Shown: positions 1-38,346 of the stretch, piece by piece
How positions within the stretch are numbered: position 1 is the stretch's first letter
Layout of the letters: the number at the start of each line of letters is the position of its first letter
Assembly (NCBI GenBank): GCA_041581895.1
Contig: JBFICQ010000002.1
Location: 1-38,346 of the forward strand
DNA: 38,346 bases
Reading direction: 5' to 3'
Source: Polyangiales bacterium
Lineage (GTDB): Bacteria > Myxococcota_A > Polyangia > Polyangiales > Houyiibacteriaceae
Notes under the pieces: generated by a model
Databases searched by the model: none
Seen by the model: the letters and a program-made list of their open reading frames with translations, nothing else
Told to the model about the DNA's origin: nothing
Made by a program: the position numbers and the translations under genes

Positions 1-1
1 C

Positions 2-214
2 GTCGTTCAAGCTGAGCATAGCGAAGAGCTTCGAGCTGCGTACGAGGGCGCAAGCTTGTCCTTGGTCGATGGACAACCTTTGATTTGGCTAGCCAAGCTG
101 ATGGGGGAGCCCTTTCCGGAGAACGCATCGGAAGCGGAGCGACGTTGGACTTCATCGCAGCGGCTTCCGCCGGAGGCCCGGGTTCTCGAAGAGCCTCAAA
201 CCGGAGGGCGCTGA
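2..214 (+). pseudogene. WecB/TagA/CpsF-family glycosyltransferase-like fragment (5' end lies outside the window; apparently truncated)
   Basis: Frame 2 reads VVQAEHSEELRAAYEGASLSLVDGQPLIWLAKLMGEPFPE. This matches the remembered N-terminal core of TagA/WecB/CpsF enzymes (..adl.l.DG.PlvWa.rllG.plpeR..G.dl). The frame then stops at 212-214, only about 35 codons after the DGxP motif, although family members are about 250 aa. A weakly TagA-like continuation (ERIGSGATLDFIAAASAGG) sits in frame 1, which implies a frameshift. This ORF is not in the supplied track because it is open at the window edge. Confidence 0.35.
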
Positions 215-1506
215 GAGGGCGGCTGCGATGGCGACTTGGAGGGGTTCGCCCCATTGCCATCGCCTTCCCCGGCTGCCGTCGTGATGCCCCGCGCTGGGCG
301 GGGTGCAGGGGGCACGATGCTTTCCGGTGGAATCGTGGTTCGAAGCATCCGCGTTCCCCAGGGCGCGCGCGCGACCACGAAGACCGACAGCAAGATCAAG
401 ACGAGTACGATCCCAGCCAGCCAGCGATTGGGCTGGCGTTTCTGGAAGACGTCGCCTTGGCCGACCTCGGGTATGCGCCGTGGTGCGATCTCGAGGCCAT
501 ACTCCTCGGCGAGATCGATGATACGGGTCGCGTGAATCGCGGGAACCCCAGACTGGAGAAACGAACCAAGCACCGAAGGCGGCATATCATTGATGCCTTT
601 TGGTGGGCGGCGATTGACGCCCGGCAGGAACTTCCGTTTGCCGACTTTGGTACCTACCGACACCGTACCGCCGCCAACGTTGACATAGGCGCGAATCGTG
701 CGATCTCCGGCGTTTTCGTAATAGACCCGCATGCGCTCCCGCACTCTGTTCTGGTCGATGGGCGCAAGCTCGGGAGGTGGTTTTTCAGCTGTTTCCTCGG
801 TTTGCGCTTGCTCTTCTTCCGACTGAACAACGCCAATGCCCGGGATTTCGTTGCGCTCGATCGCGCGCGTCAGCATTCTGCGGCCGCGCTCGGTGATACC
901 GATCGCCTCGTCACCCACACCTCCCAAAGAGGCGGCCACGGACTTGAACGGGAACACCTCGTTCTTTCGAAGCACCGACTCCATGTCGAGCCAAGTGAAC
1001 CCTGGATTGTTCGCGCCCCACTGCGATGCTGCAGTGCTCGAAATGATGATCGGCTCGATCCCGAGCTCATGGAGCGCGGCATAAACGGAGATGTTCATGG
1101 CGGGAAACGACCCGGATACGCCAACCGCAACGACGTCGCCGCTCTTGAGACCCAAGTCCTTGATCCATTGCACGATAACCGCGGCGAAATTCGGGTTTAC
1201 GCTGGTCTGCTTCGAGACGAGGCTGCCGCTTCCGCTCGTGATCGGCGACAACACCTCACCGATGAGCCTGGACCCCGACGGGTCGGTCTTGGTCTGATCG
1301 CGCAAACCGCGCTTTTCCGAAGCGTCGCGAATCACATCCATCGCCTCTTTGGCGGTGCGGGCGGCGAGCAGCTTCTCCGCGTAGTGAGGCTGCCGTTCTT
1401 CAGACGGAAAGCGCTCGACTGCAACGAGACCGGTAATTGCCAAGGCGGCCACGAGCGCGCGCTGGACCTGGGAGGCGCCCTCCGGCTTCCAATACATCCC
1501 TCTCAT
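196..1506 (-). CDS. Poly-gamma-glutamate system protein (third component of PgsA-less pgsBC loci); N-terminal TM, second TM near the C-terminus, then a Pro-rich tail
   Basis: The 436-aa ORF starts at an ATG that overlaps the pgsC stop (ATGA at 1503-1506). The segment GSFPAMNISVYAALHELGIEPIIISSTAASQWGANNPGFTWLDME matches my memory of the TIGRFAMs 'poly-gamma-glutamate system protein' family, which is found beside pgsB/pgsC. The assignment rests on context plus that remembered motif. Confidence 0.55.
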   Translation of the reverse strand: MRGMYWKPEGASQVQRALVAALAITGLVAVERFPSEERQPHYAEKLLAARTAKEAMDVIRDASEKRGLRDQTKTDPSGSRLIGEVLSPITSGSGSLVSKQTSVNPNFAAVIVQWIKDLGLKSGDVVAVGVSGSFPAMNISVYAALHELGIEPIIISSTAASQWGANNPGFTWLDMESVLRKNEVFPFKSVAASLGGVGDEAIGITERGRRMLTRAIERNEIPGIGVVQSEEEQAQTEETAEKPPPELAPIDQNRVRERMRVYYENAGDRTIRAYVNVGGGTVSVGTKVGKRKFLPGVNRRPPKGINDMPPSVLGSFLQSGVPAIHATRIIDLAEEYGLEIAPRRIPEVGQGDVFQKRQPNRWLAGIVLVLILLSVFVVARAPWGTRMLRTTIPPESIVPPAPRPARGITTAAGEGDGNGANPSKSPSQPPSQRPPV

Positions 1507-1961
1507 ATCGTGATGTCTCCCATGAACAGCACGAGGATCATCCTAACGATAATCGCGGCCGTGACGAGGCTCAAAGTCGTTTCGAGCACGCCCTGGCGTT
1601 GGTACCAAATCGCGATTAGCCCCGGAATAATGAAGCCGATTACGGCAGCCTCGGAGAACGGTGTAATTTGGCTTCCAAGCCACCATCGACAGGCCATACC
1701 GAGTAGGTAACCCACTAGAATCGTGAGCGCTGTACGTCGGCGGCCGTAGACGATCGCGACTTGCGAAAGCCCCTTCAGCACACCGAACGTGAGAAGCGCC
1801 GCCAGCAGTGTGATGGCGACGTCCACGGGCTTGTTCGCATAAATCGCGATGTAACCCGGAACGACCATTCCGCCTGCGGCAATACCGAAGAGCTCACCAT
1901 AGAGAAGACTCGCCGCAAGGCCGAGCCCAATGGACAACGATAGCAACTCAAACTCTGGCAT
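1503..1961 (-). CDS. pgsC: Poly-gamma-glutamate biosynthesis membrane protein PgsC/CapC
   Basis: The product is 152 aa from MPEFELLSLSIGLGLAASLLYGELFGIAAGGMVVPGYIAIY... It is a small polytopic protein of PgsC size and pattern. A GGGGGACGG RBS-like run lies upstream. The gene overlaps the pgsB stop by 14 nt. The track ORF extends to 2024, but that extension lies inside pgsB. Confidence 0.8.
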   Translation of the reverse strand: MPEFELLSLSIGLGLAASLLYGELFGIAAGGMVVPGYIAIYANKPVDVAITLLAALLTFGVLKGLSQVAIVYGRRRTALTILVGYLLGMACRWWLGSQITPFSEAAVIGFIIPGLIAIWYQRQGVLETTLSLVTAAIIVRMILVLFMGDITI

Positions 1962-3144
1962 GTTCCGTCCCCCGATTGGCGAAGTACTCCGCCAGCGCCA
2001 ACCCTGGCCCAGCAATGTTTCCAAGCCCCATCACGAGGGCTGAAGACTCGGCGAGGCCCAGCAGAATTTCAAAAATGTCGGCCGGGTGAGATTGGTCGAC
2101 GAAGACGAGTCGCGTGGGATCGAGCCCACTCTTGACGGCGGCGCGGGCAAAGATGTATTGGCCCGTGCCGAGCAGCACCACTTCGTCGGCCTGCACCCAG
2201 TCCGCATAAGACTCCCCGAGCTGCTTGGACCGGTCCGCACGATCGGCGCGGCAGTTGAAGACCGCGATGCGCCTCTTCAGGTCGCGGTGGCGTTCCAATG
2301 CTTGGTCCCAAATGTATTTGGTTGAAATCGGGTCGTTCGCTGCAAAACCATTGACGAATACGAGCTGCCGGCCGAAAAATTCGATGCTCGCCTCGATCAT
2401 CGCACCCGGATCCGGCTTGGCGCGCCACATCCCTCGAAGGGCGGTCTCGGCATCTACTCCCATCTCGTCGCAGGCGGCGAGGGCGAGCTGGACGTTTTCT
2501 TCGTGCTCCAAATACGAGAAAGCTTCCATATCAAAGTTGGTAATGGGGCGAGTGAGGTCTTGCGCGGCACGAAATCTCGAGCGACGTTCCTCGGCGACCT
2601 GCTGAAAGAACGGACGATGCCTTTTCTCGGCCGTGAGGAACACGCCGTCAAACGGCACAGTCGCGGCCAGGGCCCGGGCGACATCTTCCTCGGTCGGCCC
2701 CATGACATCGAGGTGATCCGGTCGTGCGTTCGTGATGACGCCATGGGTTGCACGGACCAGTTTTGCTTCGGAAAGCCACTGAAGCTGAGGCTGAAGCGCC
2801 ATGCACTCGACGACGAGAGCCTCAGCGCGCTGAGCCGCTGCCATGGTAACCGACTGCTTCTGTTCGATGATGTTGGCGCCTCCCGGCCTGTAGACCGGGA
2901 CTTCGCGCCCGTTCGGCAGGATGAAACGTGGAACGGTTCCCGTCGTCTTGGCAACGCATCGGATACCCGCCTCCCGGAGCCCGGCGGCGATCAGGCGCGT
3001 GACGCTGGTCTTTCCGCGGGTCCCGTTGACGTGGATCCGAATGGGGATCTTGGCCAAACGCCTGCGATGCAGGATGAATTCCAGCGCGCCGAGCAGGGCG
3101 AGCAGCCCGGCGGTCGCTAGGATGATCAGAATCTCTTTCGTCAC
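1948..3144 (-). CDS. pgsB: Poly-gamma-glutamate synthase PgsB/CapB (Mur-ligase-like amide ligase)
   Basis: An N-terminal TM helix is followed by IRIHVNGTRGKTSVTRLIAAGLREAGIRCVAKTTGT (P-loop GTRGKT/S, Mur ligase fold). This is collinear with Bacillus PgsB. I chose the GTG at 3142-3144 (VTKEILIIL...) because it has a GGGGA run 9 nt upstream and gives 398 aa. The open frame continues to a TTG at 3213. Confidence 0.85.
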   Translation of the reverse strand: MTKEILIILATAGLLALLGALEFILHRRRLAKIPIRIHVNGTRGKTSVTRLIAAGLREAGIRCVAKTTGTVPRFILPNGREVPVYRPGGANIIEQKQSVTMAAAQRAEALVVECMALQPQLQWLSEAKLVRATHGVITNARPDHLDVMGPTEEDVARALAATVPFDGVFLTAEKRHRPFFQQVAEERRSRFRAAQDLTRPITNFDMEAFSYLEHEENVQLALAACDEMGVDAETALRGMWRAKPDPGAMIEASIEFFGRQLVFVNGFAANDPISTKYIWDQALERHRDLKRRIAVFNCRADRADRSKQLGESYADWVQADEVVLLGTGQYIFARAAVKSGLDPTRLVFVDQSHPADIFEILLGLAESSALVMGLGNIAGPGLALAEYFANRGTEHARV

Positions 3145-3392
3145 GTGGACGTCCCCGGTCGCGGCCAAAGCCCCGAACGGCGAGCCATGTATCAGCTCGT
3201 CGCGAGGCAGCAACCCTGCTCTTTATCGCTTCGTTCGGGACTCCCGTCTCGTTTTCGGAGCATTTCGAGCCGGGAATCGGGCTCGTAGGATTATAACCCT
3301 AAGAGCCGCATAAATTTGTAATCAAGTGTCTAGGTTCTCAGACAACTGCACCCATAAGGGGCAATAAACACCGAATGGGTGTCCATCGTCCT

Positions 3393-4415
3393 TCACCCTC
3401 GACTGGCCCCCGTGGCTTCTAGGTGTTGGCATGTGCGCTCGATGCCCTCCGCCACGCTCACGGATGGGTTGTAACCGAGGTCGCGGCGGGCTTTCTCAAT
3501 GCTGAAATAGTGGTGCGTACACATATAGCGAATCGCGAAGCGTGTGAGGCCGTCTTCGGCATTCAACGTTCCGCCTTTGAGCGTATCGATGCCCTCCTTC
3601 ACGGCGGCGATCGCGTAAACCAACGACTTGGGCGCGCGATACTTGATCGGCGGGAACCCGAGACGCGCTGCAACCTTCCGAACGAAATCCCAAAACGGCA
3701 TCGGCTCGCCGTTGGTGATGAAATAGGCCTCCCCGGCAGCCACGCTTTCGGGGCCGTCAGCCAGAGCTTCGTCAGCGAGGATCACCGCATCGATGAGGTT
3801 GCTCACAAAGGTGTAGTCCGAGAGCCAAACGCCACGACCCACCTGCACGCGCAGCCGCCCTGATTGCGCCTGCTTTAGAAGGGCCGGCATGAAACGCCGG
3901 TCACCGGGTCCAAAGACGACGTGAGGCCTGAGCGCGGTCGTTGCCACCCCGCGGTTTCCGTTTTCGGCGAGCACATACTTTTCTGCAGCGATCTTGCTGT
4001 CAGCGTAGGGCGCCTGCGAGACCGATGAATACGGCAAGCTTTCGTCGCCGTTTTCGATGTCTTTGCCCTCGTATACGACACTTCCGGAGCTGATGTACAC
4101 GAACCGTTTGACGCCCTGTTGCTGTGCAGCCTGGAGCATGTTCTCGGTGCCGCCGAGGTTCACCGCCCAAACCAAATCTTTCTTGTTTTGCTTGGTATGG
4201 ACGATTGAGGCGTTGTGAATGATCGTATCAACGCCCTCGCAGGCCTCCGTGACCGCGGCCTTGTCGGTGATGTCGATGCGTCGGTAATCGATGCCGTCGA
4301 CCGGACACTTTTCAGCCAAATCGATTCCGATGACTCGATCACCCCGAGCCTTGAGGGCGCGAACGATCTCGGCGCCAACGAACCCGCAGGCGCCCGTAAC
4401 CAAGCTGACCGTCAC
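3393..4415 (-). CDS. 3-beta-hydroxysteroid dehydrogenase/isomerase-family NAD(P) enzyme (ERG26/NSDHL/SdmB-like class)
   Basis: LVTGACGFVGAEIV is a Rossmann GxxGxxG motif and YADSKIAAEKYVL is the catalytic YxxxK. Also present are RPHVVFGPGD and the C-terminal FSIEKARRDLGYNPSVS, typical of the 3Beta_HSD family. The GTG start lies 3 nt after the stop of the upstream hydroxylase. Confidence 0.8.
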   Translation of the reverse strand: MTVSLVTGACGFVGAEIVRALKARGDRVIGIDLAEKCPVDGIDYRRIDITDKAAVTEACEGVDTIIHNASIVHTKQNKKDLVWAVNLGGTENMLQAAQQQGVKRFVYISSGSVVYEGKDIENGDESLPYSSVSQAPYADSKIAAEKYVLAENGNRGVATTALRPHVVFGPGDRRFMPALLKQAQSGRLRVQVGRGVWLSDYTFVSNLIDAVILADEALADGPESVAAGEAYFITNGEPMPFWDFVRKVAARLGFPPIKYRAPKSLVYAIAAVKEGIDTLKGGTLNAEDGLTRFAIRYMCTHHYFSIEKARRDLGYNPSVSVAEGIERTCQHLEATGASRG

Positions 4416-4418
4416 GGT

Positions 4419-5093
4419 CTACTCCACGGTGCCGAAGATGATGTCGGGCAACGGCGTGATCGATGCATAGTTCCCCGAGATCATGCTGTGATGGTGCCGG
4501 TCGTGTTTTGCCGCCAAGATGCCCAATGTTTTGACGGGAAAGTGCGGAATATCGACACCGGCATGGTTGAGGATGTTGAACGCCGTGTATGTGACGAACA
4601 GCACCCCCAACGTGTAGAGATGCACGCCACCCACGAGCGCGACCGATCCGAAGAACAAGGAAAGCCCCATGAAGGTTTCGACCGGGTGGAGCAGCAGACT
4701 GTCGATTACTCGGGGGTTGCGAGCTGCATGATGCACTGAGTGAACGCCGCGGAGGATTTTCCACTCGTGAAAGAGGTACCGATGCATGAAGTAGTACCCG
4801 AAATCGTAGATCAAGATTACGGTTACAGCCTCCAGCACGAAGCGCCAAGCGGGAATGGCGTGGTCGTAATAGAGGTAGTCGCCTAGCCCGTACATCACGC
4901 CAAAAATGAGCGCGATCGAGACTGTGCTGTTCAAGACGACCCTCCAGCTGAGCTCGCGATCGGTCGCCGAGCGGTGCGGATCGTCGCTGATCAAGAAGTC
5001 TTGCGCGCGCTCGGAGCGATATGCGTACAGCAAGAGGGCGATCGCGAGGCCTGCCGAAGCGTAGCTTGCGAGTATGACGATCAGGACCTTCAT
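4419..5093 (-). CDS. Fatty-acid-hydroxylase-superfamily membrane di-iron oxygenase (sterol desaturase / C-4 methyl oxidase class)
   Basis: The 224-aa protein has about 4 TM helices and three His boxes: HRYLFH, HSVHH and HDRHHH. This is the HX3-4H / HX2HH / HX2HH signature of the ERG3/ERG25/SMO/CrtZ-type enzymes. Confidence 0.75.
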   Translation of the reverse strand: MKVLIVILASYASAGLAIALLLYAYRSERAQDFLISDDPHRSATDRELSWRVVLNSTVSIALIFGVMYGLGDYLYYDHAIPAWRFVLEAVTVILIYDFGYYFMHRYLFHEWKILRGVHSVHHAARNPRVIDSLLLHPVETFMGLSLFFGSVALVGGVHLYTLGVLFVTYTAFNILNHAGVDIPHFPVKTLGILAAKHDRHHHSMISGNYASITPLPDIIFGTVE

Positions 5094-5120
5094 CGGAATG
5101 TCTGTGAGCTCATTGTAAAC

Positions 5121-6284
5121 CTACTGAACCAATCTGAGAACTAGCGTGCCCGCCACCATGAAGGCGAACACCGCGACCGCCGCCAGTTGAGAAGCCCGCC
5201 GGCCATACGAGGACTTGACCGCCGAGGGGGCCCGAAACGACGTGGAGTCCGCATCGAGCTCCAGTGGCTCGCTGCTCGCGGGGATGCTCTGGCAAAGGAG
5301 AGCCACCCCTTTTGCGATGTCTCGCGCGGAGAGCGCTTCGTGCGTGCGCATGTGGACTCGGCCGCTTCTGACGTGGGCCATGCACGATCCGCAGTAGCCC
5401 GACTCACACGAATGCCCGGGATTCAAGCCAGCCGCCTGTGCACATTCGAGTAGGGTTTTGCCTCGCTCGTACGGAACGGTCCGCGAACGGCCCTGGAGCC
5501 AGAGGCTGAACTTGTCGGGTGCTTCGAACGATTTGACGTCGAGCAGGCGGCGCTCTGTTCGGTCGGGATCGGCGGGCGACACGAATCGCTCGACGTACAC
5601 CAACTCGTCGTGTACCCCGGCTTTACCGAGGGTGTCTTCGACGAGCTCCATGAAAGCCGCTGGGCCGCAAAGATAGAACTCCGCGATGTCGGTGTCATGC
5701 AGGTACTGATGCAACGTCTCGGAAGTGAGATAACCGCTCTCGGAGTCGTAGTGCCGGTGCACGACTAGACGTTCGGGATACTTGCGGATGAGCCGTTCGA
5801 TCTCGTCTGCATAAATGACTGAGTCACGGCGTTGGTTTGCGTAGACGAGGGTGATCGGCCGTTTGGTTGTTACCAAGGCGCTCTTCAGTAAGGAAATGAT
5901 TGGTGTAATCCCGCTTCCGCCAGCATACAGAAACAATGGCGCACTCGAACGGGTCTTCCGGTCTAAAACGAAGCGTCCCTCGGGAACGCTTGCCCGAATC
6001 GTGTCGCCTACGGCGAGATTGTCGTTCATCCAGTTTGAGACTCGACCTCCTTCGACTCGTTTGACCGCGATTTTCGGGGCCTCACCGAGCTCCGGACAAC
6101 TGGACAGGGAGTAGCACCTCGTGACCGCGAAGCCGTTCCAGGGAAGCTCGAAGGTGAGGTGCTGACCGGCTTTGTAGCGGTAGGCGTCTCGAAGCGCAGC
6201 CGGCACCGACAGCTCGAACGAGGTGCAGTCGGCTGTCTCTCGGATCACTGCCGCGATCTCGAGGTCATGGAACTCGACGCTCAT
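5121..6284 (-). CDS. Three-domain oxygenase reductase (FAD/NAD ferredoxin-reductase fold plus C-terminal plant-type 2Fe-2S), KshB/PaaE-like, with a C-terminal TM tail anchor
   Basis: RCYSLSS is the RxYS FAD motif, YAGGSGITP is the NAD motif, and CESGYCGSCMAHV...LLCQS is the Cx4Cx2C...C 2Fe-2S motif. After the ferredoxin domain the protein ends with SQLAAVAVFAFMVAGTLVLRLVQ, a hydrophobic helix. The ATG overlaps the tetR stop (ATGA at 6281-6284). The track ORF's N-terminal extension to 6416 lies inside tetR. Confidence 0.8.
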   Translation of the reverse strand: MSVEFHDLEIAAVIRETADCTSFELSVPAALRDAYRYKAGQHLTFELPWNGFAVTRCYSLSSCPELGEAPKIAVKRVEGGRVSNWMNDNLAVGDTIRASVPEGRFVLDRKTRSSAPLFLYAGGSGITPIISLLKSALVTTKRPITLVYANQRRDSVIYADEIERLIRKYPERLVVHRHYDSESGYLTSETLHQYLHDTDIAEFYLCGPAAFMELVEDTLGKAGVHDELVYVERFVSPADPDRTERRLLDVKSFEAPDKFSLWLQGRSRTVPYERGKTLLECAQAAGLNPGHSCESGYCGSCMAHVRSGRVHMRTHEALSARDIAKGVALLCQSIPASSEPLELDADSTSFRAPSAVKSSYGRRASQLAAVAVFAFMVAGTLVLRLVQ

Positions 6285-6967
6285 GCCCCCTCTTCCAAGC
6301 AGGCCGACTCGAGAACAGCGCCAAGCCGTTCGGGCTTGCAGTAGCTGCGAAGCATGTGCCGAATCGCCTGATTCGCGACCAGTCGAGGAGCCTCTTTGGC
6401 GCCTCGGTCCATCCACATCGCAAGCCTCACTTGTTGGGATGCGATCACGGTTCTCGCCATGAGCTGCGGATCGTCATCGATGAAATAACCATCTTCGATG
6501 CAACGACGAAACATGTCGGCGAAAAGCTCAAGACCAGCGCCAAGCGCTTCGACTTGTTCGGGGCTTCGAAGAAGCTCGATCGTCGACCATGCCGTGACCT
6601 CTTTGAGCTGCATCCGTAGGAAGTCGCGGCGCTTCATGAAAAATGCGAGCTGCATTCGGGTTCCCGCAATGAGCGTCTCGATCGATGGCGCGCCTTCTCG
6701 AAGAATGCCTTGGGCGAGCGCCATGACCTCGCTGAGGCGGCGGCGGTTGACGGCACGGTAGATTTCCCACTTCGATTCGAAGACGCTGTAGAGCGTCGTC
6801 AGGGATAGGCCCGCCTCGGCCGCCACGCGCTGTACCTTCGTCGCCTCGTACCCCACCTCGCCGAATACCCGCTCGGCCGCGTCCAGCACAGCCTCGCGGT
6901 AGAGCTCGCGCTTCTTGTCTTTGAGGCTTTCCTGGGCTTTGTGCTTGGTTTTCGCGGCCGAAATCAA
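6281..6967 (-). CDS. TetR/AcrR-family transcriptional regulator
   Basis: The N-terminal HTH reads RELYREAVLDAAERVFGEVGYEATKVQRVAAEAGLSLTTLYSVFESKWEIY. It is the first gene of the reductase-hydroxylase-3bHSD operon. The only in-frame start at the 5' end is a TTG (6965-6967). Confidence 0.85.
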   Translation of the reverse strand: MISAAKTKHKAQESLKDKKRELYREAVLDAAERVFGEVGYEATKVQRVAAEAGLSLTTLYSVFESKWEIYRAVNRRRLSEVMALAQGILREGAPSIETLIAGTRMQLAFFMKRRDFLRMQLKEVTAWSTIELLRSPEQVEALGAGLELFADMFRRCIEDGYFIDDDPQLMARTVIASQQVRLAMWMDRGAKEAPRLVANQAIRHMLRSYCKPERLGAVLESACLEEGA

Positions 6968-6969
6968 GA

Positions 6970-7033
6970 CTCAGAATGATAGTAAACAAAATCAGAATGT
7001 CAATTCTGAGCTCGGCTAGCGCGCTAGAATGTC
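6970..7033. promoter_or_regulatory. Divergent promoter/operator region with TCAGAAT repeats and a perfect palindrome
   Basis: TCAGAATG occurs at 6971-6978. The palindrome TCAGAAT-gtca-ATTCTGA lies at 6992-7009. A further copy, TAGAATGTC, lies at 7025-7033 (8/9 identical to CAGAATGTC at 6993-7001). On the minus strand, TTGACA (6998-7003), a 16-nt spacer and TATCAT (6976-6981) form a near-consensus sigma70-like promoter that ends about 8 nt from the tetR TTG. On the plus strand, TAGAAT (7025-7030) lies 7 nt before the ATG at 7038. Confidence 0.55.
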
Positions 7034-7037
7034 CCCC

Positions 7038-8300
7038 ATGTCTGATGGGATCACCGAAAGCCAAGCTCTTTTCAATCGGTTCACGGATCAACTGAAGGCC
7101 CTGGGCGACAAGATCGTTGGCCCCACGGGTGCGAAAGGCCCGCGAGAGCGAGCCGAGGGGTTTCGTTACCTGGTCGCCTTGATCGCAGCGGCCCAAGAGC
7201 TCGAGATGGAGGTCGATCGGACGCGTCCGAGGCTGACGCGCATGTTCACCCCCATGCGAAGTTTCATCGCGGACGGAACCGACACCCTCTATCACGAGGC
7301 AAAGCTCGACGAATCGCATTCGTATCACGTGACCCTCGGCCGTGGGGACGATCTCTTTTTCTCGATCGTCGTCTACGCGAGCGACGAGGAAGGTATGCGC
7401 GAGATGGTTAGCTTTCTGATCGATGACGACATCGTTTTCGAGGCTGATGAAGAAAATCAGGTCGCTACGATCCATATCAGTGCGAAGCGTCCAAAAGACG
7501 CAAAGAACTGGCTCGAGCTCAAAGGACGACAGCCGTTCGTTCTCACTCGCGAGTACTTTCCCGAATCCGTGATCGAGGTCGACGACGGAAAGTATAGGCA
7601 GGCCACCATGTCGATACGGTGCGTAGACGATGTACCCCCCCCAGATGCATACGGGCCAAACGACCTTGCATCCGGACTCGATCGCATCGTCGCGTTCGTG
7701 CAAGACACCGTCGACGCGGCGCTCGGCATTTCGACGTACGTTGCGCTCAACATGATTGAATATGACCAAGATGACATCACGCACCCGACCCGAATTGGCC
7801 CAGATGGAAGTCTCGTCCCCGATGAGGAGCGTCTCGATCGCTACACGCCAGACGAGTTGGTCGAGATGGTTGACCCGAAGGTAGTCGCCAACAACCTACC
7901 GGGCCCTGGCATCGGCTACGTGGGTGCCTCGTTCAAGCTTGCCGACGACGAGGCGATCTTGATCGAAGGCAGAGACGTTCCTTGCCGCTACTGGTCCTGC
8001 CAGTTGTTCAACCACTTTCTGCAATCGGGTGACTATCGCTATCACGCCGTATCGCTCAACAACCGGCAGGTGCGGTTCGATGATGATGGCTCGTTTCGGA
8101 TTTACGCGAGCCGCGAAAACCCAGGTGTCCAAAATTGGCTCGACACGCAAGGCCATAGGAGAGGTCAGATAGTACTTCGAACCTTGCTCGCGGAGGCCGA
8201 AATGGACGCGGCAATGTCGGTCATCAAGATCGCGGACATCCCGAAAAGCGATCTAGGCTCTCCCGCGAGGACGGTGGGGCGGGACAAACCGATGCCGTAG
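7038..8300 (+). CDS. Conserved hypothetical protein, possibly DUF1214-type
   Basis: The coding-like composition is clear. The N-terminal PRERAEGFRYLVALIAAAQELE resembles the remembered ..RAEGyRyL.. motif of DUF1214 proteins, which is weak evidence. I prefer the ATG at 7038 over 7029 because 7029 lies inside the TAGAAT -10-like hexamer. Confidence 0.5.
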   Translation: MSDGITESQALFNRFTDQLKALGDKIVGPTGAKGPRERAEGFRYLVALIAAAQELEMEVDRTRPRLTRMFTPMRSFIADGTDTLYHEAKLDESHSYHVTLGRGDDLFFSIVVYASDEEGMREMVSFLIDDDIVFEADEENQVATIHISAKRPKDAKNWLELKGRQPFVLTREYFPESVIEVDDGKYRQATMSIRCVDDVPPPDAYGPNDLASGLDRIVAFVQDTVDAALGISTYVALNMIEYDQDDITHPTRIGPDGSLVPDEERLDRYTPDELVEMVDPKVVANNLPGPGIGYVGASFKLADDEAILIEGRDVPCRYWSCQLFNHFLQSGDYRYHAVSLNNRQVRFDDDGSFRIYASRENPGVQNWLDTQGHRRGQIVLRTLLAEAEMDAAMSVIKIADIPKSDLGSPARTVGRDKPMP

Positions 8301-8316
8301 GCGTTCGTGAGATTCT

Positions 8317-9129
8317 CTACTTTCCTCGGTCGAGCGCCGCGAGGCCGCGCTTTTCGGCACCATCCAGCCCGCGCGCCAGCAGGCCGGGAAACAACCCGAG
8401 CACTCGGATGAGCTTTCCCCGCGTCGCAGGCACGAGCACCTCGCGGCGGGGCTCGGCGATCACCCGTATGACCTCGCGTGCGAAACTCTCAGGGGGCATC
8501 GCCTTCTCTGTGAAGACGACCACGCCAGCGCGTTTCTCTCGCATGCTTTGGAGCATCGGCGTTTCGACCGCGCTCGGGCAGGCCACTGTCCAGTGAATCG
8601 GTGAGTGGCGATGATCCATCGCGCAGCTATGCGTGTAGGCGCGTACGGCATGCTTGCTGGCGCAATACGCGGCGAGCTCAGGCGAAGGAGCGAACGCCGC
8701 CATGCTCGCGACATTGATGAAGTGCCCTCGTTCACGCTTCAAGAAACGGGGAAGGAGGGTACGCACACCGTGCAACACCCCCATCAAGTTGACCTCGATC
8801 GTGAGGCGATCGTCGTCCGAAGACACTTGGTCACATCGGCCGGGCAGGCATACTCCTGCATTGTTGATCAACACGTCGATCGGTCCACCCTTCGTTTCTG
8901 TTCCACTGACCACTCGATCCCACATTCTCAAATCGCGCACGTCTAGGGTGGCGGTTTCGGTGCCCGGAAGCTCGGTGCGAAGGCGCGCGAGGGCGTCCGA
9001 ATCGACGTCGGTCGCAATGACCGAATGACCCGCTTCGCGGCAAAGACGCGTGATCGCGGCACCGATCCCGTTTGCGCCTCCCGTCACGAGCACTCGTTTG
9101 GTCGATGAGGTCACGCCCAAGGCCCCCAT
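8317..9129 (-). CDS. Short-chain dehydrogenase/reductase (SDR)
   Basis: VLVTGGANGIGAAI is the TGxxxGxG motif. NNAGV and YCASKHAVRAY (YxxxK) are also present. An alternative GTG start at 9114 would give a GTGA overlap with the upstream SDR stop. Confidence 0.8.
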   Translation of the reverse strand: MGALGVTSSTKRVLVTGGANGIGAAITRLCREAGHSVIATDVDSDALARLRTELPGTETATLDVRDLRMWDRVVSGTETKGGPIDVLINNAGVCLPGRCDQVSSDDDRLTIEVNLMGVLHGVRTLLPRFLKRERGHFINVASMAAFAPSPELAAYCASKHAVRAYTHSCAMDHRHSPIHWTVACPSAVETPMLQSMREKRAGVVVFTEKAMPPESFAREVIRVIAEPRREVLVPATRGKLIRVLGLFPGLLARGLDGAEKRGLAALDRGK

Positions 9130-9980
9130 TTGTACATCTTCAGCAGGATGCGGTCGGCCAATCGATCCGGCATCATCCCGAACATCCGAACCGTCGTTCG
9201 TACTGATCGGGGCACGAAGTATCGCGTCTTGGGCTTGGCCACAGTCGCCGCCTTGACCACCACCGCCCCCACTTCCTCGGGAGAGACCGCGCTCTTGAGC
9301 TGCTCGTTGGCGAAATCGTCCAGGTCGGACATCAGCTGGCGGTACGGATTGTCGGGATCGTCCCGCAAGTGCTGCCCCGCTTCACGTGCCTTCTCGAACG
9401 TGGGCGTGTCGACGAAGCCGGGGATCACCAAGCTGAGCTCGATGTTCCAGGGAGAAAGCTCGAGTCGCATGCACGCGGTCATCGCCTCCATGCCCCCCTT
9501 GGTGGCTGCATACGCGGCCGCAATTGGCGCACCCACGTAGCGCGAAAGCGAGCTGATATTGATGATGCGGCCTCCGCCCTGAGCCCTCATCGTCGGCGTC
9601 AATTCGCCGATCAATTGCATCGCGGAAAGCAGGTTCACATCGAACACATGCCGTAGGGCTTTTCGATCGAGCTGCTCTAGCGCACGGGGAGGTCCGTAGC
9701 CAGCGTTGTTTACGAGCACATCAACACGCCCGAAGTGATCGAGCGCCTGCGTCACCAACGCCGAAGTCGCCTGTACATCGCTGAGATCGGTCGGGGCGCT
9801 CAGCGCTTTGCCACCTTTTCTGTTGATCTCTTCTGCTACTCGATCGAGCAACGCTTTGCGTCGCGCGGCAAGCACGACGGCAAAGCCCGCCTCGGCAAGG
9901 CAATGAGCTGTCGCCTCGCCAATGCCGGAAGAAGCTCCCGTTACGATGGCGACCTTGGGAGTGTTTTCAGCGTCTTTCAT
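9111..9980 (-). CDS. Short-chain dehydrogenase/reductase (SDR)
   Basis: The gene starts at MKDAENTPKVAIVTGASSGIGEATA (TGxxxGxG). NNAGYG and YAATKGGMEAM (YxxxK) are present. The track ORF's extension to 10274 overlaps the divergent sulfotransferase gene and is Arg/Gly-rich. Confidence 0.8.
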   Translation of the reverse strand: MKDAENTPKVAIVTGASSGIGEATAHCLAEAGFAVVLAARRKALLDRVAEEINRKGGKALSAPTDLSDVQATSALVTQALDHFGRVDVLVNNAGYGPPRALEQLDRKALRHVFDVNLLSAMQLIGELTPTMRAQGGGRIINISSLSRYVGAPIAAAYAATKGGMEAMTACMRLELSPWNIELSLVIPGFVDTPTFEKAREAGQHLRDDPDNPYRQLMSDLDDFANEQLKSAVSPEEVGAVVVKAATVAKPKTRYFVPRSVRTTVRMFGMMPDRLADRILLKMYKWGPWA

Positions 9981-10004
9981 GCCCTGCTCCACGTTTTGCC
10001 GCCT

Positions 10005-11303
10005 ATGGCGGAGCGTGCTACGCGACGCAACCCGGTGGGGCGCGGAGCCTCCGCCGTGCTTGGGTCCCAAGTGCCACCTCCACCGCCACATCGCACCCGC
10101 TTGATTCGGCTGCTCAACGGCATCGGAGGTGTGATCACACCTAGCTGGCCCTCGCTCGACTCGGAAGGCATCGTCCGCGCCGCCAAGCGCAAGGCCAAAT
10201 CCGAGGAGGTCGGAGACGAAAGCTTTTTGCAGGCCCTTCCGATTCTGCTCGAAACGGTGGAGCGCGAGGCACAACTCACTTGGATCGGTCGCGTGGCCTG
10301 CCGCCAGTCATTCGTCATGGCGCTCGAAAGCCGATTCGGTATCTACAGGCATCGAGCGCGGCATCCCGAGATCGTAGGCGTGCCGATTGAGCGGCCGATC
10401 TTCATCGTCGGATTCCCTCGGAGCGGTACGACCATCCTTTTCAACCTGCTCGCTCAAGACCCTGCGAACCGAGCCCCGCTCGGTTGGGAAACGCAGTTTC
10501 CCAACCCGCCGCCCGAGACCACGACCTATATGACCGATCCGCGCATCGAGAAAGCGCGCAAGTATTTCGGCCGGATGGATGCAATGGCCCCATCACTGGC
10601 GTCGATTCACGAGGTAGGCGCCGAGCTTCCGCAAGAATGTATGCCGATTTTGGCACACAGCATGCTCAGCCCTCAGGCAAGCATCGCTTTTAACGTGCCG
10701 AGCTATCAACGCTGGGTCGACGACCAAGACGCTGCGCCGGCGTACGCCTATCATCGGCACTTCCTCGAGCACCTTCAGAGTCGCCACATGAAGAAACGAT
10801 GGGTGCTCAAGAGCCCCGTGCACCTCGCAACCCTCGATGCCCTGTTGGATGAATACCCCGATGCTCGACTGATTTTCACGCACCGAGACCCCGCAAGGAC
10901 GATCCCTTCGCTTGCGAGCCTGGTCTACACCGTGCGAGGGATCGTCACCGACGCGGTCGACCCGAAGAAAGTCGGCCCGGAGCAATTCGACTGGTGGGCA
11001 AAGTCGCTCGATCACGCAATGCAGGTGCGCGATCGGCACGCAGACAAGTCCGACCAGTTCATGGACATTCAGTTCGAAGAGGTGATCGCCGATCCGGTTG
11101 CCGCGCTGGCGCGCGTGTACGATCGCTTCGGCATTCCGTGGTCGGATGAGGTCGAGAGCCGGATGCGGACGTTCTTAGCCGAAAATCCACGCGGCAAGCA
11201 TGGCTCTCATCACTACGAGCTCGAGGATTTCGGAATCGAGCTAGCGCAGATCCGCGAGCGGTTCGCGGCTTACTGTCGAGCCTTCGAGATCGCCGTTGCG
11301 TGA
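10005..11303 (+). CDS. PAPS-dependent sulfotransferase-family protein (Sulfotransfer_3-like)
   Basis: IVGFPRSGTTILFNLL is the 5'-PSB loop and RLIFTHRDPARTIPSLASL is the 3'-PB region. The N-terminal DESFLQALPILLETVEREAQLTWIGR is typical of bacterial members. The start is uncertain. The ATG at 10005 is only 24 nt from the divergent SDR start, so a later GTG is possible. Confidence 0.7.
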   Translation: MAERATRRNPVGRGASAVLGSQVPPPPPHRTRLIRLLNGIGGVITPSWPSLDSEGIVRAAKRKAKSEEVGDESFLQALPILLETVEREAQLTWIGRVACRQSFVMALESRFGIYRHRARHPEIVGVPIERPIFIVGFPRSGTTILFNLLAQDPANRAPLGWETQFPNPPPETTTYMTDPRIEKARKYFGRMDAMAPSLASIHEVGAELPQECMPILAHSMLSPQASIAFNVPSYQRWVDDQDAAPAYAYHRHFLEHLQSRHMKKRWVLKSPVHLATLDALLDEYPDARLIFTHRDPARTIPSLASLVYTVRGIVTDAVDPKKVGPEQFDWWAKSLDHAMQVRDRHADKSDQFMDIQFEEVIADPVAALARVYDRFGIPWSDEVESRMRTFLAENPRGKHGSHHYELEDFGIELAQIRERFAAYCRAFEIAVA

Positions 11304-12952
11304 GTCGCAGCCGCGCCACCGGCGTTGACATCGTCGAGGCGAATGCTACGCGAAATGCGATGACTGTTCCGGTTCACCGGGAGCGCAGAGCGGCAGCAAC
11401 CGAAGAGCCGACTCACATTCCCTGCACCGACCCCGCGACCAGGGAACGACTCGGTGACATACGCATCGATACCTCTGCAGACGTCGATGCCGCCATCGTC
11501 CGTGCCAAAGCAGCTCAGCGCGAGTGGCGCCAGACTTCTTTGGAGGAGCGCCGCGCGTTGTTGCGCAAGTTGCTCGCGTATACCGTCGACAACAAAAACG
11601 AGATTTGCCTGACGATTCAGCGTGACTCGGGCAAAACCCGCGAGAACGCTCTAATCGGAGAGATTTGGACTACCTGCGAGAAGTTCCGGTGGATGATCAA
11701 CAACGGCGAAAAGTACCTTCGTCCTGAGCGGGTTTCATCGGGGCTCCTGCTGCACAAGAAGGCGCAACTCGAGTTTCATCCGCTCGGTATCGTCGCCTCG
11801 ATCATTCCCTGGAACTATCCTTTTCAGAACATCGTCAACCCGATCATCCCAGCGTTGATGGCCGGCAACGCGATCGTGATCAAGCCTTCGGAATGGGTGG
11901 CGTGGTCGAGCGAACGATTCATCGAGGCCTTTCGTGGCGTGATCGAAGACGCTGGGTACAATCCCGATCTCATTCAGGCAGTGCAAGGCTATGGAGCAAC
12001 AGGAGCTGCACTCGTTCGGTCCGCTGTCGACATGATTCTTTTCATAGGCTCGGTCGAGAATGGGCGCCGGGTCATCGAAGGGAGCTCGCAGCGCACGACG
12101 CCCGTAGTGATGGAGCTCGGGGGCAAAGACGCCTTCATCGTCTGCGAAGATGCCGATCTCGAACAAGCTGTTCATGCTTCGCTGGCTGGTTGCTACGTCA
12201 ACTGCGGTCAAAACTGCGTGGCAGCCGAGCGCTTACTCGTGCATGACGCCATCTATGATGCCTTTGAAACGCGCGCTGCCGAGCTCGTCAAAGACTTCCG
12301 ACAGGGCAACGGCCGCGAAGCCCTTGTTGACGTCGGTGCCATCGTCACACCGCTCCAGCTCGAGATTATCGACAAGGCAGTCCAAGGCGCGATCGCCCAA
12401 GGTGCACGGTTGGTGCTCGGCGGCAAGCGAACGTTCGCCGACAAAGGCGACTACTTCGAGCCAACAATCCTGGCGGATGTCACCCCTGACATGGACATCG
12501 CACGAGAAGAAGTTTTCGGCCCAGTCATGCTTCTCATGCGCGTTCGTGACGACGAGCATGCAATCGAGGTTGCCAACGGTGTTTCTTACGGGCTTTCTTC
12601 TTCCGTCTTTTCGAAGAATCGTCGGCGCGCACGAGAGATCGCATCGAAGCTCGAGGCGGGAATGAGCGCGATCAACGAGTTCGGCGGCATCACGTACATG
12701 GCACAGGACCTCACCTTTGGAGGCGTGAAAGCTTCAGGCTACGGGCGAATGAACGGTCGGGAAGGGCTCCGTTCGATGTGCAACATCAAGGCGGTCATCG
12801 ACGATCGTTTCCCGATCAACCGGGCCAACAAGATGTTCCCCGTCGGACCTCGGCTCTACGGCACCCTTAGCGGCATGATCGACCTGATTTACGGGACGGG
12901 TTTCGCGCGGCGTTGGCAAGGGTTGGTGAGGCTTTTCAGCCGCAAGCCATGA
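11300..12952 (+). CDS. NAD(P)-dependent aldehyde dehydrogenase
   Basis: VMELGGKDAFIV contains the catalytic Glu region and NCGQNCVAAERLLV contains the catalytic Cys. EEVFGPV is also present. The GTG start overlaps the sulfotransferase stop (GTGA at 11300-11303). An alternative ATG lies at 11360. Confidence 0.8.
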   Translation: MSRSRATGVDIVEANATRNAMTVPVHRERRAAATEEPTHIPCTDPATRERLGDIRIDTSADVDAAIVRAKAAQREWRQTSLEERRALLRKLLAYTVDNKNEICLTIQRDSGKTRENALIGEIWTTCEKFRWMINNGEKYLRPERVSSGLLLHKKAQLEFHPLGIVASIIPWNYPFQNIVNPIIPALMAGNAIVIKPSEWVAWSSERFIEAFRGVIEDAGYNPDLIQAVQGYGATGAALVRSAVDMILFIGSVENGRRVIEGSSQRTTPVVMELGGKDAFIVCEDADLEQAVHASLAGCYVNCGQNCVAAERLLVHDAIYDAFETRAAELVKDFRQGNGREALVDVGAIVTPLQLEIIDKAVQGAIAQGARLVLGGKRTFADKGDYFEPTILADVTPDMDIAREEVFGPVMLLMRVRDDEHAIEVANGVSYGLSSSVFSKNRRRAREIASKLEAGMSAINEFGGITYMAQDLTFGGVKASGYGRMNGREGLRSMCNIKAVIDDRFPINRANKMFPVGPRLYGTLSGMIDLIYGTGFARRWQGLVRLFSRKP

Positions 12953-14538
12953 TCGAGACCTTCGACTACATCGTGGTCGGTGGCGGATCCGCAGGATGCA
13001 TCGTCGCGGCTGAGCTCGCGAAAGACCCGGGCGCACGCATTCTCTTGCTCGAGGCGGGTCCGACTGCGGAAGAACACCCGGAGACATTGATTGCCAGCGG
13101 GTACAAAGAGGCGTTCATCAATGATGCGGTGATGGGAGAGCGGTTTTCCGTCCCGCAACCGCATGCCGCAAAGCAGCGCGTCTTCGCCGGCACTGGCACG
13201 GTTATGGGCGGGAGCGGGTCCGTGAACGGAATGGTTTACACCCGAGGGGCGCGTGAAGACTACGCGCAGTGGCCCGACGGGTGGCACTGGGAAGACAACC
13301 TCGCCGACTTCGAGGCCATCGAGAAGACCCTCCGCCCACATCGGCGACCTCCCACCCTCTGGACAGAGGCGTGCATCGAGTCAGCCGAGGAAAACGGATT
13401 CGAGCGCAAGGAAGACCTGAACGATGGCAACATGAGCAATGTCATTGGCTACGAATGGATGTCGTACGAGGGCGACGACCGCCGAAGCTCTTACGTTGCC
13501 TTCATCAAGGATGCAGGCGGGCGCGAGAACCTCATGGTGTTGCCTCGGGCTCGCGCTCATCGGGTCGTCTTCACGTCGGACAAGCGTGCCCGAGCCGTCG
13601 AGTTCGAGCACGAAGGAGAGCTCAAGCGCGCAGCCGCCGATCGCGAAATCGTTCTATGCGCCGGAGCGCTCGAAACGCCGAAGCTCTTGCTTCTTTCCGG
13701 TGTCGGTCCGAGCGATCACCTTCGCGCGTTCGACATCCCGATCGTCGCGGACCGTCCCTCTGTTGGAAGTCGACTTCACGATCACCCGAATGTCCCAATC
13801 TTCTTCAAGTCGGCAAAAGACATCGATTGCTTCTACCCACAGCTGTATAGCTTCTACAGAACCAATCAGGAGAGCGACCTTCCTCCTTCGCAAAGCGATA
13901 CCTGTTACGTCTACTGGCCAGCCCCCTCCGCCATGAAGCAGATGGCACAACGCATGCTTCCGCCACAGGTCATTCCTCACGCGTTGTATGGTCCGCGTTC
14001 GAGGGCGATCATCCGCACCATGATCGGTGCGGCATTCAAGATCGGTGCGCTCCGACGCTTCACCGATCACATGTTCGGAATCATTCTAATCCTGGGGAAA
14101 CCCAAGAGCCGCGGTACACTTCGCTTGCAATCGACGGACGCGACCGTGCAAGCGTCGATCGACCCCGCCTATTATTCTGACCCGGAGGACATCGCAACGA
14201 TGATCAAAGGCGTTCGCATCGCGAAAAGAATCGGCGGCGCAAAGGCGCTCGCTGCATGGGGCGCGAAAGAGCTGATGCCAGGGAAGCGAGTCACTAGCGA
14301 TCGAGCGATTGAAAGCTACGTTCGCAAGAACACGATCACCACGTATCACTTCGCCGGGTCCTGCGGCATGGGCGCCAATCATTCCGACGCGGTGGACACC
14401 CAGCTACGTCTTCGAGGCGTGACAGGGCTCCGCATCGCTGACGCATCTGCGATCCCCTGGACTCCGGTTTCCGCCCTCAACGCTCCTAGCATGTTGATCG
14501 GGCATCGCGCTGCGCGACTCATTCGCAACGTGCATTGA
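12949..14538 (+). CDS. GMC-family FAD oxidoreductase (choline dehydrogenase / alcohol or sterol oxidase superfamily)
   Basis: FDYIVVGGGSAGCIVAAELAKDPGARILLLEAG is the FAD ADP-binding motif. The C-terminal TTYHFAGSCGMG...LRGVTGLRIADASAIP is the GMC signature with the active-site His. The ATG overlaps the ALDH stop (ATGA at 12949-12952). Confidence 0.85.
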   Translation: MIETFDYIVVGGGSAGCIVAAELAKDPGARILLLEAGPTAEEHPETLIASGYKEAFINDAVMGERFSVPQPHAAKQRVFAGTGTVMGGSGSVNGMVYTRGAREDYAQWPDGWHWEDNLADFEAIEKTLRPHRRPPTLWTEACIESAEENGFERKEDLNDGNMSNVIGYEWMSYEGDDRRSSYVAFIKDAGGRENLMVLPRARAHRVVFTSDKRARAVEFEHEGELKRAAADREIVLCAGALETPKLLLLSGVGPSDHLRAFDIPIVADRPSVGSRLHDHPNVPIFFKSAKDIDCFYPQLYSFYRTNQESDLPPSQSDTCYVYWPAPSAMKQMAQRMLPPQVIPHALYGPRSRAIIRTMIGAAFKIGALRRFTDHMFGIILILGKPKSRGTLRLQSTDATVQASIDPAYYSDPEDIATMIKGVRIAKRIGGAKALAAWGAKELMPGKRVTSDRAIESYVRKNTITTYHFAGSCGMGANHSDAVDTQLRLRGVTGLRIADASAIPWTPVSALNAPSMLIGHRAARLIRNVH

Positions 14539-14543
14539 CGACC

Positions 14544-15065
14544 TCATTGGCAGCGGGCGTCACCGGTTTGCAAGGCCTCGATGACCCCGTCATCCAACGG
14601 AAGCGGGGCACAACCGTTGCCGGTCTCGCAGACGAAATCATTGTCGATCGCAGCGGAATGGCAGGCAAAACAGTTGCCGCCAAAGACGTTCTCCGCGTCT
14701 TCTTTGCCGCGTTGGGCGATCGTCGTTCCAGCGGAGCTGACTTCTAGAAAAAAGAACTCCCAGTCCCGCGTCTCTTGGGAAAAACCGGCCTCGCGTTTGA
14801 CCATGGCCTCTTGAGGCACGAGCTGGAGGAGCGTGCCCGGTGGGTACGGTGGGTCGGCCTCGCCAGTGGCCACCGCAAGCGACGCTTCCAAATCGCCGAT
14901 GAGGTTCTTGACGTAGAACTTCCGAACCTTGGTGCCTTCTAAAATGCAATCAAAAGAGGCCTCGGTGACCTCGATCGGAGTGTTCTGAGGGCCGTTCCCT
15001 CCGTCGCCCTCTCCGCATCCTGCTAAGAGCGCTCCACAAAAAGCTGCAAGCCATAAGCTTTTCAT
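14544..15065 (-). CDS. Cytochrome P460 / c'-beta-like monoheme lipoprotein
   Basis: The signal peptide has a canonical lipobox (ALLAGC). RDWEFFFLEV...GGNCFACHS places a single CxxCH near the C-terminal end of the domain, as in the Cytochrome_P460 family. There is an extra Cys-containing C-terminal tail (FVCETGNGCAPLP...DARCQ). Confidence 0.6.
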   Translation of the reverse strand: MKSLWLAAFCGALLAGCGEGDGGNGPQNTPIEVTEASFDCILEGTKVRKFYVKNLIGDLEASLAVATGEADPPYPPGTLLQLVPQEAMVKREAGFSQETRDWEFFFLEVSSAGTTIAQRGKEDAENVFGGNCFACHSAAIDNDFVCETGNGCAPLPLDDGVIEALQTGDARCQ

Positions 15066-15117
15066 ATCTTCCTTCTCCTCCGAGCGGCGACCCTAGCACG
15101 GATGGCAAAGGCGGAGC

Positions 15118-16200
15118 CTACCACCGGGCGCGGGCGGTATAGAGCGGCAGATCCAGGATCGACAGCACGCCAGGGTCGGCTGCGCAGACCGCCGGAATGG
15201 CGTTGACAACCCGCATCGCCGTCCCGGTCACTATTCCGGTGTTGTGATCGCCGTCGTCGCCTTTGACGTGAATCTCGCAGTTGAAGTCGGGAGAGCCTTC
15301 GATCTCGATGCGGTAACCGGACTTGTCGTCGCTCAAGCGCTCCCATTGCGGCGCGATATCGGGCCGCAGGCGCTGTGTGTGCGACGAAATCACCACGGGC
15401 TGACCCTTGCGGATGCCTCGAACTTCGAACCGCACACCAGCGCACATGCCCTCTTCGATGGTCCCCATGTCGGTTTCGAAGGAGTCGGGCGCGGGAACGC
15501 GCTCGCTCTCTTCGCGGATCTCGTCGAGCTCGAAGCCCAATGCATCAGCAACGAGCTCGATCACACTGCCCCAACCCGCCTTGATGGCGCCTGGATAGAA
15601 CATCGGGGCTTTGAAATCGAGTGAATGCCCAAATCCGAAAAATTCACCGGTGAAGCTCGGATCTGCATAAGTCGAGTAGTCCATCACCTCAGAAACACGC
15701 ACCGAGTCGACGCGCTCACACCCAGCCGCAAGGATCAATGGGATCAGGTCGCCCGTGAACCCGGGATCGAAACCCGAGGTGTAAAAGCTGACTTGGTTCG
15801 CCGCGCAGGCCTCTGAGAGCGGGCCGGTGAGCTTTCTGCTGGCGAAAGGCGGGTAGACCATCGACACCACCGCAGTGTTGGCGATGTTCTTTCCCGAGCT
15901 CAAGATCCGCAACCAATCATCGAGCGCTTCGTAGACTCGGGTCTCGCCGATCGCCATGTAACAGACACAGTCGGCGTCGAGTGACAAAAGGGCTCCGGTA
16001 TCGTCGGTGGCGATGATGCCCGTTTTCTCGCCGAGCCCACAGAGCTCGGCGGCATCTTTGCCGACCTTGTCCCCGGAGTGCGCGTGCACCCCAACTAGCT
16101 CGAGGCCAGGGTGACTCAAGATGCCCCGAAGAGCGCGATATCCGACATTGCCCGTTCCCCACTGGATCACGCGTAGGGGCTTGTTGGCACCAGCCGTCAT
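15118..16200 (-). CDS. DapB-N-like NAD(P) oxidoreductase (native amine dehydrogenase / 2,4-diaminopentanoate dehydrogenase family-like)
   Basis: LRVIQWGTGNVGYRALRGILSHPGLELVGVHAHSGDKVGKDAAELCGL matches the remembered N-terminus of this family. The ATG lies 2 nt after the upstream dioxygenase stop. Confidence 0.55.
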   Translation of the reverse strand: MTAGANKPLRVIQWGTGNVGYRALRGILSHPGLELVGVHAHSGDKVGKDAAELCGLGEKTGIIATDDTGALLSLDADCVCYMAIGETRVYEALDDWLRILSSGKNIANTAVVSMVYPPFASRKLTGPLSEACAANQVSFYTSGFDPGFTGDLIPLILAAGCERVDSVRVSEVMDYSTYADPSFTGEFFGFGHSLDFKAPMFYPGAIKAGWGSVIELVADALGFELDEIREESERVPAPDSFETDMGTIEEGMCAGVRFEVRGIRKGQPVVISSHTQRLRPDIAPQWERLSDDKSGYRIEIEGSPDFNCEIHVKGDDGDHNTGIVTGTAMRVVNAIPAVCAADPGVLSILDLPLYTARARW

Positions 16201-16202
16201 GG

Positions 16203-17126
16203 TCAGCTCTTTTTCTCTCGCTCCTGCTTGGCTCTTTTATAAGCCTTGGTGAGAAGCTGTGGCGGGTGATGCCCCCACTCGCTCACTTTTGGGTGGATGA
16301 CGGGTTTCCATGTCTCGTCGTCGACCTCGACGCCGCCGTACCCGAACTCGAAGTGAAACCCCGACGGCGTGTAGCCGTAGAACGAGAACATCTTGTCGTT
16401 GGGATGGCGTCCGAGGGTCTGGTGAACCATCCCGCCCGAAAACAGGAAGCGGTCATAGCAGAGCCCCACTTCATCCATCGCGCCGGCCTGCACCATGAAG
16501 TGATGAATCCGCTTGCCGTGACCCTCGCCGAACGCGAACGAGTGATGCCGCGCATTGGCGTGCATGAAGGTCACGTCGATCTGGTGGCCGAAGTACTCGC
16601 AACGGATGTAGTCACTCAGCTTGAGGCCGAGCATGTTCGCGTAAAAGGCCTCGTGCTCTTTGGCGTTCTTCGAAGCGACGACCACGTGGCCCAGCCCCTG
16701 TTCGTCCGCGACGAATCCCGAGCGAACGACCTCTGAAACGAAAGGCTCCTCGGACATTTTCGGACCGTGGTAGAGCTCGCAAGGATTGCCAGCCGGGTCT
16801 TGGAACCGAGCCAGCGCGTCGACGTTTCGATGTGCCGCATCTTCGGGGCTGGCTTGCGTCACTTCATGCCCCGCAGCTTTCAAACGCCCGATTACCGCCT
16901 CGAACGCTTCGGAGCTGTCGACTTCCCAACCGGCCGCGGCGAGATCGTCAGCGGGCCCGGGTTCGATGAAAAAACGTTGAAAATGGCGGTCCATGCGTAG
17001 CCCAAAGCCTTGCTCGCCTTTGTCGCCCACGATGCCTAGGCCCAGAATCTTCGTGCCGAAGTCTCTCCATGCTGCGAGGTCGCTCACCTCGAAGACCAGA
17101 TACCCCAACTGCGACACACCGCTCAT
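16203..17126 (-). CDS. Type I extradiol ring-cleavage dioxygenase (BphC/HsaC-like, VOC superfamily)
   Basis: MSGVSQLGYLVFEVSDLAAWRDFGTKILGLGIV...FQDPAGNPCELYHGP is collinear with the BphC N-terminus (SIRSLGYMGFAVSDVAAWRSF...). The second domain contains LGHVVV...HHSFAF...HHF. A GGAGG RBS precedes the ATG at 17126. Confidence 0.8.
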   Translation of the reverse strand: MSGVSQLGYLVFEVSDLAAWRDFGTKILGLGIVGDKGEQGFGLRMDRHFQRFFIEPGPADDLAAAGWEVDSSEAFEAVIGRLKAAGHEVTQASPEDAAHRNVDALARFQDPAGNPCELYHGPKMSEEPFVSEVVRSGFVADEQGLGHVVVASKNAKEHEAFYANMLGLKLSDYIRCEYFGHQIDVTFMHANARHHSFAFGEGHGKRIHHFMVQAGAMDEVGLCYDRFLFSGGMVHQTLGRHPNDKMFSFYGYTPSGFHFEFGYGGVEVDDETWKPVIHPKVSEWGHHPPQLLTKAYKRAKQEREKKS

Positions 17127-17186
17127 TTGCCTTGCCTCCGCGCGGAGCATAGTACGTCGTCACAGTCTCGCACGGAGAAAGGAACC

Positions 17187-17960
17187 ATGACGGAGCTCCT
17201 GGAACTTCAAGGGAAGGTCGTCGTCGTCACTGGCGGCACGATGGGCGCTGGGAAGGGAATCGCCCTTCGCTTCCTCGAAATGGGCGCCCATGTGATCATC
17301 TGTGCACGGAACGAGCCCGCGACGCCGTTAACAGCCGAAGGTCGCGGGGCTCTCTTCATCGCGGCCAATGTGCGCAAGCTCGAAGACCTCGACCGGGTCA
17401 TCGAAGAGGTGATGCAGCGCTACGGGCGCCTCGATGTGCTCATCAACAACGCCGGCGGGTCACCTCCAGCCGACGCGGCAACGGCTTCGCCGCGGTTCTC
17501 AGCTGCAATCATTGAGCTCAACCTGATCGCGCCACTCAACTTCGCGCAGAAGGCAAATGCCATCATGCAGAAGCAAGACAGCGGGGGCTGCATCATCAAC
17601 ATCGGAAGTGTGAGCGGACTTCGTCCCTCCCCCGAAACCGCCGCTTATGGAGCGGCCAAGGCCGGCCTTCTCAACTTGACCACATCGCTCGCCGTGGAGT
17701 GGGCGCCCAAAGTTCGCGTCAACGCGATCGCCGCGGGCATGATCCTCACCGAGAAGGCAGAGCTACATTTCGGCAAGGGGGGAGTGCGCGAAGCGGTCGA
17801 GAAGACGGCACCGATGGGACGGATGGCGCTCCCGAAAGACGTCGCCGACGCGTGCCTGTTCCTCGCGTCGCCACTTGCGAGCTATATCACTGGCGCGAGC
17901 ATTCTTCTTCACGGCGGCGGCGAATGGCCGGCGTTTCTCCGAGCTTCCCAGGCAGAGTGA
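17187..17960 (+). CDS. Short-chain dehydrogenase/reductase (SDR)
   Basis: The gene starts at MTELLELQGKVVVVTGGTMGAGKGIAL and has NNAGGS and YGAAKAGLLNL (YxxxK). A GAGAAAGGA RBS lies upstream. The track ORF start at 17127 overlaps the divergent dioxygenase promoter region. Confidence 0.8.
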   Translation: MTELLELQGKVVVVTGGTMGAGKGIALRFLEMGAHVIICARNEPATPLTAEGRGALFIAANVRKLEDLDRVIEEVMQRYGRLDVLINNAGGSPPADAATASPRFSAAIIELNLIAPLNFAQKANAIMQKQDSGGCIINIGSVSGLRPSPETAAYGAAKAGLLNLTTSLAVEWAPKVRVNAIAAGMILTEKAELHFGKGGVREAVEKTAPMGRMALPKDVADACLFLASPLASYITGASILLHGGGEWPAFLRASQAE

Positions 17961-18040
17961 GCAGGATTGCCGGGGCCTTCGGCACCTTGGTTAGTTGCAG
18001 CTTGCGGAATCGGGCTGCAAGCGCCACCTTCGCAGACCAA

Positions 18041-18775
18041 ATGGAGTCTGACATTCAACCCTCTCTCGCGGTCGAAGGTGTCGAGGACCAAGCGCACGGG
18101 CTCGCGATCCCGGCTTGGACGTTCATGATCGCCTTCATCGTCGGCGGCACGTCCTTTCACATCTGGCTGCACCACACCGTCCGCGAAACATACAACGTGC
18201 ACCAGATTGGCCTGATCTTCTTTTTGATGGTCAATCTCTTGGTGAACTTCTGGGAGATCGGCCTCTTCGTTTGCAAAGACCAAATCCGCGACGAATACGA
18301 AGCCACCAAAGACGCATATCGAGGACGCGAAACCGAGCGCTTCAGTGAGATGTTCCGAAAACGCATTCCGGTTCTGAAGCTGCTCTCCTTTGGCCAATGG
18401 ACCGAGGTTTGGTCGAGTTACGCGCTCTTCGACCCCGGCTATGCGAGCCGTAGCTCGTTTGGGTTCAATATCGATTTCGGCAACGGCTGGTCGACGCCGA
18501 TCTTCGCGGGGCTTTTCGCTTTCGGCATGACCTTTGAGCTCATGCCCGCGCGCATCCTCGGCATCATCGGCGTGATCATGTTCTGGCAGATGTTCTACGG
18601 AACCATTGTGTACTTTTTTCAGTTCTTCAATGCCGGGCGACACAAAGGCCACTCACTTGGAACGCTGGTTTTGTTCATAGGGACTAGCAACGGCCTGTGG
18701 TTCGTCTTCCCGCTCTGGGGTCTTGCCCTCAGCATCCAGATGATTCTCAACGACTCCTACAGCCTCTTCTTCTGA
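18041..18775 (+). CDS. EXPERA-domain-like membrane protein (emopamil-binding protein / sterol delta8-delta7 isomerase-like)
   Basis: The 244-aa polytopic protein is collinear with remembered human EBP blocks. NFWEIGLFV aligns with [39 protein letters not shown] aligns with [56 protein letters not shown]...[11 protein letters not shown] aligns with [22 protein letters not shown]...NALWLVLPG. The match is divergent, with Asp where EBP has Glu in the CMET block. The start is at MESDIQ (18041), and the upstream part of the track ORF overlaps the SDR. Confidence 0.5.
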   Translation: [244 protein letters not shown]

Positions 18776-18789
18776 GGGCTGTCTGTCTC

Positions 18790-19599
18790 TCAGATCGGGC
18801 CGAAGAGCGCCGCAGCGAAGTCCAACAAGAAGAGCATGATGAGACCCGCAGCGCAGGCCGCCCCCGCCGTCATCGTCAAGCTCCAGTTGGCGCTTTGTTT
18901 CTCGTCGAGTTGATAGAAGATCGGAAAGCTTGCGATGAAGTAGAGCGAGTAGAAAAGCGAGCCGTAGGCCAGCATGCGGTCCACGTCTTTGTAATGAAAC
19001 TGAGTGGCGATCCACGGGTTTGCCATCGTCCGCGTTTCCATCCATGCCCAACAATAGGCGACCACGACGACGAATACCGGCCAGATCACGCTCCCAAATG
19101 GAAGCCCCGAGGTGCGAAGCCGGCGCAACACGACGACTGCTGTGGTGTGATAGGTGATGAAGTACGCCTGCGTCAGAAAGTACATCATGACCGGCACGCG
19201 TTGTTCCCCCGAGCCCACGAGTGTGGAATCGAGATTGAGCTCGATCATTGGGTAGTCGTAGACCATCCCGAGGATGTCGAAGAAGTACTCCGAGCCGAAA
19301 TAGTTCGCGGCAAGGCCGAAGATCGCAATGTAGAGATTGGCTTTGAACCAATACGTCTGGTACCAGGCTCTCCCGTGCGGTCTTTCGTCGCGAATCAAGG
19401 CTGGCACGACCACCAGCGGAAGCGCCACGGCCAACCCGATGATGAAAAAGCCCCATTCCCCGATGCGATCGGTGATCCCCAGAGCCATCACCAGGCCGAT
19501 CAGGGCCATCCAGATCGGCGAGTAGATCAGAAAGAACTTTTCGCCCCACGCTTTGCTCGCGTTTTCGGAGAACCAACGGGGCATCCTAAGCTCGGACAT
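18790..19599 (-). CDS. Cycloeucalenol cycloisomerase (plant CPI1)-like membrane protein
   Basis: The protein resembles remembered Arabidopsis CPI1 along its length. WFSENASKAWGEKFFLIYSPIWMAL aligns with LAANPSKRWGELFFLFYTPFWLTL. WYQTYWFKANLYIAIFGLAANYFGSEYFFDILG aligns with WKDRYWVKANLWIIVFSYVGNYFWTHYFFKVLG. YFLTQAYFITYHTTAVVVLRRLR aligns with FFLTHVCFLFYHVASNITLRRLR. YGSLFYSLYFIASFPIFYQLDEK aligns with VGCLFYAIYFIVSFPMFFRMDEK. The C-terminal LDFAAALFGPI aligns with LDLWRLFLGPI. The start is either ATG 19599 or ATG 19584. Confidence 0.8.
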   Translation of the reverse strand: MSELRMPRWFSENASKAWGEKFFLIYSPIWMALIGLVMALGITDRIGEWGFFIIGLAVALPLVVVPALIRDERPHGRAWYQTYWFKANLYIAIFGLAANYFGSEYFFDILGMVYDYPMIELNLDSTLVGSGEQRVPVMMYFLTQAYFITYHTTAVVVLRRLRTSGLPFGSVIWPVFVVVVAYCWAWMETRTMANPWIATQFHYKDVDRMLAYGSLFYSLYFIASFPIFYQLDEKQSANWSLTMTAGAACAAGLIMLFLLDFAAALFGPI

Positions 19600-19663
19600 C
19601 GATGGTCGGAAGCTAGAATAGGATTCTTTCTCTTTGCAACTTTGTTTTATGCTCCCTGCAAGC

Positions 19664-20674
19664 ATGCACGGACCCGCCCAAGGCCCTCGACCAAAGCTCC
19701 CGATGCCTTCCGGTTGGTTTCGCATCGCAACGAGCGAAGACGTTCACGCGGGGCACGTAGGTATCTTTCAGATCAACGGCCAAGAAGTCGTCGCTTTTCG
19801 CGAGGAGCAGGGTGCGGTGACCGTCGTCGACCCGATCTGTCCTCACATGGGCGCGCATCTCGGTTACGGAGGGCGCGTGGTCGACGGTGCCCTACGGTGT
19901 CCGTTTCACGGGCTGCGATTTGGCCCGGACGGAAAGTGCATCGGCACCGAGTATCCCGGCGATCCTGAGGTGGACCTTAGCCTCCGCACCTGGCCGGTCA
20001 TGGAGCAGCTTGGCTGCATCTTCGTCTATGCGGGCAACGGAGCCGCACCTACGTGGGAGCTTCCTGAGTACGACACCGCCGGGTGGAGCAAACCGATCAC
20101 CAAAGTGTTGGTTCTCAAGGGCCACATCCAGGACATCGCCGAGAACGCGGTCGACTTCGGTCATTTCGCCGCAGTCCATCAATACTCGGACCTGTCAGAT
20201 CCGACGTTGCAAATTGACGGTCCGCGTCTGCACTCAAAGTTTGGATCCACACGGGCAAATCCGTTCTTTCCCAAGGGTGAGATTCAATCGATCTTCGACA
20301 CCGATGTGCATGGCCTCGGTCTCTCGGTGACGGACCTACGGGTACCGAAGCTAGGCATTCACTACCGCGTTCTACTCACGGCGACCCAGCTCGACGCGGA
20401 GAACATGTCTTTTGGCATTGGCGTGAGCTCCGAGTATCCCCCGCCGTTCGTCCCCAAAGCGATGCGCAACCTGCGACTGCCTTGGCGGGCCGTAACTCAC
20501 GCGCAAATGCGCATCGTACATCGATATGTCATTCGCGATGTGCTGCAAGACAAGGAGATTTGGGAGCACAGGGTCCCGATAGAGAGCCCCGCCCTAATCC
20601 CAGGCGACGGCCCTATTGCGAAGTTCCGACGCTGGGTGAAGCAGTTCTATCCAAGAGACTGGGGAGCGCGCTGA
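19664..20674 (+). CDS. Rieske [2Fe-2S] non-heme-iron oxygenase, alpha-subunit-only type (KshA / Neverland / SdmA-like class)
   Basis: CPHMGAHL-(x17 between His and Cys)-CPFHGLRF is the Rieske motif. ENAVDFGHFAAVH is the mononuclear Fe ligand motif. The C-terminal KEIWEHRVPIESPALIPGDGPIAKFRRWVKQFY is typical of the steroid-acting KshA/Neverland clade. Start options are ATG 19649, 19664 and 19703. Confidence 0.8.
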   Translation: MHGPAQGPRPKLPMPSGWFRIATSEDVHAGHVGIFQINGQEVVAFREEQGAVTVVDPICPHMGAHLGYGGRVVDGALRCPFHGLRFGPDGKCIGTEYPGDPEVDLSLRTWPVMEQLGCIFVYAGNGAAPTWELPEYDTAGWSKPITKVLVLKGHIQDIAENAVDFGHFAAVHQYSDLSDPTLQIDGPRLHSKFGSTRANPFFPKGEIQSIFDTDVHGLGLSVTDLRVPKLGIHYRVLLTATQLDAENMSFGIGVSSEYPPPFVPKAMRNLRLPWRAVTHAQMRIVHRYVIRDVLQDKEIWEHRVPIESPALIPGDGPIAKFRRWVKQFYPRDWGAR

Positions 20675-20683
20675 GACATGCTG

Positions 20684-21481
20684 CTATCGACAGGGGCCCT
20701 CGGCAGGCGGTGGGCAGTAGCCGATGGCAAGCCAGTCCATCGTCATGGCGACTCCGACGTGAATCACGACACCTCCCCAAATCGAGCGGAGACGCATCGC
20801 GAGTGTCCCGAGAGCAATACCGGCAAGAATGGCGCCCAGCGTTTCGGGGATGGGCTTCGGATAGTGGATCATGCAGTAGGGCACGATCATCACGAAGATT
20901 GCACCGTAGCCAAACTTGTGACTCAACCCCTTGAGCATGTAACCCCGAAAGAAGAACTCGAGGGCCAGGAACTGCAGCGCATAGAGAACCTGCCACCGAA
21001 GAAAGTGCCCTAACGACTGATTCGCGTACCTGTAAAAGGGGTAGGTGTGTTGAAAAGAATCGAACTGGGAAGCAAAGAGCACAAACGGCAAGACGAGGAG
21101 ATATAGGCCGACGTAGATCCACATGTGCTTGATGAAGCCCCTAAACGAAATGAAGTAGTCCCTCACGCGCTCGCCCGGCATCAGCCAGATCGTGATGATT
21201 GGAATGACCACGTACGTCACGCATCGGGCGAACGTCCACCAGGCTCGAACCATCAGGTCCCAATCCTCCTTCGAATAGGCTCTTCGGCCTTCGGGAACCA
21301 ACTTCGAAAAGGTGTCCGAGCCGCCGTAATAGCGGGCGAGGGTCAAGGTGACGGCCGTGGTGACGAGCACTACGATGGGGCGCCAGTCGAATTGCCCCGC
21401 CCGAGCCGTGTCGGCCTGGGCATCCGCTTCCTGCCAAGAATCGAGCAAAGCCCGGCGCAAGAGCCGGCTAAAGATGTTCAT
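20684..21481 (-). CDS. CPBP-family intramembrane glutamic endopeptidase (CAAX protease/Abi-like)
   Basis: This polytopic membrane protein has [10 protein letters not shown] (E-xxx-R motif) and the later His motifs CMIHYPKP and [12 protein letters not shown]. Confidence 0.65.
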
Positions 21482-21604
21482 GTGTGCTTTCCACCAACGT
21501 CATCTGCGGCTAAATGAGCGAATCGGCCGTTGGACTGGCAGGCGCTCGGGGCGCGGGACTATAACCGATGGTCGGGCTTGTTTGTAGGATAAGCTGAGGA
21601 CACC

Positions 21605-22603
21605 GTGGCGACGGCGAGAGACAACCGATTCAAGAGTGGCATCGTGCTCGCGACCCTGGCGCTTTGCGCGTTTTTCCTGGCCGAAGGGGCAACCGCCCTG
21701 CTGGGAGCCAAGGCGTTCCGGGAAGACTCGGGCGTGCAGCCTGCCTGGCCCCGCTCAAGGACGCCTGCCACGTTCACACGCAACCGGCACGACCCGGCGG
21801 TGATCTTGAGGCGCAACATCTTCAATTCGGAGCTCGGCGATCTGACGAAGGCTCCGGCCACGGAGGCAGACGCCGCGCTCGTCGAGGGCGAGCTCATCCT
21901 CGAAGAGGGTGAAACGGTCGATCGGTGCGTATCGAGATTGCGATTGTCCGGAACTGCGGTCGTGCCCGGTGATTTCGAGCGCTCACTCGCCGTGATCGTC
22001 GGATCTGATCTAAAAGCCATGGTCTATCAGGGCGCCGCGACCGTCGAGGACTCTACGATTCGTGCGATTCACTCCGATAGCGTGTTGCTGCAATCCGGTG
22101 CCACCGTCTGCAGATTGGCCATGTTCGATGGTGTGGAGCCTGTGGGCAGATTTACGCCCAAGAAGGCAGCAGACATCAAAAAAGCCGCCAAGAAGCCTTC
22201 GGACAAGAGAAAACGGCGCGGGGTGGACCGAAACGCAGGCCTGAGCGACGACGAGATCGCTCAAGGCATCGAAAGGGTGAACGACACCAACTACAACATC
22301 CGACGCACCCTCTTGAACAAGGTGCTCGACAATGCAGGCAAGCTGATCGGGATCGCAGCCGTTGCTCCGAAGATGGAGGGCGGCAAGTCGGTCGGGATGG
22401 AGATCCGAGGTATTCGCCCTGGCACGTTGCTCACGAAGCTCGGCATCAAGAACAGCGATGTGCTCGAAAGTGTCAACGGGCAGCCCCTTTCGGGCCCCGA
22501 TTCCGCGCTCGACGCCTACACTACGCTACGAACGTCCGACAAGTTCACCCTTTCCGTCCAGCGAGACGGTAAGTCGGTGTTGATCACCTACAATCTCAAC
22601 TAG
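21605..22603 (+). CDS. Single-pass membrane protein with C-terminal PDZ domain, GspC-like
   Basis: The gene has a GTG start and an N-terminal TM (IVLATLALCAFFLAEGA). The C-terminal region SVGMEIRGIRPGTLLTKLGIKNSDVLESVNGQPLSGPDSALDAYTTL is PDZ-like, as in type II secretion GspC. No other gsp genes are present in the window. Confidence 0.45.
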   Translation: MATARDNRFKSGIVLATLALCAFFLAEGATALLGAKAFREDSGVQPAWPRSRTPATFTRNRHDPAVILRRNIFNSELGDLTKAPATEADAALVEGELILEEGETVDRCVSRLRLSGTAVVPGDFERSLAVIVGSDLKAMVYQGAATVEDSTIRAIHSDSVLLQSGATVCRLAMFDGVEPVGRFTPKKAADIKKAAKKPSDKRKRRGVDRNAGLSDDEIAQGIERVNDTNYNIRRTLLNKVLDNAGKLIGIAAVAPKMEGGKSVGMEIRGIRPGTLLTKLGIKNSDVLESVNGQPLSGPDSALDAYTTLRTSDKFTLSVQRDGKSVLITYNLN

Positions 22604-25600
22604 GTGCTCGCGAGCTCACGCCAGTTGTCTGGCAGCGATCGAAGGTGCAAATCCCGCTGCGGGAAGGCGATTTCGATCCCAGTGTCTTTGAAGGCTTTGT
22701 CGATCGCCATGTGTAGCTCGTGCCGAACGGGGAAAACCGAGGAGACGTGTCGAATGAAGACTCGAAGCTCAAACGAAAGCGCGCTGTCGCCAAAGCCAAG
22801 GAAGAGGACCTGAGGAGGAGGGTCACTCAACACACGGCGGTTTTCGGTCGCCACCCGCTGGAGCACCTCGATCGCTTGCTCGGTGTCCGACCCGTAGGCG
22901 ATCCCGACGGGGATCTCGACTCTCAAGACAGCATCGGAAAGGGTCCAGTTGATGAGCTGCCCGGTGACGAAGGTCTTGTTTGGAACGACGAGCTCTTTTC
23001 GGTCGAACCCCGTAATCCACGTCGCACGGATTTGAATTTTGGTCACCGTGCCGCTGATCTCCCCCACGGTCACCGTATCCCCGACGCGGATGGGGCGCTC
23101 GAAAAGAATGATCAGACCAGAAATGAAGTTCGCAAAGATCTCTTGAAGGCCGAAGCCGAGCCCCAAACCCACCGCGGCGACGAGCCATTGAATGCTCGAC
23201 CAACCGACGCCGATCGCATCGAAGGCGAGCGCGATGCCCGCGAGGGCGACGGCATACTTGACGATGGTCGCGTAGGCATAGCGCTCTCCGGGCCCGAAAC
23301 GACGGAGGGCGGTCGCTTCGAGCAGCCCTGGCAGGTTGCGAATCAGCGCGAGGGACAGAAGCCCAATCAGGAACGCTCGAAATACATCCGCGAGCGTGAC
23401 GGGAACCGAACGTGCCTCGGTATGCACACGTTCGATACCGGACGGATCGAGCTCGGTGAATGTAACCATCTTGGTCACGGTCCACAGCTCGACCTGCCTA
23501 AGTATCCGCGCGGCCGGCAAGAGGTCGGCCCAGATCGCCAAAACACCGAGAAGGGCGACCAGCATTGCGGTGCCGAACATCAAGCGGCTGACTTGGATTC
23601 CCGAGGTGACAGCCGCCGGCTTTTCGTTTGGTGGCTCTTTGTCGAGCTCAGCTCGCCGTGCCGCGATCATCGTCCACCTCGCGATCAGTTGCACGATGAT
23701 GACCAGCAAGAACAGAAACACCAGGGTTAGGTGCACCCGAGTCGCGAACTGAAGGGTGGTCCAGTAAAAGCCCCGAAGCGCGGCAATCGCCAGCCCGATG
23801 GGTACTGCAAGTGCTGCGGCCTGCGCGATGCGGAAGGTCACCGAGCGGCGCCGGACGCGGGTCGGGGTGAGCCCGGACGCCGCGCCATCGGGCCTCAACG
23901 CCAGATAGTTGAAGACTGCGATGGCAAGCATGGTCAACACGAAGACGATGCGCCCGACAGATTCTCGCCAGACATCTTCGCCCCGCATCTCGAATGTGAG
24001 GATCACGAAGGTCGCGGGGATCATCACGGCACTCAGCCAAGTAACGTCGCGCCAAAGGGCATGCGCCTGTCGCCCGGACCAATCGCAATGCGCTTCCGCG
24101 ACCCCGCCTCTGCGCGCGATCTGCCGCGTGAGCGCCAATGTGAACCACAGACCAGATACGCCCACCATCCCGTGAGCAATGCTGCGCGTGTATAGCGTGG
24201 CAGCGGGCGACGCGCCCAATCTCCAACCAAAATAGGAGAGCAGAGCGGGTAACCAGGCAGCGACCACGACTGTTAGCGCCAACGCCTCTACGGTCGGTCC
24301 GTAGCGGACGCAGTCCGGACGCGCGGCCTGTTGGCCTAACTCGCGAATGCGGTCGTGAAGGCGTCGCCGCATTGGAGCGAACAACAGCACCAAGAGCAGC
24401 GCGAGGAGGTTCACCGGCCAAAGCCGCGTCGCTGCGTCCACGACACCGCGGCCAAGCTGTTTCAAATAACGGGGGCCAAAGAGCCATGCCAGCGCGTCGC
24501 TTCCGTCGGATAGAATGTCAGCCTCCACTGCCCTTCCGATCGGAATCCAGAGAATGCGCTCGTCGATGAAGTCGAGCAGACTCTGGGTGCGGTCGATCAA
24601 CTCTTGCTGCCGCGCATCAAAATCCACGAGCTTCTGAAAGTACGTCTCGTAATCTTCGAGAAGCGCATCCATGTACTTGCGTTGAGTTTCGAAGAGTTGG
24701 CGCAAGAGAGCTTCGAGCTTTTTTCTCTCTTCGGGCGCGATGGGCTCATCGATGGAAGCCAGCGCTTCATCCACCAGGGCATCGATGTCGCCGAGGGCTT
24801 GACGCTGCTCACGCAGCCGGATCTGCTGTAGCTGGACGTCCCCGATGCGTTCCTGCCGCATTCGGATGAAACGACGGTACATGCCGATGTCAGGCGCATC
24901 CGCTCGCTGTCGCCGAAGCAAAACCCCGACCGAATCCGCGAGCCCAACGGCTTCGACTCGCGCGGCCAAGCGGGCGAGCTCACGCTCCAAAGCGGCGATC
25001 TTCTGCTCGGCACGCGAGAGCTTTTCACTCACGTCGTCGATCTGTTCGACGACCCCGTCTTCTCCGGTCCACAGGTCAGCAAGCTCCGCGTTTTGTGCGG
25101 CCATCTCGCGAAACATCTTTTCGAAGCTCTTGGGTGCGGCCTTGAGCTCTTCCAGCAACCGCTGGGTTGCTTCGTTCTCGCGCTCGACCTCGATGCGACC
25201 GCGACGCTTGATAGCTTCGCGGAGCTCCGACGACAGCGTTTCGTGATAAGCGATGCGAAGCGTTGCACGATCGCGTTGCTTGTTGAGCAATCGTCCTCGC
25301 GCTTCATAGCTTGCAAGCTCGTTCTGGTAAGCCTCGATTTCACTGTCTAATACTTCGCGCTTCAAGCTCTCGAGGACCCCCAGCGCCTTGGACAACGCCG
25401 GATCGCCGCTCGCAGGAGGGGCCGGTCCGATGTCGAGAGCGCTACGCTTCTGTTTGGCCAATGCGAGCAGCTCGGGAATCTTCTTTCTCCGCTCGGAGCG
25501 CAGGGCCGCTTCGGCATCGAGCTCCATTGCTTCGCGCCGTGCTGCCGAGAGATCTTGCTCGGCTTCGAGCAACCGTGCATCGAGCTCGAACACGCTGGCG

Positions 25601-25926
25601 TCTTTGGGCACGACGATGTCTTCACGTGCCTTGAGCTCATCGATTTCCCGGTCGATGATCTGCACGCGCGTCGCGGCCTGCTCCCAGGCACGCTGATAGC
25701 CGCGGGACTTCTCTTTCCACTCGCGGAGTCGCTGACGGAGATCAGCAACCCTGTCTTCGATCTCCCCGAGCTCGAGGGATTCTTCGTCGTCGGCTGTGTC
25801 GGGAGCGCCTGGCAGCGGAGTCTGTTGTGCGAGGGTCTGGCCCGGGGCCATCGGAACGGCGAGGCAAAGCGCGAGGAAGACCAGCCACGGCAGCCGACGG
25901 CCCGCTCTCGCTTGTTCGCCCCGCAT
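22600..25926 (-). CDS. Large mechanosensitive channel, MscK/MscM (KefA)-like
   Basis: The 1108-aa protein has a signal peptide, a long coiled-coil periplasmic region (Glu/Arg/Leu heptads), about 11 TM helices and a C-terminal MscS core: ISGLIILFERPIRVGDTVTVGEISGTVTKIQIRATWITGFDRKELVVPNKTFVTGQLINWT. Confidence 0.85.
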   Translation of the reverse strand: MRGEQARAGRRLPWLVFLALCLAVPMAPGQTLAQQTPLPGAPDTADDEESLELGEIEDRVADLRQRLREWKEKSRGYQRAWEQAATRVQIIDREIDELKAREDIVVPKDASVFELDARLLEAEQDLSAARREAMELDAEAALRSERRKKIPELLALAKQKRSALDIGPAPPASGDPALSKALGVLESLKREVLDSEIEAYQNELASYEARGRLLNKQRDRATLRIAYHETLSSELREAIKRRGRIEVERENEATQRLLEELKAAPKSFEKMFREMAAQNAELADLWTGEDGVVEQIDDVSEKLSRAEQKIAALERELARLAARVEAVGLADSVGVLLRRQRADAPDIGMYRRFIRMRQERIGDVQLQQIRLREQRQALGDIDALVDEALASIDEPIAPEERKKLEALLRQLFETQRKYMDALLEDYETYFQKLVDFDARQQELIDRTQSLLDFIDERILWIPIGRAVEADILSDGSDALAWLFGPRYLKQLGRGVVDAATRLWPVNLLALLLVLLFAPMRRRLHDRIRELGQQAARPDCVRYGPTVEALALTVVVAAWLPALLSYFGWRLGASPAATLYTRSIAHGMVGVSGLWFTLALTRQIARRGGVAEAHCDWSGRQAHALWRDVTWLSAVMIPATFVILTFEMRGEDVWRESVGRIVFVLTMLAIAVFNYLALRPDGAASGLTPTRVRRRSVTFRIAQAAALAVPIGLAIAALRGFYWTTLQFATRVHLTLVFLFLLVIIVQLIARWTMIAARRAELDKEPPNEKPAAVTSGIQVSRLMFGTAMLVALLGVLAIWADLLPAARILRQVELWTVTKMVTFTELDPSGIERVHTEARSVPVTLADVFRAFLIGLLSLALIRNLPGLLEATALRRFGPGERYAYATIVKYAVALAGIALAFDAIGVGWSSIQWLVAAVGLGLGFGLQEIFANFISGLIILFERPIRVGDTVTVGEISGTVTKIQIRATWITGFDRKELVVPNKTFVTGQLINWTLSDAVLRVEIPVGIAYGSDTEQAIEVLQRVATENRRVLSDPPPQVLFLGFGDSALSFELRVFIRHVSSVFPVRHELHMAIDKAFKDTGIEIAFPQRDLHLRSLPDNWRELAST

Positions 25927-26000
25927 GAGAACCCCTTTACCACAGGCCTCGGCGAGGCCTGTGGGTCCGTATCCGCGGCCTCGGGTGCCTGGCTCCGATT

Positions 26001-26024
26001 CCTTTATTAGTGTATTATTATTAT
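26001..26024 (+). promoter_or_regulatory. AT-rich promoter-like patch with a (TAT)4 run immediately upstream of the FG-GAP gene
   Basis: cctttattagtgtattattattat is strikingly AT-rich for this window. TATTAT at 26013-26018 lies 6 nt before the ATG at 26025, which fits leaderless geometry. Confidence 0.35.
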
Positions 26025-28181
26025 ATGATTGCTTATGAGCTTAGACTTTCGCTCGTCCTGGCGGCGATGATTGCCGCGGGAGGCTGTGGCGGAAGCGGGA
26101 CCGGTGGCGGCCCCCGCGGGGGCGCAGGAGGTACCGGCGGCGCGGGCGGAGCCGGGGGAGGTGGTGTCTGCGAGTCCGCTCTCCTTTGCGGCGCGCCGGC
26201 GGTATGTTGCGGCGCGGGAGAAGAGTGCTTTGCGGGCGTGTGCGTTGCGCCGTGCCCCTCCGGGGTCCGGTGTGGCAGTGATGGCTCGGTCTGCTGCGAT
26301 GCGGGTGACGTCTGTTTGGCGAGCCAGTGCGCCACGCCTGGCGCTGACTGCACGGACAGCTTCGACTGCGCGGAGGGCGAGTTCTGCGAGCCGACCTTGG
26401 GCAAATGCCTGCCTCAACCGGAGGGGCCACTTTGCGAGCTGCGGCCCGAGAACGTCACCTTCGAGCCGACCATCGAATGGCACTGGGAGGGATGGAGCGT
26501 GGATCCGACCTTCAAGCAGGTCCAGAGCACCCCAGCGATCGCCGACATCGATGGCGATGGGCTCCCCGAGGTGGCGACCGTGGCCTACAAAGACTCGAGC
26601 AACAACATGCTCATTGTGCTTAACGGAGAGGATGGCTCGGAGAACCTGATGATCCCCGTGAGCACTTACAACGTGCGGTGGGGAACGGGGCCTGCGGTTG
26701 GAAACATGGATGCCGACGCCGAACTCGAAATCGTCTTCATGACGAGCGCACCACGACAGTTGGTCGTCATCGAGCATGATGGCACGGAGAGGTGGACCGC
26801 CGCGCTCAGCGGAACCGGTCAAGGTTATCCTGCCTTGGCCAATCTCGATGCGGATCCGGAACCCGAGGTCGTCATCGGGGGCCAATGGTTCGACAACGAT
26901 GGAACGCTAATCCAGGACAAAGGCTGGCTGGCTCAGAACGGGGAGTGGAGTGTCTCTGCCATCGCTGATATTAGCGGAGACGGGCAACCGGACATCGTCG
27001 GCGGCAACGTCGTCTATCACGTGGACGGCACGGAAGTCTGGCGCAACAACAGCGTACCCGATGGCTTCGTCGCCGTGGCGGACATGAACCGTGACACCAT
27101 TCCGGATGTCGTTTCGATCAGCGGCGGCAACGCACGCGTTCTCAGTGGAAACGACGGAAGCGTGGTCTTCGGACCCGTTGCGATCCCAGGCGGAGGGACC
27201 GGTGGGGCACCTACGGTAGCGGACTTCGACGGAGACGGTCGACCTGAATTCGCGGCAGCGGGTCGCGGGCAATACGCAGTCTACGACTTGGATTGCACTG
27301 CCACCGGTGAAGCATCGTTTTGCGGTAGCAGCCGCACGGATGGCATTTTGTGGTCGCTCGTGGTCCAGGACCTGTCGTCCAGCGTGACGGGCTCGAGTGT
27401 CTTCGACTTCGAGGGCGATGGCGAAGCTGAAGTCATCTACAACGATGAGTGCACCCTCTACATTTTGGCCGGCAAGACGGGTGAAAAGCTGCTCGAAATG
27501 GCGAATTCCTCACGCACGGCGGCGGAATACCCACTCATCGTCGATGTCGATGCGGATGGGAACTCGGAGTTCATCGTGCCGGCCAACGACGACCAGATCG
27601 TGCGTGATGGCTGCGCGGTCGGAACGCACGGTCTTTTCGCGTTTGGCGACATCAACGACAAGTGGGTCCGCACACGACGAGTGTGGAACCAGCACAGCTA
27701 CCACGTGACCAATGTCGATGCGTCGGGTGTAATCCCCGCGGTGGAGAGCGATAGTTGGTCGGGGGAAGGTCTGAATAACTACCGACAGAACGTGCAGGGA
27801 GAGGGCGTGTTCAATGCACCGGATCTCTCCGTGGCCGGCCTTTCGGTAGACGCGAGCTCGTGCCCGAGCTCAATCGGAATTCAGGCTCAGATCGCGAACT
27901 CGGGGTCACTAGGCGTCGAAGCGGGTGTGCCCGTGGGGTTCTACCAAGGTGTGCTACCCGATGGATCCTTGCTTGGATTCGAAATGACCACCGTTCCACT
28001 GCTGCCGGGCCAAACCGAGACACTCGTTCTGGATTTCACGCCGGCGGGCAACGACACGGGACCGTGGGACTTTTACGTCACGGTGGATGACGAGGCTGCG
28101 GCGTTGTCGCTCGTGGCGGAATGTGGCGAGGACAACAATAATGGCACCATCGGGGCCGCCGGATGTATCGTGGTACAATGA
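26025..28181 (+). CDS. Secreted lipoprotein: Gly-rich linker, Cys-rich repeats, FG-GAP/VCBS beta-propeller, C-terminal CARDB-like domain
   Basis: The signal peptide and Cys read MIAYELRLSLVLAAMIAAGGCGG. There are three CC/C-x-G-x-x-C repeats: AVCCGAGEECFAGVC, SVCCDAGDVCLASQC and FDCAEGEFCEPTLGKC. At least 8 FG-GAP Ca-binding-like loops are present: DIDGDGLPEV, NMDADAELEIV, NLDADPEPEVV, DISGDGQPDIV, DMNRDTIPDVV, DFDGDGRPEF, DFEGDGEAEVIY and DVDADGNSEFIV. The tail APDLSVAGLSVD...IANSGSLGV...LVLDFTP is CARDB-like. Confidence 0.8.
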   Translation: MIAYELRLSLVLAAMIAAGGCGGSGTGGGPRGGAGGTGGAGGAGGGGVCESALLCGAPAVCCGAGEECFAGVCVAPCPSGVRCGSDGSVCCDAGDVCLASQCATPGADCTDSFDCAEGEFCEPTLGKCLPQPEGPLCELRPENVTFEPTIEWHWEGWSVDPTFKQVQSTPAIADIDGDGLPEVATVAYKDSSNNMLIVLNGEDGSENLMIPVSTYNVRWGTGPAVGNMDADAELEIVFMTSAPRQLVVIEHDGTERWTAALSGTGQGYPALANLDADPEPEVVIGGQWFDNDGTLIQDKGWLAQNGEWSVSAIADISGDGQPDIVGGNVVYHVDGTEVWRNNSVPDGFVAVADMNRDTIPDVVSISGGNARVLSGNDGSVVFGPVAIPGGGTGGAPTVADFDGDGRPEFAAAGRGQYAVYDLDCTATGEASFCGSSRTDGILWSLVVQDLSSSVTGSSVFDFEGDGEAEVIYNDECTLYILAGKTGEKLLEMANSSRTAAEYPLIVDVDADGNSEFIVPANDDQIVRDGCAVGTHGLFAFGDINDKWVRTRRVWNQHSYHVTNVDASGVIPAVESDSWSGEGLNNYRQNVQGEGVFNAPDLSVAGLSVDASSCPSSIGIQAQIANSGSLGVEAGVPVGFYQGVLPDGSLLGFEMTTVPLLPGQTETLVLDFTPAGNDTGPWDFYVTVDDEAAALSLVAECGEDNNNGTIGAAGCIVVQ

Positions 28182-28226
28182 CCATGATCTCCCGTTTTTC
28201 TAGCTGTTTTTGCATCCTGCTGTGAA

Positions 28227-28733
28227 ATGTCGATAATCCCTAGCATGGGGGAGTTCCCGACAGTCAGCGGGCCGCCTACCGGTGTTGGCCTCGTGTTCGA
28301 CGTCTCGATGTGGCCACTCGTGGTGATCACCATGCCGCCGGTGATGGTCGAAGAAGACATCGCGTATATGCGTGAGTGCTACGAACGCGTCTTCGCAGCA
28401 GGCAATCGGCATGCGTTGATCGTCGACACGACCAAAATCGCTCGTGTGCCCCAAGCTACCATGCGCCGGCAATTGAAAGAGTTTGAGGACAGCAAGCGAC
28501 CGACCATACGCAAAAAGAACATCGGAAGCGCGATTATCATCCAGAGCGCCATCGTGCGCGGTGCATACACGGCGCTGAGGTGGATCTCGCCACAGCCTGC
28601 CCCAAACAAGGCCTTCTCCACGATGGAGGCCGCCGCGAGGTGGTGCGTGGAGGGCATCGAAGCGGATGGACAGCTCGTGCCGATCGCAGCCTATGCCCTC
28701 GCAAATCCTTCGAAGACCCAAGCGAGCGGCTGA
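28227..28733 (+). CDS. Hypothetical protein (168 aa)
   Basis: The amino-acid composition is balanced and protein-like (MRECYERVFAAGNRHALIVDTTKIARVPQATMRRQLKEFEDSKRPTIRKKNIGSAIIIQSAIVRGAYTAL), unlike the Arg-rich antisense ORF 28200-29054. I did not recognise a family, though it may have a STAS/SpoIIAA-like fold. Confidence 0.5.
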   Translation: MSIIPSMGEFPTVSGPPTGVGLVFDVSMWPLVVITMPPVMVEEDIAYMRECYERVFAAGNRHALIVDTTKIARVPQATMRRQLKEFEDSKRPTIRKKNIGSAIIIQSAIVRGAYTALRWISPQPAPNKAFSTMEAAARWCVEGIEADGQLVPIAAYALANPSKTQASG

Positions 28734-28762
28734 CGTACGAAAACCGACGCCGCTGCGGACCT

Positions 28763-29782
28763 TCAGGCAGCCTGATCCCCCTCGGCGCGAATGACGCTTC
28801 GCGGCGAGCTCAAGAGCTGCGCGAGCCAGGACCATTCCTCGGACTGCGAAGCAGTGATTCGCACGATGATCGTGAGCGGAACCGAGAGAAGGGCGCCCAC
28901 TGGGCCAAGCACGAAGCCCCAAAAGACCATCGATAGCACGACGACCGTCGGCGAGAGATCGGTCGCGTCGCCAGCCCATCGCGGTTCTATCCCGATGCCG
29001 ATCAGCCCGTTGATCGCAAAATAGCCGGCCGCAAGTCCGATAGCTGGGCCCCACCCCAAGGTGACCAAACCGAGGGCGATCGCCGGAATCGAGGCGAGGA
29101 TGCTACCCACGCTGGGGATATAGTTGAGGACGAACGCAAGGAGCCCGAAGAGTAGCGAGTGACCGAGCCCAACTACCGTCGTCAGCCCGGCAACCAGCAA
29201 ACCCGTCGCGGAGCTCGTCACGGTCTTGATCCATAGGTACTGCTGAACGTCGCGCGCAGCCCTACGGAGCACGTTGACGTCCATCCTGCCCAATGTATCG
29301 ATGCTCGCGAGCTTCTTTGAAAACGACGAGCTTTCGACGACGAGAAAGACCGTGATCAGTAGCACCAACAACCCCGAGGAGACGATGCTCAGCGCGAGCG
29401 TGAAGCCCGGAACGGCGAGGCCTCGAACGAGCTCGCCGGGATCGAACTCGGTAACCGCCGTCGCGGGAATCCCGAGTCCCTGGCTCCATAGCCATGTGGC
29501 GAGCTCAACCTGAACTCGGTCCCAATCGTTGCGGTACTGGCCGAAGGCCGCTCCAAAATCTGTCGCCGCCCGCGTCGTCAAGAAGCCTAAGCCCATGACC
29601 ACGGCCACCGCCGCGAGGCACGCGAGTAGCACCGTGAGCCACCTCGGAAGCCCTTTTTCGGTCAGATCGACGATCCTGGAGAGACTGATCGCGATCAAGC
29701 TCGCCAACAGCACGGGGATCACGATCGCGCGCCCCAAGCTGAGCACTACCAGGAAGATTCCAAACGCGGCTAAGCGAACCAT
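28763..29782 (-). CDS. AI-2E family transporter (PerM/UPF0118)
   Basis: This polytopic membrane protein has the family-typical LLFGLLAFVLNYIPSVGSILASIPAIALGLV and a following GIGIEPRWAGD segment. Confidence 0.75.
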   Translation of the reverse strand: MVRLAAFGIFLVVLSLGRAIVIPVLLASLIAISLSRIVDLTEKGLPRWLTVLLACLAAVAVVMGLGFLTTRAATDFGAAFGQYRNDWDRVQVELATWLWSQGLGIPATAVTEFDPGELVRGLAVPGFTLALSIVSSGLLVLLITVFLVVESSSFSKKLASIDTLGRMDVNVLRRAARDVQQYLWIKTVTSSATGLLVAGLTTVVGLGHSLLFGLLAFVLNYIPSVGSILASIPAIALGLVTLGWGPAIGLAAGYFAINGLIGIGIEPRWAGDATDLSPTVVVLSMVFWGFVLGPVGALLSVPLTIIVRITASQSEEWSWLAQLLSSPRSVIRAEGDQAA

Positions 29783-29851
29783 GGCAAGAGATTAGCAGAC
29801 ACCGCACCTACGCACGGCGTGGCAGCGTCAGAGGCACCGAGCGTCAAGGAA

Positions 29852-30232
29852 CTACTCGGTCTTGCCGATGAAAAGCTTCAAGGCGGAGACCCCAGTAACC
29901 CTCATGGTTCCGATGATGTAGGTCGAGGAGATGACGCCGTCAAAGGCGGCGACTCCATACTCATAAGGCGTCGCGAGCCCCTGCGGCACACCGTACAGAA
30001 TGCTGACTACGGCGGTAAGCCGCACGAGCCCCTGCCAAAAGATGACCGGCGCGCGTACTGCGATGTCTTTGGACGACCACATCAACGCTGCGCCGGCAAA
30101 CAGGAGGAACGCGCCGAGGGTCATCAGTGACACGAAGGTCCCCTCCTCGGGATTGGTGAGCGGCTGCGTCCAGACTCCAAGGCCGATCAAGATGTCGAGA
30201 AACCCGGTAATCCAAACGAACTTCCTAAACAT
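29852..30232 (-). CDS. Small 4-TM membrane protein of unknown function
   Basis: The gene starts at MFRKFVWITGFLDILIGLGVW and has a strong AGGAGAG RBS 5 nt upstream. The product is 126 aa. The upstream part of the track ORF (to 30553) has no coding character. Confidence 0.55.
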   Translation of the reverse strand: MFRKFVWITGFLDILIGLGVWTQPLTNPEEGTFVSLMTLGAFLLFAGAALMWSSKDIAVRAPVIFWQGLVRLTAVVSILYGVPQGLATPYEYGVAAFDGVISSTYIIGTMRVTGVSALKLFIGKTE

Positions 30233-30498
30233 GGTGCTCTCCTGTTGCGCTCGGGCTTGAACCAGCCGCGCGAGTCTATGCGATAGTCGCAGCCCTGTCA
30301 CAGCGCCGTGGTACGACGATTCGTTAGGCAACCCAGACCAGTCCCAAACACCGAGTACGAGCGCGGAGACGCTCGGGTTCTGTGAGGGAGCGCACGATCC
30401 TGCTCCGTTGAAGTTGACGTTGGAAAAGCCGGCCCTGACACTGAAAGTGGGGTGTGCGACCTGCTTGGGTCGCTCAGCGTCAACGCTTAGGGGGACCG

Positions 30499-31230
30499 AT
30501 GAGGCAGTTTGCTTGTATCTTGGGTGTGGCTTTGATGATGGCGTCCGGTGCATCCGCGCAGGTGATGCCGACGACGATTTCCGGCGACCAGGAGGACGTG
30601 GAACTCACGCCGCCCGAGGAGCCAGCCGACCAGCCCACTGAAGAGAAGTCGAGCGTCTACACCAAACGCGTCGGCGGCCTCGTGTGGCTCGAAGCGATGG
30701 CTGGACCATCTCGTTGGGATGTTACTCGATTCCGCAATTTGGACTTCATTCCAGCGGAGTTCGCTAGTCAGATCCCGTCGCTCGTAGTCACCGGCCCGGA
30801 GTTCGGCGCAGCGCTGAAGTTTCGCGCGGGCTCGACGACGGTAGGTGGCCACTTCAAGAGAGCCAACTACGACCCGTTCGACCTGATCACCGTGGGCCTC
30901 GATTTCGGCTTTCTCATTCGCGCGGTGCCTTACGTTCACCCGACGATCAAGCTCGGTTTGAACTACTACACGACCAAAGGCGGTCTAGCCCTGCCCGGCT
31001 TCGAGGACGCGCTCACGGACGTAAAAACGGACGGCGGAGGAGCATCGATTGGCTTGGGTCTTCGCATTCCGCTCATAAAGTGGGTTTCGCTGGCGGCCGA
31101 CTTCGACTACTCGATAATCGGATTGGCAGTGCGAGGCACCGAGCAGATTACCGGCACGGAGCAATCGTTCACGGGGGGCACTGGCGGGACCGCGATCGCC
31201 GGCACGTTTGCCCTCACGATCCACCTCTAG
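30499..31230 (+). CDS. Putative outer-membrane beta-barrel protein
   Basis: The signal peptide is MRQFACILGVALMMASGASAQ, with an AGGGGGA RBS upstream. An acidic linker is followed by alternating hydrophobic/polar strands (GASIGLGLRIPLIKWVSLAADFDYSIIGLAV...AIAGTFALTIHL). Confidence 0.45.
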   Translation: MRQFACILGVALMMASGASAQVMPTTISGDQEDVELTPPEEPADQPTEEKSSVYTKRVGGLVWLEAMAGPSRWDVTRFRNLDFIPAEFASQIPSLVVTGPEFGAALKFRAGSTTVGGHFKRANYDPFDLITVGLDFGFLIRAVPYVHPTIKLGLNYYTTKGGLALPGFEDALTDVKTDGGGASIGLGLRIPLIKWVSLAADFDYSIIGLAVRGTEQITGTEQSFTGGTGGTAIAGTFALTIHL

Positions 31231-31874
31231 GCTTTGGCGACCGCCTCGTGATGACGACGTCGGCCGACTCCTAGATGGAACAAGGCCAGTCCCACTAGGC
31301 CGAGTGCGAACGCAGCCACGTAAAACGTCCCTGCCGACGGGTTTGCCTCCGTGAAGAAATTGGCGATTTGCTTTTCGCCCCACATGACCGGTGTGAACGG
31401 TTCCACCTTGATCGGAGCTCTCGGATCGAGGTCGTGCCCAAACGTGTAGAGTTTGTAGTAGAGCCTGCCAAGGCCGAATATCCCCGCGTAAGACGTCAAG
31501 ACGAGCAAATCGATCAGATCGCGCACCTTTCCGATCACGGCGGTCCGCAACGCGAGAATGATCATGCCGATGAAAAGGAACGGAATCCAATCGAGATCGG
31601 TCAGCTCGGAACGGTCGATCGGTCGCATTCCAATGTAGTGGTTGAGTGTGCTGACCTCCTGAATGTCCGCGCCATCGTGCCCACCATCGACCTTGTAGGA
31701 GTAGATGTAGAGGTCGAGACCTTCGGGGTACTGAGGCGCGGTCATTCGAATATGCCACATGGGAGCTGTGAAGCTCGCAACCACGAGAAGCGTCAAAAGC
31801 GCCAGAGCGACGCGTGACCACGGAAACAGTGGCTCGTCCAGGAACCGATAAAACGCGTCCAAAGCCTTTGTCAT
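31227..31874 (-). CDS. 4-TM membrane protein co-transcribed with the nos genes (possible NosB-like accessory protein)
   Basis: A strong AGGAGGAGG RBS lies upstream and the gene starts 25 nt after nosY. There are four predicted TM helices. The periplasmic loop contains MTAPQYPEGLDLYIYSYKVDGGHDGADIQEVSTLNHYIGMRP. The NosB designation is inferred from context only. Confidence 0.4.
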   Translation of the reverse strand: MTKALDAFYRFLDEPLFPWSRVALALLTLLVVASFTAPMWHIRMTAPQYPEGLDLYIYSYKVDGGHDGADIQEVSTLNHYIGMRPIDRSELTDLDWIPFLFIGMIILALRTAVIGKVRDLIDLLVLTSYAGIFGLGRLYYKLYTFGHDLDPRAPIKVEPFTPVMWGEKQIANFFTEANPSAGTFYVAAFALGLVGLALFHLGVGRRRHHEAVAKA

Positions 31875-31899
31875 CTAGCCTCCTCCTAGCTTCCCTCGG

Positions 31900-32742
31900 C
31901 TACGCGACGTCGCCGCGGCGAAGTCTCCAAAGCGCGCCTGTCCACGCGATCGTTCCTAGTAACAACGGCCAACCGAGGCCCAGGACATAGAGCCACGTAG
32001 TCCCGATTCGATTGGCAAGATAAAACCCCACGGGCCCCAAAACGCTGAGCTCTGGGTCAGCGGAAGAAAGCAACGCCATCCGAATGCTCTGAACCGGGTT
32101 CAGAGTTGCGAGAGCGAATACGACTCTGGGCTCGAGGCGCCACTGCAGCATCATCCCGGCAAGCGCGAAGTCGAGAAGCGCGATCCCAGCAAGCCAAATC
32201 AGAAGCAGGTACATGGTGGCACGTGCGGTGTTGGGGACCGAAGTCGATACCCAGAGACCCAAACCGCAAAATGCCCAGACCAGTGCACTGCATAGGATCA
32301 AACAGTGATTGATGAAACTCCAGGCGATCTGCTGCCCAAACACGACGCGCCCAAAGAGCCCGACCGCAACCATCAAGACGACGAGCGGCGCGAGCAGGAC
32401 GATCAGGCGCACGCTCGACACGGCGCTGAAGAATGCCCCGCGGGAGATCGGTTGACTGAACAATAGCTCTAGTGTGCCGTCATCACGCGCCTTGTTCACC
32501 AAATGCCCGGTAGCCACTAGCGCCATCAAAGGAAGCAGCACCAGAAGGGCGTGCACGTAGGAGACGAGGACTCGTCCCGTTCCCGTGAAACCAAATACGG
32601 TCGACTCTCGCATACCGACCAGCACGAACACCGCAGCCAGAAGTGCATAGACGACGACACAGAAGAGCAGCCACCTCGATCGAAGCACCTCGGCCATGTC
32701 GAGTCGGGCAACGGCCCAGTATGAGTTCAGCCTTCGTTTCAC
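31900..32742 (-). CDS. nosY: NosY, ABC-2-type permease of the NosDFY complex
   Basis: VKRRLNSYWAVARLDMAEVLRSRWLLFCVVVYALL matches the NosY N-terminus pattern (..vw.ia.ke....lr.rW). The protein has six TM helices. The GTG start overlaps the nosL stop (GTGA at 32739-32742). An ATG at 32697 would remove the conserved N-terminus. Confidence 0.75.
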   Translation of the reverse strand: MKRRLNSYWAVARLDMAEVLRSRWLLFCVVVYALLAAVFVLVGMRESTVFGFTGTGRVLVSYVHALLVLLPLMALVATGHLVNKARDDGTLELLFSQPISRGAFFSAVSSVRLIVLLAPLVVLMVAVGLFGRVVFGQQIAWSFINHCLILCSALVWAFCGLGLWVSTSVPNTARATMYLLLIWLAGIALLDFALAGMMLQWRLEPRVVFALATLNPVQSIRMALLSSADPELSVLGPVGFYLANRIGTTWLYVLGLGWPLLLGTIAWTGALWRLRRGDVA

Positions 32743-33194
32743 CGGCCCCCCAGATGCTGTTTTCGCTGGAGCGCGCGCTCTCGGGCCCATGCCCAATCGC
32801 GTGCGCCGGATGTCGCGCGGCTTACCGCCGCAATGCCATAACCCATCGGCGAGTCGTCGACGGCGACGAAACCCGCTTCGGATTGCGACAGCCATTTCTC
32901 ATTCTCGTGATCGCGAAAGTAGATCGCGTGTATCTCCATCGGATGCGCGTCGAGGTAGGCGGCTAGGCATCCTGGATCATCGAAGCTCATCACCGTTCCA
33001 TCGGTGGCCTGCACCTGGGCTGCGAAGCGGGGATCACCGATGTGCATCTTGCAGTGTTCGCAAACCTCGCGGTCCCACACGACGGGCACGGGGCCTTCGG
33101 GCAACGAGACTCGATTGAGTCGCGTCAGCAGGATGCCCGCGAACAGGACCACGGCTGCCGCAAGAATGATCTTAGTTGCGCTTGCCGAGCTCAT
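32739..33194 (-). CDS. nosL: NosL-like copper chaperone
   Basis: An N-terminal anchor helix is followed by VCEHCKMHIGDPRFAAQVQATDGTVMSFDDPGCLAAYL, the NosL motif (C..C.M.I.d.rfaaq...FDd.GC). An AAGAGGA RBS lies upstream. The gene overlaps the nosF end by 23 nt. Confidence 0.7.
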   Translation of the reverse strand: MSSASATKIILAAAVVLFAGILLTRLNRVSLPEGPVPVVWDREVCEHCKMHIGDPRFAAQVQATDGTVMSFDDPGCLAAYLDAHPMEIHAIYFRDHENEKWLSQSEAGFVAVDDSPMGYGIAAVSRATSGARDWAWARERALQRKQHLGGR

Positions 33195-34068
33195 GACGTT
33201 CCTCTTGGTCTTGTGGCCGCACCGCCTCGGCATCCCGTACGAGTAGGTTGTCGAACTGCCCGGCCATCGTTTTTGAAAGCTCCTCAACGAGCGCGAGCTT
33301 TTCAGCCCGCGTTGCTGTGCGACGCCACCATCCTGCCGTGCCCCGTTCGAATCCTAGTCGGATCAGCGTATCCGTTGCCGTTCCGTTCAGTGCCTGAACC
33401 TCGATGGTGCTCAAGGTGATCTTGTCGAGATAGGCCTCCGTCGGTCCGAAGTAGACCAACTTTCCCTCTTCGAGGACCATGACCTGATCGACGAGCGTTC
33501 GAATTTCCTCGAGCCGGTGAGAGCAAAGAATGAGCGTCGCCTCTTCGATTCGGTGCGACAGCTGATCGAAAAGGTTCATGCGAGAGGTCGTGTCGAGGCT
33601 AGCTGTAGGCTCGTCGAGAACGAAGAGCGAGGCGCGACTCGCCAACGCAAGTGCGAGGAGCGTCTTCTGCTTTGCGCCTCCCGAAAGGTCCCGATAGGCC
33701 TGCCGGTCGATCGCGCGGAAGTCGATTCCAAGCTGGTCACCTCGCGCTATCACGTCGTCGCCTGCAAGGCCCCGCACGCGGGTAATCGCTTTGACTACCT
33801 CGCCCACTGAGGCGCCGAGCTTGGGAGCGATCTGCGGAACGTACGCAATCTGATCCGCTAGCTCGACGCTTCGCTTGCTCGAGCCATCGAGCAGTAGCTC
33901 GCCCTCGCACTGCTGAAGCCCGAGCACGATACGGATTAGGGTCGATTTGCCGGACGCGTTTGGCCCAACTAAGCCAACTCGGCTCCCCGTCGGGATGGCG
34001 AAGTCGATCCCGCGAAGGGCTTCAATGCGGCCAAACCGCTTGCGTATTCTCTTACCTTCGACCCGCAT
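33172..34068 (-). CDS. nosF: NosF, ABC transporter ATP-binding protein
   Basis: GLVGPNASGKSTL is Walker A, LSGGAKQKTLLALAL is the ABC signature and LFVLDEPTASLD is Walker B. The start is either ATG 34068 or GTG 34074, and both overlap the nosD 3' end. Confidence 0.8.
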   Translation of the reverse strand: MRVEGKRIRKRFGRIEALRGIDFAIPTGSRVGLVGPNASGKSTLIRIVLGLQQCEGELLLDGSSKRSVELADQIAYVPQIAPKLGASVGEVVKAITRVRGLAGDDVIARGDQLGIDFRAIDRQAYRDLSGGAKQKTLLALALASRASLFVLDEPTASLDTTSRMNLFDQLSHRIEEATLILCSHRLEEIRTLVDQVMVLEEGKLVYFGPTEAYLDKITLSTIEVQALNGTATDTLIRLGFERGTAGWWRRTATRAEKLALVEELSKTMAGQFDNLLVRDAEAVRPQDQEERHELGKRN

Positions 34069-35416
34069 GCTCACCGTCCCAGGTTGCTGCGCTCATCTTG
34101 GGTCGCGAGTCGATCAGCGTCGTCTTGGGTTCTACCAATGGAAACAGAAGGCTTATGGCGTCGAGGAGCTCGAGGGTGATCGCGCCCCGAAAGAAGAGCA
34201 GCTGGGGGTACGTGCTCGCAAGCTGACTGCTGAGTCGGCGAAGCTCGTAAGGAATGTCGCCATAGCCGTCGCGATCCATGTCGTAGCCGGCGTAATCGTC
34301 GAAGGCGTTCTCTGTCCAGTCGATACCCAGCGCATCTCCTCCGCCCTCGACTTCGACTTGGGAATGGTTGCTGACGAACGTATTGTCGTTGAACGTGTTC
34401 CGGCGCTCGCTTCCGTGCATCAGGACGGCGACTTCAGAGTGATAGAACGCGTTGCGTTCAAACCTGTTGAAGTCTTCTTGGTCGAGCGGTGAGGTATCCA
34501 TATAGACACCCTTGGTGTTTGACACGAATAGGTTGTCGAACACCGTCAGATTCCCCGACTCCTTGATGCCGAGGCCCATGCCGCCGGGCCCCGAAGATCG
34601 CGCCAAGACGTTTCGTTTCACCTCGAGGTTGCGGCTGTACATGATGAAGACGCCCACCACGTTGTCGAAATAGCGATTCCCCTCGAGGACGTTGCCATGG
34701 CTGTACATGAAGTGCGTCCCATAACGGCTTCGGACGACGGAGTTGTCGGTGATTCGGTTGTCACTCGAGTACCAGACGACCATGTCGCGGCTTCCGATCA
34801 CCTCGTTGCCTCGGACTTCCGAGTGCCTCGTCTCCCAGAGCCGAATCCCGTCGCCTCGAAGCCCGAGCGGACCCTCATCCGGCCCCAGCACCAGGTTGTC
34901 GCGGATCAACGCATGGTTCGCTTTCTCAACGAGCAAGCCAAAAGCGGCATTCCGAACGACCACACCCTCGACCTGATTGTGATCCGCCGTCACATGGACC
35001 GCCGCATCCAGGGTATCAAACCGTCCGCCGCTACCGTCGACCGTCACGCCGAGGAGCCTGGCTCCGTCCGCGCTTAGCTCGATGGTCGTCCCATGGCCAG
35101 AGGAGCGAATGACGGCTTCGTGCGGCCCCCAGATCGTCACGTTCTTCGTCACGACGAGCGGGCCCGTGTAGGTGCCTGCCTCGAGACACATCGTTGCGCC
35201 TTCGAGCGCATCGTCGACGACCTGCTGCAGGTTCGACCTCGCAGGCACCGAGAAGCAGTTCTTTGGGCGAGTGGGTTCTTCGTGCGGCCGCGCGCTGCCG
35301 GGAATTGGCACGTCGCGCGAGTCACACGAGGCGACTAGGAGGAGCACTGCGACGCACGCGCACACTCGGAGGAGGGCAGAGGACCCCCCACCGTCGCATG
35401 CGGCGCGGTGCCTCAT
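34052..35416 (-). CDS. nosD: NosD, periplasmic parallel-beta-helix maturation protein
   Basis: A signal peptide is followed by repeated beta-helix turns (VVRNAAFGLLVEKANHALIRDNLV, IRLWETRHSEVRGNEV, NSVVRSRYGTHFMYSHGNVLEGNRYFDNVVGVFIMYSRNLEVKRNV). The C-terminal part is typical of NosD. The ATG overlaps the nosZ stop (ATGA at 35413-35416). Confidence 0.85.
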   Translation of the reverse strand: MRHRAACDGGGSSALLRVCACVAVLLLVASCDSRDVPIPGSARPHEEPTRPKNCFSVPARSNLQQVVDDALEGATMCLEAGTYTGPLVVTKNVTIWGPHEAVIRSSGHGTTIELSADGARLLGVTVDGSGGRFDTLDAAVHVTADHNQVEGVVVRNAAFGLLVEKANHALIRDNLVLGPDEGPLGLRGDGIRLWETRHSEVRGNEVIGSRDMVVWYSSDNRITDNSVVRSRYGTHFMYSHGNVLEGNRYFDNVVGVFIMYSRNLEVKRNVLARSSGPGGMGLGIKESGNLTVFDNLFVSNTKGVYMDTSPLDQEDFNRFERNAFYHSEVAVLMHGSERRNTFNDNTFVSNHSQVEVEGGGDALGIDWTENAFDDYAGYDMDRDGYGDIPYELRRLSSQLASTYPQLLFFRGAITLELLDAISLLFPLVEPKTTLIDSRPKMSAATWDGEHAGRR

Positions 35417-37386
35417 CCGGGTTCCACCAGCAAATAGCCCGCCATTTCGAGATGAAGGGCCGAGCAGAACTCGGTGCAATAGAAGGGGAAGGTGCCTTCT
35501 CTGTCGGCAACGAAGGTCAGGTCGACATGCTTCCCCGGCTCGAGGCTGCTGTGTACGTTGTACGAACCGATTGTGAAGCCATGAGTCGCATCATGCGCTT
35601 GTTCGACGTTGGTGATGTGCAGGTGCACGGTGTCGCCTTTCTTCACGCGAACGATATCGGGGGTGAAGTGGCTCCGCACGGCCGTCATATAGACGTGCAC
35701 TCCGTCTGGCTTTCGCTCGATTCGCTCTTCCTTTGCCTTGACGGCGAACTTGGACTTTTCGTCGGTGACGACATCCATACCGGCTGGTTTGTAGATGTTG
35801 ATCGGGTCGAGCTTGTCGGCTTTGATCATTTGTGCGTAGTGCGGCTCCCCAAGCGGAAGCGGCATGTCGTATAGAAGTTGCATCGGCTCGCTGTCGATCC
35901 CGATCAACTGGAAGTTTTGTGGAAGCAATGGACCCACCTTGGCAAAGCGATCGATTGCCCATTTGTTCATCGCAATGAGATAGCCACCGTCGGGGCTCAC
36001 TGTGTCACCCTCGGCTGCCACGATGTGGCCAACGTTGTAGTGCACCTTCTGCTTGCCGATGAGCTTGAGGTCCTTGACCGACCACTTGGCCACGGTCGAC
36101 TCGATGAACACGGAAGTGTAGGCATTGCCCTTGTCGTCGAACTGGGTGTGCAGCGGGCCAAGCCCGATTTCGATCTGGCCGCGGATACTATCCTTGAAGG
36201 GCAAGATCGGAACGCCGTACGCGTCCTTGCCTTCGAACGTCTTGCTATCGATGAGGCCTTTCAGCTTCTCCCAGCTGTAGATCGTCGCATGCGTATCGAG
36301 CTTGCCGGATACGACGAGCTCTTTCCCGTCGGGCGTGATGTCCACGCCGTGTGGGCTCTTGGGCTCGCCCACGAGATAAAGCAACCCTTCCTTGTTGGCG
36401 GTGTCCAGAGTGATCACCTTCATGCCGGCGATCGTGCTCGTCTTGCCCTCCTCCTTGGCGACTCGCTCGGCGCTGACCAGGTTGATGATGTGGAGGTAGT
36501 CCATGTCGTTTTGAGAGGCGCCGGACTCCATGGGCGGATTGCCCTCCATGGTGCCGCCGTAGGACATTTCGGTGTTGAACGAGTTGATGAAAACCCAGCC
36601 CTCGCTGGCCAGCTTGCCGGCATCGGAGAGGTCCTGCATGTACGGCGGCAGCTCCATCGCGAACGACTGCTCCGCATCGATGCGGCCTTTTTCACGGTCG
36701 AACTTCCAAAAGATGACGGCGCCGCGGTACTTGTCTTTGAACTCTTCGATTGGCGCGTAACGGCCGCCGAGGGGCGCCGGATACTGAGCGGCCTCGACGA
36801 CATATTCGGTGTTTGGAGTGACGAAGGTTGCGCCGTGGTCGCTTTGAATGAGCTCCGAGGTGACGATCTGCTTGGTGACGAAGTCGTGGAGGTCAATGAC
36901 GGCGATTCGAGCGTTGGCCTTATCGTTTACGAAGAGAAACTTGCCGTCATACTCGCCCTCGGTCTCGCTCAACGCCGGGTGATGCATATCGCCCCAGGTC
37001 ATCTTCTTGCCAAAGCGCTTTCCGCCAGCAAGAACGTTGTCGCTCTGATCGCCATAGCCGTAGCCCTGCCACGGCTCCGGTGTAAACACGGCGACGTACT
37101 TCAAAATGCGCATCGACGGCACGCCGATCACGATCAGGTTCCCACCGTGGCCCCCGGACGCGAAGGTGTAGTACTCGTCTTTCTTGCCCGTTGGGGTGTA
37201 GGTCTGGAGGGCAGCGCTCACGTCTGCTTCGCTCAATCCGCGCTCTTTCATGAGGTCGGCGACCGACCCCGCCGGAGCAGACGACACTTCCTTTTTTGGT
37301 TGAGGGCTGCAGCCCAAGCCGAGAGACGCAACCAGGAACACGGCCAAACCGGACGCGCCACGCGCACCCATTCCATCTAAACTCAT
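35413..37386 (-). CDS. nosZ: Nitrous-oxide reductase NosZ, clade II (Sec/lipoprotein-type signal)
   Basis: DEYYTFASGGHGGNLIVIGVPSMRILKYVAVF starts the propeller, and the His ligands are spread through it. The C-terminal cupredoxin carries the CuA site FPFYCTEFCSALHLEMAGYLLV. The N-terminus GLAVFLVASLGLGCSPQ has no twin-arginine motif, which points to clade II. A GAAGGAGGA RBS lies upstream. The start is ATG 37386 or GTG 37389. Confidence 0.9.
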   Translation of the reverse strand: MSLDGMGARGASGLAVFLVASLGLGCSPQPKKEVSSAPAGSVADLMKERGLSEADVSAALQTYTPTGKKDEYYTFASGGHGGNLIVIGVPSMRILKYVAVFTPEPWQGYGYGDQSDNVLAGGKRFGKKMTWGDMHHPALSETEGEYDGKFLFVNDKANARIAVIDLHDFVTKQIVTSELIQSDHGATFVTPNTEYVVEAAQYPAPLGGRYAPIEEFKDKYRGAVIFWKFDREKGRIDAEQSFAMELPPYMQDLSDAGKLASEGWVFINSFNTEMSYGGTMEGNPPMESGASQNDMDYLHIINLVSAERVAKEEGKTSTIAGMKVITLDTANKEGLLYLVGEPKSPHGVDITPDGKELVVSGKLDTHATIYSWEKLKGLIDSKTFEGKDAYGVPILPFKDSIRGQIEIGLGPLHTQFDDKGNAYTSVFIESTVAKWSVKDLKLIGKQKVHYNVGHIVAAEGDTVSPDGGYLIAMNKWAIDRFAKVGPLLPQNFQLIGIDSEPMQLLYDMPLPLGEPHYAQMIKADKLDPINIYKPAGMDVVTDEKSKFAVKAKEERIERKPDGVHVYMTAVRSHFTPDIVRVKKGDTVHLHITNVEQAHDATHGFTIGSYNVHSSLEPGKHVDLTFVADREGTFPFYCTEFCSALHLEMAGYLLVEPG

Positions 37387-37455
37387 CACTCCTCCTTCAT
37401 CCCCTCGGGATGGAGTTCCTCACCGAGATTCCTGCTGCAATAACCAAGCCATCCG

Positions 37456-37890
37456 CTACTGGGCGAGGTTTCGCACATACACTACGAGCTCTTTGACCAC
37501 CTCGGGCTTTGCGTCGAGGTCGGGATTTGCGGGCATCGTCGCGCTCTTGCCCACACCGGTACCGCCATAGACGATGATCTTTTGGATGTGCTCGTCGGTC
37601 ACCGATTCTTGCCATTCTGCAAGAGTGAAGTCACGCGGCTTCGGATCGAGAGCTGCAGAGCCCTCACCGTCGCCCTTTCCCGTCTTCCCATGACAGACCG
37701 TGCAACGGTTTTCGAAGATTTCGGCCGCCTCGGCCTTGGGGTCCCCGACGGCTACCTCGGCGACTTCCGCGGCTGGAGGGGGCGTTGCCTCCTGCGCCGG
37801 CGCAGCGTCTTCCTTTGGCGTACAGCCAAGAGCCACAGCCACCACACCACCGACTGCAATCGCGAAGAGCCCACTGACACTGATCCGCAT
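37456..37890 (-). CDS. Monoheme c-type cytochrome lipoprotein, first gene of the nos operon
   Basis: The signal peptide and lipobox read VAVALGCTPK, followed by an Ala/Pro/Glu linker. CTVCHGKTG is the CxxCH motif and ATMPANP contains the distal Met. An AAGGAG RBS lies upstream. The gene ends 66 nt upstream of nosZ. Confidence 0.8.
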   Translation of the reverse strand: MRISVSGLFAIAVGGVVAVALGCTPKEDAAPAQEATPPPAAEVAEVAVGDPKAEAAEIFENRCTVCHGKTGKGDGEGSAALDPKPRDFTLAEWQESVTDEHIQKIIVYGGTGVGKSATMPANPDLDAKPEVVKELVVYVRNLAQ

Positions 37891-38025
37891 ACCCGCTCCT
37901 TTGCCGGCTGGAGTGTAGGGTCGAAGCGCGAACTTTCAACGTCTCAATGGAGCAGAATCTGCGCTCAGCGTGGAAGTCACGAATGATCTGCGCGAGGCCC
38001 TCTTCGGGCTCGTTTTGGGTCTATA

Positions 38026-38041
38026 CTTCGCGACTTCGCGA
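38026..38041. repeat. Tandem CTTCGCGA x2, each containing the palindrome TCGCGA, in the divergent nos/fasciclin promoter region
   Basis: The repeat is read directly as cttcgcgacttcgcga at 38026-38041. Confidence 0.6.
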
Positions 38042-38095
38042 CGCACGGCGGTGTTTGTCGCAGCAGGGCGCGATGAAAAGTCGCAGGAGGGTGTG

Positions 38096-38346
38096 ATGAA
38101 GAAAAGCATACTGTCGGTCACCATTATTGCCGGATTGGTCGTATTCGGTTGCAAAAAGCAGGAGGCCACCGCTCCTGATGAACCTCCCACGCCGGTCAAA
38201 GAAGTGTCGAACATTCCCCCGCTCGATGAAAACAACATCGTGAGCCTGGCCATCGCGTCTGAAGATCACACGACTCTGGTCGCGGCGATCAAAGCAGCGG
38301 ATTACGTCACTTCGGTCGCGGCCTCGGGTCCATTGACGGTCTTTGC
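38096..38346 (+). CDS. Fasciclin (FAS1)-domain lipoprotein, 5' partial (runs off the window)
   Basis: An AGGAGG RBS lies at 38085-38090. MKKSILSVTIIAGLVVFGCKK contains the lipobox. NIVSLAIASEDHTTLVAAIKAADYVTSVAASGPLTVFA matches the FAS1 N-terminal motif (..f.tLv.Al.aa.l...l...gp.TvFAP). The ORF is not in the supplied track because it has no stop codon in the window. Confidence 0.75.
   Translation, partial: MKKSILSVTIIAGLVVFGCKKQEATAPDEPPTPVKEVSNIPPLDENNIVSLAIASEDHTTLVAAIKAADYVTSVAASGPLTVF

What the first reader, a model, noticed from the sequence alone, without database searches (positions are those of the whole stretch)
3393..20674. 17-kb enzyme island combining plant-type sterol biosynthetic enzymes with catabolic-type steroid oxygenases and a sulfotransferase
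Sixteen consecutive genes in about seven short operons are almost all redox, isomerase or transferase enzymes suited to a hydrophobic polycyclic alcohol.

Four belong to families whose characterised members catalyse successive post-cycloartenol steps in plants. These are the FA-hydroxylase-superfamily di-iron enzyme (SMO/ERG25 class, 4419-5093), the 3beta-HSD/decarboxylase class enzyme (3393-4415), the cycloeucalenol cycloisomerase CPI1-like protein (18790-19599) and the EBP/EXPERA delta8-delta7-isomerase-like protein (18041-18775). Three SDRs are available as 3-ketoreductase candidates.

The same island also holds the hallmark parts of actinobacterial 9,10-seco steroid degradation. These are a KshA-like Rieske oxygenase (19664-20674), a KshB-architecture reductase (5121-6284), a BphC/HsaC-like extradiol dioxygenase (16203-17126), a GMC oxidase (12949-14538) and a TetR regulator. 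It lacks KstD, HsaAB, HsaD and any beta-oxidation genes.

A PAPS-type sulfotransferase and an ALDH add conjugation and oxidation chemistry.

Bacterial sterol synthesis is known in some Myxococcota and methanotrophs. To my knowledge, a single locus juxtaposing CPI-like, EBP-like, SMO-like, Rieske, extradiol-dioxygenase and sulfotransferase genes has not been characterised. It could encode tailoring of a cycloartenol-derived sterol to an oxidised or sulfated product, or a sterol remodelling/scavenging pathway.
Basis: partly seen in the sequence, partly recalled or inferred. Interest (0 to 1): 0.85.

Follow-up and report, generated by a model that had tools for sequence, protein, structure and literature searches.

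The report
Sterol-remodelling gene island in marine myxobacterium
An uncultured sediment myxobacterium carries a conserved 17-gene island for reworking the ring system of plant- and algal-type sterols; it includes a bacterial look-alike of the human sterol isomerase EBP, but whether it makes, remodels or breaks down sterols is still open.

Summary
Window 3393-20674 carries 17 back-to-back genes with the predicted families, and the gene calls match NCBI's calls on MAGs of the same organism, an uncultured Polyangiales (Myxococcota).

The CPI1 call is solid. The "EBP-like" protein has no Pfam hit, but its AlphaFold model matches only human EBP, and a profile alignment places EBP's key residues.

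The "catabolic hallmarks" reading is weaker. The Rieske oxygenase is neither KshA nor SdmA. The reductase is membrane-anchored and pairs with the di-iron hydroxylase. GMC and ALDH belong with that hydroxylase and an NSDHL-like dehydrogenase. Only the extradiol dioxygenase is truly catabolic-type.

Comparative genomics shows a mosaic of two portable modules:
- CPI, GMC, ALDH, FA-hydroxylase and 3β-HSD, plus CYP51-ferredoxin in relatives, recur in Gamma- and Alphaproteobacteria. This window has lost CYP51.
- The EBP-fold protein with this Rieske type, and separately with a DAP_DH_C dehydrogenase, recurs in Actinobacteria (one a cultured isolate, others inferred).

The dioxygenase, sulfotransferase and DUF1214 are clade-specific.

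My best reading is a TetR-controlled pathway that reworks 9,19-cyclo/4-methyl sterols, probably acquired ones. De novo biosynthesis is a close rival. No sterol cyclase lies near any of 87 loci, and whole genomes could not be searched.

The parts
3393..4415 (-). NSDHL/ERG26-like 3β-hydroxysteroid dehydrogenase (candidate sterol-4α-carboxylate 3-dehydrogenase, decarboxylating)
   Evidence: Pfam 3Beta_HSD 5e-60. Best PDB hit is human NSDHL 6jkg at E 2e-39; the next hit is 2.6e-19. GxxGxxG and Y137-x3-K141 are present. It is not SdmB: 93 bits against a cut-off of 600. It is 55-68% identical to the gene beside FA-hydroxylase/ALDH/GMC in HdN1, Zavarzinia and others.
4419..5093 (-). Membrane di-iron hydroxylase of the FA_hydroxylase superfamily (candidate sterol C-4 methyl hydroxylase)
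   Evidence: Pfam FA_hydroxylase 1e-24. Three His boxes are present: HRYLFH, HSVHH, HDRHHH. It lies next to the NSDHL-like gene here and in other phyla. Orthology to ERG25/SMO is not shown.
5121..6284 (-). FNR-type reductase with a C-terminal plant-type 2Fe-2S domain and a hydrophobic tail; likely electron donor of the di-iron hydroxylase and possibly of the Rieske oxygenase
   Evidence: Pfam FAD_binding_6, NAD_binding_1 and Fer2. RCYS motif, Cx4Cx2C...C cluster motif and a C-terminal hydrophobic stretch. Best NCBIfam match is PaaE at 236 bits. The same TetR-reductase-hydroxylase order occurs in L033.
6281..6967 (-). TetR-family regulator; first gene of the TetR-reductase-hydroxylase-3β-HSD operon (4-bp overlap with the reductase)
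   Evidence: Pfam TetR_N 1e-12. 75-79% identical copies lie next to ALDH-GMC in architecture-B relatives. A TetR also sits in the HdN1 module.
7038..8300 (+). DUF1214 protein of unknown function; travels with the sulfotransferase
   Evidence: Pfam DUF1214. Only PDB relative is 6ans, 'uncharacterized protein'. It lies beside the sulfotransferase and the CYP51 block in L053.
8317..9114 (-). Short-chain dehydrogenase/reductase (SDRa)
   Evidence: Pfam adh_short 4e-45. Conserved in L008 and L005.
9111..9980 (-). Short-chain dehydrogenase/reductase (SDRb); candidate 3-ketosteroid reductase
   Evidence: Pfam adh_short 4.5e-55. 88-90% identical in L008 and L009. 57% identical copy near CYP51-CPI in L063.
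10056..11303 (+). PAPS-type sulfotransferase; first gene of the sulfotransferase-ALDH-GMC operon
   Evidence: Pfam Sulfotransfer_3 4e-43. PRSGTT 5'-phosphosulfate-binding loop. Present in both gene orders in relatives.
11300..12952 (+). Aldehyde dehydrogenase (candidate 4-formyl to 4-carboxy sterol step)
   Evidence: Pfam Aldedh 6e-133. 47-54% identical and adjacent to GMC in the HdN1, Zavarzinia and Pseudomonadales CPI loci.
12949..14538 (+). GMC flavoprotein alcohol oxidoreductase (candidate 4-hydroxymethyl to 4-formyl step)
   Evidence: Pfam GMC_oxred_N and GMC_oxred_C. Choline-dehydrogenase-like at 308 bits, below cut-off. Cross-phylum partner of the ALDH.
14544..15065 (-). Small lipoprotein with a CXXCH haem-c motif (weak cytochrome P460 hit); role unknown
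   Evidence: Pfam Cytochrome_P460 6e-5, below cut-off. Signal/lipobox sequence and CFACH motif. Conserved in L009, L031, L050, L051 and L055.
15118..16200 (-). DAP_DH_C / DapB-like NAD(P) dehydrogenase; follows the dioxygenase after a 2-bp gap
   Evidence: Pfam DAP_DH_C 2e-23. Nearest PDB entries are native amine dehydrogenases and DapB-like proteins, 6g1h at 4e-28. A 36% identical homologue sits with TetR and an EBP-fold gene in Haloechinothrix.
16203..17126 (-). Type I extradiol (catechol ring-cleaving) dioxygenase of the BphC/HsaC class
   Evidence: Pfam BphC_D1 plus Glyoxalase. TIGR03213 297 bits and HsaC 236 bits, both below cut-off. PDB hits: BphC 1han 1e-60, HsaC 2zi8 3e-56. The metal and catalytic His/His/Glu/His/Asp/Tyr positions are conserved in the alignment. 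Found in 23 of 24 clade genomes.
17187..17960 (+). Short-chain dehydrogenase/reductase (SDRc), upstream of the EBP-fold gene
   Evidence: Pfam adh_short_C2 7e-55. NCBIfam PRK07856 at 370 bits. Found in architecture-A relatives only.
18041..18775 (+). Membrane protein with the EBP (EXPERA) fold; candidate sterol Δ8-Δ7 isomerase or related ring-B carbocation enzyme
   Evidence: No Pfam, NCBIfam or PDB sequence hit. AlphaFold2 pLDDT 89. Foldseek's only real hit is human EBP 8w0r: prob 1.00, TM 0.53/0.59; the next hit has TM 0.27. hhalign of the family profile against human EBP gives E 1.4e-4 over 109 columns and aligns W124, Y127, D131, Y134, D145, N217 and W220 with EBP W101, Y104, D108, Y111, E122, N193 and W196.
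18790..19599 (-). CPI1-type cycloeucalenol cycloisomerase homologue (opens the 9β,19-cyclopropane ring)
   Evidence: 453 homologues; IMG names many 'cycloeucalenol cycloisomerase'. 36% identity over the full length to Arabidopsis CPI1 as I recalled it from memory, E 7e-53 (that sequence is unverified). Lies next to CYP51 in relatives.
19703..20674 (+). Rieske non-haem-iron oxygenase with a KshA_C catalytic domain; a distinct subfamily (neither KshA nor SdmA)
   Evidence: Pfam Rieske plus KshA_C. CPH...CPFH and HFAAVH motifs. KshA in PDB aligns at 3.5e-25 over residues 25-183 only. SdmA model 51.6 bits against a cut-off of 600. IMG names on 73-75% identical relatives are 'cholesterol 7-dehydrogenase'. 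33-36% identical full-length homologues lie beside distant EBP-fold genes.

Best explanation
The island is a TetR-controlled set of enzymes that reworks the tetracyclic core of protosterol-type sterols, meaning 9β,19-cyclo and 4-methyl sterols such as cycloartenol or cycloeucalenol. The host is an uncultured marine/sediment Polyangiales bacterium. The island is a mosaic of two portable modules plus clade-specific genes.

Module 1 (protosterol maturation):
- The CPI1 homologue opens the cyclopropane ring to a Δ8 sterol.
- The membrane di-iron hydroxylase, fed by its own membrane-anchored FNR/2Fe-2S reductase, hydroxylates a C-4 methyl.
- The GMC oxidoreductase and the ALDH take the alcohol to the aldehyde and then the acid. 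This is the AlkB/AlkJ/AlkH logic.
- The NSDHL-like 3β-HSD oxidises C-3 and decarboxylates.
- An SDR re-reduces the 3-ketone.
- The nearest relatives also carry TetR-CYP51-(ferredoxin)-NTF2-like protein for C-14 demethylation between the Rieske and CPI genes. That block is deleted in this window.

Module 2 (ring B):
- The EBP-fold membrane protein shifts the Δ8 bond, or does related carbocation chemistry.
- The KshA_C-type Rieske oxygenase hydroxylates or desaturates next to it.
- A DAP_DH_C dehydrogenase assists.

Clade-specific additions:
- A BphC/HsaC-class extradiol dioxygenase cleaves a catecholic (aromatised-ring) intermediate.
- A PAPS sulfotransferase, with DUF1214, sulfates a hydroxyl.

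Physiology: I judge it more likely that the substrates are acquired sterols from algal or plant detritus or prey, which are remodelled and partly degraded, than that this is pure de novo biosynthesis.

Shown: gene content, family or fold assignments, intact active-site motifs, conserved clustering.
Inferred: every substrate, the order of steps, the roles of GMC and ALDH in C-4 demethylation, the existence of an aromatic intermediate, and the physiological direction.
For: Family and fold assignments.

Module 1 is conserved across phyla. In gamma proteobacterium HdN1 (L076), an SdmB/HpnA-like SDR, 3β-HSD (58% identical), FA-hydroxylase, ALDH, GMC and TetR are transcribed divergently from CYP51(-ferredoxin), a 201-aa protein and CPI. 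The flanks are unrelated: a subtilase, a T2SS ATPase and alaS. The same set occurs in Zavarzinia marina, several Pseudomonadales and Moraxellaceae MAGs, and a distant Polyangiaceae MAG. Of 15 distant loci, 13 have CYP51 and 8-9 have the GMC/ALDH/hydroxylase/3β-HSD set.

The P450 next to CPI in a relative is CYP51: M. capsulatus CYP51, E 1e-129.

Lee et al. 2023 found that SdmA alone stalls at the 4-methyl aldehyde, which leaves room for a dedicated ALDH.

Module 2 is conserved elsewhere:
- Distant EBP-fold genes (36-40% identical) sit in operons with two Rieske/KshA_C genes that are 31-36% identical to the window's Rieske protein over their full length. Those operons also carry a P450, a 3β-HSD, a SnoaL-like protein, an MFS transporter and TetR (L092, L097).
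- In Haloechinothrix, an EBP-fold gene lies with TetR and a DAP_DH_C protein that is 36% identical (L096).

Evidence for a remodelling or catabolic direction:
- TetR control in all versions.
- No cyclase-like ORF within 10 kb of CPI in any of 87 loci.
- The dioxygenase active site is intact.
- Architecture-B relatives add an HsaD-class hydrolase (187 bits), a LipL-type esterase and a TRAP binding protein.
- Spongiibacteraceae and Halieaceae, lineages that carry CPI and/or CYP51, are proven steroid degraders.
- Mycobacterial CYP51 and 8,14-Bsr are thought to act on host lanosterol.
Against: - The whole genomes could not be searched for oxidosqualene cyclase, so de novo synthesis is not excluded. 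Polyangia include sterol producers, and 121 Osc sequences are reported from Myxococcota MAGs.
- No KstD, HsaAB, HsaEFG, side-chain β-oxidation or sterol-uptake genes lie in the window or in the flanks fetched. Holert 2018 never assigned the full 9,10-seco gene set to a phylum outside Actinobacteria and Proteobacteria.
- Sulfation fits a product better than a catabolic intermediate.
- Within the clade, unrelated flanking genes (MscK, a T2SS-C-like gene) are conserved as often as the island genes. Within-clade conservation of the dioxygenase and the sulfotransferase is therefore weak evidence of function.
- The EBP assignment rests on a TM-score of 0.53-0.59 and a profile E-value of 1e-4. No Pfam hit reaches threshold.
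- The FA-hydroxylase could equally be a C-5 desaturase or a C-25 hydroxylase type.
- No route to a catechol is encoded in any obvious way.
Confidence: 0.45

Rival explanations
1. De novo sterol biosynthesis and tailoring. The organism makes cycloartenol with a cyclase encoded elsewhere. The island matures it by C-4 demethylation, cyclopropane opening and Δ8-Δ7 isomerisation, then decorates it by Rieske desaturation or hydroxylation and by sulfation. The end product would be a sulfated or oxidised membrane or signalling sterol. This is essentially the first reader's first option.
For: - The host belongs to Polyangia, which contains sterol producers.
- CPI1, ERG25-27 and CYP51 homologues are reported as syntenic sterol-synthesis genes in myxobacteria.
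- 121 Osc and 145 Cyp51 sequences are reported in Myxococcota MAGs, including cycloartenol-synthase types in Polyangiaceae MAGs.
- The enzyme order CPI, CYP51, EBP mirrors the plant pathway (established knowledge).
- IMG labels relatives of the Rieske protein as cholesterol 7-desaturase, a biosynthetic-type enzyme.
- A sulfotransferase and conjugated sterols fit a product; E. salina shows evidence of further sterol modification (abstract).
- There are no β-oxidation or ring C/D degradation genes.
Against: - No cyclase or epoxidase lies within 10 kb of CPI in 87 loci, although myxobacterial sterol genes are often clustered.
- The intact catechol-cleaving dioxygenase, and the HsaD-class hydrolase in relatives, have no place in any known sterol synthesis.
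- Several TetR repressors, an esterase and a solute-binding protein look like inducible substrate use.
- The window has lost CYP51 from the cluster.
- Both modules also occur in Gamma-/Alphaproteobacteria and Actinobacteria, which are not known as sterol producers. That last point is my own knowledge and was not tested here.
Confidence: 0.35
2. The substrate is not a sterol. It would be another polycyclic or hydrophobic alcohol, such as a different triterpenoid or a terpenoid-aromatic natural product. The sterol-like families would be recruited paralogues, and the dioxygenase would act on an ordinary aromatic catechol.
For: - All scores against curated equivalog models are far below cut-off: OleD 247/580, SdmB 93/600, SdmA 52/600, HsaC 236/450, BphC 297/366, choline dehydrogenase 308/605.
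- The EBP link is remote.
- The FA_hydroxylase, GMC, ALDH and SDR families are substrate-promiscuous (established knowledge).
Against: - CPI1 and CYP51 are families with no known non-sterol substrates. CYP51 in relatives is 1e-129 to a proven sterol 14-demethylase.
- NSDHL is the best solved relative of the 3β-HSD by 20 orders of magnitude.
- The three features peculiar to protosterols (the 14-methyl, the 4-methyls and the cyclopropane) each have a matching enzyme type in the cross-phylum module.
Confidence: 0.1
3. Two or more unrelated pathways lie side by side only through inherited gene order in one bacterial family. One would be a sterol set. The other would be a remnant aromatic meta-cleavage or sulfation set.
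For: Unrelated flanking genes (MscK 21/24, T2SS-C-like 23/24) are as conserved as the island genes within the clade. The dioxygenase, the sulfotransferase and DUF1214 were not found in the cross-phylum versions.
Against: - The dioxygenase stays embedded between sterol-module genes in two different gene orders. It keeps a shared divergent promoter region with the EBP-fold gene.
- The sulfotransferase heads the operon that holds ALDH and GMC here, with overlapping stop and start codons. In L053 it moves with DUF1214 to the CYP51 side.
- No other meta-cleavage pathway genes (ring-hydroxylating dioxygenase large and small subunits, dihydrodiol dehydrogenase, hydratase/aldolase) are nearby.
Confidence: 0.08

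Closest known systems
Plant post-cycloartenol pathway (SMO1, 3β-HSD/D, CPI1, CYP51, HYD1/EBP)
   Same: The same enzyme types occur for the same protosterol features: a di-iron methyl oxidase, a decarboxylating 3β-HSD, a CPI1 homologue (about 36% identity, recalled sequence), CYP51 in relatives and an EBP-fold protein.
   Different: - Extra GMC and ALDH travel with the hydroxylase.
- The hydroxylase is short (224 aa) and has its own FNR/2Fe-2S reductase in place of cytochrome b5.
- The EBP-fold protein is not recognisable by Pfam.
- No SMT, C-14 reductase or cyclase lies nearby.
- The island is under TetR control and also holds a catechol dioxygenase and a sulfotransferase.
Myxobacterial sterol-synthesis gene sets (Hoshino & Gaucher 2021; Sandaracinus amylolyticus cluster, Lee et al. 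2024 preprint)
   Same: The phylum is the same, and CPI1, ERG25/26-type and CYP51 homologues are reported as largely syntenic.
   Different: - Those clusters include SQMO and OSC. Here none lies within 10 kb in 87 loci.
- That paper infers that EBP arose within eukaryotes, whereas an EBP-fold family is present here.
- The 80 best-scoring CPI relatives retained from the GTDB scan include many Gammaproteobacteria, Alphaproteobacteria and Chloroflexi at 49-60% identity, and no cultured sterol-producing myxobacterium.
CYP51-ferredoxin-8,14-Bsr clusters (Lee, Giner & Welander 2026) and the M. tuberculosis Rv0762c-Rv0768 locus
   Same: Relatives of the window carry CYP51, a small ferredoxin and a roughly 200-aa protein with no Pfam hit in exactly this arrangement. 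The taxa match those reported: uncultured Myxococcota, Gamma- and Alphaproteobacteria. From my own knowledge, an ALDH also sits at the Mtb locus; the TIGR04284 'aldehy_Rv0768' model scores 249 bits.
   Different: - The window itself has lost this block.
- Identity of the 201-aa protein with 8,14-Bsr is inferred from context only.
- The CPI, GMC, ALDH, hydroxylase and 3β-HSD partners are not discussed in the parts of that paper that I read.
SdmAB(C) bacterial C-4 demethylation (Methylococcus, Enhygromyxa, Calothrix)
   Same: The proposed task is the same: removal of C-4 methyl groups. The island holds a Rieske oxygenase and 3β-HSD-family proteins.
   Different: The Rieske and 3β-HSD proteins here fail the curated SdmA and SdmB models by a wide margin (52 and 93 bits against cut-offs of 600). 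The candidate oxidase is a di-iron hydroxylase helped by GMC and ALDH.
Aerobic 9,10-seco steroid catabolism (KshAB, HsaC, HsaD, KstR)
   Same: A KshA_C-domain Rieske oxygenase, a reductase with KshB domain order, a BphC/HsaC-class dioxygenase with an intact active site, TetR regulators and, in relatives, an HsaD-class hydrolase.
   Different: - All score below the equivalog cut-offs.
- No KstD, HsaAB, HsaEFG, side-chain or ring C/D genes are present.
- The reductase pairs with the di-iron hydroxylase.
- The Rieske type is shared with EBP-fold operons in other phyla and is labelled cholesterol 7-desaturase by IMG.
AlkB-AlkJ-AlkH terminal methyl oxidation (alkane degradation)
   Same: A membrane di-iron hydroxylase, a GMC alcohol dehydrogenase and an ALDH together convert a methyl group on a hydrophobic substrate to a carboxylate. 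This is a functional analogy based on established knowledge.
   Different: The hydroxylase family differs (FA_hydroxylase rather than AlkB/desaturase). The set is coupled here to a decarboxylating 3β-HSD and to sterol-specific enzymes. No activity has been tested.

Membership tests
CPI1 (cycloeucalenol cycloisomerase) | Full-length sequence homology to plant CPI1 | tested here: met
   IMG/KO name 'cycloeucalenol cycloisomerase' on many of the 453 homologues. Published myxobacterial CPI1. No Pfam or NCBIfam model hits it.
CPI1 (cycloeucalenol cycloisomerase) | Opens the 9β,19-cyclopropane ring of cycloeucalenol | not testable with these tools
   Needs an enzyme assay or a heterologous host.
EBP / EXPERA (sterol Δ8-Δ7 isomerase) | Match to Pfam PF05241 above the gathering score | tested here: not met
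   No hit for the window protein. Only 2 of 60 family members give E of about 0.003. The family profile finds nothing in PDB sequences.
EBP / EXPERA (sterol Δ8-Δ7 isomerase) | EBP fold (five-helix membrane bundle) | tested here: met
   AlphaFold2 pLDDT 89.4. Foldseek top hit is human EBP 8w0r_A: prob 1.00, E 4.6e-3, TM 0.53/0.59. All other hits have TM of 0.29 or less. The CPI model, used as a control, gave no PDB match.
EBP / EXPERA (sterol Δ8-Δ7 isomerase) | Catalytic and ligand residues of human EBP (H76, E80, E122, N193, W196; from published work, my own knowledge) | tested here: inconclusive
   hhalign (E 1.4e-4, prob 52%) aligns D145 with E122, N217 with N193 and W220 with W196, plus W124/Y127/D131/Y134 with W101/Y104/D108/Y111. 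The H76/E80 helix was not aligned by the tool. By eye, NFWE72IGLF resembles LVIE80GWF.
ERG25 / SMO (sterol C-4 methyl oxidase) | FA_hydroxylase domain with three histidine boxes | tested here: met
   Pfam 1e-24. HRYLFH, HSVHH and HDRHHH boxes.
ERG25 / SMO (sterol C-4 methyl oxidase) | Orthology to ERG25/SMO rather than to other superfamily members (ERG3, CH25H, OlsE and others) | not tested
   No reference sequences or tree were available. The only NCBIfam hit is a weak OlsE match. Adjacency to the NSDHL-like gene in several phyla is supportive context.
ERG26 / NSDHL (sterol-4α-carboxylate 3-dehydrogenase, decarboxylating) | Closest characterised relative is NSDHL; Rossmann motif and YxxxK present | tested here: met
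   PDB 6jkg at E 2e-39 against 2.6e-19 for the next hit. GACGFVG and Y137ADSK. Best NCBIfam model is OleD, below cut-off, so the subfamily is not settled.
SdmA / SdmB (bacterial C-4 demethylase pair) | Score above the NCBIfam equivalog cut-offs (600 bits) | tested here: not met
   Rieske protein 51.6 bits; 3β-HSD 93.4 bits.
KshA (3-ketosteroid 9α-hydroxylase oxygenase) | Rieske domain plus KshA_C catalytic domain with iron ligands | tested here: met
   Pfam Rieske 3e-17 and KshA_C 2.5e-21. CPH...CPFH and HFAAVH motifs.
KshA (3-ketosteroid 9α-hydroxylase oxygenase) | Full-length, orthologue-level similarity to characterised KshA | tested here: not met
   PDB KshA entries 4qdc and 2zyl align over residues 25-183 only, E 1e-24 to 1e-25. 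IMG names on relatives are 'cholesterol 7-dehydrogenase/desaturase' or generic.
KshB (KSH reductase) | FNR-like FAD/NAD domains followed by a plant-type 2Fe-2S domain, partnered with KshA | tested here: inconclusive
   The domain order is met. The best model is PaaE. The gene lies in the operon with the di-iron hydroxylase, 13 kb from the Rieske gene, and the protein has a C-terminal membrane tail.
HsaC / BphC (type I extradiol dioxygenases for bulky catechols) | Two-domain VOC fold with His/His/Glu metal ligands and His/Asp/Tyr catalytic residues | tested here: met
   The alignment to 1han shows GLGH, RHH, RIHHFM and LGRHPND...SFY...E all conserved.
HsaC / BphC (type I extradiol dioxygenases for bulky catechols) | Equivalog-level score for HsaC or BphC | tested here: not met
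   HsaC 236 bits (cut-off 450); BphC TIGR03213 297 bits (cut-off 366).
[quoted passage not shown] | KstD, KshAB, HsaAB, HsaC, HsaD, HsaEFG, side-chain and ring C/D genes | tested here: not met
   Only class-level KshA-, KshB- and HsaC-like genes lie in the window. HsaD-like genes occur only in architecture-B relatives. The rest of the genome could not be searched.
Bacterial sterol biosynthesis gene cluster | Oxidosqualene cyclase and squalene epoxidase in the cluster or genome | tested here: inconclusive
   There is no ORF of 450 aa or more with DCTAE/DDTA plus QW motifs within 10 kb of CPI in 87 loci, and none in the window or 10 kb to its left. Whole genomes could not be searched with these tools.
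PAPS-dependent sulfotransferase | Sulfotransfer domain with a 5'-phosphosulfate-binding loop | tested here: met
   PF13469 at 148 bits. FPRSGTT loop. The acceptor is unknown.

The most novel reading that the evidence does not exclude
Bacteria outside the known sterol producers and degraders would own a previously undescribed, portable toolkit for dismantling protosterols. It would have four parts:
1. A fourth kind of C-4 demethylation: a di-iron hydroxylase plus GMC alcohol oxidoreductase, ALDH and an NSDHL-like decarboxylase. This would be distinct from ERG25-27 and from SdmAB(C).
2. CPI1 used to open algal or plant cyclopropyl sterols.
3. A bacterial branch of the EBP/EXPERA superfamily working with a new KshA_C-type Rieske oxygenase on ring B. 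This would contradict the inference that EBP arose within eukaryotes.
4. In marine Polyangiales, extradiol cleavage of an aromatised sterol ring, or sulfation of the product.

This would make Myxococcota sterol transformers or degraders. It would also give the long-orphan bacterial CYP51s of non-producers a physiological role.
Probability: 0.3. Interest if true: 0.85.

Novelty: new variant of a known kind. Interest (0 to 1): 0.66.

Why it matters
Three open questions become directly testable with cloned genes.

1. What do CYP51 and its neighbours do in bacteria that are not known to make sterols (Mycobacterium, marine Gammaproteobacteria, Zavarzinia)? The conserved module found here is TetR + CYP51 + ferredoxin + NTF2-like protein + CPI + hydroxylase + GMC + ALDH + 3β-HSD. 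It suggests a complete stripping of the three protosterol-specific features.

2. How do bacteria isomerise the Δ8 bond, and where did EBP come from? A bacterial EBP-fold family of about 360 sequence clusters sits next to sterol-type enzymes in Myxococcota and Actinobacteria. This bears on the argument that eukaryotes inherited the early sterol pathway from myxobacteria but invented the late, desaturation-modifying steps themselves.

3. Who transforms algal 4-methyl and cyclopropyl sterols in sediments, and into what? That matters for reading sterane and sterol biomarkers. A ring-cleaving dioxygenase and a sulfotransferase inside such a cluster would imply unknown seco- or sulfated sterol products.

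If the island is simply biosynthetic, it still extends the known enzymology of bacterial sterol synthesis.

Tried and rejected
- **Sequence searches of the two membrane proteins against PDB, singly and as a profile.** Only chance hits, or none. A narrow-profile hhalign against human EBP gave only a 41-column match at E 0.021. A broader profile was needed.
- **SdmA/SdmB hypothesis for the Rieske and 3β-HSD pair.** Rejected on NCBIfam scores. A Rieske gene next to CPI in a distant myxobacterial MAG (L079) is not SdmA either, at 64 bits.
- **Cyclase search.** I looked for cyclases by motif (DCTAE/DDTA plus QW repeats) in all fetched loci and found none. I could not obtain a myxobacterial OSC sequence to search with.
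- **Supplements.** None of the window's clade, HdN1 or Zavarzinia is listed in the supplements of Lee 2023, Brown 2023, Lee 2026 or Hoshino 2021, or else the files were not held or were truncated.
- **Literature searches** for a described protosterol catabolic pathway, for myxobacterial steroid degradation and for sterol sulfotransferases in myxobacteria. Nothing specific turned up.
- **Context of distant EBP-fold proteins.** Three of seven look-ups hit contigs too short to show any context. One long contig showed no sterol link.
- **CPI structure model.** Medium confidence only (pLDDT 69) with no PDB match. It is useful only as a negative control for the EBP hit.
- **Foreign-DNA island.** I considered this and set it aside because G+C is uniform.

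Full report
**What is in the sequence**

The window has a uniform G+C of about 0.60. Between 3393 and 20674 there are 17 closely packed genes. I checked start and stop codons. The genes equal NCBI's calls on four MAG assemblies that carry the identical FA-hydroxylase protein.

The eight transcription units are:
- TetR, reductase, FA-hydroxylase, 3β-HSD (minus strand, 6967 to 3393; the TetR and reductase genes overlap by 4 bp).
- DUF1214 (plus strand).
- SDRb, SDRa (minus strand).
- Sulfotransferase, ALDH, GMC (plus strand, overlapping).
- BphC-like dioxygenase, DAP_DH_C dehydrogenase, haem-c lipoprotein (minus strand).
- SDRc, EBP-like protein (plus strand).
- CPI-like protein (minus strand).
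- Rieske oxygenase (plus strand).

The flanks are unrelated:
- Poly-γ-glutamate capsule genes on the left.
- An Rce1-like protease, a T2SS-C/PDZ protein, MscK, an FG-GAP protein and a nosZDFY cluster on the right.

No cyclase, epoxidase, CYP51, KstD, HsaAB or β-oxidation gene is in the window or in the 10 kb to its left.

**Who carries it**

Homologues of both membrane proteins come almost entirely from MAGs labelled Polyangiales, Myxococcales, Sandaracinaceae or 'delta proteobacterium', including SG8_38. The host is therefore an uncultured marine/sediment Polyangiales.

**The two unannotated membrane proteins**

*CPI-like protein (18790-19599).* It has 453 homologues, many named 'cycloeucalenol cycloisomerase' by IMG. 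It aligns over its full length at 36% identity with Arabidopsis CPI1 as I recalled that sequence. Hoshino & Gaucher (PMC8237579) already list CPI1 among myxobacterial sterol genes. I accept this assignment.

*EBP-like protein (18041-18775).* It has no Pfam, NCBIfam or PDB sequence match, even as a family profile. Three other lines of evidence link it to EBP:
- An AlphaFold2 model from 26 homologues is confident (pLDDT 89.4). Its only meaningful Foldseek match in the PDB is human EBP: prob 1.00, TM 0.53/0.59. Everything else has TM of 0.29 or less. A CPI model run as a control matched nothing.
- An exhaustive profile search found about 360 clusters of this family. A 60-member profile aligns to human EBP over 109 columns at E 1.4e-4. 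I verified the human EBP sequence against PDB 6oht.
- That alignment puts the nearly invariant W124, Y127, D131, Y134, D145, N217 and W220 on EBP W101, Y104, D108, Y111, E122, N193 and W196. Two of the 60 members touch Pfam EBP weakly.

I file it as a remote EXPERA-fold relative. The isomerase activity is inferred.

**The enzymes read as 'catabolic hallmarks'**

*Rieske protein.* It has Rieske and KshA_C domains and intact ligand motifs. However:
- It scores 51.6 bits on the curated SdmA model, whose cut-off is 600.
- It aligns to crystallised KshA only over residues 25-183.
- IMG labels 73-75% identical relatives 'cholesterol 7-dehydrogenase' and none KshA.

*Reductase.* It has the FNR plus C-terminal 2Fe-2S layout, as KshB does. 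Its best model is PaaE. It ends in a hydrophobic tail and lies in the operon with the membrane di-iron hydroxylase. It is most simply that enzyme's electron donor.

*3β-HSD.* It is not SdmB (93 bits). Its best solved relative by far is human NSDHL, the decarboxylating C-4 enzyme.

*Dioxygenase.* It is a real BphC/HsaC-class extradiol enzyme with every metal and catalytic residue conserved. It falls below both equivalog cut-offs.

**Comparative genomics**

A scan of one genome per GTDB species with a CPI profile found 185 relatives, of which 80 loci were kept. I compared every window protein, plus the extra proteins seen in relatives, with these loci.

*(a) Within the Polyangiales clade.* There are two gene orders.
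- Architecture A (the window, L005, L008, L009, L031, L050, L051, L055): Rieske, [TetR-CYP51-201aa], CPI, EBP, SDRc, BphC, DAP_DH, (P460-like), GMC, ALDH, sulfotransferase, SDRb, SDRa, DUF1214.
- Architecture B: ferredoxin, (TetR), CYP51, CPI, LipL-like esterase, amine-oxidase-like flavoprotein, EBP, BphC, HsaD-class hydrolase, (TRAP binding protein), GMC, ALDH, TetR, (reductase, FA-hydroxylase).

The P450 is CYP51, with E 1e-129 to M. capsulatus CYP51. The hydrolase's best model is HsaD.

Of 24 species with enough sequence, 22-23 keep EBP, BphC, GMC, ALDH and CYP51 near CPI. Unrelated flanking genes are kept just as often. Within-clade conservation alone therefore proves little. The stronger signal is that the genes stay clustered through the A/B rearrangement.

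*(b) The window, and L050/L051, lack the TetR-CYP51-201aa block.* Their nearest relatives have that block between the Rieske and CPI genes. Here only about 100 bp separate the two start codons.

*(c) Across phyla.* In HdN1, an SdmB/HpnA-like SDR, 3β-HSD (58% identical), FA-hydroxylase, ALDH, GMC and TetR are transcribed divergently from CYP51(-ferredoxin), a 201-aa protein and CPI. Housekeeping genes flank the set. The same set is found in Zavarzinia marina, several Pseudomonadales, Moraxellaceae and 'Pseudomonadota' MAGs, and a distant Polyangiaceae MAG. The 201-aa protein matches, by context, the NTF2-type 8,14-sterol reductase described in 2026 as co-localising with CYP51 and its ferredoxin in these very groups.

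*(d) The EBP-fold family elsewhere.* Distant members (36-40% identical) lie in operons with two Rieske/KshA_C genes that are 31-36% identical to the window's Rieske protein over their full length.
- One operon also holds a P450 and a 3β-HSD (L092).
- Another holds MFS, SnoaL-like, DUF3237 and TetR genes (L097).
- In the cultured actinobacterium Haloechinothrix aidingensis, an EBP-fold gene follows TetR and a DAP_DH_C protein that is 36% identical to the window's.

The island is therefore a fusion of two modules that exist independently in other phyla. The dioxygenase, the sulfotransferase and DUF1214 are clade-specific.

**Mechanism**

Each of the three features that set protosterols apart has a matching enzyme type in module 1:
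- The 14α-methyl: CYP51.
- The 9,19-cyclopropane: CPI.
- The C-4 methyls: the only candidates are the di-iron hydroxylase, GMC, ALDH, the NSDHL-like dehydrogenase and an SDR.

I infer a stepwise C-4 demethylation. One oxygenase step is followed by two dehydrogenations (the AlkB/AlkJ/AlkH logic), then decarboxylation and ketoreduction. This fits the report that bacterial SdmA alone stalls at the 4-methyl aldehyde.

Module 2 acts at C-7/C-8/C-9. The EBP-fold enzyme would move the Δ8 bond left by CPI. The Rieske enzyme would then hydroxylate or desaturate.

The dioxygenase needs a catechol, which implies an aromatised ring. No obvious route to one is encoded, so this is the weakest link in the scheme.

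**Direction of the pathway**

Points for remodelling or catabolism of acquired sterols:
- TetR control in every version.
- No cyclase near CPI in 87 loci.
- The dioxygenase, hydrolase, esterase and binding protein.
- Both modules occur in taxa not known to make sterols. That is my own knowledge and was not tested here. Some of those taxa are proven steroid degraders.
- The proposed use of CYP51 and Bsr on host lanosterol by mycobacteria.

Points for biosynthesis:
- The host class, the published myxobacterial CPI1/ERG25-27 synteny, and many Osc genes in Myxococcota MAGs.
- The sulfotransferase.
- The absence of any side-chain or ring C/D degradation genes.

I put remodelling/catabolism at about 0.45 and biosynthesis at about 0.35.

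**Novelty**

Already known:
- CPI1, ERG25/26 and CYP51 in myxobacteria.
- CYP51-ferredoxin-Bsr clusters.
- Orphan CYP51s in Gamma- and Alphaproteobacteria.

Not found in the literature I could search:
- The cross-phylum CPI + GMC + ALDH + hydroxylase + 3β-HSD module.
- A bacterial EBP-fold family tied to a distinct Rieske type.
- The union of these with an extradiol dioxygenase and a sulfotransferase.

I rate the finding a new variant of a known kind.

Noticed in passing
window 19599-19703 (junction); compare L008 7433-9988 and L009 7437-9997: The nearest relatives have TetR, CYP51 and a 201-aa protein (about 2.6 kb) between the Rieske and CPI genes. The window has only about 100 bp there, and no CYP51, ferredoxin or 201-aa homologue anywhere else. 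The same loss occurs in L050 and L051, which are only 74% identical in CPI.
   Followed up: yes
L076 248-10798 (gamma proteobacterium HdN1); also L080, L081, L070-L073, L087: A self-contained, TetR-containing module flanked by housekeeping genes. It holds an SdmB/HpnA-like SDR, 3β-HSD, FA-hydroxylase, ALDH and GMC, transcribed divergently from CYP51(-ferredoxin), a 201-aa protein and CPI. It recurs in Gamma- and Alphaproteobacteria.
   Followed up: yes
L092 2410-8672; L097 5636-11322; L096 7366-9720: Distant EBP-fold family members sit in operons with twin Rieske/KshA_C oxygenases, plus a P450, 3β-HSD, SnoaL-like protein, MFS transporter and TetR. In Haloechinothrix one sits with a DAP_DH_C dehydrogenase and TetR. 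All are annotated 'hypothetical'.
   Followed up: partly
L001 9399-10004 and homologues (for example L076 9325-9921): A 201-aa protein with no Pfam or NCBIfam hit always lies between CYP51/ferredoxin and CPI. By context it is probably the NTF2-type 8,14-sterol reductase reported in 2026. This was not verified by sequence.
   Followed up: partly
window 5124-5195 (C-terminus of the reductase, minus strand): The FNR/2Fe-2S reductase ends in a hydrophobic stretch (LAAVAVFAFMVAGTLVLRLV) that looks like a membrane tail anchor. This is unusual for this reductase class.
   Followed up: no
window 14544-15065 (-): A 173-aa predicted lipoprotein with a CFACH haem-c motif and a sub-threshold cytochrome P460 hit. 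It is conserved beside GMC in architecture-A relatives. Its role is unknown.
   Followed up: no
window 15118-16200 (-): The nearest solved relatives of the DAP_DH_C protein are native amine dehydrogenases (6g1h, 6iau, 7qzl). In architecture A it follows the dioxygenase, in the position where architecture B has the HsaD-like hydrolase. Reductive amination of a keto intermediate is conceivable.
   Followed up: no
L088 18912-20566 (about 7-8 kb left of the window's start): A second, shorter sulfotransferase (294 aa) lies next to a TauE-type sulfite/sulfonate exporter in the same organism.
   Followed up: no
window 31900-37890 (-): A nitrous-oxide reductase cluster: nosZ 35413-37389, nosD 34052-35479, nosF 33172-34074, nosY 31900-32895 and a c-type cytochrome 37456-37890. 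This suggests N2O respiration in this myxobacterium.
   Followed up: no
window 196-3213 (-): Poly-γ-glutamate capsule genes: a CapB-like Mur ligase (1948-3213), CapC (1503-2024) and a 436-aa ORF with no Pfam hit (196-1506). They lie directly next to the island.
   Followed up: no
L067-L069, L078 (Chloroflexi/Anaerolineales MAGs): CPI homologues at 57-59% identity occur in Chloroflexi. No CYP51 lies within 10 kb; only weakly similar (29-36% identical) SDR-family genes are nearby. Their role was not examined.
   Followed up: no
L079 4790-10744 (distant Myxococcales MAG): TetR, CYP51, ferredoxin, a 201-aa-like protein, a second CYP51-like P450, a Rieske protein (32% identical to the window's; SdmA model only 64 bits) and CPI lie in one row.
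   Followed up: partly
L031 (CAXMND010000172.1): A MAG labelled 'uncultured Coxiellaceae bacterium' carries the full architecture-A island at 77-90% identity to the window. The bin label or the binning is probably wrong.
   Followed up: no

What the first reader, a model, noticed from the sequence alone, without database searches (positions are those of the whole stretch)
3393..6967. Self-sufficient operon: tetR, a tail-anchored FNR/2Fe-2S reductase, a di-iron hydroxylase and a 3beta-HSD
The four genes are tightly coupled. There is an ATGA overlap at 6281-6284, a 27-nt gap, and then a 3-nt gap.

Eukaryotic SMO/ERG25/ERG3-type di-iron enzymes take electrons from membrane-anchored cytochrome b5 and b5 reductase. 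Here the hydroxylase is preceded by a KshB/PaaE-architecture reductase (FAD, NAD and plant-type 2Fe-2S domains). Unusually, that reductase carries an extra C-terminal hydrophobic helix (SQLAAVAVFAFMVAGTLVLRLVQ, encoded at about 5124-5192), which makes it a tail anchor analogous to those of b5 and b5 reductase.

This suggests a bacterial solution for delivering electrons to a membrane di-iron sterol oxidase. The adjacent 3beta-HSD/decarboxylase-class enzyme would complete a C-4 demethylation-like (oxidise then decarboxylate) or 3-OH oxidation module. The same reductase could also serve the Rieske oxygenase 13 kb away, which has no reductase of its own.
Basis: partly seen in the sequence, partly recalled or inferred. 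Interest (0 to 1): 0.65.

Follow-up and report, generated by a model that had tools for sequence, protein, structure and literature searches.

The report
Membrane-anchored reductase feeding a sterol-linked oxygenase
An uncultured marine myxobacterium carries a regulated gene set in which a membrane iron oxygenase has its own membrane-tethered electron donor and a decarboxylating dehydrogenase partner; with two nearby oxidases this most likely removes methyl groups from carbon 4 of sterols by a route not yet described.

Summary
Four minus-strand genes (tetR, FNR/[2Fe-2S] reductase, FA_hydroxylase, 3beta-HSD-like SDR) are joined by an ATGA overlap, a 27-nt gap and a 3-nt gap.

The reductase's extra C-terminal helix is real. 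It is the protein's only hydrophobic segment. It is kept in 53 of 54 orthologues, including ones 43-46% identical whose tail sequence differs. It is absent from a 47%-identical paralogue that lies beside a Rieske oxygenase. The 54th orthologue is an in-frame reductase-tail-hydroxylase fusion, seen in independently assembled metagenomes. The reductase is therefore the hydroxylase's dedicated, membrane-anchored donor.

A sterol substrate rests on context:
- The SDR's best solved relative is human NSDHL.
- Orthologues of the hydroxylase and of the window's GMC oxidase and aldehyde dehydrogenase lie beside squalene synthase, squalene epoxidase, oxidosqualene cyclase (OSC) and CYP51 in other Polyangia.
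- Outside this genus, hydroxylase carriers nearly always have a cyclase.

This genome cleanly lacks the cyclase cassette but keeps CYP51- and ERG24-type genes, so it probably remodels scavenged sterols.

I read the module as a split C-4 methyl oxidation and decarboxylation. This is inferred, not shown. The suggestion that the reductase also serves the distant Rieske oxygenase is weakened.

The parts
6281..6967 (-). TetR-family regulator, first gene of the operon
   Evidence: TetR_N at 48 bits. No NCBIfam equivalog is reached. It is conserved upstream of the reductase in most of the related loci.
6976..7003 (-). sigma-70-like promoter before tetR (TTGACA, 16 nt, TATCAT)
   Evidence: 11 of 12 consensus matches. 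This is a pattern match only.
5121..6284 (-). NAD(P)H-dependent FAD/[2Fe-2S] reductase, 387 aa, with a C-terminal membrane anchor
   Evidence: FAD_binding_6, NAD_binding_1 and Fer2 domains. The RxYS motif, GGSGITP and Cys293/298/301/331 are invariant. The best NCBIfam match is PaaE at 236 bits, below its cut-off of 420.8.
5130..5201 (-). C-terminal tail helix of the reductase (residues 362-385)
   Evidence: Kyte-Doolittle 2.28, the only hydrophobic segment in the protein. AlphaFold2 models a helix at 362-385 after a disordered linker at 345-361. The tail is kept in 53 of 54 orthologues. It is retained between the two enzymes in the natural fusion L069.
4419..5093 (-). small (224 aa) membrane di-iron oxygenase of the FA_hydroxylase superfamily
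   Evidence: PF04116 at 87.9 bits. His104, 109, 118, 121, 122, 177, 197, 200 and 201 are invariant. AlphaFold2 pLDDT is 85.6 with five long hydrophobic helices. The only fold match is Scs7p.
3393..4415 (-). NSDHL/ERG26-like 3beta-hydroxysteroid dehydrogenase-family SDR
   Evidence: PF01073 at 203 bits. The best solved relative is human NSDHL (6jkg) at E 2e-39 and 139 bits, against 73 bits for the next hit. G8xxG11xxG14 and Y137xxxK141 can be read in the sequence. OleD scores 247 bits and SdmB 93 bits, both below their cut-offs.
11300..12952 (+). aldehyde dehydrogenase, conserved companion of the module
   Evidence: Aldedh at 444 bits. Orthologues at 52-88% identity lie next to the hydroxylase gene in most loci, including the OSC/CYP51 clusters.
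12913..14538 (+). GMC-family FAD oxidoreductase (alcohol oxidation), conserved companion; the true start may be the ATG at 12949
   Evidence: GMC_oxred_N and GMC_oxred_C. Orthologues at 55-89% identity travel with the ALDH and the hydroxylase.
8317..9129 (-). classical SDR, candidate 3-ketoreductase (weakly linked)
   Evidence: adh_short at 154 bits. An orthologue lies near the module in a subset of loci only.

Best explanation
The operon encodes a two-protein membrane monooxygenase and the next enzyme of its pathway, under a TetR repressor.

Electron delivery:
- The reductase takes two electrons from NAD(P)H through FAD to its plant-type [2Fe-2S] cluster.
- Its catalytic domains sit in the cytoplasm.
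- A flexible linker of about 17 residues and a single C-terminal transmembrane helix (N-in, C-out) tether them to the inner membrane.
- There the reductase reduces the di-iron centre of the five-helix FA_hydroxylase-type oxygenase directly.
- It thus replaces the eukaryotic pair of cytochrome b5 and b5 reductase with one polypeptide.

Most likely pathway:
1. The oxygenase hydroxylates a sterol C-4 methyl group.
2. The conserved GMC oxidoreductase takes the alcohol to the aldehyde.
3. The conserved aldehyde dehydrogenase takes the aldehyde to the 4-carboxylate.
4. The NSDHL-like SDR, co-translated with the oxygenase, oxidises the 3beta-hydroxyl so that the beta-keto acid loses CO2.
5. A neighbouring SDR may re-reduce C-3.

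This species lacks squalene epoxidase and oxidosqualene cyclase, so the substrates would be sterols taken from the environment or from prey. That fits substrate-responsive TetR control.

What is shown: gene structure, domains, cofactor motifs, tail conservation, the fusion, synteny and co-occurrence.
What is inferred: membrane insertion, direct electron transfer, sterol as the substrate, C-4 as the position, and the division of labour among the three oxidases.

My odds:
- Reductase and hydroxylase partnership with a membrane anchor: about 0.85-0.9.
- Sterol substrate: about 0.65.
- C-4 methyl removal specifically: about 0.5.
For: Partnership:
- In 54 related loci a reductase orthologue lies directly upstream of the hydroxylase gene. 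53 of them carry a hydrophobic C-tail, including five at 43-46% identity whose tail sequences differ while hydrophobicity is kept.
- A further divergent pair behaves the same way.
- In L069 the two proteins are one 641-aa ORF that keeps the tail helix between them.
- The fusion junction is identical, with no gaps, in contigs assembled independently from four activated-sludge runs of at least three studies.
- The predicted hydroxylase topology is N-terminus out, with the His boxes after helix 3 on the cytoplasmic side. That makes the fusion viable only if the tail crosses the membrane.
- The same genome has a tail-less 47%-identical paralogue beside a Rieske gene.

Catalytic competence:
- The FAD, NAD and [2Fe-2S] motifs and all nine His ligand positions are invariant.

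Sterol link:
- The SDR's best solved relative is NSDHL.
- In three other Polyangia genomes the order is HMG-CoA reductase, FAD enzyme, squalene epoxidase, oxidosqualene cyclase (OSC), squalene epoxidase, squalene synthase, hydroxylase orthologue, CYP51-ferredoxin, then ALDH and GMC orthologues.
- Outside the window's genus, 19 of 20 hydroxylase-positive genomes have a cyclase, against 37 of 112 hydroxylase-negative ones.
- No genome of the genus has a high-scoring SdmA, and five OSC-positive members have no SdmA-like gene at all, yet all 19 have this operon.
- The window's genome keeps a CYP51-like P450 and a full-length ERG4/ERG24-family reductase.
Against: - No biochemical evidence exists for any step.
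- The hydroxylase belongs to a small, isolated subfamily: 131 representatives at E <= 1e-10 among 1.84 billion proteins.
- Its only named sequence neighbours are OlsE at 26 bits and Scs7p at 13 bits. Relatedness to ERG25 rather than to other lipid hydroxylases is therefore untested.
- The SDR scores higher against the OleD model (247 bits) than against SdmB (93 bits).
- This genome and 10 of the 18 other genomes sampled from its genus lack a cyclase.
- The operon sits among catabolic-looking genes: an extradiol dioxygenase, Rieske oxygenases and TetR control.
- Eight cyclase-positive genomes carry both a high-scoring SdmA and the hydroxylase, so the two are not cleanly complementary.
- In the more distant loci the hydroxylase has no adjacent reductase.
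- The co-occurrence test is not corrected for phylogeny.
Confidence: 0.55

Rival explanations
1. The same two-component membrane monooxygenase acts on sterols at another position. Examples are a side-chain terminal methyl (C-26/27) taken to the acid by the GMC enzyme and ALDH, C-25 hydroxylation as by the di-iron enzyme CH25H, or a ring desaturation as by ERG3.
For: - The sterol context is the same as for the main reading.
- Lee et al. 2023 (PMC10202945) state that the bacterial C-25 hydroxylase is unidentified and that myxobacteria use SdmA/B/C for C-4.
- The window's genome also has an SdmA-like Rieske gene at 245 bits.
Against: - The oxygenase is translationally linked (3-nt gap) to an NSDHL-like enzyme, whose chemistry is oxidation of a beta-hydroxy acid followed by decarboxylation. 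That fits C-4 and not the side chain.
- No acyl-CoA ligase or beta-oxidation genes accompany the module.
- A desaturase would not need the GMC enzyme and the ALDH.
Confidence: 0.17
2. The module is a catabolic omega-oxidation system for a non-sterol lipid or hydrocarbon (alkane, isoprenoid, ether lipid or wax). In function it parallels AlkB, AlkJ and AlkH: a hydroxylase with its reductase, a GMC alcohol dehydrogenase and an ALDH. The SDR would act on a beta-keto or beta-hydroxy acid, as OleD does.
For: - TetR control, with GMC and ALDH as in the alk pathway (established knowledge).
- The SDR's best NCBIfam score is OleD at 247 bits.
- The genome lacks a cyclase.
- The neighbours include an extradiol dioxygenase, a hydrolase, P450s and Rieske genes in related contigs.
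Against: - Orthologues of the hydroxylase, ALDH and GMC enzyme sit inside a biosynthetic SQS-SE-OSC-CYP51 cluster.
- There is a strong association with cyclase-bearing genomes.
- The window's genome keeps CYP51- and ERG24-type sterol genes.
- The OleD score is far below its cut-off of 580.
Confidence: 0.15
3. The reductase is KshB, the partner of the KshA-like Rieske oxygenases as JGI annotates it, and its position next to the hydroxylase is incidental.
For: - JGI names many orthologues '3-ketosteroid 9alpha-monooxygenase subunit B'.
- The domain order is that of KshB.
- A Rieske/KshA_C gene lies at 19634-20674.
Against: - The tail helix is present only in the hydroxylase-linked copies.
- There is a natural fusion to the hydroxylase.
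- A separate soluble paralogue lies beside a Rieske gene on contig C81.
- Adjacency to the hydroxylase is kept through rearrangements of all the other neighbours.
Confidence: 0.03
4. The hydroxylase modifies the cell's own membrane lipids or pigments (ornithine lipid, ceramide or carotenoid hydroxylation).
For: - The only NCBIfam match is OlsE, at E 4e-6 and 26 bits.
- The only structural relative is the ceramide fatty-acid hydroxylase Scs7p.
- The size is similar to that of CrtZ (established knowledge).
Against: - Both matches are at the level of superfamily membership only.
- No lipid- or carotenoid-synthesis genes are linked in any of 80 loci.
- The conserved companions are NSDHL-like, GMC and ALDH enzymes.
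- The regulation resembles that of a substrate-inducible pathway.
Confidence: 0.05

Closest known systems
Eukaryotic sterol C-4 demethylation complex: ERG25/MSMO1 (FA_hydroxylase di-iron oxidase), ERG26/NSDHL and ERG27/HSD17B7, with electrons from cytochrome b5 and b5 reductase
   Same: - A membrane di-iron FA_hydroxylase-superfamily oxygenase sits next to an NSDHL-like decarboxylating 3beta-HSD.
- The electron donor is held at the membrane by a hydrophobic anchor, as tail-anchored cytochrome b5 is.
   Different: - The donor is a single FNR-type FAD/[2Fe-2S] protein and there is no haem b5.
- The oxygenase is much shorter (224 aa) and not demonstrably orthologous to ERG25.
- A GMC oxidase and an ALDH travel with it, which suggests the three oxidations are split among three enzymes instead of being done by one.
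- It is TetR-regulated, and it is present in a species with no sterol cyclase.
Bacterial SdmA/SdmB(/SdmC) C-4 demethylation (Methylococcus, Enhygromyxa, Calothrix; PMC10202945)
   Same: - The proposed overall reaction is the same.
- Both are found in sterol-handling bacteria, including Myxococcota.
- Both include an SDR-type decarboxylase/reductase.
   Different: - The oxygenase there is a soluble Rieske enzyme, not a membrane di-iron enzyme.
- The window's SDR scores only 93 bits against a cut-off of 600 on the SdmB model, and the window's Rieske gene only 52 against 600 on SdmA.
Bacterial membrane di-iron oxygenases with dedicated donors: XylM/XylA, AlkB with rubredoxin and rubredoxin reductase (including natural AlkB-rubredoxin fusions, PMC10113152), and DesA3/Rv3230c
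   Same: - A histidine-rich integral-membrane di-iron enzyme is reduced by an NAD(P)H-dependent flavin/iron-sulfur protein encoded beside it.
- Natural fusions occur.
- AlkJ (GMC family) and AlkH (ALDH) complete the oxidation to the acid.
   Different: - The oxygenase superfamily differs: FA_hydroxylase rather than AlkB/desaturase.
- I know of no description of a C-terminal transmembrane tail on reductases of this domain order (from memory, not tested).
- The context here is sterol genes, not alkane or aromatic catabolism.
KshB / PaaE / phthalate dioxygenase reductase-type oxidoreductases
   Same: - The domain order is FAD_binding_6, NAD_binding_1, C-terminal plant-type Fer2, with the same cofactor motifs.
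- PaaE is the best NCBIfam match.
   Different: - The PaaE score is below the equivalog cut-off (236 against 420.8).
- There is an extra linker and transmembrane helix.
- The partner is a membrane di-iron enzyme, not a soluble Rieske or BMC-type oxygenase.

Membership tests
FA_hydroxylase superfamily (PF04116) | Profile match above the curated cut-off | tested here: met
   87.9 bits against a cut-off of 31, covering residues 90-222.
FA_hydroxylase superfamily (PF04116) | Histidine boxes HX3-4H, HX2HH and HX2HH that bind the di-iron centre | tested here: met
   H104/H109, H118/H121/H122, H177 and H197/H200/H201 are invariant in 37 relatives down to 28% identity.
FA_hydroxylase superfamily (PF04116) | Integral-membrane helical fold like Scs7p | tested here: met
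   The AlphaFold2 model has pLDDT 85.6. Foldseek returns Scs7p chains only, at probability 0.97-1.00 and TM-score 0.43-0.46; all other hits are noise.
ERG25/MSMO1 sterol C-4 methyl oxidase | Orthology to ERG25 rather than to other FA_hydroxylase subfamilies | not testable with these tools
   No reference ERG25, ERG3, CH25H or CrtZ sequences could be fetched. There is no solved structure. The only named hits are OlsE at 26 bits and Scs7p at 13 bits.
ERG25/MSMO1 sterol C-4 methyl oxidase | Electrons supplied by cytochrome b5 | tested here: not met
   The adjacent, and in one case fused, donor is an FNR/[2Fe-2S] reductase.
ERG25/MSMO1 sterol C-4 methyl oxidase | Oxidises 4-methylsterols to 4-carboxysterols | not testable with these tools
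   This needs an enzyme assay. The only support is context, namely the OSC/CYP51 clusters and the NSDHL-like neighbour.
ERG26/NSDHL (sterol-4alpha-carboxylate 3-dehydrogenase, decarboxylating) | Closest characterised relative, extended-SDR 3beta-HSD fold, with GxxGxxG and YxxxK | tested here: met
   The best solved relative is 6jkg NSDHL at E 2e-39 and 139 bits, against 73 bits for the next hit. PF01073 scores 203 bits. G8/G11/G14 and Y137/K141 are in the sequence. Decarboxylase activity itself is untested.
SdmB (bacterial sterol demethylase reductase) | NCBIfam equivalog score | tested here: not met
   93 bits against a cut-off of 600.
OleD (2-alkyl-3-oxoalkanoate reductase) | NCBIfam equivalog score | tested here: not met
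   247 bits against a cut-off of 580. No oleABC genes are seen in the 80 related loci.
KshB/PaaE-type FNR-[2Fe-2S] reductases | Domain order FAD, NAD, C-terminal plant-type ferredoxin, with RxYS, GGSGITP and Cx4Cx2C...C | tested here: met
KshB/PaaE-type FNR-[2Fe-2S] reductases | Equivalog score, and a soluble protein partnered with a Rieske or Paa oxygenase | tested here: not met
   PaaE scores 236 bits against a cut-off of 420.8. There is an extra transmembrane tail. The partner is the hydroxylase. The soluble paralogue is on contig C81.
Tail-anchored membrane proteins | A single transmembrane segment within about 30 residues of the C-terminus and no other hydrophobic segment | tested here: met
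   Helix at 362-385 of 387 residues. It is the only Kyte-Doolittle peak and is conserved in 53 of 54 orthologues.
Tail-anchored membrane proteins | Actual insertion into the membrane | not testable with these tools
   This is inferred from the topology of the fusion. Fractionation or reporter fusions are needed.

The most novel reading that the evidence does not exclude
This is a further, independently evolved bacterial route for sterol C-4 demethylation, built on a di-iron FA_hydroxylase.
- The oxygenase has its own tail-anchored FAD/[2Fe-2S] reductase and does only the first hydroxylation.
- A GMC oxidase and an aldehyde dehydrogenase finish the oxidation.
- An NSDHL-like enzyme decarboxylates.
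- In cyclase-less members of the genus, together with CYP51- and ERG24-type enzymes, the module remodels 4-methyl or 14-methyl sterols scavenged from eukaryotes. That would be bacterial sterol salvage rather than synthesis or degradation.
Probability: 0.35. Interest if true: 0.8.

Novelty: new variant of a known kind. Interest (0 to 1): 0.62.

Why it matters
How membrane di-iron sterol and lipid oxygenases obtain electrons in bacteria, which lack the cytochrome b5 system, is poorly documented. This locus offers a compact two-protein system, and a natural single-chain fusion, that could be expressed and assayed directly.

If the sterol C-4 reading holds, it adds another route to a step already known to have evolved several times: ERG25-27, SdmAB, SdmABC, and CYP5122A1 in Leishmania. 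It would also bear on the disagreement over whether myxobacteria have 'eukaryote-like' C-4 enzymes. PMC8237579 says they do; PMC10202945 found none in E. salina.

The set of post-cyclisation sterol genes in a genome without a cyclase also makes bacterial sterol scavenging in marine sediments a testable idea. That bears on how sterane biomarkers are read.

Tried and rejected
- The search for related loci with the wide 37-sequence alignment failed for lack of a conserved stretch. A narrower 9-sequence alignment worked.
- A block alignment meant to let AlphaFold2 model the natural fusion was unusable. MAFFT stretched the reductase rows over the hydroxylase half. I modelled the two proteins separately instead.
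- The last homologue search, run with the fusion protein, found no second fusion, and did not find the fusion protein itself. The fusion therefore rests on one population, although it is seen in several runs.
- Sequence searches of solved structures gave nothing for the hydroxylase alone and only a marginal Scs7p match with a profile. The subfamily could not be placed relative to ERG25, ERG3, CH25H or CrtZ.
Exact look-up did not find them either. That claim stays untested here.
- NCBIfam gave no equivalog for the ALDH, the GMC enzyme, the sulfotransferase or the neighbouring SDRs.
- I considered a choline-to-betaine reading (BetI, BetA, BetB and GbcB-like). I dropped it because all scores are far below the cut-offs and the context is sterol genes.
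- Two literature searches for tail-anchored ferredoxin reductases or bacterial FA_hydroxylase donors returned nothing relevant.
- The supplement of PMC8237579, which might list the 'ERG25' accessions, is not held.
- A clean either/or distribution of SdmA and this hydroxylase was not found. Among cyclase-positive genomes outside the genus, 8 have both and 18 have neither.

Full report
**Observation**

The window (38.3 kb, about 60% G+C) comes from a 3.5-Mb metagenome-assembled genome. Close relatives of its proteins are named Myxococcales or Polyangiales MAGs, among them SG8_38.

Four minus-strand genes are arranged exactly as described:
- tetR, 6281-6967
- reductase, 5121-6284
- FA_hydroxylase, 4419-5093
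- 3beta-HSD-family SDR, 3393-4415

They are joined by an ATGA overlap at 6284-6281, a 27-nt gap and a 3-nt gap. The three enzyme products occur letter for letter as gene calls in the public collection. A strong sigma-70-like promoter precedes tetR, and no terminator-like site interrupts the four genes.

**The reductase tail**

The canonical FAD_binding_6, NAD_binding_1 and Fer2 domains end near residue 339. Residues 362-385 form the only hydrophobic segment of the protein, with a 19-residue Kyte-Doolittle score of 2.28.

AlphaFold2, run with a 27-sequence alignment (mean pLDDT 83), gives compact domains to about residue 344. A low-confidence linker follows at 345-361, then a single 24-residue helix.

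All 120 best homologues (at least 71% identical; 113 of them exactly 387 aa) carry the tail. More telling is a scan of one genome per species, which returned 80 loci encoding relatives of the hydroxylase:
- 54 of these loci have a reductase orthologue immediately upstream.
- 53 of the 54 have a hydrophobic C-tail.
- Five of them are only 43-46% identical, and their tail sequences are unrelated to the window's while hydrophobicity is preserved.
- A further divergent pair on a short metagenome contig behaves the same way.

Within the window's own genome, a 47%-identical paralogue (contig C81) stops right after the ferredoxin domain. It lies about 550 bp from a KshA-like Rieske gene. So the tail marks the copy that is linked to the membrane enzyme.

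**A natural fusion**

The 54th orthologue (L069, a MAG from activated sludge) is a single 641-aa ORF. It runs reductase, tail helix, about 15 residues, then hydroxylase.

The junction is present without any gap or mismatch in contigs assembled independently from four sequencing runs of at least three studies. It is therefore not an error peculiar to one assembly. I found no second fusion lineage.

The hydroxylase model (pLDDT 85.6) has five long hydrophobic helices. A charged loop follows helix 1, and the His boxes come after helix 3 and after helix 5. With the His boxes cytoplasmic, as in this superfamily, the N-terminus is outside. A cytoplasmic reductase can then be fused to it only if the tail crosses the membrane.

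Together with the strict adjacency, this makes the reductase the dedicated, membrane-anchored donor of the hydroxylase. I put this at about 0.85-0.9.

Both proteins look catalytically intact. RxYS, GGSGITP and the four cluster cysteines are invariant in the reductase. Nine histidines are invariant in the hydroxylase.

**What the hydroxylase is**

It belongs to the FA_hydroxylase superfamily by profile, by motif and by fold. Scs7p is the only structural match.

It sits in a small, isolated subfamily: 131 representatives at E <= 1e-10 among 1.84 billion, nearly all about 225 aa. The genomes that carry it are almost all Myxococcota.

No characterised family is close. NCBIfam gives only OlsE at 26 bits. 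Solved structures give only Scs7p at 13 bits.

**Conserved companions**

Across the 80 loci the hydroxylase travels with:
- the NSDHL-like SDR
- a TetR regulator
- orthologues of the window's aldehyde dehydrogenase (11300-12952) and GMC oxidoreductase (about 12949-14538)

This holds where gene order is rearranged and where the reductase is absent.

The SDR's best solved relative by a wide margin is human NSDHL, the decarboxylating sterol-4alpha-carboxylate 3-dehydrogenase: 139 bits against 73 for the next hit. By NCBIfam it is nearer to OleD (247 bits) than to SdmB (93 bits), both below their cut-offs. NSDHL and OleD both act on alpha-substituted beta-hydroxy or beta-keto acids (established knowledge).

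The set of a hydroxylase, an alcohol oxidase, an aldehyde dehydrogenase and a beta-hydroxy-acid dehydrogenase/decarboxylase is the chemical logic of removing a methyl group next to a hydroxylated carbon.

**Link to sterols**

I first gave the sterol reading low odds. The genome has no squalene-hopene or oxidosqualene cyclase, and the neighbours look catabolic.

The cluster:
- In three large Polyangia genomes of another family, hydroxylase orthologues (34-37% identity) lie in a cluster.
- The order is HMG-CoA reductase (fused to an SDR), an FAD enzyme, squalene epoxidase, oxidosqualene cyclase, a second epoxidase, squalene synthase, hydroxylase, P450-ferredoxin, ALDH (52-53% to the window's) and GMC (55%).
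- The P450 is CYP51. Its best solved relative is the Methylococcus CYP51-ferredoxin fusion at 516 bits.

Co-occurrence, in a sample of 151 genomes of the order:
- 19 of 20 hydroxylase-positive genomes outside the window's genus have a cyclase.
- 37 of 112 hydroxylase-negative genomes have one.
- Fisher's test gives p = 1.4e-7, not corrected for phylogeny.

Other co-occurrence results:
- SDR orthologues at 54-68% identity occur in 8 of 11 hydroxylase-positive genomes tested and in neither of two negative ones.
- High-scoring SdmA orthologues (at least 330 bits) are absent from all 19 genomes of the window's genus.
- Five cyclase-positive members of the genus have no SdmA-like gene at E <= 1e-40, while all 19 have this operon.
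- Eleven cyclase-positive genomes elsewhere have the hydroxylase but no high-scoring SdmA, including the two with the best-resolved cluster.
- The two systems are not cleanly exclusive, because eight genomes have both.

**This genome lacks the cyclase for real**

In a same-genus genome, a 10-kb cassette holding oxidosqualene cyclase, HMG-CoA reductase, squalene synthase and squalene epoxidase lies between flanks that are only 30 bp apart on contig C11 of the window's genome. Only 8 of 19 genomes of the genus have a cyclase, and several that lack it are nearly closed assemblies.

The window's genome nevertheless keeps:
- a P450 that is 53% identical to the cluster CYP51
- a full-length ERG4/ERG24-family sterol reductase, a family that matched none of 14 control genomes
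- an SdmA-like Rieske gene at 245 bits

So it has post-cyclisation sterol enzymes without a way to make the first sterol. That points to uptake and remodelling, or partial breakdown, of foreign sterols. It also fits TetR control.

**Mechanism proposed**

1. NAD(P)H passes electrons to FAD and then to the [2Fe-2S] cluster of the tethered reductase.
2. The cluster reduces the di-iron centre of the hydroxylase, and O2-dependent hydroxylation of a sterol C-4 methyl follows.
3. The GMC enzyme forms the aldehyde.
4. The ALDH forms the 4-carboxylate.
5. The NSDHL-like SDR oxidises the 3-hydroxyl, and CO2 is lost.
6. An SDR reduces the 3-ketone.

Only the gene-level facts are shown. Membrane insertion, direct electron transfer, the substrate, the position attacked and the split of the three oxidations are all inferred. 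My odds are about 0.65 for sterol as the substrate and about 0.5 for C-4 removal.

**Rivals**

- Oxidation of another sterol position. PMC10202945 notes that the bacterial C-25 hydroxylase is unknown.
- An AlkB/AlkJ/AlkH-like catabolic system for a non-sterol lipid.
- A KshB role for the Rieske oxygenases.
- Modification of the cell's own lipids or pigments.

**Comparison with the literature**

- Lee et al. 2023 found no ERG25-27 homologues in Enhygromyxa salina and showed that SdmA/B/C do the job there.
- The 2024-25 study of Sandaracinaceae and Polyangiaceae likewise assigns C-4 demethylation to SdmAB.
- Hoshino and Gaucher 2021 report ERG25-27 homologues in myxobacteria from sequence alone and say nothing about electron donors.
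- I found no paper describing the tail-anchored reductase, the fusion, or the hydroxylase-GMC-ALDH-NSDHL-like set.
- Another agent of this scan reached the same model on a related operon in another genome. That is not independent evidence.

**Verdict**

The core of the interpretation, a dedicated membrane-tethered donor for a di-iron enzyme and probably a sterol C-4 module, is supported by comparative evidence but not by biochemistry. The biosynthetic framing and the shared-reductase idea are not supported for this genome. I class it as a new variant of known kinds, with interest 0.62.

Noticed in passing
own genome contig C11:2567-2597, compared with L105:8550-18646 (a same-genus genome): A 10-kb cassette carrying oxidosqualene cyclase, HMG-CoA reductase, squalene synthase and squalene epoxidase is a clean presence/absence polymorphism within the genus. 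Only 8 of 19 genomes have a cyclase.
   Followed up: partly
own genome C4:34437-35765, C31:15443-16750, C143:135-536 and C236:4282-5301: A genome without a cyclase still encodes a CYP51-like P450 (53% identical to a cluster CYP51), ERG4/ERG24-family sterol reductases and an SdmA-like Rieske oxygenase (245 bits). This is a post-cyclisation sterol toolkit with no means of making the protosterol.
   Followed up: partly
L069:5774-7696: A natural in-frame fusion of the reductase, its tail helix and the hydroxylase (641 aa) occurs in an activated-sludge Myxococcales population. It is reproduced in contigs from four runs.
   Followed up: yes
L101:16280-18793 and L099:1423-3936: In large Polyangia genomes, HMG-CoA reductase is fused to a C-terminal 3beta-HSD/epimerase-type SDR domain (837 aa). 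This lies at the edge of a sterol gene cluster that also has two squalene-epoxidase paralogues.
   Followed up: no
   Followed up: partly
window 9735-14538: The sulfotransferase, ALDH and GMC oxidoreductase genes are joined by 4-nt overlaps. The sulfotransferase stays near the module in many same-genus loci, which hints at a sulfated end product.
   Followed up: partly
window 196-3213: A poly-gamma-glutamate synthesis set (PgsB at 460 bits, PgsC, and a 'poly-gamma-glutamate system protein') lies directly downstream of the operon. It is syntenic in close relatives.
   Followed up: no
window 31900-37389: A nitrous-oxide reductase cluster (nosZ with propeller and cupredoxin domains, nosD, an ABC ATPase and permease, and nosL) lies at the far end of the window.
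   Followed up: no
reductase residues 344-350 and 384 (window about 5133-5255): Asp344, Phe350 and Arg384 are invariant even in the divergent tails and linkers. They may mark a docking or positioning element between the reductase and the hydroxylase.
   Followed up: no
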